From positions 41,608,401 to 41,672,400 of the forward strand of contig CM120641.1 in the NCBI GenBank assembly GCA_051362555.1: DNA of 64,000 nucleotides, read 5' to 3'. Position 1 is the stretch's first letter, and every line of letters begins with the position of its first letter. Shown one piece after another: positions 1 to 64,000 of the stretch. This DNA is from Lingula anatina (lineage: Eukaryota; Animalia; Brachiopoda). Below the pieces are notes generated by a model that saw only the letters and a list, made by a program, of their open reading frames with translations, was not told the origin of the DNA and did no database searches. The position numbers and the translations under genes were made by a program.

Positions 1-1240
1 TGTGAACTTTCGCGAGGAGTTGTTGGAGCGGCAAATAAAATGGAAACCCTGATAGATATTTAGTGGTAAGTTAAAGGCACGTTAAGCAAACTATAAAGCA
101 TTTTCTGTATGTTTGCACATGTAACAGTGTACATGTTTCGTGTAGCATTGCACACGTAATAGATATTGCCTTGAAGCAAAACAATGTTATATACTTTAAA
201 AAAGGTATCGCAATTGCGGTTAATTTTGTAAAACTGATGTGGGGCTCTAGGCGTCTGAGTCTGTCAGATAACATGGTAGGACATACACAGATATAAATGC
301 GGGGGAGTGCATCTGATATCTGCAATTGATGTCAGACATTGGACTTGGGTGCTGGGCTCTTTATCTATATCATTGAAAGTCCAGCTTGTATATTGACAGC
401 AATGGACAGCATTTTATTATGTTTATCTCTACATGTAAAAATTAAACCCACCAGGTGGCAACTTTTCTTTTGCCTCAAACTTATTGTGTTTGAGATAATC
501 ACGGATACGTTTCGGTTTCAATCTGACGCCTTCAGTCACACAAACTACAGGTAGTTTGTTTGTGACAAAAGACAGTTCGCGGTCTAATACATGTACATCT
601 TAAGATCTATAAAATATAAAAACATGTATCAGTAACATGAATATCTGCTTGAATCGTCTCTCTGGTTTGATACAACATCAACAGCAATATAACAATTATA
701 TAGTTTCTGCGTACAGTGGCTCCACCTTTTTCTACTTAAAGTTACATGCAAGTACTTTATATTCAAAACCCAGGAAACAAGTAGTTCGAATTACGCTCTT
801 TGTTAAAGCTTATATAAGATCGATACACTGCATTTAATTTAGCAGGTAAAACATGTATAGACTGTTTCCTTTGTGAACTTGGCGTGAAACATCATGCATT
901 GCAAAGCACGTGCACTAGCAATAGCTGAAAATTTTTTTTTTAATTATAGTGGTTGTATTTTAAGGGTTTTTTTTTATTTTAGATTAAAGTAAGGTCATTA
1001 TCCACCCGATGTACCAGTAGTGTGTACATGTATACTAAGAAAAACATTCAAGACAGCTCATAATAATAATTAAGGGGAGGGGGCGTGGGAAAGAAAATCT
1101 CCGGCTTGTTTGTTCCAGTTTTGAAGATTGTCTGCGTTATCGGAGAAAATGCCATTAACAATACGGTCATGAAGAATATGCATTTGTGGATATATGGATG
1201 TGTTTGGGATTTCTTCTTACAATTGTTGCCATATTGTTGT

Positions 1241-1293
1241 ACACACACACACACACGCACACACACACATACGCACACACACACACACACACT
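1241..1293. repeat. (AC)n microsatellite
   Basis: Read directly from the sequence. Confidence 0.9.
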
Positions 1294-2271
1294 TCTCCAG
1301 GCAGTCGTATCGCTTACATGTACCTCGAAGAATGCAACAAGATTGCACTTGTAGTCTGAAAAGATCATCCAAGTCAATAAATATACAAATGTGGTTTCCA
1401 CAGCAAATGCAATTTACAAAGGAAACAATAACCCGTGAATGTCGTGTTTTCGAAACAATGTCTCAGGGAATTTCTTGTGTTGGGGAATTTTCGCCATATT
1501 GTGTATAAACGTTTGTACAGTAGTTAATTACCAATTGGTCAGTTTAAAAACCATGCCCATGCTAACTACTGGCACCAGAAACAGACAGGATGCCAGGAAG
1601 TATTTAGTGAATAGTTGGTGCAAAATTGTATGGTGGTATTCACAGGCATGTGTCCATTTAGTACTATTAACAAGTCAAACGAGTTCTTGGGCGCATAACG
1701 TGTTCTATATGAATTAGTATGATTTTGTTTCAGAGAGGAACTTACGAAATGGCGTCCCTTGGTAACACGTGTCACGTGAAAAAAAATCGATAGTCATCGG
1801 AATGAACTACTAATATTATTATCTTAACAGAAAACTGAGTTATATTACACTTACTGATACGTTATTGAATTGGTTTTATGGTTTAGATGTTCTCGTTTTT
1901 TTATTGAGACCTCTGTGTGTATTGACTTACATGTAACATGATATTGGTTCCGACAGGCATTATAACTTTCTTGATTAATTGTGATTATTCCCAAACTAGA
2001 ATTATTAGTTTATCTAGTGTGCCTTAATTTGAAAATTCTGATCCTAATTTTTTGCCCGGCCATTTATATGTCAACCCTATTGGTTGAGCAGCAAAGAACA
2101 GTACTTTTGCCACGTACATTGTATAGTCTATAGTCTATATTTTCACCTGAAATTTGATAACTTTTAAAAGTATTCTTCCGTTCTTTAATTCTGATAGATG
2201 CATCCCGGTGAATAAGTAACATTTAATTCTAAAAAAACATGCGGTAGAAAATGGCGCTTTGTCCAGTGGCT

Positions 2272-2274
<3 letters not shown>

Positions 2275-2325
<51 letters not shown>
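2275..2325. repeat. (TC)n microsatellite
   Basis: Read directly from the sequence. Confidence 0.95.
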
Positions 2326-2327
<2 letters not shown>

Positions 2328-5300
2328 ATATACTATATGTTGCTCTAAGCGTCGGCCAAGCAGACAAAATATTTCTGTACACCTTCTGATTCTTCAATAT
2401 TTTGTGACTTAACTATGCTGTATTCTTTTCACTAGGCTGCATTTTCTGTATTAAATACCGTTATAAGATCTTAAGACCAGCAGTCTATTCTCAAAATAAA
2501 TGGTTCCTTTTCCGTATTTCTTTCGCCGCCGGGAATACTGTTCTTCAGAAGGATCACACATAGTACACACTTCAAGTGCTGGCTCAGGTGGTTGAGTTCT
2601 TTCTTGCTGCAGTTCTAAAAGGCTTTTAAAGAAAATGGAGCAACTAAACACTAGTCTTCCTTTATAACCATGACCCGCCAGGGGCACGATTCGCTAGCAA
2701 ATGCATTGCCAGATTTTGGGCTTTGATTTCGCTCTTAGGGATAGACACTGTATAATGTACATAACGCGTTGGGCTGGCACGATAAATATATAGCATCCTC
2801 TTAATTTCAAGCGTATTTCTCGAAATATTGATATTTAATTCAGTTGAAATGGCTAATTACATCGTGAAAACTGGCGAGAAAATCTCTTATTGTTATGTGT
2901 ATTTCCTATTTGATGTCTGCTCTGTGCTTTCTCTCCGTTTTTACAAGCGATGTCACTTGAAGATATTAATCTCATTCCCTTTGTAGCTCTCACAATGTGT
3001 CGAAATGAGAATGAATAAGATTTTATCACATCTTGTTATCTGCAATTTAATTTCGTTTTTCTTCATTACCGGAATCACCAAATTACAATAAAAAGTGTCC
3101 AGCAGGGAACCGACAGGGAGCCCATTGAAAGCAGCACTTCACGCACTATAAGACAAAAAGTACATTCAAGATTAAACTTGAGTTTGCTGTGTGGTAAATC
3201 CTGTCATTGTTATCCCACTTTCAAAACAATGCACATATTTTCTATGAACAATATCCAGTTGACTAGGAAGCTATTGCTTGCAAACAAGATAAGACGGATA
3301 TTAAGAGTCTAATCTTGTTCTATAAATACCCAGTAAACACACGCTAGCTTCTGGTTTAGGTTTGTTACGAATCACGCAGCGCTTACATAAAGATGGAGTT
3401 ACAAGCTTACACGACGGTGAAATTAAAAAAGAAAGTAATTTGGGTCCCTACATAACCTTTCTACGGCCTTGGAATCGTAGTTAATCCCACTAATAGCAAA
3501 GGACGTGTATTTCAACAAATGTTTATCGTATGAGACATGTTGTCACGAAACACTTAAATTTATTGCAATCTAGGGCGCATTTATGGTCGTGCAGGCATCA
3601 GAGAGCTTGCTATGGGCGTGCACAAGGGCAATAGAACGCCTTGTATCTCGAGGTACAGTTGTTCCCTCAGTCCCCCTGGGGAATTGGGAGACGATACAGC
3701 CTCACAAGTGATAACATAGTTGTTTTATGGAGTACATGGGTTTTGGAGTGCTGTATAACGTCTTTTAAACAGAAACAGATTTATGCCATTCAACAAAGCT
3801 CTCATTCCTTACCAGTTGAACCGAAATGACCAGCACACGGTCTTTTAAATCAATGCTGTGATAGCTTTAGTGCCACAGAAATGGGTTTGTTTCTTTGGGA
3901 CATGTCACAATAGGCTTGTTTGTTTAATCTTTGCATATATTCTTTACAAATAACTATCGGCCTTTGGATTACCAGTTAATACTATCATTGGCAAATTACA
4001 AGAATAATTGAAACCTATGGACATAGATTGCCTGGTAACCACAAAACTAGGCACGCAATAATAAGCGGATAACCAAAGCATTATTTTGTAAGGATTACGG
4101 CTTATTGAAACATTTGTCCTTTCAAAAGACGGATCAGATACCATATTTCGAGATTTGATTTCAAAAGGTCAGTATATTCTGGCGCAAAGAGCATTGCTAA
4201 TTGCATATGCCGTGCCATGTGCTGTGTGCATTACCTTTATGGTGTATGTAACGTAATTAGAGCAAAACGGATTAGGATGGTGCAGCTATCAAATTGGAAA
4301 GAGAATAACCCTTATTGAACATGCTTTCATAGTACTGATGAATAAATCCGATACCTTTTAGTTGACAGCATACAAAAGAGGGATATGCGTGTCACAAAAA
4401 CACATTTGCAATGAGGTATGCCCCTTGGATGTTTTTCGAAAATGGCGGCGCTGTAAACTCTGCTATATCTGTATGAAGTATTAAAAGTGTCTCTCCATGA
4501 ACAATAGTCATTACATAGTAAAATGATAAAAGTCATAAAAGATGTGCAGTTCATTAACAAATCCTTAGATGACTCACTAACATGTACTGAGCATTACATT
4601 CATTCGAAACGTATAAGTATATATGTATTCTTGCAAACACAACAAACTTTATTTTACACAAATATTTTATGTTAGAAATTTACTGGGTTAATGTATATGT
4701 AGATGTATTTCATATAATTTTGTCTAGTCCATTTAAATCAAAATCAGCCAATGAACTTTTCTATTTTAATTTTGGTATACAAATGCCCTCGTTCGTGCCA
4801 AGTGTTTTTCAGCTGTTTTTGCAAATCCAAAGGAAGTTGGTTAAATCAAACATAATTGTGTTATTTCACAACGCTTTCCAAATAGCTAAGACTGGATATC
4901 CAAGCACCAATCACATGTATAAACATGTGTTCGTTCAATTTGTCTAAAGGAAGATAATGAGAATATTTTTCCGTCTTGAAAAACTATTATGCATGTATAT
5001 AACGACGCACCTTAATTTTTAACACACCGTTATTTTGTTTCATTTCGTTTCAATAATAATAATAATAATTAATAATGTAAAATATACTTGGAAAGGTAGA
5101 AGTAGACTGGCAGTTAACAATATTAATTGTGGAAACTAAATAAGATGTAGTGTAAATAGGGAGAATGGGTACATTGGTACATATCCCTCGATGTAATCTC
5201 TAGTGGTTACATGTAAGGGGGGTTTATAGCCATGTTATACATGTATATCCCGAAGAATTAGTGACATTTTCCTAAGAACTTCAACGAAACATTGCGCGAA

Positions 5301-7393
5301 TAAGGACACTATTTTAAAAAACTTCTACAATACACCGGGGTATTCTGTTCTCAGTTTTCATTTTTGAGGTAACTAGAAAAATCAATTGATCATTTATCAC
5401 TATGCTATTTCGTCGTGACAGAAATCTCTCCCGGGACTTTTGGAAAAGTTAGTAGATCGTCTAATTTGACCTACTGCTGTTGTTGCCTAGAGGGCTAATC
5501 GCTTGGATATCTGTGGGAAATCTCATGAACTCGTGAAGCTCATATTTACTCCAGACCATTATCCATTCATGTATGACCAAGTGGTAATTGTGCATTAATT
5601 GAAGTCTGCTGCAGCCGAATTCTTTTTTATCTACGCTTATTGTCCTCCTCAAGGTGAAATTGAAATTCAGTGGTGGGTGTAAGTTAATAGACTTTAGAAA
5701 TATCCTGCGATTAATTGAGTATTTGACTAAATTAGTCTATAAGTGGGAGTAGTACGGGAGTGGGGGTCCACACGTATACAGTATGGCGTTACATATCTAA
5801 ATTAACGACGTTAACCTACAAGATATAGTTGATGGTCAGAATCAACCCTAAATTACCGTCTACATGTACATGTATACGTTTACTGTTTTCCATGTACCTA
5901 CGCGGACGCAGATATGTTTTATTTATTGATCTAATTAGTTTTGTGGACCACAAAATTACCGAATAAAAAGTGCAATCAAACAAATGGGTATTCACCTACC
6001 GGTATATCACTTTTAACTTTCAATATTCAATAAAGAAACCGTCGAATTGTTAGGTGTGCCCAGATCAAATGGTACGATACACGTACATCACAGAAAAGCA
6101 CTCTCATGCCTATGTGGTTTTTCTGGTACTTACATTATCTCTCACATTATAGCCATCAGACCGTGGGGTTATTCAATCAAGTCCCAATCGAAGAAGAAAA
6201 GGAATGGATGCGGGACAGAATCTCACCGTTGACAGTACTCACGATTCCAATTACATTACAAAACAATATTAGACAATCCTCCGTAGTTAACAGTATACTT
6301 AGAAGTCCATCACAAAACCCGGCGGCACAGTTTAACCAATTCTAAATAGGCCATTAAGACGCAATTACATCCGACAATCGAATGTATCATGAGAAGTGGT
6401 AAAGGAAACCAAATTACTCAGTACATTACGGTAGATTAAATTGCGTTGTAGAAAAAAATAGTGAGAGAGAATAAGTCTACCTGTCATGCGACATGAGGCA
6501 CCGAAAGCCTGTCTCCAAACTGAAAATCCTATGGACAAGGGAGTGGATATTCGTGTTATAAAATGAAAACACAAATGAAATGAAGTACGGGTAAAAATTC
6601 AAATGGAAATGCCTTATAAAATGCATTATGCATTTAATTGGAATATATTAAGCTTCCAGGTTAATGCATACATATTGATATATTGTAAAGGCATGGCTGT
6701 GAATAATTGATGTTTTGTCACAGTAAGGCCAATTTTAATACCTCTAGCGCGTCCCATGTACATTGTTAACCAGAGAAACAGATGGTGATACATCTTGTCA
6801 TGTCACCAACTGTCGGATAATGCTGTGTGAAATATTGTCAACATGAATCATGTGTTAAAATGGATTGGAAATCTTGTTGAAAAAAAAAACGTTAGGTAGC
6901 AATCTGTAATCTGTGCAGTACAACTACCGTGGTACTTACCACAGTGTATGTTGAATAATTGTTTCAAAACGCGTGCGTCCTAGATTGGTCTCTCTCTCTC
7001 TCTCTCTCTCTGTGTGTATTCGAGTGTATGTGTGGGCTTGTGTTTACGTGGAAGTTGGGTTGGAGAGCAGAACGTATATTTTATATGTGCGAATATGTAC
7101 GTGTATGTATGTATGTGCGTGTGAGCAGTTGTGCTAGTAATCAAGTGTGCATGTGCACGTTTTATCTGTGCATGTTTCTAAACATTTGTACATGTACGTG
7201 TCACTGGAGACACACGTAATATTGTGTCAGTTTGAATTTACAAGCTATGGCGATGTTCAGAACAGAAGGTTCGCTTCTACAGGTTCAAATCCCATCATAT
7301 TTGTTTCCTCACAAATGGATCCTGGTTTATTTATGTGCGTGCGACGGGCCTTGTAATTACTGCTTCCCGCTTGCGGCACACAAATACTCCTTG

Positions 7394-7565
7394 TCATTGG
7401 CTGCGAACAGAAACAATGCTGACGAGGTGGGCGGAGACTCCATGTGTAAAGTTGACACTCTTAGAAACCATTGTTGGAATCGGCATACAGTGAATCGGCT
7501 AGAAAAACATCTGTTCACATCATTTTAGTACCAGCTCACATCGTCACTCTGTCTAGAAAATCAGT
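7394..7565 (+). promoter_or_regulatory. Putative core/proximal promoter of exon A
   Basis: Reverse CCAAT box TCATTGGCT (AGCCAATGA, NF-Y consensus) at 7394-7402, GC box GGGCGG at 7429-7434, and initiator-like TCAGT at 7561-7565, all 300-500 bp upstream of the ATG. Motif matches only. Confidence 0.4.
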
Positions 7566-7878
7566 GCACTGGAGCGGGTTTCTCTATTAAGACGTAGTGC
7601 TGGCTAGCTACAGTAGATCAATTGAATCCCATTGGTGTTGAATAGAGAATTCCAGGATCAACGGTAACAGCAACAATTATCACTCGAGACAATTATCATC
7701 AGAGAGGTAATTGTTGACACAATGATCGATTGCACATGAAATTCGATCTATAATGAGTAAGTTCCGTATCGGCGTTATTAGACAAAATCGTAGCACATGC
7801 GTTTGCGTGGCGTTATATAACCGTGAAACACAAGCCCGGTACCACCAAACATATTAGGCCTTCTGGACATCAGGCAAA

Positions 7879-8590
7879 ATGCAGGCAAGTCTGTGCTTCG
7901 CACTTCTGAGTGTTTTATTAACAAATTGTCACATGGCGGTCGAGTGTAATTACACGGCGTCCGAGCAGAATCCATCCGGAATGAAAATCTATCTTACTTC
8001 TATTTTGCCGAGGTCCAAGTACCGGTTTTCTATTCCCAAAGTGTCTTCTGCCGCCAAAATTGCCGTGGAAAACAGCGCCAAATACCTTCCGGAGAACTAC
8101 ACCCTTGTTGTCCAGTATACCGATTCCAAATGCGACATCGCCGAGGGCATTGCTCAGGCCATTCACTACCACTTAATAATAAAACAAGTGCACGCGTTTT
8201 TGGGCCCGATATGCGATTATTCCCTGGCCCCCGTTGCGCGCCAAGCCAAATACTGGACTATGCCTATAATCACAGCAGGAGGGAGTTCCAATGAGTTCCG
8301 GGTCCTTCGCAGTAACATGTACCCGACTCTGACACGGATAGGATTTACGTGTCAATCGCTGAGTCTGTTCATGATTACCGTTCTTAAGCAGCATTCTTGG
8401 AAAAAGATGTTCCTTATGTACAGCAAACAAGGCCAGGACTACGTATCTAAAGACCTGTGTAAATTTATCGCATCTGGAGTGAATGATTTGTTTAAGTCAT
8501 ACCCTGGCTCTAATTATGAAGATCTGGACAAAAAGGTTAATAGGGATCTTGGATATTTGTTTCGAGAACGAATAGGGACGACATTCACAG
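7879..8590 (+). CDS. First coding exon A of a natriuretic peptide receptor-like / receptor guanylyl cyclase: signal peptide plus N-terminal part of the ANF_receptor extracellular ligand-binding domain (237 codons + 1 nt, phase-1 donor)
   Basis: ATG at 7879 in AAAATG context with an in-frame upstream TAG at 7855. Hydrophobic leader MQASLCFALLSVLLTNCHMAVEC. NPR-type motifs ILPR, YTDSKCD, FLGPICDYSLAPVAR, W.MPIITAGG, YPTLTRIG, SWKK. Family similarity ends at ...RERIGTTFT, followed by the canonical donor CAG|GTAAGC at 8590/8591. The ORF tail to 8766 is intronic read-through. Confidence 0.9.
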
Positions 8591-11500
8591 GTAAGCTGGA
8601 GTTTAATTATAGGGGCCAATTTGGTACTGTGCTAAATGTGAAACAAATGAATAACGCCAGTGGCAAGTTGATGTTTTCCCTAGAAATATTTGACTTTCTC
8701 AAGAGAGCATATTTAGTCTCTTTTAATCATTCAGTGAATGTTTTATGTTTTGGAATTAAAATATAAAAAATAATTGAAAAAAAAAATACCCTGCATGCGC
8801 CATCCTTTGGAGGCACGACCACCATTAGAGCGTTTTTATATAAGTTTCCATTACTATTAATTCTACTCCCCCCACCTTTGCGATAGCCTTAACTCAATTT
8901 CATTTCCTGGAGTTATTCTATAAAGGCAAGACACTATCTCCTAGTGCCCTTTCAATAGAGCATATGACCTGGTTGTTATCTATTGCAAAAAAATATTGCA
9001 CGCCTTGACTACAGCGTGTGTAAAATGTCATTAGTGAGGTCAGGTGGCAAATTCCAACTGGTATCTGATTTGGCATTTCCTGTACCGCAAGAATACCTTT
9101 TCAAATTACATCGGTACATTAATTTATAGTACATACATGATATAAAGCTTGTCCTGTCATCCCAAGTCTACAAAATGTTGGTCTCTGATGGTCTTTTTAT
9201 ATACAGGCCAGGTACGTATCTTGAGAGAGAGAAATGCATGGTCATTTTCCGAATCATGCTTCCCCTGAACCCTTGCTTTTGCACATGTGCATATTGTTCA
9301 GAATATCACAAGTACTGAAATCTGCCAGTATGGTTCTTATGTTGGGAGCGCTTCTGAAACTCAGCAGTATCCCAATAGTATTTTTGTATTTCTATTGGTT
9401 TCTATTTCTTAAATGTGTATTTAAAAATGCCCGAATCGGATAAATTCCGTGTATGTACCGGTAAATTAAGGCGGTTCCAAAGTTCAGTATTTGATTAATT
9501 TTGTTTGATAAGTTCGTCTGTGCGAGCCTTTGGAGGCATGTTATCTTAAGCTGCTGACACAAAGTATCTATTGGCAACACCTTAAAGGACAGAACTGAAG
9601 GAAGTGGATGTCACTTCATGCTGAGGTTTTGATTGAAACACCATCGTTCCTTTTTTGTAGCTGATTAACAACTCCGTACACCTGATAACCAGTTGAATTC
9701 TTTCGTTAGTTTTTGCAATTGGTTATAGGGTGGATCTTTTTTTACACAAGAAAATTGTTTAGTCCAGTCCAAGTTAATGGATTTGTGTCCTGTCAACCAG
9801 TCGCTGCATTACTGCGCCTCGACGTCCAATTACCCTTCATTCTTCTCCCCTTCATTCTCCTGGGGCTGCGTATGAATTGCACGTATGGCTTGTGTGACAA
9901 ACGTTACAATGAGGCCATTTAGCGCCTTACGGTTCGCTTCGGCCCTTTAACTGTATTTAGTAGGTTTTATCATTTACGTGTGCGTATCTGCTTAACGGAT
10001 ACCAGCAATGGACAGAAGCAGTTCGCAGCGCAATAATACAGTAGTCTTTTAATGACTAACACAAACGATGATCGATGGTGGTGATGTTTATGTTGATGAC
10101 GATGCTGATAATGATGTCGATGATGCTGTTTATTGACTGCATGTAGCTTTAAAAAGCCCTCTTTACTCAGAAACGCCATGTCCATGGTACCGTTCGGAGT
10201 TAAACGGATTCGGTTGTTACTAACTGTGACTTGTCCTTCAAACATGTGAAGTATGTTAAAATAGATCGCATTCAGTAATACCCCCAACCTACAGACCGGA
10301 AGACGAACAGTTTCTATAATCCAGTACAATTTGATTTGCAATGACCACATATGTACCATACCCCCGTACAGAAAGTATTTTATTATTTTGCCATGTAGGC
10401 ACTCCATGACCAAGAATAACTTAAATATTGATTTTAACATAATGTTACATATAATCACAACGTACATGTACGTTGGATTCCACAGCTAAACCGCATACAT
10501 TCAATCTCCAGGGAAGACATGGAGGGCATAATAGCTTTTTAATCACCACAATCAACCTCAAACTGTATTTGAAAAATAAAAATTATTACCCGACCGGTAC
10601 ACCGTACAAAAAGTAAATTGCCCTCTCCAATATTACCCTCTTTTATAGAAACGTCTTATTTTTACCAGCTTTACACACGGGAAAAACATTTCTCAATATA
10701 TACACCATATGCTGTATATAACTTTCGAATCGATTTATTCGTTTATCCTTTGGAACAAGGACCAACTATTGCCATTAATACGTTAAACCGTTATTTACAT
10801 CAGTGGCTTTGCGTGATAAAACCGTCAAAAATCGCTAGGGAGGCTCCATGTTTATGTTAGCTGTCGTCTGTGTGAAATATGAAATAGGAGAAAACGTTTC
10901 TCCCATTTCATAGTCGCATTAAACATCACGCTTTTCAGTAACAGATTGATGTGTTTTTTTTTCACCTACTCATACAAATATATGACAAATGACTGAAAAC
11001 GGAGTGCTCTTCCACAATCATAAGCAGCTGCATGGATGTCTCATATATTCAATTAAGTCGCCGAAGGAAAGAGTGCACTCAAGGCTCAATTTTAGACTTC
11101 AAAACTGTCAGAAACGGATGAAAACTTCGTCTGGAGAATGACGTAGCCCTTAGCTAATCTATTTCTAATTTCATATTGTTTTGAGTGCGAAATGATGTTG
11201 GAAATAACGAGTTACTCTAAAATTGCATCATTGGCCTCTTAGGACAATTATAGTCTTCCCATACGTGGCAGTTATTATGAATTATATTCGAGATACACAT
11301 GTTGTATAATAGAAATGTGTGAACGATGTTAATTAATTAATTACCAGCTGAAGAATAGCCATTCAACGCCACGTTAGTTATTTTAAGTGATCAAAAGAGA
11401 AAACATTTAAATTAAAAGGTGTTTAATAAGCGCTGTTAATTACGTCATGTTTTCAGCATTCTTGGTACAGAACAGCACGGTATCCTGCAGTTTCCATGGT

Positions 11501-11681
11501 AACCACTTTGATTTTTCATTAAAGGCCTGGTTGAAAACGAATTAATATTAAATGCGTGCAACTGAATGGTTTGTGTTTGTCCCGGTGCATATTTTACCGA
11601 TGAAGCTTTTGGTGCATACAATTAAATTAATATTACGCCGCTCAGACTAAACTGATGCATACAGGTTTAAAAAAAGAGCCA

Positions 11682-12414
11682 AGGCCGCATTCATAACCTG
11701 TTAATCCGCGGACGAACCGATCTGCGGATCAAATATAGCCGACTTACTTGAAAGTTTGTCGCAGAATCCCTTAATAGATGCTGTATAGATGCCTCTTGAG
11801 AAAGACGCGGCAAGTTTTCAAGTGGGTCGGCCATATTTGATCCGCGCATCTGTTATACCCCATTCACACTACAGTTGCAAAAATGCGCATTTCTATAATC
11901 CGAATTTTTCGTGAGGAATTCGATTCGGTATTGCGTTCACACACGCTAAGAGAAACCGAATTACACGTTGAAAATTTCAGGTTTAACTTCCTGTTTTGAA
12001 CACTCGCGCATGCGCCGCACAGGAAATGCAACTCTAAAGACATATTCCAGCATTCTTGAGAAGTATAAGATGGCAAAATAAGTTTGTTTCCTCATATTGT
12101 AGTGAGTGGTGACCTCCAAATACGTTTGGTGCAATCGCTAAAGTAATAAACAAGCGTTCATAGATACCCGCACTTATCTGCACACATGCGCAGTTAGATC
12201 TGTACAGGTGTCGATTCCGGTAAGTTATCCGGATCGCGCTTAGAAATCCACCTCGTTTGCAGGATTTTGAAAATGCGCATTACAAAAATCCTCTTGCGTT
12301 CACACTACTGCATTTATTCGAATTGTGACCTAATTCGCAATTTATCCGGATAACTGAGCGTAGTGTGAACGGGGTATTAGTCTCCAGATCACCTTATGGT
12401 TGTAAACGCGGCCT
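11682..12414. mobile_element. Non-autonomous DNA transposon (MITE, possibly PIF/Harbinger-like) interrupted by a nested MITE
   Basis: Imperfect TIRs AGGCCGCATTCATAACC and GGTTGTAAACGCGGCCT. Internal GGCCATATTTGATCCGCG resembles sequence at about 30060-30085. Confidence 0.6.
11856..12376. mobile_element. PIF/Harbinger-like MITE nested in the element above
   Basis: TIRs TACCCCATTCACACTAC and GTAGTGTGAACGGGGTA (1 mismatch), flanked by a TTA target-site duplication (11853-11855 and 12377-12379). Internal GCGTTCACAC subrepeats. Confidence 0.8.
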
Positions 12415-15400
12415 TTAAAGGGTATATATCATAGCTTATTTCGCTATTCAAATTCAGCGAGAAAAACACGATCCTGGTACTGAATTTGACATTGTCATTT
12501 TCTAGCTCGTGAGAGATCTATTAAATGTATAACTGTACGTCAGTGGTAATATATTTATGAGAAACAAATGGACTGTTTATCTTCCTTTTGTTTATCAGTC
12601 GTCTGGAGCAACAGAACAAATCCATTAATATTTCTATATATCTAGTTTTTATGATCCCATGCATGTCCTTACCTGTCCCCACAGACGAATTTATCCTGGC
12701 TCATGATTTGAAATGTGTTCGTTGTTTATTTATAACTACAGCTAAAGGCAATGAGAATATTTTATTCATCTCAATTGAAATAGCGCATTAATATAACTTC
12801 TAATCTCCCCCTCATTTCTTTTATTGTTGTTAGGGTTAACAGTGTGTCTGTATTTTATGAAAAAACTCTACTTGAATGCTGTGTGTCCCCACAAAAATAA
12901 GTAGTAGTCAAAGCAATGCTAATTATATAACCTAAAATTTATCTAGAAGTTGTGCATATGTATGGCACATGTACTTATAACTCGATCGTGTCCTCGACCA
13001 AACGGGGAAACTTTTTTTTTTGATAGTTCGGAAAAACGCATTAGAAACCACTTATAGGCCATCTCATCATGCGAGGCAAGAATCATTAGGTCTGTACATG
13101 CATTACAGTCATTAGTATAAGATGGAAGCGGCGTTCTGGGTGACATTTCTCCACCGAGCGCACCAGAAGAGATATGTTTTTTAAAAAGGAAATAAGGTCC
13201 CTGTTGTAGCTCCACTAAAAGCGCATCAGGGACCATCAATCATATCCTGTCTTATGCAATGCATGCACACTGAGTCGGTGATGGCTTTTTCCAACTTGAA
13301 GGTTTTCCGATACACTTATAACTGTTGACTGACCACGGTCGATGAGTACTTTGTTTTCTTTTAGCTTTGGTTTGTAGACATTTTGGCCACTACATTGTAC
13401 ACTACGCTTACTGAAGGAAGCAAACCAATAATGTCTTCTTCAATTTGTGCCACCCCAAAATGCTTCAGCACGCGTCGGTATATATTATTTAAAAGTGCTA
13501 CCGCGGAAAATGAAACTAACGCCTTCTTCAATAAATTTCTCTGCTCTTTTCAGTCAACTTGATTAAATTTAAATGATTGATTGAAATTATACGGTAACGA
13601 GACTAATTGTATTCGCTAATGCACCACCACATTGGCTATTGCCAACGAAGCAAACAAAGCGTTTTCCAACACATTTTGTATGATCAACTGTAGGCTGCTA
13701 TATTACAAAACGAATTAATAGCAATTATTATTGCTTCGTTTTCCGCGATTTGATTTGGACAGTTATTACAGAATCAGTCGTTCTTCATATATATAAATGC
13801 CACCTTTCATAATGAAAATTGGGGTCAATGTCCGCTGTGGAAACAAAATTTTACGTCACCATTGTCCAATGAAATATGAATTTACCGTGTCCAAGGCATG
13901 TTTCTCCTGAGTAACATATTCTTGCGTCCTTTCTTTCTTTTTCATCTCTTGATATTTCGAGAAAAAAATGGGAACAGAACCAATTGCGCCCCGATTTAAC
14001 TTTTTCGAAGGTAACTGAGTCGAAATGGGAGTGGGAAAACCAGAGGCTGCACGAAGGGAGACACGCTTGCATAAGTTGCATATATAACCCCCTCCCCTAC
14101 ACACACACACACCACTAAAAAGTGGGATTTACGATCACGCATCCGCTACTTGAAAATAGAAGTAGAACAATTTCTCTTTAACCTCTCCTTCAGCCCCTCC
14201 TCTCTTTCACTCTAGTCGGGGGTTTAGCAATGATTTTATAGTTAGGGAGTGCTATTTTAAAAGTGAAATATCCTGCATGTCAAACCAATTATGGGAATTG
14301 CTGAAAACGGCACCATCAGTGATCCACAGAGGCTTCGGCGATGAACATTAATTGAAATATCTAGAGAATCTATTCGTTCAGAGCCAGATAATGGCACTTT
14401 AGTAAAGTATAATTGGGATCAATGCGTCGATTGGGTAGCGTGTACTGACAATGCATTTCAATGCAGATGGCAGTATTTTAGGAACACAGTCATTTCCTGG
14501 TGCACCTCCATTGGGTACGAAACGCTATAATTTTCACAGAAATATAAGTGTTAAAGAGTGCAAATTAAGGTGGGCGAAGTAAAATGTTAATTGAACCAGA
14601 GGGTGTTTATTGATATTTTACATGTATATTAGTACACTGCGTATCCTGCGGATTCCAGCTTTCCCTACCTCTTGGTATAACAAAATTTTAGTTAGTGATT
14701 TATATTTAGTGGGCTTAGGTCTTAATTTTTGTTAAATATTATGAAAGGAGGGTCACGTAACACGAAATGTTCTAAATTGAAAGATCGGCAGTTTATTAAA
14801 TTCATATTATTTTACCCTTAAGGCATAAACGTCTTTAAGTAGATCAGTTAATGCTTTCTAATGTTCGTTTTTATTTCATTATGATGCCTGTAAAATTTAA
14901 ATGGGTCCATTTCATACATCTAGAAAAAATGCTTCTTTATGTTGTTCTACCAATATGAACGTAACACGACGCGCTATTTTTTATTCTTCATACGAAACCG
15001 CTTCAAAGAAAAATGACACAACTGTTGCTTTTAGTCGTGATTAGAATGAGCACAGGTTCGTGTGATTTATTACCGTTAAAGGCTTCTTGCCATACTCGGT
15101 AAAAGTCGCTGAGGGAAAAACAACCGTGATGAAAACATCGCCGTAAATAAATCAAAATCACACAAAAGAGACTAAACGCAACGCATCCCTAAATTCTGCT
15201 ATTCTCTGATAAGAGATTTTCGACATGTCAGCGACATGTTAACAGCCGCCTTCAGCTTCTTGCAGACAAAGATGGCAATCACGTTGTAATGCATTTATTT
15301 TCAAAGTATCCAGGGCGGATACATGTACATGATAAATCTAGCTCTTTCTTTGTAACATTACGGGTCAAATTGTCATAACTTAATTAACTTTTGAAATGCT

Positions 15401-15451
15401 CACATAAGACCTTTCCACACCGAACGTTACTCCTTAGCGATACAGAAGTGC

Positions 15452-15726
15452 ACCTGTTTGGCAGGAATGGTAGTCCTATAGGAATGGAAGTCTGTGACTC
15501 CATATGATTAGTACAGGTTAGGGTTAGTGGGAGTATTGGGGTTAGTATATGGGACGAATGTCACCTGTACAAAGTAATTGGGAACGGACAGCGGTTCCTA
15601 CTGTAGCAGATAGTTTTATTCTCATAACCATTACAGGGTGAAGAAAACCTGCTACAAATTTTTTTTTATAAAAAATAGATAATTAAATGTTTAAACATAG
15701 GGGACTACCATTCCTGTCACACCGGT
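15452..15726. mobile_element. MITE (TIR ~CCGGTGTGACAGGAATGGTAGTCC), copy 1
   Basis: CAGGAATGGTAGTCC at about 15462 is the reverse complement of GGACTACCATTCCTG at about 15702-15716. The left arm is homologous to 49674-49813. Confidence 0.65.
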
Positions 15727-16445
15727 ATGTTTTGAGAGATTGACAACTTGATAGGCTGGATAACCGATAGAACGGATGAGGGTCGCCCAAAGTGTCCCCC
15801 GCACTCGACACTGATGATGACAATCAATCAGTTTAACTTAACAGAAAGTAGCGAACCGTGGAGACCTTGTGAAAGTCTCCTATACATGTACATGTAGATG
15901 AATTACACAGTGGAACATCTCAAACTGTAACGATAGAGCTGTATCGCTAAAATATAACGCTCCATTCGAAAACGCCTATAAAGGAAAGGAGTTTATGTCA
16001 GTGCGAACATTATCAATATTTCGAAACAGAAACTCAATACTTTTAATTTTTCCCTGTCAAAAACGTCTTTTTGAAATGACAGTTATTTTTTGTATAATGC
16101 AACAGGGATAACATGGCTGAAGGCCCACTTATGTACCAGTAGTGACGCATGGAATCGAATTTGTGTGTTTATCCCATTCTGAGTTCTGAGTTCTGAGTTC
16201 ATACACTGCATTCTCCTGAATATCAGCGGTATCATGTTTGCTGAACCCCAAGCAATTTTTAGATTGTCCTCGTATTAGCCAGCACTTTGTGAAATTGGAT
16301 ATTGAACCATATTCAGTATACATGTAATGACTATCAAAATATATGTACGACTATTCTCAGACAATGCATCAATTCGCAATACTCTGTCCTTGGTCTGTCG
16401 GTTGGCTTAATCACTAGCTGTTCCATATACCGTGCGTCCAGCGGT

Positions 16446-16732
16446 TTATTACCTCCGCCAAGGAGGTTACGTTTTTGGTTCCGTTAGTTTGTCTGTCTGT
16501 CTGTCTGTCTGTTAGCAACATTACAGAAAAAGTTATGAAACTGTCATAAGTGGGCCAAGGAACAGATGATTAGTTTTTGGTGGTGATCCGGATCAATAAT
16601 CAATCAATAATCAATAATCAAAAATCCAAAAAACTAAATCATTATAGAATGAAAATTTAGGGGTGAAATGGCATTGGATGGAGACTTTGCTGCCTTGGTG
16701 GAGGTCTGCGCTCTCGGAGTGCTTTTCTAGTT
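16446..16732 (+). mobile_element. HINE/DINE-1-like non-autonomous Helentron element
   Basis: 5' TTATTACCTCCGCCAAGGAGGTTA with sub-TIR and adjacent hairpin, a (GTCT)n microsatellite, 3' sub-TIR CCTTGGTGGAGGT, a terminal stem-loop GCGCTCTCGGAGTGC, and a TTCTAGTT end. Confidence 0.8.
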
Positions 16733-17277
16733 GATATTGCCATTGGCATTACATGTACATGCACTGTATATACTACAATAGCAAGCTCGAACATTTTTCA
16801 GTCAACAGCGGCGACAGATTAACTGCAACATGCCGAAGACAGCTCCTTGCCTTTTAATGTTTATAGGAAATAGGATTCATAGCTCAATCAAGTCTAATCC
16901 GTTTTCAATACATTTGCTACACTGCGACCGTTTTGAGCGCCGTGCAGATTACTTTTATCAAACATTTTCTTAACCGCTTCGAAAGAGTTAACTTGGTTCA
17001 GATATCGGATGAACCACAGGTGATACTTTCACCATTATATCTGAATTAAGCGGATACATTTTTGATTTTTCCATCTTGTAGATCAAAGCAGCAGATAATT
17101 ACATGTTAATAACGTTATCAGAACTACATGTATAAAAGTTAGTATGATTTAATTGTTAAGATGCGTGTAATATGATACATGTCAGCGTGGAAATAAGGCT
17201 TAGAATTATATGCGGTGGAGGCAACTTAGGTACTAGCACAATAGTTGGCGTGTGTGAATGCATGATGTGTTTCAAAA

Positions 17278-17303
17278 ATGATAATAATTATGATAATAAT
17301 TGA

Positions 17304-17353
<50 letters not shown>

Positions 17354-17356
17354 TAT
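17278..17356. repeat. (ATA)n/(TTA)n trinucleotide microsatellite
   Basis: Read directly; source of the poly-Ile ORFs. Confidence 0.9.
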
Positions 17357-18002
17357 GGCGCATTCCAAAAAATAAACCATTTAATGCGTCTCCCAGAATG
17401 TCTAAAATTATTAAACCCACTGGTAATAGATCAATTAAATATGACAATAAAATGAACTCAAACAAAAACCACAATTTAGCTGCATTACTATACTAAAAGT
17501 ACCAGTTTTAGATGGTATAATACTTCTGGTCTTCCAGCTTTTCTGGCATTGGGAAATAAATATCACATACTTAAATCAGATCAATTATCTTATTGAGTCA
17601 CTACCCCCACAGTATGACATAATTGTCTCGACCAGATTCAGGGTTCAATAGTTTAAGCTGTCATCTTGCTGACCGACTAAACGCGTATCGAAAGGAAATC
17701 ACTTTACGCCTGTATCCAGAGCCGGACTAATGAGATAGCTATGTCTTTGATGATAGGGATCCCAGACAAAAACGACAATACAAATCAAATGCAGACTTCA
17801 TGCCGGATGAAATACGTCTTATGTATATTAGTACGTTTATCGACATATCAAAATAGATGACAGGACTTGGCTTCTACTAAATTCTTATTATGTTTTGCGT
17901 AATGGGTAATTATAATCGATTTAAAGGGGTCGATCTGCAACACGAATCTTGTGTTGTTTTTATGGTCCCGTCTCACGGTGAACAGGTTACGTTACTAATA
18001 TA

Positions 18003-18208
18003 CAAGAAAAGCTCTCAGAGATGGCAGACCTCCGCCAAGGACTCTGAACTGATTGATTGCGGTATTTGAGAGCACATGCATTGCACAAGGTCAAGGGCAT
18101 TGAGCCTCGTTTCGCAATGGTGAAAACTCATTTCTAAAAATCCTTGGATCCATATGGTGATCCAGATCAAAGATCTAATCACTTTATCTAACCACTTTTA
18201 GGTTAGCC

Positions 18209-18299
<91 letters not shown>

Positions 18300-18435
18300 A
18301 TATGTCAACTTTCCTAAAAAAAAAAAAACATCAAAATACATCCATATCTATATCTTAATGAGGTGTGCTGGTGACTAACAGATTGACTGAAGACAGGCAG
18401 AAAAAATGAGATGAAAATCCTGGTGTCGGTAATAA
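18003..18435 (-). mobile_element. HINE/DINE-1-like element, inverted copy carrying a (TA)n expansion
   Basis: ACAAGAAAAGCTCTCAGAGATGGCAGACCTCCGCCAAGG is the reverse complement of the family 3' end. GGTGATCCAGATC core, decayed (AGAC)n near 18375-18400, and (TA)n at about 18212-18290. Confidence 0.7.
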
Positions 18436-19910
18436 GTGTATGCTGAAATAATATTTACTTCAGAATGAAAGTGAAGCGTGAACCATTCGATTTAACACTC
18501 TTTAGATGAATATCAATCCGTTTGAATAATTGGCACTTTGTAAATGCAAGTGCCACGATCGACCACAGGGTTATCCACGAGGGGCTCTTGACAGATTATC
18601 TACGTGTTCCACTATGCTCTGCGATCCCAAGACTGTACAAGCGAACCTGTAATTGATAAAGTGACTTTAAACTGCCATTATACCTAGAATCGAAGATGTT
18701 TCGGAAATTAACAACTGATATATACAATATATAACAAGAGATTAAGGTAGTTATAGTTGGGTAAAGAGGCACATGTAACACATATATACAAAATTGACCA
18801 TTAATTGTCGGTGCTCCTTGCTATACTCCTTTTTAAATATATATATTTTACATAAAATTTCACACGTGACACGTGAAAAAATTCTTTTTAAAATGCCCCT
18901 CTGGATAATAAGAGAGGCATAGAAAGGCAAGAAATAAGAAGTGAAGCGGATATAAAGTTAGGATAGTTATTTATATCATTAATCTATATATACATATCTA
19001 TATACACATCTATACATATCTATATTCATATCATATACTTGTATCGTATCTATCAATATCTATATATACATATACATATCTGTAGATATTTTAGTTTTGG
19101 AAAGTATTAAATATTATTCAGTAATCTTTTGTACATGCAAGTCCGTGATACACAATAGGTTTTAAAAAGACAAAAGTTCAACTAGAGCTCAAGTAAGCCA
19201 GGCTTGCAAATCCTCTTCTCCATAGTTAATAAGTCAATTTGCATTATTTGCTGCATGGTGACTTCCCCACGCGCCACGACCCTATGACTTGAGATTTAAT
19301 TTGTATTACTGCCAGCGAAATCCAGACAGTGCCTTTTGCGTTATCTCCTGAATTGCATTATATTTCTGCATCCTTTATAACCGGCCTTTGAATGACATAT
19401 TGGCAGATTGATACACCTCGGGTCACGCTCCGAGACTATCTGAATCTGAATTATAGCGACCATCTAATTTCCTGTGTATATGGCCATCGCGCTGCATCTA
19501 TACACTGATACTGTTTGTACCCTTTTGTGTTATAATTTACATGAAAACACAGCCCCTCAAACCGGTAGAAGAGTGATTTGATTAAAGTAAGTGGCAGTTT
19601 TATTGGAAACTACATCGCCTATTTCCCTTTAATTTGTTCGACACATGCAGGCCACGATTCTCCTTGATCCATTCTTATCATCCCATGCCCGTTAGACACA
19701 ATACTCGTGGTAACGTAAGTTCTTTGCAAATTATTCGTGACGCGTAAGCTACGCAAAGGCGAATAAGCCGGGGGGAGTGTTTATCCTAAAAATCCCCAAA
19801 CTTTCTTCAACTATGCCGGTCATACATGTAAGCTCATGAAGAAAGAGGATTATCATCATCATCATCATCGATAAATTGTTATCTAATTGTTTCTACACAC
19901 AGACACACAT

Positions 19911-19943
<33 letters not shown>

Positions 19944-22900
19944 TATTTTCTACCCATCTTCTCTGACATTCCTTTTTGCAACTTTCTGTGCAGGATCTCG
20001 ATGTAATAGCCTCCCAGCGTCGTTTTTTGTGTTTATGTAATGGGATCACATAAATATTACGGTATTTTAAAACCTTTTTGCGATGAGTTGCCAACTTTAT
20101 TGATTCTTCATTTGATGGATGATTGTTTCATTTCTTTGGGAACATTTCATTTAGCAAAAGTCCTGACCTGTGTAGCAATTAGGCCATCAGACTGGCCTAT
20201 TACTTTTTCTAGATAATTGGCAGATAAAGGAAGAAATGTTGATAATTTGGTGGACTAATAACTGTTGATATAATAGCCAACAAAATCTTCTTTCATCAAC
20301 AGTATTCCTTAAATCACATGTATAATGCATGTTTCGAAGTGTCACTTCTTTGAAGCTTACTAATTTCCCTCGCCAATCTCATCTCTTCCCAACACACTGG
20401 TAATTGGCTTTTTCCTCTTAATGGTGGTACACATTTCGTAAATTGTCGGTTCCTTTCAAGTTTATTGAACGTGCGATCTTATCGGTATGTCATTTAATGT
20501 ATGTCTTGCAATGTCTATTTCTTTAATTTCGGACATCGTTCGATTTCCTGTGCAGTTGTCTCTTGACTCTGACTGTTATCCAGGAAAGTCACCTTGATAC
20601 AATTATTGAGCTGCGCTGACCATTACTGCATGAAAATTGCATGTAAAAATCATTTTTCATTTTAAGGAAAGTTCATCGATGCAACTGATGTTTTCTTAAA
20701 TGGACAAAATCTTTCATGGATAGTTGCAAAATTTTGCAAAATTTCGCGTGGCATTTCTCTTAATGTGTTTCTACGATTATTTTATTTATTTGTTTATTTT
20801 GTGTGTTTTTTCCCTAATTGCTAGAGACCAGTTAATCCAAGGTTAAGTTACTTGTACATTCCCGTACGACTTTCTATGTCGGTAACAAATCGTAATAGCT
20901 CACGTAAATTATTGAAAAAAATCCCCAAACATATAGGGTATAGTTTATAGAATACATATGCGGCGCACACCTGAGCGAACATTTAAATACCACTCCGTCC
21001 TTTGGTCAATGCCTATAGACACAGGTAATTGGTCACTGCAGTCAGCCTTCTTCACTTACTGCGTGAAATATGATAGCAGACAAGAGCTGTTTCCTTTGTT
21101 TTTGGCAACTATTATTGCCCATGTTACTTGATTCCTCTAACGAGATTTGGTTGTGGAATTATTCAATTTGGACAAAATCCCTGCAGAAATATTGGGGTTT
21201 GGGGACAGGGTACAACACCTGCTTGTCTTGCAGATAATGTTTTTTTTTTGCATCTGAGAATATAGATATATGTATCCAGATATATATCTGATGGAAACAA
21301 GGGAAATTTAATATCAGGCAGATATATCTTTTATCGAAAACGCATCCCCTTGGCCCTAAAGACATTAGGCGGAAAGAACTTGTTCGAGTGAAAGACAGTG
21401 TACATGTGGATATCGGAATGAATGGTGGTGTTCTACATAAATGTCACAGCATTATGTTTATCTTCAAAACGAAATGAAGTAAATAGAAATAAGTTAAAAT
21501 TTTTCGCAATTGTCCTAATACTTAGATTTTAGTAGACTGTAGATTACGAGTATATTGTTTTACAAAAAAAGTATTTTAGTTTACATAACTGTTGATTGAT
21601 ACAGCCATGCCTGTGCACTGAATTGACGGACAAAATGTTGTTGTATTTGAATATTCATCAACGTAAATGTTGAAATATTTCGATTTTAAATGTTGTTGGT
21701 TTGTAGGATGATATTGCTAACACGGGATGTATTAATTAACTTCTTTTGATTATACACAAATCAGATAGGCGTAAATTTTATTTTGAGACAACTGAACCTG
21801 CGACTAACTGCATCTTTGGTCGAGTCTCATGTTGGTCAAAAAGTACCTCAGCGCGGTAATATGACTACTTAAGAAGCATATTTTGTGTCAAGAGGGCAAG
21901 TGGAAAACAACGGAACAAAGAACAAAAAAATGACAAAGATCACGGAAAAGAGCGAAGGATGCCAGAAACCAGCCTTTTATTATCATGCCCATACCAAAGT
22001 TATGACGTATTTGTCTAACAGAAGTTTTTTTTCACTGTGTTAACTGTTATCTTTCCATCGTCTTTACTAGAATGAAATATTAGCAAAACCCTGTCAGTGA
22101 AAATAATCAAAGCACGGCCATTTAATGGCAAGGTTTGACGCTGTACCATTATCTCGAATATAAATGGCATTTCCTGGGATACCTCCAAGTTTTCTTATCT
22201 GCTAATACGCTTTCTAGTCCAGCACATATTGTAACATAAGGATAAACGTGGAGTGAATTGCACTGGAAACTGTTATAAATTCTGGAGAGTGTGATAAAGT
22301 CACGCCCTGTCGTTTTGTCTTCAAGTACTATCACAATTTTCAGTGGCGACTGCCTAGTCTCATAGCGAAGCGTGCTGAGGCAACTCGGTAAACATGTTAA
22401 GAAGGCAGTGGCGCATCTTAACGGTTTCTTCGACCACTGTTAATTAAAAAGAAAGACCAAGGAATTGCAAATACGAAAAAATATTAATAAATAATAAACA
22501 ATAGTGTCACAAAATAAAATCACAAAATTACGGTCCCTGCAATCCGTTTAGTAATCTTTAGAAGAAAATGAAAGCCTTGTAATGATTGATTGTTACATGT
22601 AAGTAATAAGTTGTTTTTTTACTAACAAATTGACCTGGTAGCCAGGTAAAAGTAGTAGAATTAACAACCATCACAAGCTTGTCTCTTTATATTAATAAAG
22701 GACGTTCAGAAAAAAGTCTATTGCCCAGTGAGGTTATTTCTAGTCATTCCAGCTCCATAAAAGTACGCCTACATGTGTATCATCAACATGAATACTGGTG
22801 AAAATCATAAGGACAAGGACTGGTTGTGTATAGTGACACGGGTAGGGTATATGCATCTAGCGACACTTGTCAACAAGGTGACAATGGTTATTTAATTACC

Positions 22901-23758
22901 AAAGTAATATGTGATTGATGGTTTTAATTAAAATGGGATCATTATACGGGTTATGCGGTATGATTGATCAATTATGAGTTCACACAGATACCCAAGAGTA
23001 TTGCTTTAATCCCTTCCAAAAGTGGTGGTTTAACCAGCACTAGGCGTGCGGTGTCCATGCTGCTGTACTAGTACCTTCCTCAACTCAACATATGAATAAT
23101 AACTAGATGAAAACATATATGGACTTTAAAAAACGACTTTTTGCGGCATTTTGTTTCGCGCATGCGTAAGGTAGCGTTCTTCTGATTGATTAGTTTCTAA
23201 TTATGGACAAATCCTAATCACCCAGATGTCAGCACAAGGTGCGCATGCATAAATCAGGTAGTTAAATGTCACTCTCACTCGTTTAAGTAGACAATCTTTA
23301 CAATATCCGATATAATCCAACGCGAATACTGGTACGAACTTCAAGTTGACCCCTGTGTCGATCGACTGTCGTTACCTTTACAGTGAGGTCGCAAGGGATG
23401 CTATTGCTGTCAGCCGTCCAAGCATGCGAAGAAGTGATACATTTTATGACTGAGTAATTGTGAAAACAACGAACAATAATCACCTAGAACAGCTTAACAT
23501 TTTCACAGGTAGCCTATATTTTGATGTCGGTAGTTGGGGAAACCTGCCGTAATTCCTTTCACAATGCCTATCGCTCTTTTTGATGTTTCCAATATCAATA
23601 ATTTCTTCAGTAATGTCAAGCTCAAAGCTTTGTCTGATAGATCACTTTTCCATCCAATGAAGATGACTTTTTTGGCGTTTTTAATCCACGTTTTTAATCC
23701 ACGTCTCGCGTGCGGGTTTTGCTCCGATTGACTTCGATAAACCATTGTTGTTGGGGGC

Positions 23759-24078
23759 TGTGACGACCCGATATGTCCGACAGGACAGATATGTCCTACG
23801 ACTAGAGACCTGTCGGACACATCTGACTCTTTTTTGCCGGACATATCTGGCCTGTCGGACACATCTGACTCTTTTTTGCCGGACATATCTGGCCTGTCGG
23901 ACACATCTGGCTCTTTTTTGTCGGACATATCCGGCCTGTCGGACACATCTGGCTCTTGTTTTGTCGGACATATCCGGCCTGTCGGACACATCTGGCTCTT
24001 TTTTGTCGGACATACCAGTATCTGGCTTTCTCTGGGCGTAGGACATATCTGGCCTGTCGGACTTATCGGGTCGTCACA
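23759..24078. mobile_element. Non-autonomous TIR element with TGT...ACA ends, 5-bp TSD and an internal 42-bp tandem repeat (possibly Ginger-like)
   Basis: 42-bp TIRs at 23759-23800 and 24037-24078 (40/42 complementary), flanked by GGGGC at 23754-23758 and 24079-24083. Confidence 0.85.
23809..24012 (+). repeat. 42-bp minisatellite, about 5 copies (CCTGTCGGACACATCTGACTCTTTTTTGCCGGACATATCTGG)
   Basis: Units start at 23809, 23851, 23893, 23935 and about 23978. This array explains the repetitive ORFs in several frames. Confidence 0.9.
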
Positions 24079-24481
24079 GGGGCTCTGGACAAACGGTTTC
24101 AACTTAGCGTGGAGCTGCTTAGTACCGTTAGAACTGGAGTACCGTTAGAACGTTTTCAGACACATGGAGTAGACCGTTTTCTTTTGGGTTTGCAAGCTAT
24201 TAATCAAGCATGCTAGTCACTTTTCAGATCCGCACTGGAGTGCGAGGACTGGAGGGGGGGGGGGGGGCGATGCGTGGCCTTCAATCGCTGCAGATACATG
24301 GCCCTGCTTTTCGGGGTCTATTTGGTCTAATTTACCGGGACTCCCACACACCTTGTTGAGAGTACAGGTAAAAATAGTGCAATGGGAAAATAGTCCACTT
24401 GCAAAAAAATGACCTTGATGACAATTAAACCAAGTTAATGCTCCATCCATCTCATTGCGACCGTCGACTCTATTTACTTAA

Positions 24482-24818
24482 AGCAATAATAACTCTTCGT
24501 TTCGGCCAAAAAATGAATTTTCCTGGAGTAAACAACAATTTTCCCATACTTACCAATGGTTAATGAATCCATTTTTTCATTCAAAGTTAGTCCCTGTTTT
24601 TTTTCTAAAAAGTTTGGTTTTCTGTTAAAATCTCTTAAGAGATTTTAACAGAGTATAGACATCAATGGAGGTCACGTGGTCTTAAGACAAGTTCAAATAT
24701 CAGAATAAAAGCTATAACTGCTGTTTTTGTGGTAAAACAGAATATATTATATTTCTATGAGTTATTCACAAGGTTTTTATTGTGAAATATAGGTCTCATA
24801 TGAAGAGTTATTATCCCT
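24482..24818. mobile_element. TTAA-flanked MITE (Kolobok-like) with a central perfect 32-bp palindrome
   Basis: TTAA|AGCAATAATAACTCTTC ... GAAGAGTTATTATCCCT|TTAA. Palindrome TCTGTTAAAATCTCTTAAGAGATTTTAACAGA at 24621-24652. Confidence 0.7.
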
Positions 24819-27800
24819 TTAACCATTTGCATACTGCATTCGAAATTCGACATCAGTACATGTAGTATGATTGCAAACTATCAGTCTCGCAGTTCATTAA
24901 CAAGCTCGAAAAAAGTTTTCGTTGAAAGGAAGTAGAAATGGAATAGTATTGACGTTCTGAAAAAACAACACAAAACAAGTACATTTACAAAGTACTGAAT
25001 CCGCAATTGAATCAATACAGATATTTGTTGAAGAATTATATTAATAAGCTTACCTAACTGAGGTGCCTTTGAATAAAATATTGAGACTTGGTCATGCGCT
25101 GTTTTTTTTTCTTTTTTTATTGAAATCATATTCGTTGGAAGTCGAATTCACACATTGAAAATATATTATCATTTTCTTTGTGCACATCACCAACTCCCAG
25201 AATGACGATGCCAACCATTCTATATACACCAAAAAACAATTCTATTGCTAATTAGTAGGAAATTGCAACTTTTAAGGAAGCGTTCAGATAAACCCAGTGT
25301 ACTAACTGAATCGATCCAAATCTCCCTAAGTGCAATCACTATAATTGGCTTAAATGACTATCTATCTATCTAGGGGGTAAAAAACTAATTAGCAAGCTAC
25401 TCAGAGAGCCGTGTCAGACAATTAAGCTGATTACACTAAATGGAAAATACCCAGCAGAGTTGAATCGAGCAAGCTGGTACGATGTCTGAATCTGAACGCG
25501 GTCTATATATCTGTAAAGTATTTGACAATCCACCCGTCCTTGAGAGCACATGTGCGCACATGCATCATATCCGCGTTCATGTCAATCTCTATATTTCAAC
25601 CAAAATATGTTGATATGTACGGTTGTTAATTTCAACGCTGTAAATGTAAATGGCATATCGCCACGCTTCCGCCTTGCACACATTTTGACGTATAAGTTAT
25701 TTGTTCTCTTGATTTTTTTCTCTCGTAAAGCATGGAAACAATGCATTAAAGTCAGTTGGTAAAACGCCGCTCCGCGTCGCAAATAATACACTGTATCGCT
25801 TACTATCGACAAACTGGTAAAACGAACACTTTCTGCTTAAGATATTGCCTGAATTCCTTTTTTTCTAATTTGCAGAACACTCATGTTCTTTATCAAATTC
25901 CTGGAACACGTCGTGTTTAATAAATACGTTATTTTTCACTCGATGTTCCCCGGGGGACCCTTCCCAGCTTATCTTGCCTTAACCAGGTTGTTATAGTTTT
26001 GTTTATTGTCCCCCATTTTTTCCTCATCAGTGGAGTTTCCGAATCGCATTTGGTTACGCTAAATACAAAAAAATTGAAATATCGCATTTTGTGCTACATG
26101 GTGTAACTTCTCTTTAGACGGGTCGCAGATAGGCGAATACATCGTTTACTTTATCTAGACAACCGGAATAAAAATGCAGATTCTATGATATAGTTTTTTT
26201 TGGTTGAATAACAACTTTCTGTTGGCATTTCTGACATTCGGATTTCTCTACCGGCATAAACAGAATGTCTTCCGTTTTTACACCTTAAAGAAGTCTGGTC
26301 AAGGGCAGAGCCTTTTTATTTTATTTATTTAACTTTATTTATTTATTACTGTTTTTATTGGAGGTTTGAAACACCTTGTCGGAAAGGATAGTTGGAGAGC
26401 ATATTTTACCGAGGCGTTTTCGAATAGTCTAATTCTTTTTTTTTCCGGTGACACTGTTCATGAAACCAAATACCGGTATTAACGTTTTTCAAGCTCTAAA
26501 ATGTCAGCCCAATATATATTTGCATATCAAAACGATCCAAGTTAAAATTCTTTTTTTAAATCTGTGTGACTTAGGTCATTTTCCTTCTGGTCATTTACCT
26601 ACTTCATTTCAAAAATATCTGTTAAAATTTCTTAAAATAGTTTTATCATCGTCTTGGATATACAGAATATACAGATTGCTATTCAGCATTCGGGAAAGGT
26701 TCAAACTTCATTAGCCTCGACATTTAGCGAAAACGAAGATATACAATCACTTGTGAACTTCCAGTAGCATGGAATCTGTGTTATTTGATATTTACTTGCC
26801 TTGTGCGACATTTCACAGCACGTGTTCTCCCCAAGGTAGTTTCATACAGTGGCGCCACGTCGTGGTGCCATGTTGCAGCGATCTAAAGGTGCACTATGAG
26901 CATGATATCTTTATATACGCTGTAGACAAACTTTGAATTCCTGTGAATCTTAGAATTTTGCTTTTAATCATCAAGATGTACCTGTACCATTTCAAAACTG
27001 CTCACAAGATATAGATCCATCAACCCGTTTTGAGTTCAAATGTTTTTAGTTTACTCTCGTCACGGGGATGGAGACTGGTGAATTTCATTCGTCATGGAGA
27101 AAATTAGAAATCTAGAACACGAAAATGAATTTAAAGATCGCAGTGTTATCCATGGTTTGAACTGGCAAAACTTTACTGCTGAAACCTTTAGGAAAAAACG
27201 CTCTTTGTTTGCCTTTAAATAAGATTACAAAGCACTATCATTTCAGCATTTGATTGCAGGTTTATGGCTATGTTTCATTTTTAAACAATGGAGTGGACAG
27301 TCAATGGAGTCATATTGGCAAGTGGTAAAATGTCGATCACGTCTATGGTACTGGGCGTTTTCTACCCAGTTGCCAACAAGCCTTAAGGGTGTTGTCAGTA
27401 ACCATACGTAGATCATTTACTTTAATATCTTTGGCAATTACTTGACAAATGACATACGCTAGAGGAAAGACAAGTTCCTTGAAATCAATTATACCATCGA
27501 GAATGCTGAATTTCAAGTACAATCTGTTTTAGGTCTTCCCTACCGGGTGCATGCGCAGTAACCGGCATATCCTGCCAGAATAGAACATTATGGCCTCTCC
27601 ATACTGGAGATCAAAGATAGAAAAAAGCACTTTCCGTTTTTTCCCTACATACCTCTTCCAAGTGAATTCCCAACAGAACTGAAAGCAAGCAGGAATTGTA
27701 GATAAACTTATTTGCGTGCCATGGTGCTTATTCGTATGGGGAAGCGCTGCTTCAACTACACAGACACCGCGATGCATTATGATGTAACTTAGTAAGAACA

Positions 27801-28227
27801 TCCTTTGCTCCATAGCTTATGGGAATTACAAGCTAACAAACCCACATAACTAAACTTCGGCCGGTCGAAACATTGATTTCTCTTCACTTTTGACTTACTT
27901 AGTTTCAATGTTCTTCTTTGTTTAAAAAGTAAAAGGGTGCAGTGTTTTACAGTTTGTCATCGGTAAGATGCAAACGCTGTAAGCAAGTTCGTCAGCCCAT
28001 ACCTAGCTCTATTTATTTCGAATCGTTTGTCAGGTTTCTTGGAAAACCTAACAAAGCTCTCAAATAAATGGACGTAGAAAAACACCACAATGTCCTTGAA
28101 AGACGATTGCCGAGTGCCATATAGTACTAAATTACGGGTATTGTGAAAAACTTTCTTTTAGACTTTTTTCTAGAAAGCAACTGATTCTGTGTCAGTATCT
28201 CAGTACAGTTTTAGATTCGAATCTCAG

Positions 28228-28230
<3 letters not shown>

Positions 28231-28308
<78 letters not shown>
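28231..28308. repeat. (AT)n microsatellite
   Basis: Read directly from the sequence. Confidence 0.95.
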
Positions 28309-28311
<3 letters not shown>

Positions 28312-29926
28312 AAACTACTTTATGTGTCATTTAACGGAATGAAGCGTCAAAATGTTTTCTTCCAATCGCATTCTATTATTTTTACTGTCAATTTTAGATG
28401 TGCTGTAATCCCGCTGTGGGATCAGCTTTCACTCTCAATATTTCGGTATTATAGGTAAAAACAGGCACTAAGATACGCTAACCAACTAAAGGACGCATAG
28501 TGCCTACTGGTAAAACGGGATTTGTTTCGGATATCAAGGACGCCCTTTTCCAATTTAAAACTTGTTCCTCATTTCTTTACCTCAATGCTGTAGGCAAAGT
28601 AATTCATTCAAAACCTTAAACGAATTACATTAGTCTGAAAGTCATTTTTGTGATAAGATGCACTTATTTTTTGCAAAAAAAAAGGATACATGAAAATGAC
28701 AAGTGTTATTCGAATATCCTGCAATAATTTCACTTGGAAGAAAAAATCAATAACGGCAGTCTTGACATAATGGCCAGGTTGGTAAGGATTATCAAATATA
28801 CGCAAGACTCTGAAGTTTTTTTAGATTGATTCAATTAGGAAAACAAGGTATTGGCCCAAGGTCTAGCATTAATAAAAGTAATAATACTAATAATAAAATA
28901 AAAAATAAGACAACAAAGGACGTTTACAGTAAACCAAACGTAAAATTGCTCTAAATTTAACAGAATAACAGATTATGGATTGACTCTTATGTAATATAGC
29001 TACGTTTCCCTGCGGATATCTTTATTTGGATATGTTTCTTTTGCTTATTAATTCGGTGTCAGTTTATTCTGGGAAGTAGTCAATATCGTTAGCTTTTTTA
29101 TGATCAAAGTAGCATGTTCTTCATTAGAGTCATGTCACGTATCAGGTGTTCAAATACACGGAAATTGATCATCGATATTGTGTGTTTTTAGATATGTGTT
29201 GCATCTCTATCTCATCTTACAAATTACTGCACAGTATACTGCAACTCTATCAATACTGTGTATAGATCATACAGATATGTATATACCGTAGTTAATAGAC
29301 ATATCTTATATATACAAGAATGCGTGTCAGTAACGGAAAGGCAGTGTAAATAGCGCAAATTGCTACCCGGTACTTGGGTGTAATGGCGTATTAATAATGT
29401 TCATGGCATTCTTAATTTTAGAAAAGTTGCAAATATCATTGGATGCAGTTTGAAGCGATCATATACCGCAAAGCTTTTCCAAAAAGTAGATGGACATAGA
29501 TTTCATTGAAGAGATACTCAATCAAATGCTATTAGCTAGCTCTGGCGTCCTGTGAGATGAATCTATAGGTCATTTCTAACGAAATTTACTTCAGCGTGGA
29601 CAGTTAACTGATGCGAGCTGGACGTTAACTGAGATTGATTGGCTGTAAGGGCATATTTGTAATGGTGGCTAATTCTCACGCGGTTGATTCACGCTGGCAG
29701 CATAAAATACCCGTTTTATGGAAAGACTCCTTTGATTACAAACTTAAAGGCCGTTTTGAAAAAACTGATCCATTTAATCAGTTTTGAAAACTTTGACAAA
29801 CGCCTCAGTGCTTTCGGATTATATAGGCTGCGCATTTTAAAACCAGTTCCAGCTGATCTGAGATTAACTTTGGAAATACACTATGAGAATTAAATTGCGG
29901 GCATTAAAAGTTTTTTTCGGTGTCAT

Positions 29927-30215
29927 AGAGCACATTCAAAACAGATAATCTGCAGACTAAAAGTACTTTCAGAACAAGTTGATCCGGAGACTTAATCCGT
30001 TTATTGGCGCGTGCGGATGCGGGTAGACCGCCAGGGAATTAGTCGACACTGCTTTTATGTGGGGCGGCCATATTTAGTCCGCGGATCAGTAAGTCAGCAG
30101 TTCATCTGTTCTAAATGCGCTCTAACTGATCCGCCGACGGCGAGTGCAGAGGTTGGGAGACCATCTTTTATCAGCAGGTCAGTTAGTCCTCGGATCATCT
30201 GTTCTGAATGCGGTC
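29927..30215. mobile_element. Degenerate MITE(s) related to the outer element at 11682-12414
   Basis: AGAGCACATTCAAAACAGAT pairs with ATCTGTTCTAAATGCGCTCT (about 30104-30123). A second similar right end ATCTGTTCTGAATGCGG lies at about 30197-30213. Confidence 0.5.
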
Positions 30216-30289
30216 ATGGGTTTCTATTTGGAAATATGTATGTGAAAAGAAAAAACAAGAGAAAGAAATCAAGTGAAACTTTGTTAATA

Positions 30290-30456
30290 CAGGGCGGATT
30301 TAGGGCGGATTCTGGGTCTTCCGGAAGACGGTCACATTTTCAAGTTTACATTGACGGGTATCTAATTTTTTCTGTCGGAAGACGGTCAAAAATGGAGGAT
30401 GGATCAACAAAGATAAATTGGAAGACTGTCAGAAAATAACTCTGGATCCGCCCCTG
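30290..30456. mobile_element. Short MITE (CAGGGGCGGAT TIR), copy 1
   Basis: CAGGGCGGAT ... ATCCGCCCCTG flanked by TAATA on both sides (5-bp TSD). Homologous along its length to 59285-59451. Confidence 0.75.
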
Positions 30457-31103
30457 TAATACATGTGTTATAATTATAAAGCCAGCCTCGATCGATCCCA
30501 GGCATTTCACAAAATTATTGTAAAACGTCAAAGTTTTTTTCTGTTTATAAGAATATTTCTGCTCACGTTGGCTACCATAAGCCGGCAGCATCTGTCACCA
30601 GAGTACCAGTGCTTAACATTCTTGTGCATAACCGTTCCAAAAAAAAAACTTAAGTGCAGTCAAGGACACATCCGTGCATCAAATATTGATCACCCATGCA
30701 GGCTCTTTACTTTATTTCATAATAATATTTTCAAAACAAAGACATTCAAAAATATGCTAAAATTCCGTCCCATATGTTAAATAATAATGTTAAAGGTCTC
30801 CGTCGAGTTGCCAACCCAAGTGATTTGCCAATCCGCCTAGGCGAGAAGCCAATTGAAATCTCGCCTAAGGAAGATAGTGAGATGTAAATCTTAATGTACG
30901 TAATACTTATTGGCTTATTATAAGAAAAAAAGAGAGTTCAATCATAAGGTAGTCTTGTTTTTGTTTGGAAGGCATCTATATTGCGATAGTTGAGCTTCGA
31001 ATCCATAATGAACAATAGCATGCCAACAAGATCAATGTGCATTGCGTTTGTTTAGCTGTGTAGCAATCAAACAAAAACGCAACAGACTTGAATGTCGGAT
31101 ACA

Positions 31104-31145
<42 letters not shown>
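31104..31145. repeat. (AAT)n microsatellite
   Basis: Read directly; source of the poly-Tyr ORF. Confidence 0.9.
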
Positions 31146-31146
<1 letters not shown>

Positions 31147-34100
31147 CAATTTTTTCTTCGACATAAGTGACTACTATTATTGACGCTTAGTGTGAAACGA
31201 TTTTTTCGAATTGTACTTGCCGTTAAAACTAGCTAGGTTGGTGCCACGACAGAGCAGAGGAATACCTTGGTTTTGCCAAAACTGTGATTTTTAGGCTCTT
31301 TAATATTCGTCCTTCCAGAATTCACAAAATGAAAAATAATTAGAATAGATATTACTACAGTGTACGTAAGAATGCGTTACGTTATCGTGGACGTTTAAAA
31401 TCGTATTGTGATAAGTAGGTAGGAAACCGGTAAGACGGCATCAATCATTATTTTTGAAAACGTGGCATTTTCTAAAAGCTGATTTCCCGAGAGTGTTCAA
31501 AATTGTTCTTATTTTTCCAGTAACACGTATGTTATTTCCGAGCCTATTTCCCATATGCTGAAGTTGCGCTGTTCATCCCAGGCACTGAGTGTATTGGAAA
31601 CGTATTTGTAGTTAACTCATCGCTCGAAGACTGTCCCAGTTTAAGCTCATTTTGTGTGAGATACAACGTTCTGATGAACAATGTATAGTATATATACTTT
31701 CTGAAAGATGTGCCTTCAAAGCCCGCTTATTGTTTCAATGATTCAAACTTATTTTGGACTCAAAACGGTGAACGTCAATCTTACTAGATGGACGAAGTTA
31801 TCACAAGATGTTTATGTCCATCTCGTTATCGAAACTAGAGTTCATATGCAATCCCTAGCTCGTATCAGCCGTCGTATGGCGTATTGTTAAGTCGACATAC
31901 ATTTGTGCCCCCTATATGCTTTGACTCTTGTAGTGTTTCTTTTGGCTTGTACATTTTCAAATATACTCTAAGATAGAGATTGAACATAGTTTCTATTGGA
32001 AACGATCTAACACACGTGAAAATATCAATACCAACATGACCTTTAGGATGTCTTCAGTAAGAAAGCTGTTAAAAATTGTAAAACATTCGTTTAGTTTAAC
32101 CAAATACCTCTGCCAAATGTGCAAGACGCGGTTTTAAGACACGAACGCAATTATAATTAGAAACGTTACGGCCTGCCTTATATCAAATGTTTTGCAAATC
32201 ACTATGTAGAATGCTCTTACGGCTCGGCAGTATACATCTATAGGATCCAGCTCGAACACCCGGCCTTATTCGGAATCACGCATCCCCAATTATATCGAAA
32301 TGTTGTCAATTAAGCTCTTATGCCAAATGTTTCCCCTGGTGCCTGCTCAAATAGTCTAAAGATCTTAGTCTACTAAGACTTAGCCAACTAAGTTGCGTTC
32401 AACAAAGAGTCTATAACGCCGCCTACCTCGTATGATTCAGTTTTTTCACAAGACACTGCGCAAACCTTGATTGTCTTGACGAGGACTTATACTTTATCCC
32501 ATTTATTATGGGCCAGTCATTCTTAAATATCTAAGACAATATCGCAATGTAGACTTTGCTTACATGCACATGTACTAGTCGGCTATTCGATTTTATCAGT
32601 CTATAAGTTTAGCCCAAGAAATTATTACGAAATGGTTAAAAACGATAGCCAGTGACTCATGTCACAGGCAGTTTGTAATAGCTATCAAGCACAAATGTCA
32701 GCAGATAGACATTGGTTGGCTAGTTCTATCCGGAAGCAGAATAAAATGAATTGTCTGTAAGGTAAGTTTACATATACGTGGACAGTTATTGGGAAATTGA
32801 CATTTAGGTGGATTGTTTTTGTCCAACTAATGCACGAAATCACTCCTATTTGTTTCAACCACCAATATTTTTCTTTCTGCTGTATGATGGACATTTTGAT
32901 TTGCTCCACGTTTTTTTGTACACATTTCTTTGCATGCACGTCGAAATACTGAGAAAATCTCCACTTCCTTCTCGTCGCTCTTATCTCTACTTGGATTCTG
33001 GATAGCCTTGTGGCATTAATTGCTTTAAACGGTGATTAGTGTTTATCATCTCCTTCAATGACAAATTGGTGCCAGATGAAAAAGGTTTTATATTACCAAT
33101 TTAAGAGGGACGCACGCACTTTTACACCTCTTAACGATAAGTAATGCGGTTTTATTACCGTTATCCCATAACTGTTTTCGTTTTGGGCGGTAATGAATGC
33201 GCCAGATCAAAAACAAATCACAGAGTTGATTGTGAGGACTTTTCCTATGGAGAAAGGGCAATGTAGTAGGTTTATAAAGATGAATGGACGGGGCGATTGT
33301 GATATTGGGACCCATTTGGTAGTTGAATTGACCTTCATGTATGTTGACCTGCAAAATTAAAGCTGACATTTCTCGTCTGCTAATCTCGTTCAAATGTCAA
33401 GAATTCAGTCACTGAAAGCTGGCGTATGAACGGAGCTTTATCATTCCTAATTTTTAATAATACATGATAAACTACGACTAATATAAAGATTGGAGCAGTC
33501 TATGCGGTATAATTTCTAAAAAGTGCCCAACAAAAGCGCGTTTACCTATGAGGAACTATCTGTCCAAATGCGTGTCATTGAAAGTCAGCATCGGCACATT
33601 TGTAACCCAGTCTCTTGTATTGGAAATATGTGTTTGCATTTGTTAGTCTTTGTGTTTTGTTTTCTTTAGTTGTCATAGGCGTCATTCTCTTTGTGATTAA
33701 TTTTTCCTTTGATTCTTAATGCAAACGACTATAAGACAAAAGATACGGCGCAAACCAGTTTTTGAACCGATTTCCCTCTTAATTTCTCCATTGGTATCAC
33801 GCCGTATCTTTGTTGCGGGAGTAATAAAGGCACAGTCAAGATAAATAGGTAGTGTGGACTGGCATTACACGAGTCAGTTGAGCAGGTACTTCCTTGATAG
33901 TGGCAACTAATTTCCACGAAATGACGCAGAATCATGCAAAAAAGCAATAAAATATACTCGAAGAATCATACTCGAATGTTCTGCGTAAAGCGCCACAATT
34001 GCCAGCAACGCCTTCAAAAGTTGGGTGCGCCTGTCACTGAAGTGTCGCATCAGAGAGATAGGTCATCGTAACCGTTATTACTGCCTTCACACATGTAAGA

Positions 34101-36567
34101 ATAACGTGTATGTCAACATGTTTTATCACTTGAGGGATCGTGAACGCAATCCGGTTCATTATGACATATTAATGTATGACTTAACTTAATATATGCGCAT
34201 GTTCACCTCTAGCAATCAACGGTTGTCAACAACATATCACATACTCATGTAAGTATGACAGAAGTACGTTTGTGAAAAGAATTCATTCAGATTAAATCGT
34301 CGATTATATGCATATTATTACTTTTGATTTCTCGTGTCTCTGAAAAGTAGCTTGACGACGTCATTATCAATTGATTGTATTTGGAGCATTTTGACATGTT
34401 AGACGTCAGCCATGACGCGCGTGTTTTTTTTTTCTCCTTTTTCTACGGAATTTTCTGATTTGCATGTCCGGGTATTTGTAATTCTTATCATACCTGTTTT
34501 CAATAAAAGCACTATTTTTCCCAGATCAAATAAATAGCGGCTATATGCATTTCATTATTGATGATTTATGCAATACTTCTATGAGACGCATCAAAAAGAC
34601 CACATGCCCAACTGGTGTGTGTGACCTCGGATAATTATCGTGCTCAAAAGTACACAAACACCTATGTAAACATGTCGTTCAGTCTGCAGCAATGATAAAA
34701 ACACTACATTTGATTAAGATATCAGGTTTTTATCTTTTCTATCAAAACCCTCAAATATTGCCGTCATATTTTGTGGATTATCATATTCCTGTGAACGGGG
34801 AGCTAAGATGATATATGTAAGCTATCTTCTCAAACCTCATCGGTTTGTGTTTATGTGGCATGACCAACAGCAAAAGCAAAATCACCTGTGGAGATGTATT
34901 ATTTTTCAAAAAAAAAAAAATAGATAAATAAAATAAAAGAAAGAAAAAAATGAAAGAAACAAAGAAATCAAGTATAATGTTTTTTTTTCATACCGAACTG
35001 CGACATGTAGGTCTACAATGCAAGCTACAAATTAACCTAAGTCTTTTTTCATTTCCTTATTTTTCAAAGTTTAGTGTACCACCATGGTCGTCTGCCCTTT
35101 TATAGAGGTTAGAGCTTGGTATTAAAATGATCTCGTTGTCCAGTCACTCTTGATTAATACAAGCAACTTAACGGCTGAAGTGACAAGAGTTGCCATATAC
35201 CAGTACAAATGTATATGTAACATTTGGCCCATTAAGGCGATTCAGTCGTGTTCATATTATATTATCGTTTTATATTCTCGGGTGACTCAATTAACAGCTG
35301 CTAATACAAAAATGAGCTTCCGTCATATTTATTTCAAAGACGGCAAGTATAATTGCATGAACCTGCCTACGCCCATTAGTACCCACTTGAAGGCGAACCC
35401 ACATTAAAGTTTATTTCGTTGTACAGCACGTATAGACCGAATCTATGTACTTTGCGTAAAAGAATGAATTACTCTCTGCGCGTGTTTCGTTGACGTTATG
35501 CAAATACAGGTAGCCTTCATTTCTAAGAAGTCATTACTTTTACATTTATGCAGCTAGAAGCTTCATGCATATAGTGAGAACTCGAATAAATGTGTATCCA
35601 AAAGCAAAGCAAAGGAGGGTTCCAATATGTAACCATGTCATGTCATTGAGTAAATCTAAATGCAACATAGACCTACAATAATTATTTATTATCTTTTATC
35701 ACAAGATTGTCAGTGCACTACATAGCGGAACAACGTATTAGTTTTGCATCTGAAGAAATGCTTAGGTTATGTCTGCACCAATGACATTGGCGTTGAGGCT
35801 TTGGTACTCGTCCCAATTTAATAATAGCCAGTGATTTTCATAAGGAACTAGAATTTATCTTGTTTATATGTAAAATACAATGTATATACTGTATAACACG
35901 TGAATTGAGTAATTGAGAAAAGAATCATGTTACGAATATTAATTCCCTATTTGACAGAATAGAAAGTGACAACGTATATGTTAGCAATTTAAATCTTCAA
36001 AAATATAAGAAGACAGGAAATATGAAATAAGCCCTGTAGTTTTAAAGTAATGTTTTGGGGCCTTTTTAGCCTATATCAAAACAGTACGATTATTTTCAAT
36101 CATGGACATGCATATGCGCCTTACGAGTTGATTATGCCTGCACAAACTGTTATGTGTAAACAAAAAGCCGTCAAATGTTTAAAATACCGAACGATACTGT
36201 GACAATGGATTCTTTTCGATTCAAATGATGTGTAATGGTTATCTTAGAAATGCGTTTTTATCATTGCTGCCGCATTGATACTGGGAGCCGCAAGAAAAAA
36301 AGCGATCAAACTGGTTTTAATGGAAATTAATGGAATATACCCCTGAAACTGAATATATTATAATCGAGAGTTTGGCGAGCTATAGTAATAACTGTACACA
36401 TAAAAGACTTATCCAACATGAGTGTGGTATGGTATTCGCTGTGTTTAATAATCGTTTTTTAAAGAAGCATCGAAATGAGGAAAAGAAAAGAGTAACAAAT
36501 AGCCCTTTACTGTGGACATGTTGCTTCTTGTTTTTCATAAGACGCCTCATTTAGGATCGATGTGATT

Positions 36568-36601
36568 TCACGTGCGTCTCGCTCTTCTCAGTGCGCATGC
36601 G
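36568..36601 (+). promoter_or_regulatory. Putative core promoter of exon B
   Basis: E-box TCACGTG at 36568-36574, initiator-like TCAGT at 36588-36592, and NRF1/EWG-like TGCGCATGCG at 36592-36601. These lie about 540 bp upstream of the ATG, where the sequence becomes richer in CpG. Motif matches only. Confidence 0.4.
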
Positions 36602-37132
36602 TTGCAGACGACGGTATTCAATCAATGCGCTGTTAAAGCCTCGTTGGTTTTTTCCCCAAACATTGTGCCAAGTTACTTCAGACATTCTACGCGACATTGA
36701 TTTGTCCAAAAGGACTTAGTGAGTTAAGTCTACCACAGCCTTCTAATCGTGCCGACCTCAAAGCTCAATCAACAAGAGCTTTAGCCGCTATACTATACTA
36801 AGCAAGTGCAACATGACACAGATTTGTTTGCAGTTCTCAACAGCTGAGTTCGTTGTTAGTTCAGTGAATATCAAATATAATCCTTGTCGCTAGAAACATC
36901 CTCGTCACACTGGGTGCGATGGGAACTGTCCCCCAAGATGATCAGAAAAGAGGACGCCGTTACGTCGAGTGAAATGCAACAAGAGATAAGACGCTTGATA
37001 AAGTCGAACCTCCCAGGATAATAAAGCCGTGTGATAGACGGGTGTGATGGATAGGCGGAGATATTGGAGTTACTGGTACTGGTTAGTATAGCAGGTGAGA
37101 CCGCTGAGCGCGGTGCTGGGAAAAAACACACG

Positions 37133-37904
37133 ATGGTGACAGGAGGCCGTTGGGCAACAGTATTCACCGTTCTTGTCTTAACGAATGTTGGATGTATTAT
37201 TGGTGCTGTGACGACGACGCTGGATCAACCTGGGGCCGATAAAACCGCCTCGGCCTCGGGCCCGGAGAGGCGTGAGGTTAACGTGGCTGTAATTTTACCC
37301 AGAGACAAAATCAGGATGTTTGCAATAGACCGTGTGGCCCCCGGGATCGACTCGGCAATCGCCAAGGTAAACAAGGGTAACATGTTGCCAAACTGGCGTC
37401 TTTCTGCTCTTTACAACGATTCTAAGTGCGACCAAAGTCACGGTCCCATTGCGGCCATTGGATTGGTCATGCAGAAACGCGCGAACGTTTTCTTGGGGCC
37501 GTGCTGTGACTATAGCCTCGCACCAATCGCCCGCTATTCATACTTCTGGGACGTCCCCGTCATCTCTGCTGGCGGTTTTGCCTCCGATTTTGGAGGAGAG
37601 AACAAAAATAGTGGTGAATTCGCCATGCTAACCCGGGTGGGGGCCACCTTTGATTCTCTGACCCTGTCCATCGCTCATACTTTGGAGCAATTTCGGTGGA
37701 TTCGAATGAAATTGTTGTATCATCCGGACGCTTTTCCTGACTCATTGTTCTCCAACTATTGCTTCTTGGCCGCTTCTGCTATTATTAAGTATTTTGAAAC
37801 CGCTAATAAGACAACGGCATCCGGGGAACAGGACTATTACATATTTACTCCAAAACATAACGTCACGAAAATGCTGGAAGACGAGGTGGGCCTTGATTAC
37901 GCAA
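37133..37904 (+). CDS. First coding exon B of a natriuretic peptide receptor-like / receptor guanylyl cyclase: signal peptide plus N-terminal part of the ANF_receptor domain (257 codons + 1 nt, phase-1 donor)
   Basis: First in-frame ATG is at 37133 (the ORF track starts at a TTG, 37064; in-frame TAG at 37052). Leader MVTGGRWATVFTVLVLTNVGCIIGA. Motifs VAVILPR, YNDSKCD, FLGPCCDYSLAPIAR, WDVPVISAGG, MLTRVG, FRW. Ends ...EDEVGLDYA + A, followed by the donor CAA|GTAAGA at 37904/37905. Confidence 0.9.
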
Positions 37905-38007
37905 GTAAGACTTTAACACTTTTCGTGTAATTTGTATTGATTTATATTGATATGGGAATGAAGAGATATATGCGTGCATTGTACACCCGTTTGACCTTTG
38001 AATTGAT

Positions 38008-38046
<39 letters not shown>

Positions 38047-41000
38047 ATACACACATAACACACACCCACACAACAAATGGAGAGGTATTTATTCTTACAT
38101 TTCTTATTTTTATTTTACCTTGAACGATATTAGGTCTTTATAATTACATATTTCTTATATTTATTCTACCTTAAACGATATTAGGCCTAGGGTGTTTGGC
38201 AAAGAGTCAACCGGGCTGATTACCTTTCCAAACGTTCTTGCCAGGGTATTTTAATTAAAATCAAATTTGGCAACCGAAGTATGATTATCCTATTGAGGAA
38301 CTATAGACGATGATTACTGACTTCGTTAAGTATTGGATTGAATCGGTCACCACAATGTTGTTATTATTTGTCAGGGAAAGCAGATCTGTATCTTTAGTCG
38401 TTTTAAACAAATCGAATCTCAAGGGACCCATGTTTTAATCTTATTTCTTTTTTAATTTAGATCATGTTTCCTTGGTACTTTATCAAATGTTGCATAAGAT
38501 TTACCGTTGCATTAAGGGTCTTAATGTGCAAGTTTTGGCAAATCTTAGTAGTCTCTAGGTCGTCTACAGCACGATCATTTATCTGCATTATTCACGAATC
38601 GCCCTTAAAATTCCATACGTTTTCATACATGTAGAGGCATATTGGATTCTTCTACAGACTGCCATTAGACATTCTGATCTAATAACTGTGTAAAGTGATC
38701 AAACATCATTAAGTTTGACATTTAACGTAAACGAAAAAAACTCAGCCGCTTATAAAGTTTACGTGCCATGCAATTTGCGATCTTTGATTAACTTTGTCCT
38801 GCATAACATGGCAAGATCTCTCCTTGCCTTGTTTTACGGTGGCATTTCGTGGCCATTTTACTAGCCGAAGCATCATGTTCTAGCAAAGTAAGAGATGTCT
38901 TTTGAAAAGACTGACGCATATGCGGCTCTGAATCTTTACCGTGTATCGCTGCATGACAATTAAGCTTCTGTCTGAAATTGGATTGATTGCTATCTTGACC
39001 CCCCCCCCCCCCCCACACACACACACACACACACCATCACCACCATCACCATCCTCTCACTTCGTTTCATGGTTATAACTGAAAGCGACATTTGAGTCAG
39101 GTTTTTCGGTGTGTAAGACGGGTGCATGTCACATACCGACAGTGTAGACCATATTGCAGATAACATTCCTCTTATGTAACGATAGAAATCCAAATGCAAG
39201 GGCATGTCAGTTTCATGGCCACTTCTCTTAAAACTCTATCTGGGTCGCGTCTGGAGATATACACTTTCGACAGAGTAACTTGTGAAATAAGAGAATGAAA
39301 GATGACAGGATTCTTCGAGTAATAGATGACCGGTGATTGTTACAGTACACGCTACCGGTTGACGGTTGAGGGGGAGGGGGAGTAAAAAGCGGGGCGGGGG
39401 ATGGTTTTGTCGCACACGTTTACAGTTACCGACTACGATCAAAACGTAAATTGTGTGCAACCTGTAAAAGAAAATATATATCAAAAGCCCCTTTCCAATT
39501 TTAAGGAATCTGGAAAGAGCAGGTAAATATGCCTGTTGTACATCGAGCAGATTGGTACACGTGCACCTTTTACAGCGTGCTTACTGCACACCTTCACTGC
39601 ACGCATGAGTTCAGGTCGACCTTCAGGACATCAAGGATAACCCTACTCGTACGAATACGCTGTAACAGAGTCATTGCATGACCACCAGTCCCATTTGTAT
39701 TATGTATACATGACTAGGATTTGTTGATTGGATAGCAAATACTCTTTTATTCACAAGTGCGTGCAGCTTATTAGTTTGGAATTCCTGTCTCGACTATCTT
39801 TAAATCCATTGATTAGGCCAAAATGTGCATGCGAGTCAGTGAATGTCCTTTCCCTACATGTAAATGCCTGTTTGTCCTGTGAGGAAAATTAGGAAAATTG
39901 TTGAAAAGTCTTTAACTTTTTTAAGAGGGATAATTTCATACAGAATGTTCGTAAACAAATGAATAATGTTTTTTATTTTATATTGATCACACAGGCGACG
40001 GGCTCCCCCCCTCTTCAACTCCCCCCATCCCCACCCTAAATTTTAATCATAGTTTTTTATTTATCAGTCGCCTTGACAAAAAGTTAGGGCATGTTAGGGC
40101 ATACATGGTATTGAAGGTTGGTCATTTGTGTATGACGTAAATGAAGGACTTAATATGAGACTAAGAGTTCAAGGACAGTTAATTATAGAAAACGATGTAT
40201 ATCACAAATTGGGTATAGGAGGTTTTCATAGCAATATCCCATGGAAACGAATTCTTTGATATACTTGCAAACATTCCATTCACTTGTGGGTTAATTTATA
40301 ATCTCCTTCTATACCTTGTTTTTTATTTATTTATCTATTAAATGATAGAGTATGTTATTTTTGGTTGTACATGTATGCAGTTATCTCATTTTTTACTTGG
40401 GGGCGGGGGGTATTGGTAACTGGAGTGGGATTCTTTAGAATACTATCAATTTGCTGAACTCAGTCCCGCAAGTCGTATTGTGCGTATAAAGAATCTTTTT
40501 GATAAAGTGCTCCCTGTGATGGTATGTCTTTCTTGCCTTTACAACTTGTCAAGTCTCGTATTTTACGTCTGTCAACAGGGAGGACACATGTTTAACGGTA
40601 CTTGACACCACATTATTTCACACCAGAGTGCACGTGTTGTGAATTCGTAACTGACGTCAACTTAACTGTACCTGCTGAGGCACGCGCGCGAGCGTGTGGT
40701 ACCCTTTACAAACTACGTAGTCAGGGCTATGATGAATTAGTTAGGCGGAGTTCCTAAGCACGGTATTATACGTGATTCACATATAATTTTCCGCCAAAGA
40801 CTCTAAGAGACAGCTAGGGAAAAAACACAATACAAGGCCGAAGTACTTCACACTTAGTACCACAATTGTATCGTTTTTTGTTTTGGGTAGGGCAATTGTA
40901 CCGTTTAAGTTGAAGATGAAGTATAAATTGTTGAAAATCTCAAGATTTTTATTACATAAAGGTCTATCGCACATGACATGTTTTTAATTTTTATACAAAA

Positions 41001-43271
41001 ATAAAATGTGCTTTTTAGCCGCTAATAAAATTTAAATCTGAAGCAAAACCTATTGTCATTTAAAACAATTTGGGTTTGTTGTAATAGGAGACGAAAACTC
41101 GCACGTTTGTCTTGAAAACGAAGACACCCAGTTTCTATTTCATTACAGCATCATTCCTGAAGCACTAGTAGTTCTATTTCATATAAAGAGACTGGCAAGG
41201 TCTGCTTTCAGAAAGGGTTGTCTTATAACCATCACAGCATCGTGACGTAAGATTTTATACATCATACATTTAACTCCATGCATTTTTCTATTGGATTTAT
41301 AGTGTGTCGTGCCATATTGTAAAGGGACTTTTTATACAATACGGTAACGAGTTAACCAAGCTACCATTTCAGGATACAAGTACATGAACCGGTAGCATTA
41401 TATACCTATACTCCAGTATCTGATGGCTGCATATCTTCCCTTGTACTCCAAGGGGTTTACTTAATAGGAAAGTTTTGTTCCTGACAGGCGTGCAGGACGT
41501 TACAATGCAGTGCACATGGCACTCCTCTTCATTTTAGCGGTTGCTGACATCGAAACTAATTTTATGTTTATTTTACATGTTTAAAAAAAGTTGATTAAGA
41601 GAATCCATTTGGGTTCAACTTGCAATGCACACTCTTTCCGTTAATTGAAAATAGCTGAAACAGTTGTAGCGATGATAGTGTTACAGCATTCGTTTTTAAT
41701 ATGGAAATGTGCTGCACTCGCTTAACTCCAACACTACCTGTAGATACTACAGGTCTACACTGCTGTATGTATTTGATGATATCGTATCTTTCTTTGTTCG
41801 CCAAGGACTTTTTGATAATATTGCACTTGATAACTGCTGGTTATTTTTGAATAGGATGTATCTCATAACAAGCTGACCAAAGCTCTGGGGAAGGTGTATA
41901 GAAATGGCGATGATCGACACCAGAACAAATGATGTCTCATCGATAATACAAGACCTTGCATAACTGCGATGCAATTTGTCACCGCATGTTATTTCTTCAT
42001 TATGCTTCGAACCACAGTGTATATAATCTACGTGGGGGCACCAGCAAATTGACTAAGGTGATTTCATGAGTTAGCGGAGACTCTGGGATTGATTTAAAGT
42101 GTTTTCCTAACAGTGACCTCAGTTTCACCGTAATAGTGGCTGGGGAGCGTCATGTAACATTCTAATATGTGCACTTTTAACATTTCACGTCTATTACATG
42201 TATCATAAAGCATGGTCGCTACAGTGTTTACTTGGCTGACTTTTATTTTATTTATTTGCTAATTAAATCAAATCAGAGGATATCATATCAAAGTTCCAAG
42301 TGGTCGGACAGACGAGCACATGTATCAGATTAAGTCACTCCATCATGCGACCACAGTGATTATACATATAATGCGTCAGAGTTTTGAAAGTCATTCGGGT
42401 TCCTATATAGTTTGGCTATCAATAGTTTATTACTAGTTTGAGACATACATAGTCTAAGCACGCCTAATGGCTAGCATAAAATATATGCCCTTATTGCACG
42501 TTCAATGAAAACCACGAAACAATTATAACATAGGTCTGCCTGTAACATTCTCATGTTGAAGCAGCCGACGGCCATTGCCTTTCAATTATAGCCACCCAAC
42601 ATATTGTATTTGTTCAATTTCTTACTCCAAGCGATACTATTACTACATGCTATCATCCTTAACGAATCGAATATGTCAATCACTGGTGCAAAGCCTTTCA
42701 GTCATTCAAACTAAACGAAAACGGAAAAGCCTAGATAAACTACAATGAGAGCGACAGAATTAGACGATCGAGTTGCGCGTAAATTTGCCATAGGGTACCA
42801 TTAAAAAACGATCGCCTGCCAAATGGAACAAAGACATTTCCCTCAGAATAGAAATCGTCTCCACTTAATGCTATTGAATCAATGTCTCACGCTGGTTAAA
42901 AATTGCACTTGTACCTGGCTTGATAAAAACAAACATTTCAATGGTTTGGAAGGCAGGGCCGGAAGTTCGGTTATTCAGTAAAAAGGAGCAATGCAGGCGT
43001 AACAAACAGAACATTTACTTGGAACTTAATATGTTATGCTTCTCATTTAATATCAGCGGTTAAATTGTCCTGTTTCTTTTTACCCTTGTCTCCCTACCCT
43101 AGAATGATGCTTTTACTAATGGCTACTACATTAGTATGCTGGTGGGATCAAGCTTTGTTTCATATTTTTGGCGGGAGCGCCCGAAAACATGCCAAGACAG
43201 TCATTAATTAATAACATAATATCAACCAATACAATCATCTCTAAAGACAGATCTACTGTGTCCTAATAGTC

Positions 43272-43498
43272 TTTCATTTCCTCCGCTGAGGGGTTTATGT
43301 CTTGGGTTCCGTTTTTCTGTTTGTCTGTAAGAAACACAATAACAAACAAAAAAGTTCATGGCTAATTTTGGTAAAATTTTCAGAAACTGTCGAAAGGGGA
43401 CCAAGTAACAACAAGATCCTGTTAATTTGTTTATTAATAATAAAGAGAAATGAACTGCCTTGGCGGAGGTCTACGCTCTCTGACTGCTTCTTTCAGTT
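43272..43498 (+). mobile_element. HINE/DINE-1-like element, third copy
   Basis: TTCCTCCGCTGAGGGGTTTATG ... GTTTGTCTGT ... CCTTGGCGGAGGTCTACGCTCTCTGACTGC ... CAGTT, homologous to 16446-16732. Confidence 0.7.
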
Positions 43499-43907
43499 AA
43501 ACAATGTAACAGTCTCATTATTGTTTCTCATCCAGTGTTCGAGTTTTTCATTTATTTCTCGTCTGGTTTATCTTCCGATAAGAAAGTGACGAACACAATG
43601 CATTATGTTCTTTCCTGGACAAACGTATAAAGAAAAGCAAGGCTTGTAAATCGTTATGAAAGCTCTATTTCAGTGTTAGGCTCATAGGGTACAGTATTGG
43701 AGAACGTACATGTAACGCTCGGCAATAAGCGGGAACTGAACTGGACTGATTGATTTCTTGTCCCTCACCTACCTTTGTATTAATTCAGCACTTCATCTAG
43801 TGAGAAAGAATTGCAGTGTCAGTTTACAAGAACATTTCTATTATAACCACGCAACAGGCCTAAACACACTAACGTAGGGCATACAGTACTGGTACTCTAT
43901 ATTAGAG

Positions 43908-44074
43908 CAGGGCCGTAGCCTCCGGGGGGCAGGGGGGGGGGGGGGGCAGCTGCCCCCCCTGGAATTTGGAATTTTACACACCACACCCTCCCCCCTCGGT
44001 AGCTTGGCCCCCTCGTGTCCGCTTACTGCCCCCCCCCCCCCCCCCCCTGGCATTTTGCTCAGGCTACGGCCCTG
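43908..44074. mobile_element. G/C-run-rich MITE (CAGGGCCGTAGCC TIR)
   Basis: Perfect 13-bp TIR CAGGGCCGTAGCC / GGCTACGGCCCTG with a TAGAG 5-bp duplication on both sides. Confidence 0.8.
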
Positions 44075-47000
44075 TAGAGGCCAATTAAATGATGACAATT
44101 CCATACAAAAATTCTCACGGTAGAGAAAAGCAGCCTGCTTTTCAAAACCAAAAACACGTCGGTGGAATATATCATATTATCATAGAAAATGTGGAGCAAA
44201 CCATTTTTTAAGCGAAGGGATAATTAATCCAATGGGACTTAATTTGCAGCATAATACGTAGCTGGCAGTGTTCCCACTGAGGGTTATATTACTCATATCG
44301 CTGCCGTATTGTGCCGTAATTGTTAAGGGACCCGATGCCAATCTCCATGTACGACTTGAAGATCGGAGCGCGATCGGCTGCGCTATGTGGCGTCAAGCCG
44401 ATGATCATTGAGTACAGTGCCTAATCAGAGTTATTAAATGCAATTACCGTAGATGATTGCTTTAAAACGGTGCATTAAGCGAGTGTGAGGATAGAGCCTA
44501 CTAAGAGAGAGAGAGAGAGAGAGAGAAGGAGGGGCGGGTCAAGGACGTGCCCTGCTTACTCAGTATTACGTGCAACGATTTCTTCATTGCTCTGATAATT
44601 ACGTACCAATCGCATTGGTGTTGTAATATCCATGTTTTAATCAAGATTACCTTTCAGCATTGGGAATGCAGCCAGATAAAGTAGGAGAAAGGTGTGATGG
44701 ATAATGAAAGGTTTTTAGATTAAAATATTGTAGAAAGGAACGTTCTGTTATTGCCCATAGAACCACAAGTGCTTTAGCTCAAGTATCCAATTTTTACGTG
44801 AGCAGTAATGCACAGTTCAAAGCCTTGTTTTAATTGTCTTCGGAATTGCCTTTTTGACGAACACAGAATTTATTTTACGAGGGAAACGGCCTTGACCTTG
44901 TGATGGGAGTTGCGCTGATACATTGTCCCTAGTAACTTACAAATACAGTCTTTTATTTATTTAATAAGAGTGGATCCATTAATGTCAATGGTGCACGTGT
45001 TGCCGATTTTAAACCCCTCGTGTCTGGAAAATATTTGAAAAGATCGATTTGCAATTTCCTCAGTTTACTTTATTATTTATCTTTCTCCAACTTTGTGCTT
45101 TTCTTATTTTACTAAGTCAAGAAAGATTTGCTTTATTCGTTGAGTTGATTACCAACTCTTGTCCGCAGTTTCGTAATTCGACTTTTGACGCAAACCTTGT
45201 AAGGTCCTTGTTGCAATCTCTTTTGTGACGAACCCATTATCCTCGCTGGCAGCAATCTTAGTTCAGAACTTAATCGCTACGGTTTCTAGATTGTCTCCCA
45301 GAATAAATGCACTGTGCGTGGGGTACCAGTATATATGCCGTATGCTTTGTTTCAGTTTATGCACACTAATACAAGTTGATGTCGTACATATTTGTATATT
45401 TTGTACACAACATGGGTTTTTTATGTTGATAAACAGTGCAGAATAGCTAAGCATGTATGTTTACAGATGGCATCAATTCTTTGTAACCTACTCAACAAAG
45501 ATGCACTATATATATAATATTTTAGTTCTATTTTATGTAACATTACTATGATAAAATACTTGGCGGAGACAACTTTGTTCAGAGATCAATGTTTTTTATC
45601 TCATGTGTTAGCTTTTGTTCTGGAAATAATGACCGCGTGTTTTAACACGATAAAATACCAGTTCGTGTAAATATTCCAATAGCGAGTATCTGTATTTGAT
45701 ATCCATAGAAGCTGTATTTGTAAGTCATGAGGTTTAATGTTTGGTATTCAAATAGTATGCATTCAGTTGTATCGAACAGTCATGGGACTTAATTTTGATA
45801 ATGATGGGATAAGCGTAATCAGTGGTCATTACGTCCTGAATATCACTGCAAAAATAGAATACATCTCCATTTGGTCTTAAACACTCGCCTGTGTTTTGCG
45901 GCGAAAAAACCGTCCGTGTGTTCTCATTTAATAGTTAACCGCAATGCCCGCCATGGTAGCTCCATGCAACGACAAACTGTTTCGAACCACCTGATTGGTT
46001 AGAAGTGTCCAACAAAGGTTTAACCGTGCGCTATGAGCAAGAATGTAATTATCCCATCCAATTTTTCGCATCTAAAACAACATGTATTGTGCGTGTGTTT
46101 CTCTTTATTGGCTTGAACTCGTGAGTTTATCATTTGGAAATTGAAGACGCCACATCGATATCTTATTTTTCATTATTTCGTTGAAATGAAAAAGGGAACT
46201 GCCCTCAGCCCCATTGAGTCAGGTAATATTAAGACCTAGGGAGTGATCAAGTATGAAATGTATTCTGACAAGAATATGTTGTCATTTTCCAGATAACCTT
46301 TAACTCATGATCCAGACTAGAGATCCAATGTGTGGCTGGCTATCCCTGGAACATCGTATTCACAATGCACAAACCAATAGCATCTTTATGTGTGTTGTTT
46401 AGTGTGTCTTTTTAGTGGGTATTTGTACATGTGTGCGCGCGCGCGTGTCTGCTGTCGCATTTTTGAGTATGCCTGCGGTTGCACACGTGCGTGTGCTTAT
46501 TGCATGTACAGGGTCACGGGTGGCGGGGAAAGGTACAGGTGGATTTAAAAAAATTGAATCTTTATGTGACATTATTCTTTTCTTTTCGCCCAGACCATTA
46601 GATGCCTGTTACTTTTCCTTCAGGCAGCGTCTAGGTGACTACAAGTACAACAGACGTTACAAATAACCTTCGTGTATGCAATGTACAGGCAGGCCTTCAA
46701 CACCCCCCCCCCCCTTCTCCTTTACCATGGTAACATTTCCTTGGCCTACTGGTCTGGTGTATTTATAAGACAAAAGATCCCTACGAGTACGCACGTGCAT
46801 CTGAATGCACATTATGCACGCTGTATACAGTACCTGCCACCGCATCTCGTGCTCACCACTGTTTCATCAGACCTATATATATATATATACCGCCACTTGA
46901 ACGCTCGCCATGACACAGGTTTCTTAATTTCCCAGAAAAAAAAAACAGGAAAGGTCAGCGCGCCATTAGGGCAAAAAATATATCGATCTCTGAGGAATCA

Positions 47001-49444
47001 AATGTCAGTTCAATTATATCCTATTGTTTTCTGAGAACTAATTGATGCAAGTGAGCAGAAATGAGCGGTGATCACAGGAAAGTACGTAGGCTTTATCTGC
47101 GGGTCGCAGATTAATTACTACAATGAATTTTCAAGGCAGATATGGCAGGTATCCAGCGCCTACACTGTACCCAGACAATAGTGGATTTATGGAGGAGGGG
47201 AGATACAGGGGGACATTTCACTTGGCCTCCCTTAGCTTCGGAAATATAGGTGTCCTCTTCTCCCCCTTTTCCCGACAAACAAGCAAAACTAGTCAAACCA
47301 ATGATTTTGTCATCCCTGTGCCTTACATTACATACTTCATGTGTTTTTACATGCTATGAAATATTTTCTTATTTGATATTGAAGACGTTCCTTTATTCTT
47401 GTGACCCCCCCCCCTCCCAGGGCCAGATAACGTCTTGTTGACAGAATGCTGATCCAAACTTTCCCGACACCGACACGTCTTTTACATTGTACATGTACTT
47501 CCCTCCAGGTCAGCACGATCATTGCTTCATCCATGCCGCTCATTCCTGCATTTTTTTCTCATTTTTTATTCTTCCTGTATCAGAAGAGCGTAGGTGTGCT
47601 TTAATGAGAGATGTGGTTTTTATGTATCACTGTGCTGGGGAAACCTGAGATTATGCAGCATATACAGACCAGGGAGCATATACACAGTATAGGGGCTAGG
47701 TATAGCTAGGCCTGCAGCTGGCAATCCATTCGTTCACACACGTCAGGGTGCAGCATAGTTCACTTCTCTTAATTCACCGGAGAGAACATGGGATTTGGAG
47801 TCAGCAGAGCATCACCCGCCAAAACATCAAGTAACTGAGCGTCCGTGTACAGATGGCGTATAGATCGTTCATTAACGTAAAAAATACTAAAAGGTTAAAG
47901 AATATGTTAGTGAAAGGAGAACACTTGTCGAAGGGCGTGCGGAAAGGAGGAGCAACGGGGATATTCCATCAACTGTTTTCAGTAAGACGGTTGTTAGTAT
48001 ACACTCAATGGCGCCTTGATTCGCCTGTCAGTATGGCTGTCTGGTCAGATGTTCTAAAATAGAAATCAAAATGTTCTAAAATAGAAATCAAACATGAAGC
48101 GCCAGCGTCTGTTGTCCGTCGCCTTAACCCGTCCACCGTTTTTTTTTTTCTTTTTTTTTTTTTTTAGAAACCCTTGCACCTGCAGCATCGAGATGAGGTC
48201 TTGTATGATGAACGGCAATAACTTACTTGTTTAATATTTTTAAAGCCTTTAAAAATGCTTTATAAAAAACGGCTATTTTGTTTCCCGAAGAGAGTGTTCA
48301 TACTGACTGTAACCGTTGTATGTCAAAAGTTTATTAGATTGCTTTACAAATAAGGGTTGCGAATCAAGTTTGAGATATTAGAATCTGATGCCTATTTGGA
48401 AAGACTATCTATCGTGGGTCATCTAATATCTCTATTTTTGTATTCATTAGCCTAAAAATCTTTGTAACTTGTCATATGTAGTAAATTGCACCGGAAAAAG
48501 CAACTTTTTCTTGGATATGTCTTATTCATCAACCTCAAAGATGTAATGCATGGCCGTTTTTATGATTCCATGATTTTTTAAAGAGTGATTTGGTTTATCT
48601 TGGTTTACATCTTATGTTGATTTGGTCCACAATTGTATTTTGTTCCCCACAGAGTTAGAGTTCTATAGGTGGAAGCCCCATAAGATGCGCCAATGCTCTG
48701 TTTGTGTTTTTAAAAAAAGCGTTCGTTATTTAATTGCGGAATGGTCGTGAAAGGGCAGCTAATTTATCAAGAGATAGGCTTACACCATTGGGGAATACAC
48801 ACATCAAAACCCATTCACTACACAGATAGATCATAACGTTAATGGGGTTCCGTAGTTTCTCGTACGATAAAAAGTGTTGTAATGGCATGCTTTCTGAACT
48901 GATTATGCTCAGCGCAAAGTAACCGTGTCTCCTATACTAACTGTATGCCGTACGTTTTTTTTTTTTTTCTTTTTTTTTTTTTTTATAAATGTACCACCTC
49001 AATATTTCGTTTTTAAGTTTAATTACGGATACGTTTTGTCGTGAAGTGAATTACACCTACTCAATTGATACGCTCATAGGCCTACATGTAGCTTATCAGT
49101 GACCCCGTTGAACTAACGCGAACTACAACATCTTAGGCGGTTTTGAAACAGGCTTAAAATACATAAAACTAATTGAATTAACGATAAACGTGATCAAATC
49201 ACTTTGTATAACATAAGCTAAAGGGCGCACTTCTTCTTAAAGTAAACTCACAAAACTGGATGCTATAAAACACAACGCTACTTTTGTGATTGCGCTCGGG
49301 GGACTTGTTATATATACCGGTACATGTCCCCCGCGAGCTTCGACTCTCACCCCAAAATCTCACTCACGATAACTGAAGTACTAGATAACAAGGGTCAGCG
49401 GGGAATTCTGTCACAGATTACCCCGCCCTTTTTTACCTTAGACA

Positions 49445-49489
<45 letters not shown>

Positions 49490-49491
49490 TT

Positions 49492-49541
<50 letters not shown>
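49445..49541. repeat. Compound (TC)n(TG)n microsatellite
   Basis: Read directly from the sequence. Confidence 0.9.
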
Positions 49542-49673
49542 CAAGTTAGATTTCATCGATAAAAGAAAAGCCACCCAAACATTTCATGTTTTTCCTCGAA
49601 ATTTATCTACAGTTATTTTACTTTGAAAATAAAATATTTAAAATTAAAATGTCCGTCTTTTCTATACTCAATG

Positions 49674-49813
49674 CTGATGTGACAGGAATGGTAATCCTGG
49701 GATTGGAAGTTTTGGTCCCAGTATGATTACTACAAGCTATGGTTATAGCCGGAAAAATCGGGGTCAGTATATGGGACGCGTGTCCCTAGCGGGTTGCTGT
49801 TTCTGTCACACTG
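49674..49813. mobile_element. MITE of the same family as 15452-15726, internally deleted copy
   Basis: Ends TGTGACAGGAATGGTA ... TTCTGTCACA. Shares GGA.TGGAAGT, TATGATTA.TACA and GGGGT.AGTATATGGGACG blocks with copy 1. Confidence 0.6.
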
Positions 49814-52800
49814 TAATTAGACATTTTGTAATCTCTTGAATGAAGTAGTCCATACGGTCTGTTAAGAAAATACGCTTAAAAATAGCCGTTATTCCATTTT
49901 GTGAATGTAAAATATTTGGAGTGTTATAAATCCCAAATGTCCCCAATTAAATCAAAAGCTATAAACATAAATCACACTGGCAGTTATGGAAATGGTTCGA
50001 AACGATATTGAGGGACGCCTTATAGACTAAAGCCTCCTTCCAGATGACTGCTACAGCCTCTTTTCAGTCATTGTCCACCTCTTCAATGTGGATGAAAAAA
50101 CCTCTCCTGTAGCATCAAGGTTATATATTATAACATTCTGGACAATTACTTGTGCATGAATATACAAATTATCTTCATTTGCTAAAACACTATCCTGTTT
50201 GTAATGCACAACTGAAGGACCTACCGATCCAAGAAAGTGTGTTATTAAAGTGTGAACACCATTATAGACAAATAAAATGTTAGCATGTATATTTCAGAAT
50301 ACTGGGCGGGTCTATTCTTGGAATACTTCATTTTGACCCTCTGCGTCTGAAAAATGCCTTTTTTTATCAATATGAAAATAAACACCCATTTTATATGTTT
50401 CGGTGGGAAGGAATTCCTCAGAATTGTTACCCGACTTATTTCCCACTTTTTTTCTTAGACTTGATGACCGCATTGTCTCTTTGACTTGTTGACAAATAAA
50501 AATGCTTTTTAATGATCACCATAAGAATGCTACAGAGGTTGTTTGGCATAAACTTTTTTGTGCCAGGGGCATGGTCTTAGGGCACTCCGGTACGTCATAT
50601 TGGATAAAATTAGAATTAAGTTACGATTAAAGGGTTAGATTATTTTTTCGTTTTCCACCCGACCGATGAAGAGTCAGCTAAACATGTAGCCGATATTTGC
50701 ATTAAAGATCATATGGTATTACGTTACACCACATTGGGTGTATTTGAATTAGAGATTATAGGACATACTTTATTCATCTACATATGCAAATATAGTAGTT
50801 GTATGGGCTGGTTTAATGTAGACAGACAATGTACTGACATGTACTTGTAGGCTTAGGGAATGTAACGGCTGCTATACACAACATCTCTGATCCCTACCAA
50901 AATCCATTCCATCGATCCAAGCATGGCCCACCGATAATTCGAAATACGTACTTCCAGCGATGTTGATGTATCCCATTTATCAGACGAAAAGAACAGCCAG
51001 GTCAAATTAACGGAACAAAAAACAGACCTTGTTGCAAGTAATGAATATTAGGGATGATAGCTACTTGATAGCTACTGGTACTGTTGTGGAGTATTTCCAC
51101 CAAAAGATAAATCAGTCAAATTGTTTTGGTGTACCCAGTCTTGAGTATTAAAAGCAGTGAAGCGTTCTCTTATCGATCAAACCTAAATCATCTTTCGGAA
51201 CATGATCATTTCATTTGTCTGCAATGACATTCACACTTAAACACGGTTTCTCTGCTTGTCAAGCCCTAACGCCGTGGCTTCATTTTGGATTCCGAATGGT
51301 AGCGCAATGCCGGTCCAGATTAATTATAAATTCCGACATACATGCAACTTGTTATCTTATCGATCAAACCTAAATACTTTTGCGGACACGTATACGTTGT
51401 ATGTGTAAATGACTTCACACTTGTTACAACCCCGCTATTTGCAGTCTTTATCACAAATTATCCTGAAAAATTAGGCCACTCTCGGCAGATACTAGGCCAA
51501 ATTCCACTGTTTTATTTCAGCATCCAAATGAATTGTTTTGGGTGGCCAATTTTTTGGTAAGGTCAATCCAATAGCTAAACTGTTACTGATACCCAGTCGA
51601 TCAGCATCGGGAATAGAGGCAGTAATATAAACCATACCAGTCTTTTATTCATGTATTTTCAAGCCTGATTGCTCTCTAGCTGTTCTTAAAAGCTTTCTCA
51701 TTGTGTCTCAAGGGCTCCCTGTCACGATAACCCGTCAAATTAACTCAATTGATTGGCAGAACTAATGGACCAACCTCGAAGACGATGTTAAAGCTCCGTG
51801 CCTACACAAAGCTCCGGGCCGCCGTTTACATGATTTATCTCATCAGTTCTCCTGCACTGCTAAACCCACCCCTGTCTATACAAAGAAACACACTCAGATA
51901 ATGATAAATCCCATAAACTCTTATGGATCTTATGGAAATAATTGATTATACAATGTAACAAAGAAGTTAATAGAATAAACGTTAGTTTTCGATTCAGTCT
52001 AGGTCTGAGAAAGGTTATCGGTAATTCCTGCCTTGCAAGGATTCGCAACCATGTAATGGATAAGATATCAGTTATCATCCGGCCAAAAATCTCGTTTTGA
52101 CGTCAGATGCGTGCATTTAAAATATGTAGTTATTATTTCAGGAATAACTCCAGATATAGGCAATGTCCAGAAATTGTACATGTAATGGCAAATGTGGATA
52201 TTATTCTTTAAGCAGACCCGACAGGTCCATAAATGACAATAGGAGGCACTAGAGGGCAAGAGAAGAACAATCGGTTGTACGATCTGTTATCATGTCTTCT
52301 GCATTTGTATGCATAGTAAGCTAGAATTTGTTTCCAGGATTGCATAGATTAATCCGAGACAAGTATATCTAGACCATTTCTCTAACGTAACATGTGAATT
52401 TTTCTGTACACAAACTATTTTTTACTCTTACATGCATGTGCGCCTACTCAAACTACCGCCTCAAACATCAAGACAGAAAACAAAGAAGCATCTGACCCTC
52501 TGATTCTGAAATATACTCGCAGGACCTGGCTGTGAGAGATAAGGAATTAGGATGCTTAAGGTGCAATGGTTTATAAAAACGGCCAATACAGTGATCAACG
52601 TGAACAATATACATGTACAACCGATGTTTGATTGTCAAGATGATTCTTTAAGACCTGGCATGATCTGTAGTAGTTTTTACCTAGTGAGATATAGGATTGA
52701 ACAGACCCACAATGTACAGGCCTAAAATTGTTGAGCTGGATAAGATCATTGATAGGTGATATCAGGCTATAAGTTCAACCTTTTTTACCTAGAATAAAAA

Positions 52801-55247
52801 CAGCTTGTGGGCGTATGTGCAACGAGAACCAGAGGTAGAACTTGCCTAAATAAAAAATTAAACTGGCTCAGTTTCAAAGGTGTGCTTCACTGCCACGTGC
52901 ACATATATATTTTCGAAATAATACCAATTTCGGTAATACCGTTTTAAACAATACTTTATTGGAGAAGCGTTAATTTTGCGCTCATTATTGTTTTTTTTTT
53001 TTTCAATTTCCATATTGCTTCTGCTAAAGAAATCGTACATAAACTCCCGAAGAAAGATTACTCTGAGTACAAACACATCTTTCTTTTCATTCGTTTCCGA
53101 AATCTTCACTCAAAGGAGTTTCTTGATGTATTGATAAACATGATGATAAGAGAAATAAAGGGAAAAAAGCGCAGTATAGTGCATTAGAATGTCAAATAGA
53201 AATTGAGAATTAAGAGAAATGTGATTGTATCACGCGATCATCAAACATCGAAACCAAACTTTTTTTCATGAGAAGACCTTGCAATGTTTACAGAGAGCTT
53301 TGCACGTTAAGGTACCATCTACATCATACAGATTCCACTGTGTATGGCTATGAAAACAATTAAGCGATGATAAAACATATTCCTCCGGTCTATTAATCGT
53401 ATTGATAAATTCACTCGGCAATTACAGGTATAACGTTACATGCAGCGGTCTGTTCAATCATTAGACGCAAAATCACCTAAAATGAAATATCTACCATAGT
53501 TTTTTTTCAAACGGTGTTGCATTATGGCTCGGTTTTGACATTGTGCGACCAATCTGTACCATAAACATGGCGTTTTACATTTACCTACCGTCTATATTCC
53601 ATAACCACCATGATAAAATTTAATCAGCAAATGATATTTATCAGGCTTGTAAAGTGTTTTATTCCTGTCTACTCGTTTTTATTTTCATTTAGATATGCCT
53701 ACTTCACTCGCTAAATTAGATTATTAATTCTACAAAAATACATACCGTTCTTTGCCCTTGGAATGTAAGCAATTTACTATATTCGAGGGGAAAGGTTGTT
53801 TTTTAAGAAAAGTTCAACAGGTGAAAAACAGTGAATTACTCTAATAAACCCCAAAGCTAATTAGATGATATATGGCAGGGCATCCTCTCAAAACAGGAAA
53901 CTCATTAATACCAACTACCGAATGTGAGTTTCAACTGAATGCTTGTTTTGCACAGGTACAGATGTGTATTTGTAAGACCAATATACAAAAAAAGGTCACT
54001 CACACCCAAACTACACAGCTAAATCCCAGGAATGTGTGAGTAAACCAGCAATTAATCTACCAGCTCGAAACACGAGTTTCAAATATAATAAAGATGGTAT
54101 TCTGGCAAAATTCGAACCGATCGTGAGTGGCATCTGGGAATAGCATCATAACATCAATACGGTACCAGAAGTGACAATTTCTAACCGTAAAGATATTTGA
54201 ACAAGACTTAGCCTAAGGTTATGTTTGCTTTATAGCTCATGATACGACTCTACACGTATTATGAACTAAACTAGTTTTAGTTTGAATGAACTGTATTAGG
54301 GTGAAAGGGGGGTTAATACTCCGTATTAGGTGTGCCTTCCATTTATCATGCAAAGTTTTATATATCTTACTCGTTTGCTGTGAAAGGAGCTGCGAAAGAC
54401 CACAGGGCGACCTATACTTTTTAACTGTCTATAGTTGTAGGACAAATACCTATACTTATGATATTTGATATAAAATCAGATAAAGGTATCAGTGTCCCAA
54501 GCATTTGTTACTGAGAGCCGGATTGCGCTTGACTTCTCTACCGCATTCTGATTTCTCAACCGGGCTGGAAGAGTGGAGGAGTGGAAGAGCACATATTTCA
54601 TCTAATGCAATAGCTGTGTCCAATAACATCTAGGTAAAGCAAATAAACTGCAGTTAACTGATTGTTTGCTGCTCCACTTTCTTCGGATAGCTGTATGTTG
54701 AGTTCAATTGGTCTGTCCTATCCATTCCAGTAATACCGTGTGTTATCCAACGCAATTCATATGATTGTTCTCATATTCGTGTACCACTTCTGTCTCTTTT
54801 TGATATCGACATACCAATACAAGCAGAGATGTTCTTGGCATCAGGTTTGTAGTGCTAAGTTTTTTTTACACATCCATGTAACGCAATTACAGCCCCTATG
54901 CTTTGGCAGTTACCAATCATTTACTAGCTTGACGCTATTTACGCAAGATATAAATATCGTAGTAAACATCTATGTTACTCAGCCCGTCAGTAAAAACTTG
55001 CTTTAACTTTTGTCTGTCCTTCTCCGTTAAGCGAATAAGCCAAACCCTAAACATTGGTTAAAATTCATGACAGTTAGACTGGCACGCTGTCGTTTTGGTT
55101 CTGACACATTTTGGTATGTTTTCTTGGAATTGATCACTACGTTAGTTTCCAGCCTCTTTCTGTCGTAAGGTGGTCAGTGTCCGCCATGTTGTTTCCACAT
55201 CGTGTCCATGCTGCAGTTTGCATGTGGTCCCACTGAAATCAGCTGGG

Positions 55248-55630
55248 ACAAAACACAACCACTCTGTAACACTACACTGTGACAACAACAACTTTGTCAT
55301 CCAACAATGTAACAACAACAACAACAACAACTCTAATACGAAACACTGTGACAACTACAACGCTGTCATCTAACACTGTAACAACAACAACCACAACAAA
55401 AACGGTGTTATCCAACGACTGTGACATCAACAACTTTGTCACGCAGCTCTGTCTGCACTCTGACAACAACAATTCCGATACGAAACACTGTGAGAACAAC
55501 AAGTTTGTTCTCTAACGCTGAGGACAACAACAACAACAACAACGCTGTTATCCAACACTTTGCAATTAATGACAACAACTCTTTTGCCCCACACTGTGAA
55601 AACAACAACGCTGTTACCCCACACTGACAA
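55248..55630 (+). repeat. Degenerate (AAC)n-rich tandem repeat with a recurring ACACTGTGACAACAAC core
   Basis: Repeated CACTGTGA(C/G/A)AAC, AACAACAAC and AACGCTGTTA motifs. Confidence 0.8.
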
Positions 55631-56150
55631 TTTACACCAATCATTTCTTTTCCTGTTATTTTCAATTCAAACTCGTTAGAATATGAACACATCAAACTAA
55701 ATTCTATATGAAATATCATATTTCTTTAAATTTGACGTTGCATGGTATTTTATTTGATTGTGTTATTCCAAATGTATGTATGTAATGAACCTTTTACATA
55801 TGAAATCATGTCCTTAATATAACCTCTCGGAATTCAGTTCAGCTTAATATGAGTTGAGGCATTAGGACATTGCGTTTTCAACTTGCTATACGAAAAACGC
55901 AATCCGAAGATTCCACTGCACGTGTCCTCAGACTTCACGCAAGAACGCACAAGGAAAATCCAAGTACACATAATAGCCAGCGATACGTTTTATTCGTCGA
56001 CGCTCGGTATATATGTAACTACGTATACACTATTATACATTTATGAAGTCTGCAACCTCGGAAGACTCCCCCCCCCCCCCACTCTCTCTTGGAACTTTCG
56101 TCCGTCATTTTGATTCTTTAAGTTTCAATTTATCGTGTATGTATGTGTAC

Positions 56151-56152
<2 letters not shown>

Positions 56153-56187
<35 letters not shown>
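56153..56187. repeat. (GT)n microsatellite
   Basis: Read directly from the sequence. Confidence 0.9.
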
Positions 56188-56191
<4 letters not shown>

Positions 56192-59100
56192 AGTGAGTGC
56201 CCCCGTACAGTTCATGCGAACTTTTGTACACGTGTCCTCTAGTGATTACCCTGACCCCTCTGGCACCACACCGTTTCTCGGTCTCAACCACCTACCCTCT
56301 CCAAAAGCCCTTCGGCTTCGCCCTTGATCATATTTCCATCAACGGCATATTCCGTTTCCAGAGAGAGAGACAAATCACTCAATTAACGTGCTAACTCGCA
56401 GCTTTAACTGGATCTTGTGTATGGCGGAATTGAAAGGCAGAGGGAACAATGAGCCGTCATCTGGGACCAGTGTTCAAAGAAAGCGCATTACTGTTCGCAT
56501 CATCGATTAGGACACTCAATAGTTACCGCAAAATACATTTTGTAGATTTGTGTTGTCTACAAGTCAAAATAGCGTGTTGGTCAGTGAACTTGAATCATGG
56601 ATTTGACTTCAAAATGCGTTTTCTAATTAAATCTTGATATAGGTAATTACGTGGTTATTACTAGGGTGATTGTGAATGTTTGCCGTGGGTATCATGCGTG
56701 TACTGGAATATTCAACATGTTATGTTACATTCCTCTCTAACATGAAGTCATTTACATCAGCGTTTTCCTCTGTTCATTCCCCCATCCAGAATTTCTGTAG
56801 AAAAAAAGATGGACAAGAAATTACCAATTGGCACTCTTTTCTTCCTCTCCTCGCTCACTCCTGCACTGAGTAAATTTAATTTAATTTTATTATTTTTTTG
56901 AAAAATTAAAAAAAATTGAAGCATTTGAGTACCTTGCAAAATTGACTGTTGTTGTAGATCCGAGCCAGTAGTATTAAACACTCGATCCATGCTTAAAAGC
57001 AGCACATGACTAGAAGCGCCATTTTGTTTTGGAAAATTGGTTCCCCTCGCTCTGTATACACAAACCAATATGATCGCGGTGCCGGCTATGAGTGTTTAAA
57101 AATACCCGAGACAGTGAGTTATTACATTATAAAAGAACCAGACAAACCGGGCGGTGTTTTAGGGTTATTCAAATATACCAGGTATTGGTTGATTGATAGC
57201 CGAATAGTACTTGGTCTTCTCCATTACTGATATGACGCTCAATGAAATTATTAACTTTCTGTCATGTGCCACTTGACGACCTGGTCACAGATCACTGCTT
57301 TCGTCAATAAAATTGTTTGCTAAACTACATGTATGTACAGGTACCTGGTAACCCTGTTGGAATCTCTTCTAAGAAGACTCGGGTTTTAAGGTCTTAGCAA
57401 GATAGCAAGATGTTTTTCAATAAAGCTTTCGTAATTTACACCTTGGACCTTGTTGTTTTCGAACAAGGTTTTTTTGCCTCCAATTTCGGCTTGCAATCAT
57501 GAAAGGACACCCGTTATTTTTTATTAGTCGCCATATACTGCGAATTGCCTGATATTAAGGGATTTGGGGAACATTATCCAGCTTTGTCTAATGGTAATTA
57601 ATGCATGCACCTAGGTTTTTTAAATTGGTGCTAATATAGTATAGTTATGTATCAGTACCAGTAGCTTAAAGTAGCTTAACACATTTCTAAGCTTAGACTC
57701 TGTAGGCAAAGGAAAAAAACATCATTATTGGCTATCATTATTGGCAATCTTTTATGTTACCTAAGGCATCCATTTTCCGACTTTTACTTTTTTCATTGTT
57801 TTTTCCCCCCAAGATATCTAGTTTTCTGTTGAGAAAAATTAACCATTTCATCAAATCTCAACACTATTTAAACAGGACACAATCCAATAGAGAATGGAAC
57901 CACCAAACAAGTTCCCTTTCAGAAAAGGTCAGGGGTTGATACAGTAGTTCCACTTCTTACTGGCAGTCCTTTTTTATCAAGCAATCGATGCTTTTTCATC
58001 ATTTAGTTACACTAAGATAACGTTATGATGAAGCGTCATACACATGTATACAGGGGTCCACGCTCACACCTGATATCCCATATTTAATGTGTTTCGTACC
58101 TAACATTTGCTCACGTACTCGAAACTATAAATGGGAAAATCACATAAGATTATGAAGTACTATTGGTAGACTTTGGCTCATCTAATTACAAAAACAGCAG
58201 TTTATCAAGATTAATCATATGATTCCTATTAGATACGTCACAGATCGAATATCGCACGGATGTGATTGTGTATGTATTTGGAATGGCGTTCGTTTTGCTT
58301 GTCACAGTCGAGTACGCTTGCCTGCGTCTTACACATGCAATGCGCGATACAAAGAGAAACTCTCCCTTCAGCTATAGATAATTTGGAAAAAAAATGTCTA
58401 AATGTCTCATTAGTTTGAAATATCTTCTGTTTGACATGTGTCGCATAACCTGCTGTAGGAATGTACCGCATTCTACTCTTTTCATAATTGTTAGGTATAT
58501 CCAGTTAAGTCAATAAAGAATTCAAATAAAATATCATACTGGACACTGACGTACGGTATATGGTGTCGAGCAAAGTTTCATATATGTCCCGTAAACCTAT
58601 ATGTATACACTGTATATTACATCAACATTCACAGTGAGATTTTTATTTAATGCGGACATAATGTATTTCTTTATTGATTCAAACGACTACTGCTTCGATG
58701 AATCCAAATCCAATTTGATTTAACCACATAGATTCAGAACAATGGCCAGTGGTGTTAGGTTTGAAATTGGCGCATTATTCTGCCACTTGGAAAGACAATA
58801 TTGGTTTATGGCAATCGTATGAGATGTTAAATGTTCAATACCTCCGTGTAATAGAGGCGAACGCTGTGAATATAATGCATGTAGGCAGTAAACAGTCGTG
58901 GTGTTTTCCACTTGTTAGCTTCAATTCAATGCAACATTAAAGACATCGTCGTTGATTGCTTCTGCTTGCTAATAATTTCCAGGAATTGCATCTGAGGTGG
59001 TTCTGTAACGATAGCTCAATTTTAAGATAGCGAATCTGAGATGTATTGCATTTCATTGGAATTCTTTTGTTAATCTTGATTAACTGATGTTTTTGTAATG

Positions 59101-59284
59101 AGATATGCCAAAGTCTAGTACTTCATAATCCTATACAATTTTTCTATGTATCGTTTTCAGTACTTGGACTAGTTTTATATACGAAACACATTAAATGGAA
59201 CTATGTCAGGTGAGGAGGCTTTTAGGGCCTATACAGGTGTGTGTGTCTCAAGTTCGACACAGCAGCTGATCGCTGACAGGTGAA

Positions 59285-59451
59285 CAGGGGCGGATTGAAA
59301 CCATCTTCTGGGTCTTCTACAAGACAGTTAGAATTTTTCAAGTTTACATTGACAGGCATCTACAGGTAATTTTTCTGTCCGAAGACGGTCAAAAATTGAG
59401 GATGGATCAAAAAAGACAATCTGGAAGAAAATATCTCTGGATCCGCCCCTG
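59285..59451. mobile_element. Short MITE (CAGGGGCGGAT TIR), copy 2
   Basis: CAGGGGCGGAT ... ATCCGCCCCTG. Shares TTTTCAAGTTTACATTGAC, GAAGACGGTCAAAAAT and GAGGATGGATCAA blocks with copy 1. Confidence 0.75.
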
Positions 59452-60571
59452 GGTGGTCCATTTTAGTAGGATTGAAAGCGCAAGCAATTGTAAGCCTAAA
59501 ACTAACAAAAAATAAAATGATAAATTAATAAAACTGAAAAATATTTTTAAAAAACTATTCCATAGTGAATGATGGTACACTATATAATATGCCATGTTCA
59601 AGTAGATGAATCAAATACAGAAAAATTATCACCTGGAGTAATTAAGAAATAAAGGCTAGGTTAGGTGGCAAAGTTGATTAATCTCATTTTCTAAGAAATC
59701 ATCAAGGCCGTTTTCTAAGTGAAAAGACGCACAGATTTACTTATGAAAATGTGCTCTTCGATATGATTAGCAACACCATAAACAATACAATTATATCTGT
59801 AGCAACATAAGGTACACACATTCGGAGTCCACGTTTCCGTCGCATGGGATATGATATTGCCTTCTTGTGGTAATACACGTTGAATGCAGTTGAAATATAT
59901 AGATGAATACTTAATTGGCTTGGTTAGTACAGTGGTAGAGCGTCACATTGCCCTTCGATATTGTTCTATTTTCCAATACAATAGTTTAGCTGTTTAGGAC
60001 AAAAGGGGTACATGATTTCCTATACAATTAAGTCGCTTTCCTCCAGGAAGTTGGGATATTGAACGATGTCCATTGCATATCGGGTGTCACAAATTTAGTA
60101 AATGTAGGACTGGTAGCGTCTATATGTCGGTTGAAATGTGGAATGAAAGCTGTTCCAAGCTTAAGACACCAGGTGAAAACATTTTGAAAATGAATCACAT
60201 TGCAACAAGAGATCTAGAATGACGTAGGGGCTTGCAAATATTTCGTATATGGCACTGACAAAACCAAAACAAACGCGTTTGGACAATTAGCATTCGGGGT
60301 TATAGTTGGCGCAATATTGAAATATCAAAACAGACCACATTAGCTACGATTGCAGCAGATGTAAAACACAAAAAAAGGTGTTTATTTCTTCGTCAGGTGT
60401 TATAATATGCTACATGTACCTGCTTGCTCTAACAATTAAAACAAATGACATTCGAAAATACGGATCTTTTTTTTCTCTAAAACGTTAAAGTGTATATTCA
60501 GATTGTTGGTCTGCAATGACAATTACATTGTATGTATGTGAACATTGCTCTGGCGGCCTGAGGGTTTGTTG

Positions 60572-60573
<2 letters not shown>

Positions 60574-60605
<32 letters not shown>

Positions 60606-60613
60606 GGGGGGGG
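60574..60613. repeat. Poly-G tract
   Basis: About 40-nt G run with one A interruption. Confidence 0.9.
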
Positions 60614-63044
60614 TGGAAGTACAACTGTATTAGAAAATCTTCTCCGGTAGTTTGACATAATTACATATAAAAAGAAAACCCATTTTTTTTATAAATTACT
60701 CTCTTTGTGCCGCCATTCCATTCATTTCAAAGGTTGAAAGGCTTTCTATTTATGTAACCGGGATGAAAAAGACATTGATGTCTATACGGGCACATTCTAT
60801 TAAATTCTGTCAAACATAAAAGATACGTTCCACGGGATCACTTTTACGGCTCTTTTATTGTTGATGACCTAATTGAGCTTTGGCATGTGTCTCCCCTGCT
60901 AGGAAGCCTGCAATGACACGGTCATATAGGTTTAGCCACATAATATCACACATATCATGAATCGATACATTGGCGTGAAGCAGATTATCAAATATTTTAG
61001 ATGATATACCTGCATGTACATGTTTGAGCAAAACATGCATAACATTTCTGTAAGCTTTTGTAACGCACTGAATAGTAATTAAAGTATGAAACACGTACTT
61101 CATTAGGACAGAGTCAATATTGAATAGATTTCCATAACCACAATATAAATATTTTATTTGGTATGCTAACATGGTACTGCATTCGTTATGCGGGGCACTT
61201 TGTGAAAACTCTGCTGTCTGTTGTTGATTTGGGACATAAAGCCTGGCGCATTAGGTACGAAAAACATTAGCAAAAAATATCGAATATGCTTAAAACAAGT
61301 TATATTTGGATGGGATTTGGTTGGTTTTCATAAAGTGAAATATGATGCTTTATTGTTTTGCCAGCAGTGAGAAACAATATCTTTTCTTTGTTTTAAGCTG
61401 GGTATGATATGTATGATACGCCGAGTTCCTCGTGATGTACGTAATGTTGACATCTTTTCTAAGCTGTTACTGCAGTCGACTCATGAAAATAACATAGACA
61501 AATATTGGTTCACTTCAGCTTTGTTAATTAAACAGATCTCGTGTTTTAGTTAAATGCGGTGGCAGATATAATTGCTCAAAGACGCGCATACAAAAGTCGT
61601 TCAAAGTTGACGACGCCGAATGCACGCTATCCAATTCTTAACTAGTTCGTTTATTCTATGTCTTTCTTTTTTTATGTAGCCTCATTATTTCTTGTGTGCA
61701 AACCTGCTGCCCTAAGTTATGTGGCGTTAATGCACACTCTCCACAACACTGTTCACGCTCAAGATAAGTTAAAACTCTGAGGGTGAATATTACCTACACG
61801 TACATGTATATACGCGGTAATGTCGTGTGATAAAGACACGCACCGAATGTTTTTAGCTTTTGGTCTTAGTTGAGAGAGAGAGAGAGAGATTGTTTTTTTA
61901 TGTGTATTTTCCCACTAAAAGTACTTTTTTTTTGCCAAAGTTAAGTGTAAGCCGGATTTAAATGCGGTCCCCAGTCAACTTATTCAGCAAACAATTCAGA
62001 ACAACAGTAGTACATGTACGTGCATTTCGAAGTCGATTTTAAATTAATACAATCTTCTGAGTATTTCGGAAGGCATTTAGAAGTTTCTTAAAAGAAGCTG
62101 CAATTATACAAAATGATCTTTATCCCCTCGATTGATTCAGGGAATCTGTTAGGCTGTCAGTTTAGACGAATGCAGCGATCCTTGGAGATGTCTCCTCATT
62201 GTAAAAAAAAAAATCCAACCTCAATCCGGCAAATGCCAGACAAAATGATTCAGTGATCGGTGCCACTAATAAGCAGACGGTGCAAGATTAGAATGTGAAA
62301 AGGTTTTGAGAGAATTATCATGCGTCACTAGCAACGACTAGAAAAGAATTGGACTATATGCAGACTTCTACTTCTCCGATTGTAAGGTTACCCAAAGCTA
62401 CGAGGAGCGGTCACTTTTGACCAGTGTGATTTGTAAATCAGGTGCAATTACCAAATGAGAGTTAATGCTGTAATGATGTCAAAATAAAAACAGACTGAGA
62501 GTCAAAAGGAAAAAATATCGTGTCTTTTCTCAATGAACAGCAAAACAGTATGTCATGTCTGTATAATCACGCCTGCCGATACAAAAAAAGCGGATGAAGC
62601 GAATATAGTTGAATAGGAAGTGCATCTCAAGTACTCCAATGAACCTTTACACTTATTATCTGTGAAAAAACTAGTGCGTACAAGCGTTTAGTGTTGATTC
62701 AAGCATTGCATATCCGTTGAAAATTTGCCAGTAAACAAAGATGTCTGACTTACCCATCCCAACTGAGATCTTCTCCTGATTTATTTGTCATTTTGATTTT
62801 TTACTATCTTGAATTTAATGGTGGGGGGAAATTGGCAAATCTGAAAGAGGGTTTGTATGTGATGGATGTGGAAATCGATTCTAGAAGCAAACTAATGTGC
62901 ACTCAGTACAAAAATGATCACTTTTCAAGCCACTGATAAATGGAAGTAAGTCGCAGTTAGTCGAGCTGTTAAGATAAACACATTCTTTGTTTTTGTTTTA
63001 TGAATAAGTCAGTGCCGCTAAAAGCATCATATGGTACATCTTTG

Positions 63045-63160
63045 AATACAATACAATACAATGAATTGCATTGTAACACAATACATTGCAATACAATACA
63101 ATACAACAGAAAAACAATACACTACAGAACAGTGCTGTGCGATTAATAACAATACAAAAC
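63045..63160 (+). repeat. Degenerate (ACAAT)n pentanucleotide repeat
   Basis: AATACAATACAATACA arrays. Confidence 0.75.
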
Positions 63161-64000
63161 GACACACAACCTAACACAGTGACACGCAATTTACAACGTC
63201 ACGCTACCACAAATCACACAAAACTTTCACAGTGCCTGTTCAAGCGATCCATTAAACATTCCCGACTGTTTAACACTGACAACCCATGCTAGATACTTCT
63301 ACAATGTACGCTTACTGCCGTGCATTAGAAATTGATTCGTCCTTAATATAAAGGATCGCTAAAAAGATCGACAAGACAATTTTGAACCGCTGCTACGTAG
63401 ATGCAGATAATTTGGTTATTATGTCTCCTGATGGATGCTTTTTGGTCGTGTTGGGTGACTTGGGCACAAGAGCAGCCCGCGGTGCTTTGTCTTTTTCACG
63501 ACAGTCCAAAGTCCTCATCGTGTGCAGAACCTTTGCTGTGATCCTCTGTGCACCTATTTTCTTCTGATTTTATCCCTGCGTTAAACTAGCATGCCGTCAC
63601 TATGTGGGCAATCATGAATAAGTCATGCAAGTAATCAGGTAATGGGGTTATAGCACTATATAGTATATATGTACGTATACGCACGAGTACAAAATGTATA
63701 AATTTAACAACAAATAATTGAAATTATGATAATAAATATCCAAAATACTACTTGTAAGCAGGCATACTATAGTATGTACCTTACAGAAAATACAAAATTA
63801 GATCTGTGCGAAAGGCATTAAAAAAAGATAATGTTATTTAACAAATGAATAAAAATTAAATCATCATCTGTACCAGTAATAAAGATATAAAAGGGAATAT
63901 GCAAAAATCTTTTGGAGATATGAATGGATATCCATCCCTGTTATTCTTTATGCAAGCCATCTGCCGGCTATGAAATATTTTTCGTTTGCTTTAAATGATA

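What the first reader, a model, noticed from the sequence alone, without database searches (positions are those of the whole stretch)
7879..37904. Protocadherin/UGT1A-like array of alternative 'variable' first exons for a natriuretic-peptide-receptor-type guanylyl cyclase
Seen in sequence: two paralogous single exons on the same strand, about 29 kb apart. Each has its own ATG, signal peptide and N-terminal ANF_receptor ectodomain portion. Both stop at the homologous residue (RIGTTFT-G| vs EVGLDYA-A|) with a GTAAG donor in phase 1 (712 and 772 coding nt, both 3n+1). By eye I found no exon encoding the expected continuation (a V-I/V-x-C-x-S-P-D...G-E-Y-V-F-type segment, TM, kinase-homology or cyclase domain) in the 28.5 kb between them or the 26 kb after exon B. 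Established knowledge: vertebrate NPR genes have a comparably large first coding exon ending near this point, and clustered protocadherins and UGT1A use promoter-selected variable first exons spliced to constant exons. From memory, C. elegans gcy-28 has promoter-specific 5' isoforms, a possible precedent that should be verified. Inference: A and B are mutually exclusive cassettes joined to one shared set of constant exons, so one gene makes several receptors with different peptide-binding surfaces but the same cGMP output.
Basis: partly seen in the sequence, partly recalled or inferred. Interest (0 to 1): 0.9.

Follow-up and report, generated by a model that had tools for sequence, protein, structure and literature searches.

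The report
Swappable ligand-binding heads on cGMP receptor
Two related exons 29 kb apart each encode the front half of a hormone-receptor ectodomain with no tail between them, and are likely alternative heads spliced onto one shared cGMP-making receptor body, a layout that database gene models of molluscs, a ribbon worm, a horseshoe crab and insects also show.

Summary
Observation confirmed. Exons A (7879-8590) and B (37133-37904) are intact, 37% identical ANF_receptor cassettes with hydrophobic N-termini. Both end at the homologous residue in a phase-1 GTAAG donor. No downstream receptor exon lies in the window (control pieces detected 129 of 141 and 101 of 105). In 23 of 33 related species examined, annotated isoforms share an identical or near-identical constant region but swap the whole N-terminus at exactly this junction; Mercenaria has six heads on one ~842-residue body. 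Heads split into two classes (SH-aLRT 99) found in both lophotrochozoans and insects, so the array likely predates that split. The swapped part is homologous to NPR1 residues 1-208, which hold the modelled peptide contacts. In this species the splice was not shown: nine reads in one of four runs cover B's 5' end, and A's expression is untested. Separate promoters versus a shared leader is open. Verdict: likely (0.85) a protocadherin/UGT1-like variable-exon array of an NPR1-type guanylyl cyclase. The architecture is known and already implicit in RefSeq models; my searches found no paper describing it for this receptor.

The parts
7879..8590 (+). Variable cassette A: ATG, hydrophobic leader and N-terminal ~237 aa of an ANF_receptor ectodomain; ends in phase 1
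8591..8595 (+). Predicted splice donor GTAAG of A; the exon's last base G would begin the next codon (Val in many relatives)
   Evidence: use as donor inferred from relatives
7814..7819 (+). TATA-like hexamer 65 nt upstream of A's ATG (weak consensus match only); no acceptor-like site found in 7000-7879
8596..37132 (.). 28.5 kb spacer with no constant-region exon and no further cassette
36648..37132 (+). Transcribed region upstream of B's ATG (likely 5' UTR; limits are those of depth bins). An acceptor-like site at 36591 lies just upstream
   Evidence: 9 reads in run X7, 0 in X1, X3, X4
37133..37904 (+). Variable cassette B: ATG, hydrophobic leader and N-terminal ~257 aa of an ANF_receptor ectodomain; ends in phase 1
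37905..37909 (+). Predicted splice donor GTAAG of B; the exon's last base A would begin the next codon (Ile in many relatives)
37910..64000 (.). 26 kb without the constant exons; these are inferred to lie beyond the window

Best explanation
A and B are two intact paralogous exons with no receptor body between them, and are likely alternative 5' cassettes of one NPR1-type receptor guanylyl cyclase gene whose shared exons lie beyond the window. Shown: both cassettes, their phase-1 donors at one homologous position, and the absence of constant exons in the window. Inferred from relatives: each transcript carries one cassette, spliced to the exon that begins [VI]VVLCAS, and then the shared rest of the ectodomain, transmembrane helix, kinase-homology domain and cyclase. 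Inferred and untested: each cassette has its own promoter, so cell type sets the head. Inferred from NPR1: the head carries the peptide pocket and the membrane-distal dimer contact, so isoforms would respond to different unknown ligands with the same cGMP output.
For: No constant exon in the window, with controls. Mercenaria isoforms X1-X6 share 841-844 identical C-terminal residues; their N-termini are 27-40% identical in 14 of 15 pairs (67% in one), and identity stops within -1 to +2 residues of the junction. The same switch appears in 23 of 33 species examined. The first constant residue alternates V/I between isoforms, as a phase-1 split codon predicts. Of 150 nearest library representatives of B, 148 lack the first constant segment. 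Of the 124 that reach the cassette end, 83 continue with residues that spell a read-through GT donor, against a 6% background. Unnamed short contigs (P0082, 4894 nt; P0171, 1257 nt; likely transcripts) carry a B-class head joined to the constant segment. A and B sit in different subgroups of one class, each with a Mercenaria isoform head. B's 5' end is transcribed in one run. The homologous NPR1 junction is 208/209; the NPR-A contacts seen in a docking table span residues 59-189 (PMC9699598 passages); W74 and the chloride site are also upstream (PMC13230927 passages).
Against: No junction read in this species: 9 reads in 1 of 4 runs, none at B's donor, no joints or loose ends. A's expression is untested. 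No genome is held, so the constant exons were not located. The relatives' isoforms are mostly automatic annotations whose RNA support I could not see. 10 of 33 species showed no switch or were uninformative. An acceptor-like site at 36591 allows a non-coding leader before B, and no shared promoter motif between A and B upstream regions rose above chance (best E 0.49). Placement of A and B inside their class has SH-aLRT of only 82-94, and A's pairing with a Lingula repeat was flagged as a long-branch join.
Confidence: 0.85

Rival explanations
1. Same shared body, but the choice is made by splicing rather than promoters: one non-coding leader upstream is spliced to A or to B as mutually exclusive exons.
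For: Acceptor-like site at 36591 upstream of B; read depth too low to place a start site. In insect models the heads appear split over several exons, with mixed forms (P0336, P0342, P0321).
Against: No acceptor-like site in 7000-7879 upstream of A, and such sites occur at 1.4 per kb by chance. Each cassette has its own ATG and hydrophobic leader. C. elegans gcy-28.c and .d have separate promoters (PMC9249223 passages).
Confidence: 0.12
2. A is an orphan or silent duplicate of exon 1, and only B (or another cassette nearer the body) is used.
For: A's expression is untested; A has a longer branch than B (1.0-1.3 vs 0.7-0.9).
Against: At 37% identity to B the duplication is old, yet A keeps an open frame, ATG, leader, conserved cysteines and the donor at the exact site. 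Its closest full-length matches are annotated isoform heads (40% to Haliotis rubra X3).
Confidence: 0.07
3. A and B are stand-alone single-exon genes for secreted ligand-binding fragments that read through the donor to stops at 8766 and 37930.
For: Both frames stay open past the donor; 148 of 150 library representatives are such short products.
Against: Those products are gene predictions whose tails are short (median 8.5 aa), unalike, and begin with donor-encoded residues. The cassette holds only part of the domain (Pfam positions 3-131 of 353 matched).
Confidence: 0.03
4. Two ordinary separate genes, interleaved or misassembled, each with its own body outside the window.
For: Abalones carry several paralogous loci with different constant regions (80-85% identical); no flanking sequence was available.
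Against: No body between A and B and no gap in the window; those abalone loci themselves carry alternative heads.
Confidence: 0.04

Closest known systems
Vertebrate variable-first-exon clusters: UGT1, GCNT2, UGT2A, clustered protocadherins (PMC1885805, abstract and passages)
   Same: Tandem, similar-length, same-frame large exons, each with a signal sequence and a recognition domain, inferred to splice to shared constant exons.
   Different: Here the product is a cyclase-coupled signalling receptor, the head is only part of one ectodomain, and heads are few (2 in the window, up to 6 seen in Mercenaria) and divergent (27-40%). That paper calls its clusters vertebrate-specific; this array appears in lophotrochozoans and arthropods. 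Distinct promoters with a shared motif are not shown here.
C. elegans gcy-28 (PMC9249223 and PMC3842693 passages)
   Same: Receptor guanylyl cyclase with isoforms c (broad) and d (AIA neurons) driven by separate promoters. One Haliotis isoform in my set is named gcy-28-like.
   Different: I could not see the exon structure (primary papers not held) and fetched no nematode protein, so orthology and the junction position are untested.
Vertebrate NPR1/GC-A, NPR2 and NPR3 (PDB 9bcv, 1dp4, 1yk1)
   Same: Full-length relatives align to NPR1 end to end (1037 bits); B matches NPR3 and NPR1 ectodomains (E 2e-19, 5e-17); the junction is homologous to NPR1 208/209.
   Different: Mammalian NPR genes have one such first exon (recalled). 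Natriuretic peptides are reported as vertebrate-only, so the ligands here are unknown (PMC6878697 abstract and passages).
Chelicerate sDscam (search listing and abstract starts only)
   Same: Invertebrate receptor isoforms made through alternative promoters, likened to protocadherins.
   Different: Adhesion molecule with about 50-100 isoforms, chelicerate-specific, homophilic; unrelated protein family.

Membership tests
Variable-first-exon / constant-exon cluster (Pcdh, UGT1 type) | Two or more paralogous large exons in tandem on one strand | tested here: met
Variable-first-exon / constant-exon cluster (Pcdh, UGT1 type) | Each has its own start codon and signal sequence and ends in the same phase at the homologous site | tested here: met
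   (leader judged by hydropathy only)
Variable-first-exon / constant-exon cluster (Pcdh, UGT1 type) | No constant exons between the variable exons | tested here: met
   with leave-one-out controls
Variable-first-exon / constant-exon cluster (Pcdh, UGT1 type) | Each variable exon is spliced to the same constant exons | tested here: inconclusive
   No junction reads in this species; met in annotated isoforms of 23 of 33 related species
Variable-first-exon / constant-exon cluster (Pcdh, UGT1 type) | A distinct promoter before each variable exon | tested here: inconclusive
   9 reads upstream of and within B; no shared motif, one acceptor-like site upstream of B
Variable-first-exon / constant-exon cluster (Pcdh, UGT1 type) | Stochastic or CTCF-dependent promoter choice (Pcdh only; recalled) | not testable with these tools
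   needs single-cell and chromatin data
NPR1/NPR2-type receptor guanylyl cyclase | ANF_receptor ectodomain of the NPR subfamily | tested here: met
NPR1/NPR2-type receptor guanylyl cyclase | Transmembrane, kinase-homology and cyclase domains in the same gene | not testable with these tools
   Outside the window, no genome held; present in the closest full-length relatives (PF07714, PF00211)
NPR1/NPR2-type receptor guanylyl cyclase | Activated by natriuretic peptides | not testable with these tools
   PMC6878697 reports these peptides as vertebrate-only
gcy-28 orthologous group | Clade with C. elegans GCY-28 and the same isoform junction | not tested
   No nematode sequence among the listed hits; primary papers not held

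The most novel reading that the evidence does not exclude
The protostome NPR1 orthologue has kept an array of interchangeable ligand-binding heads since before arthropods and lophotrochozoans split. Two ancient head classes bind different peptide families, the lophotrochozoan expansion adds more, and co-expressed isoforms heterodimerise through their identical bodies into a combinatorial peptide code. The same exon was duplicated again independently in horseshoe crab, amphioxus and bichir.
Probability: 0.3. Interest if true: 0.85.

Novelty: new member of a known kind. Interest (0 to 1): 0.63.

Why it matters
The invertebrate NPR-type cyclases are largely orphan receptors. If one gene carries several divergent pockets, ligand searches and knockouts must be done per cassette, and the two conserved head classes give ready targets. 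It may also explain, as a hypothesis, why a published comparison found protostome pockets remodelled and trees at odds with the species tree (PMC6878697 passages): non-equivalent cassettes may have been compared. It would extend the variable/constant design to a cyclase-coupled receptor and date it to early protostomes. It also exposes a widespread annotation error: orphaned cassettes filed as short NPR-like or hypothetical genes (148 of 150 representatives).

Tried and rejected
Own genome: none held. Run search with exon A: no RNA holder listed; 9 runs added by species label; no evidence either way. Reads on 31200-38000: X1, X3, X4 gave 0 (no test), X7 gave 9. Exon A has no read data. AlphaFold model of the Mercenaria receptor: mean pLDDT 50, pTM 0.32; only the head is mostly confident, so it was not used and no fold search was run. 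No complex prediction was run. Nucleotide similarity between A and B regions and shared upstream motifs: nothing above chance. Rfam: 0 matches. Pfam on 13 other ORFs of about 100 aa or more (not all such ORFs): 0 of 13. Earlier scan findings: none by sequence, genome or words. The careful tree did not finish; both trees are quick SH-aLRT trees without bootstrap, and test_one_clade was not run. Macrostomum pairs were uninformative. Literature: ten searches; none listed a paper whose title or abstract start describes a variable-exon array in this receptor. Subscription journals and the two primary gcy-28 papers were not available; no supplements were opened.
Full report
Observation. The window holds two + strand open frames at the stated places. 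A runs from ATG 7879 to 8590 (712 nt) and B from ATG 37133 to 37904 (772 nt); both lengths are 3n+1 and both are followed by GTAAG. Each matches Pfam ANF_receptor above its cut-off, they are 37% identical over 188 residues, and each starts with a hydrophobic stretch like those of six annotated clam isoforms. Aligned with full-length mollusc receptors, both stop where the relatives enter the conserved VVVLCAS segment.

No receptor body in the window. tblastn with full-length Mercenaria and Haliotis receptors hits only A and B. An HMM from 20 constant regions finds nothing under E 1.1 among 3513 six-frame fragments. In leave-one-out controls on five distant species it recovered 129 of 141 pieces of 30 aa and 101 of 105 pieces of 40 aa, with no window hit. 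A body has about 840 residues, so a complete set of exons between A and B would not have been missed. The cassette HMM finds only A and B. The window has no N. No genome is held, so the body was not located.

Relatives. Two searches with the first 252 residues of the constant region listed the best 120 of 403 and of 413 hits. From these I picked 33 species with two or more proteins; some other such species in the lists (for example Pomacea, Batillaria, Plakobranchus) were not examined. In 23 of 33, two or more proteins are 239-240 of 240 identical after the junction and unlike before it: 14 molluscs, the nemertean Lineus, the horseshoe crab Tachypleus (two loci) and seven insects. In two of these (Crassostrea angulata, Zootermopsis) one head is partial. 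The other 10 showed only separate loci, truncated models or the same head. Mercenaria is the clearest case. Isoforms X1-X6 lie on a contig of one length; X1, X2 and X4 have near-consecutive accessions. All share 841-844 identical C-terminal residues, and their heads are 27-40% identical in 14 of 15 pairs. The first constant residue is V in some isoforms and I in others, as expected when a phase-1 intron splits the codon; A ends in G and B in A. These are mostly automatic annotations, and I could not see their RNA support. Two unnamed short contigs, likely transcripts, carry a head of B's class joined to the constant segment (P0082; P0171).

Orphaned cassettes. A search of 1.84 billion representatives with B gave 1023 hits; of the 150 listed, 148 lack the first constant segment, with median length 267. 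Of 124 that reach the cassette end, 83 continue with a residue pair that a phase-1 GT donor would spell, against 6% at random positions. Six carry two or three cassettes fused by gene prediction: Lingula, Batillaria, Bulinus, Gigantopelta, the amphioxus Branchiostoma (three) and the bichir Polypterus (two); the bryozoan Watersipora has one more. The Lingula pair lies on a contig of the same length as the full-length Lingula receptor, likely the same scaffold.

Age. Quick trees of heads (82 rows; 53 rows; three short rows were dropped from the first, and the second used a chosen subset plus 11 insect and millipede heads) split them into two classes, with SH-aLRT 100 and 99. One class mostly ends in R and includes amphioxus, bichir, arthropod and lophotrochozoan heads. 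The other ends in a VG..Y-like motif and includes insect, millipede and lophotrochozoan heads. Clam, abalone, scallop, Lineus, ant, bee and leafhopper each have both classes on one body, so the array likely predates the arthropod-lophotrochozoan split. A and B both belong to the second class. B groups with Mercenaria X2 and Owenia (90); A groups with Mercenaria X1/X4 and abalone heads (82-87), and its pairing with a Lingula repeat is flagged as a long-branch join. The window is thus likely from a lophotrochozoan. The horseshoe crab, amphioxus and bichir copies group by species, which points to separate later duplications; for the two chordates this rests on single fused gene models. In insects the heads appear to be split over more than one exon.

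What the head does. Mercenaria X2 aligns to NPR1 end to end, and the junction falls at NPR1 208/209. The NPR-A contacts that I saw in a docking table span residues 59-189 (PMC9699598, passages; these are models, not crystal contacts). W74 at the dimer interface and the chloride site S53/G85/C86 are also upstream (PMC13230927, passages). The swapped part therefore likely carries the ligand pocket. Natriuretic peptides are reported as vertebrate-only (PMC6878697, abstract and passages), so the ligands are unknown.

RNA in this species. No indexed RNA run was listed as holding exon A; nine raw-read runs came by species label. Four were laid on 31200-38000. Three gave no reads (no test). X7 gave nine reads at 95-99% likeness in bins 36648-37328, covering B's upstream region and start, with no joint or loose end. 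So B's 5' end is transcribed, but neither splice is shown and A's expression remains untested. An acceptor-like site at 36591 leaves room for a non-coding leader; none was found in the 880 nt before A, which has a TATA-like hexamer at 7814.

Mechanism and odds. Most likely (0.85), each transcript carries one cassette spliced to one shared body beyond the window. I favour separate promoters, by analogy with UGT1/GCNT2 (PMC1885805, abstract and passages) and with gcy-28.c and .d, which have separate promoters and expression (PMC9249223 and PMC3842693, passages). A shared-leader variant (0.12) overlaps with this reading. A silent A (0.07), stand-alone secreted fragments (0.03) and separate or misassembled genes (0.04) are unlikely.

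Novelty. The design is known, and the isoforms already stand in RefSeq models. Ten searches of the open library listed no paper describing this array. Keyword look-ups in PMC5225109, PMC3863949, PMC1435932 and PMC8045692 (passages) showed no mention of it. The two primary gcy-28 papers were not held and may describe alternative ectodomains in the nematode; subscription journals were not searched. I score it as a new member of a known kind, with added interest from its age and from what it implies for finding the ligands.

Noticed in passing
window 23758-24079: MITE-like element: 51-nt inverted arms, 92% complementary, enclosing about five 42-nt tandem repeats. It accounts for the cluster of spurious ORFs at 23.5-24.2 kb.
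   Followed up: partly
P0143 (Polypterus senegalus, KAG2462139.1): A vertebrate gene model with two tandem copies of the NPR1 exon-1 region, each ending at the same junction; possible alternative heads in a vertebrate NPR1.
   Followed up: partly
P0177 (Branchiostoma lanceolatum, CAH1254748.1): Model named NPR3 that consists of three tandem cassettes and no body.
   Followed up: partly
P0027 (Lingula anatina): The first ~45 residues of the constant region occur twice in tandem; duplicated exon or assembly artefact.
   Followed up: no
Haliotis proteins P0005-P0024: Abalones have several paralogous loci (constant regions 79-85% identical), and at least three of them carry alternative heads.
   Followed up: partly
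Mytilus, Argopecten, Tachypleus isoforms: Further small splice differences inside the constant region (shared suffix stops at 544, 318 or 528 residues), independent of head choice.
   Followed up: no
window 30292-30456 / 59288-59451 and 58082-58214 / 59070-59196: Short dispersed repeats, about 78% identical.
   Followed up: no
window 37026 and 37042: Two G changes against the window in all covering reads of run X7; likely allelic differences.
   Followed up: no
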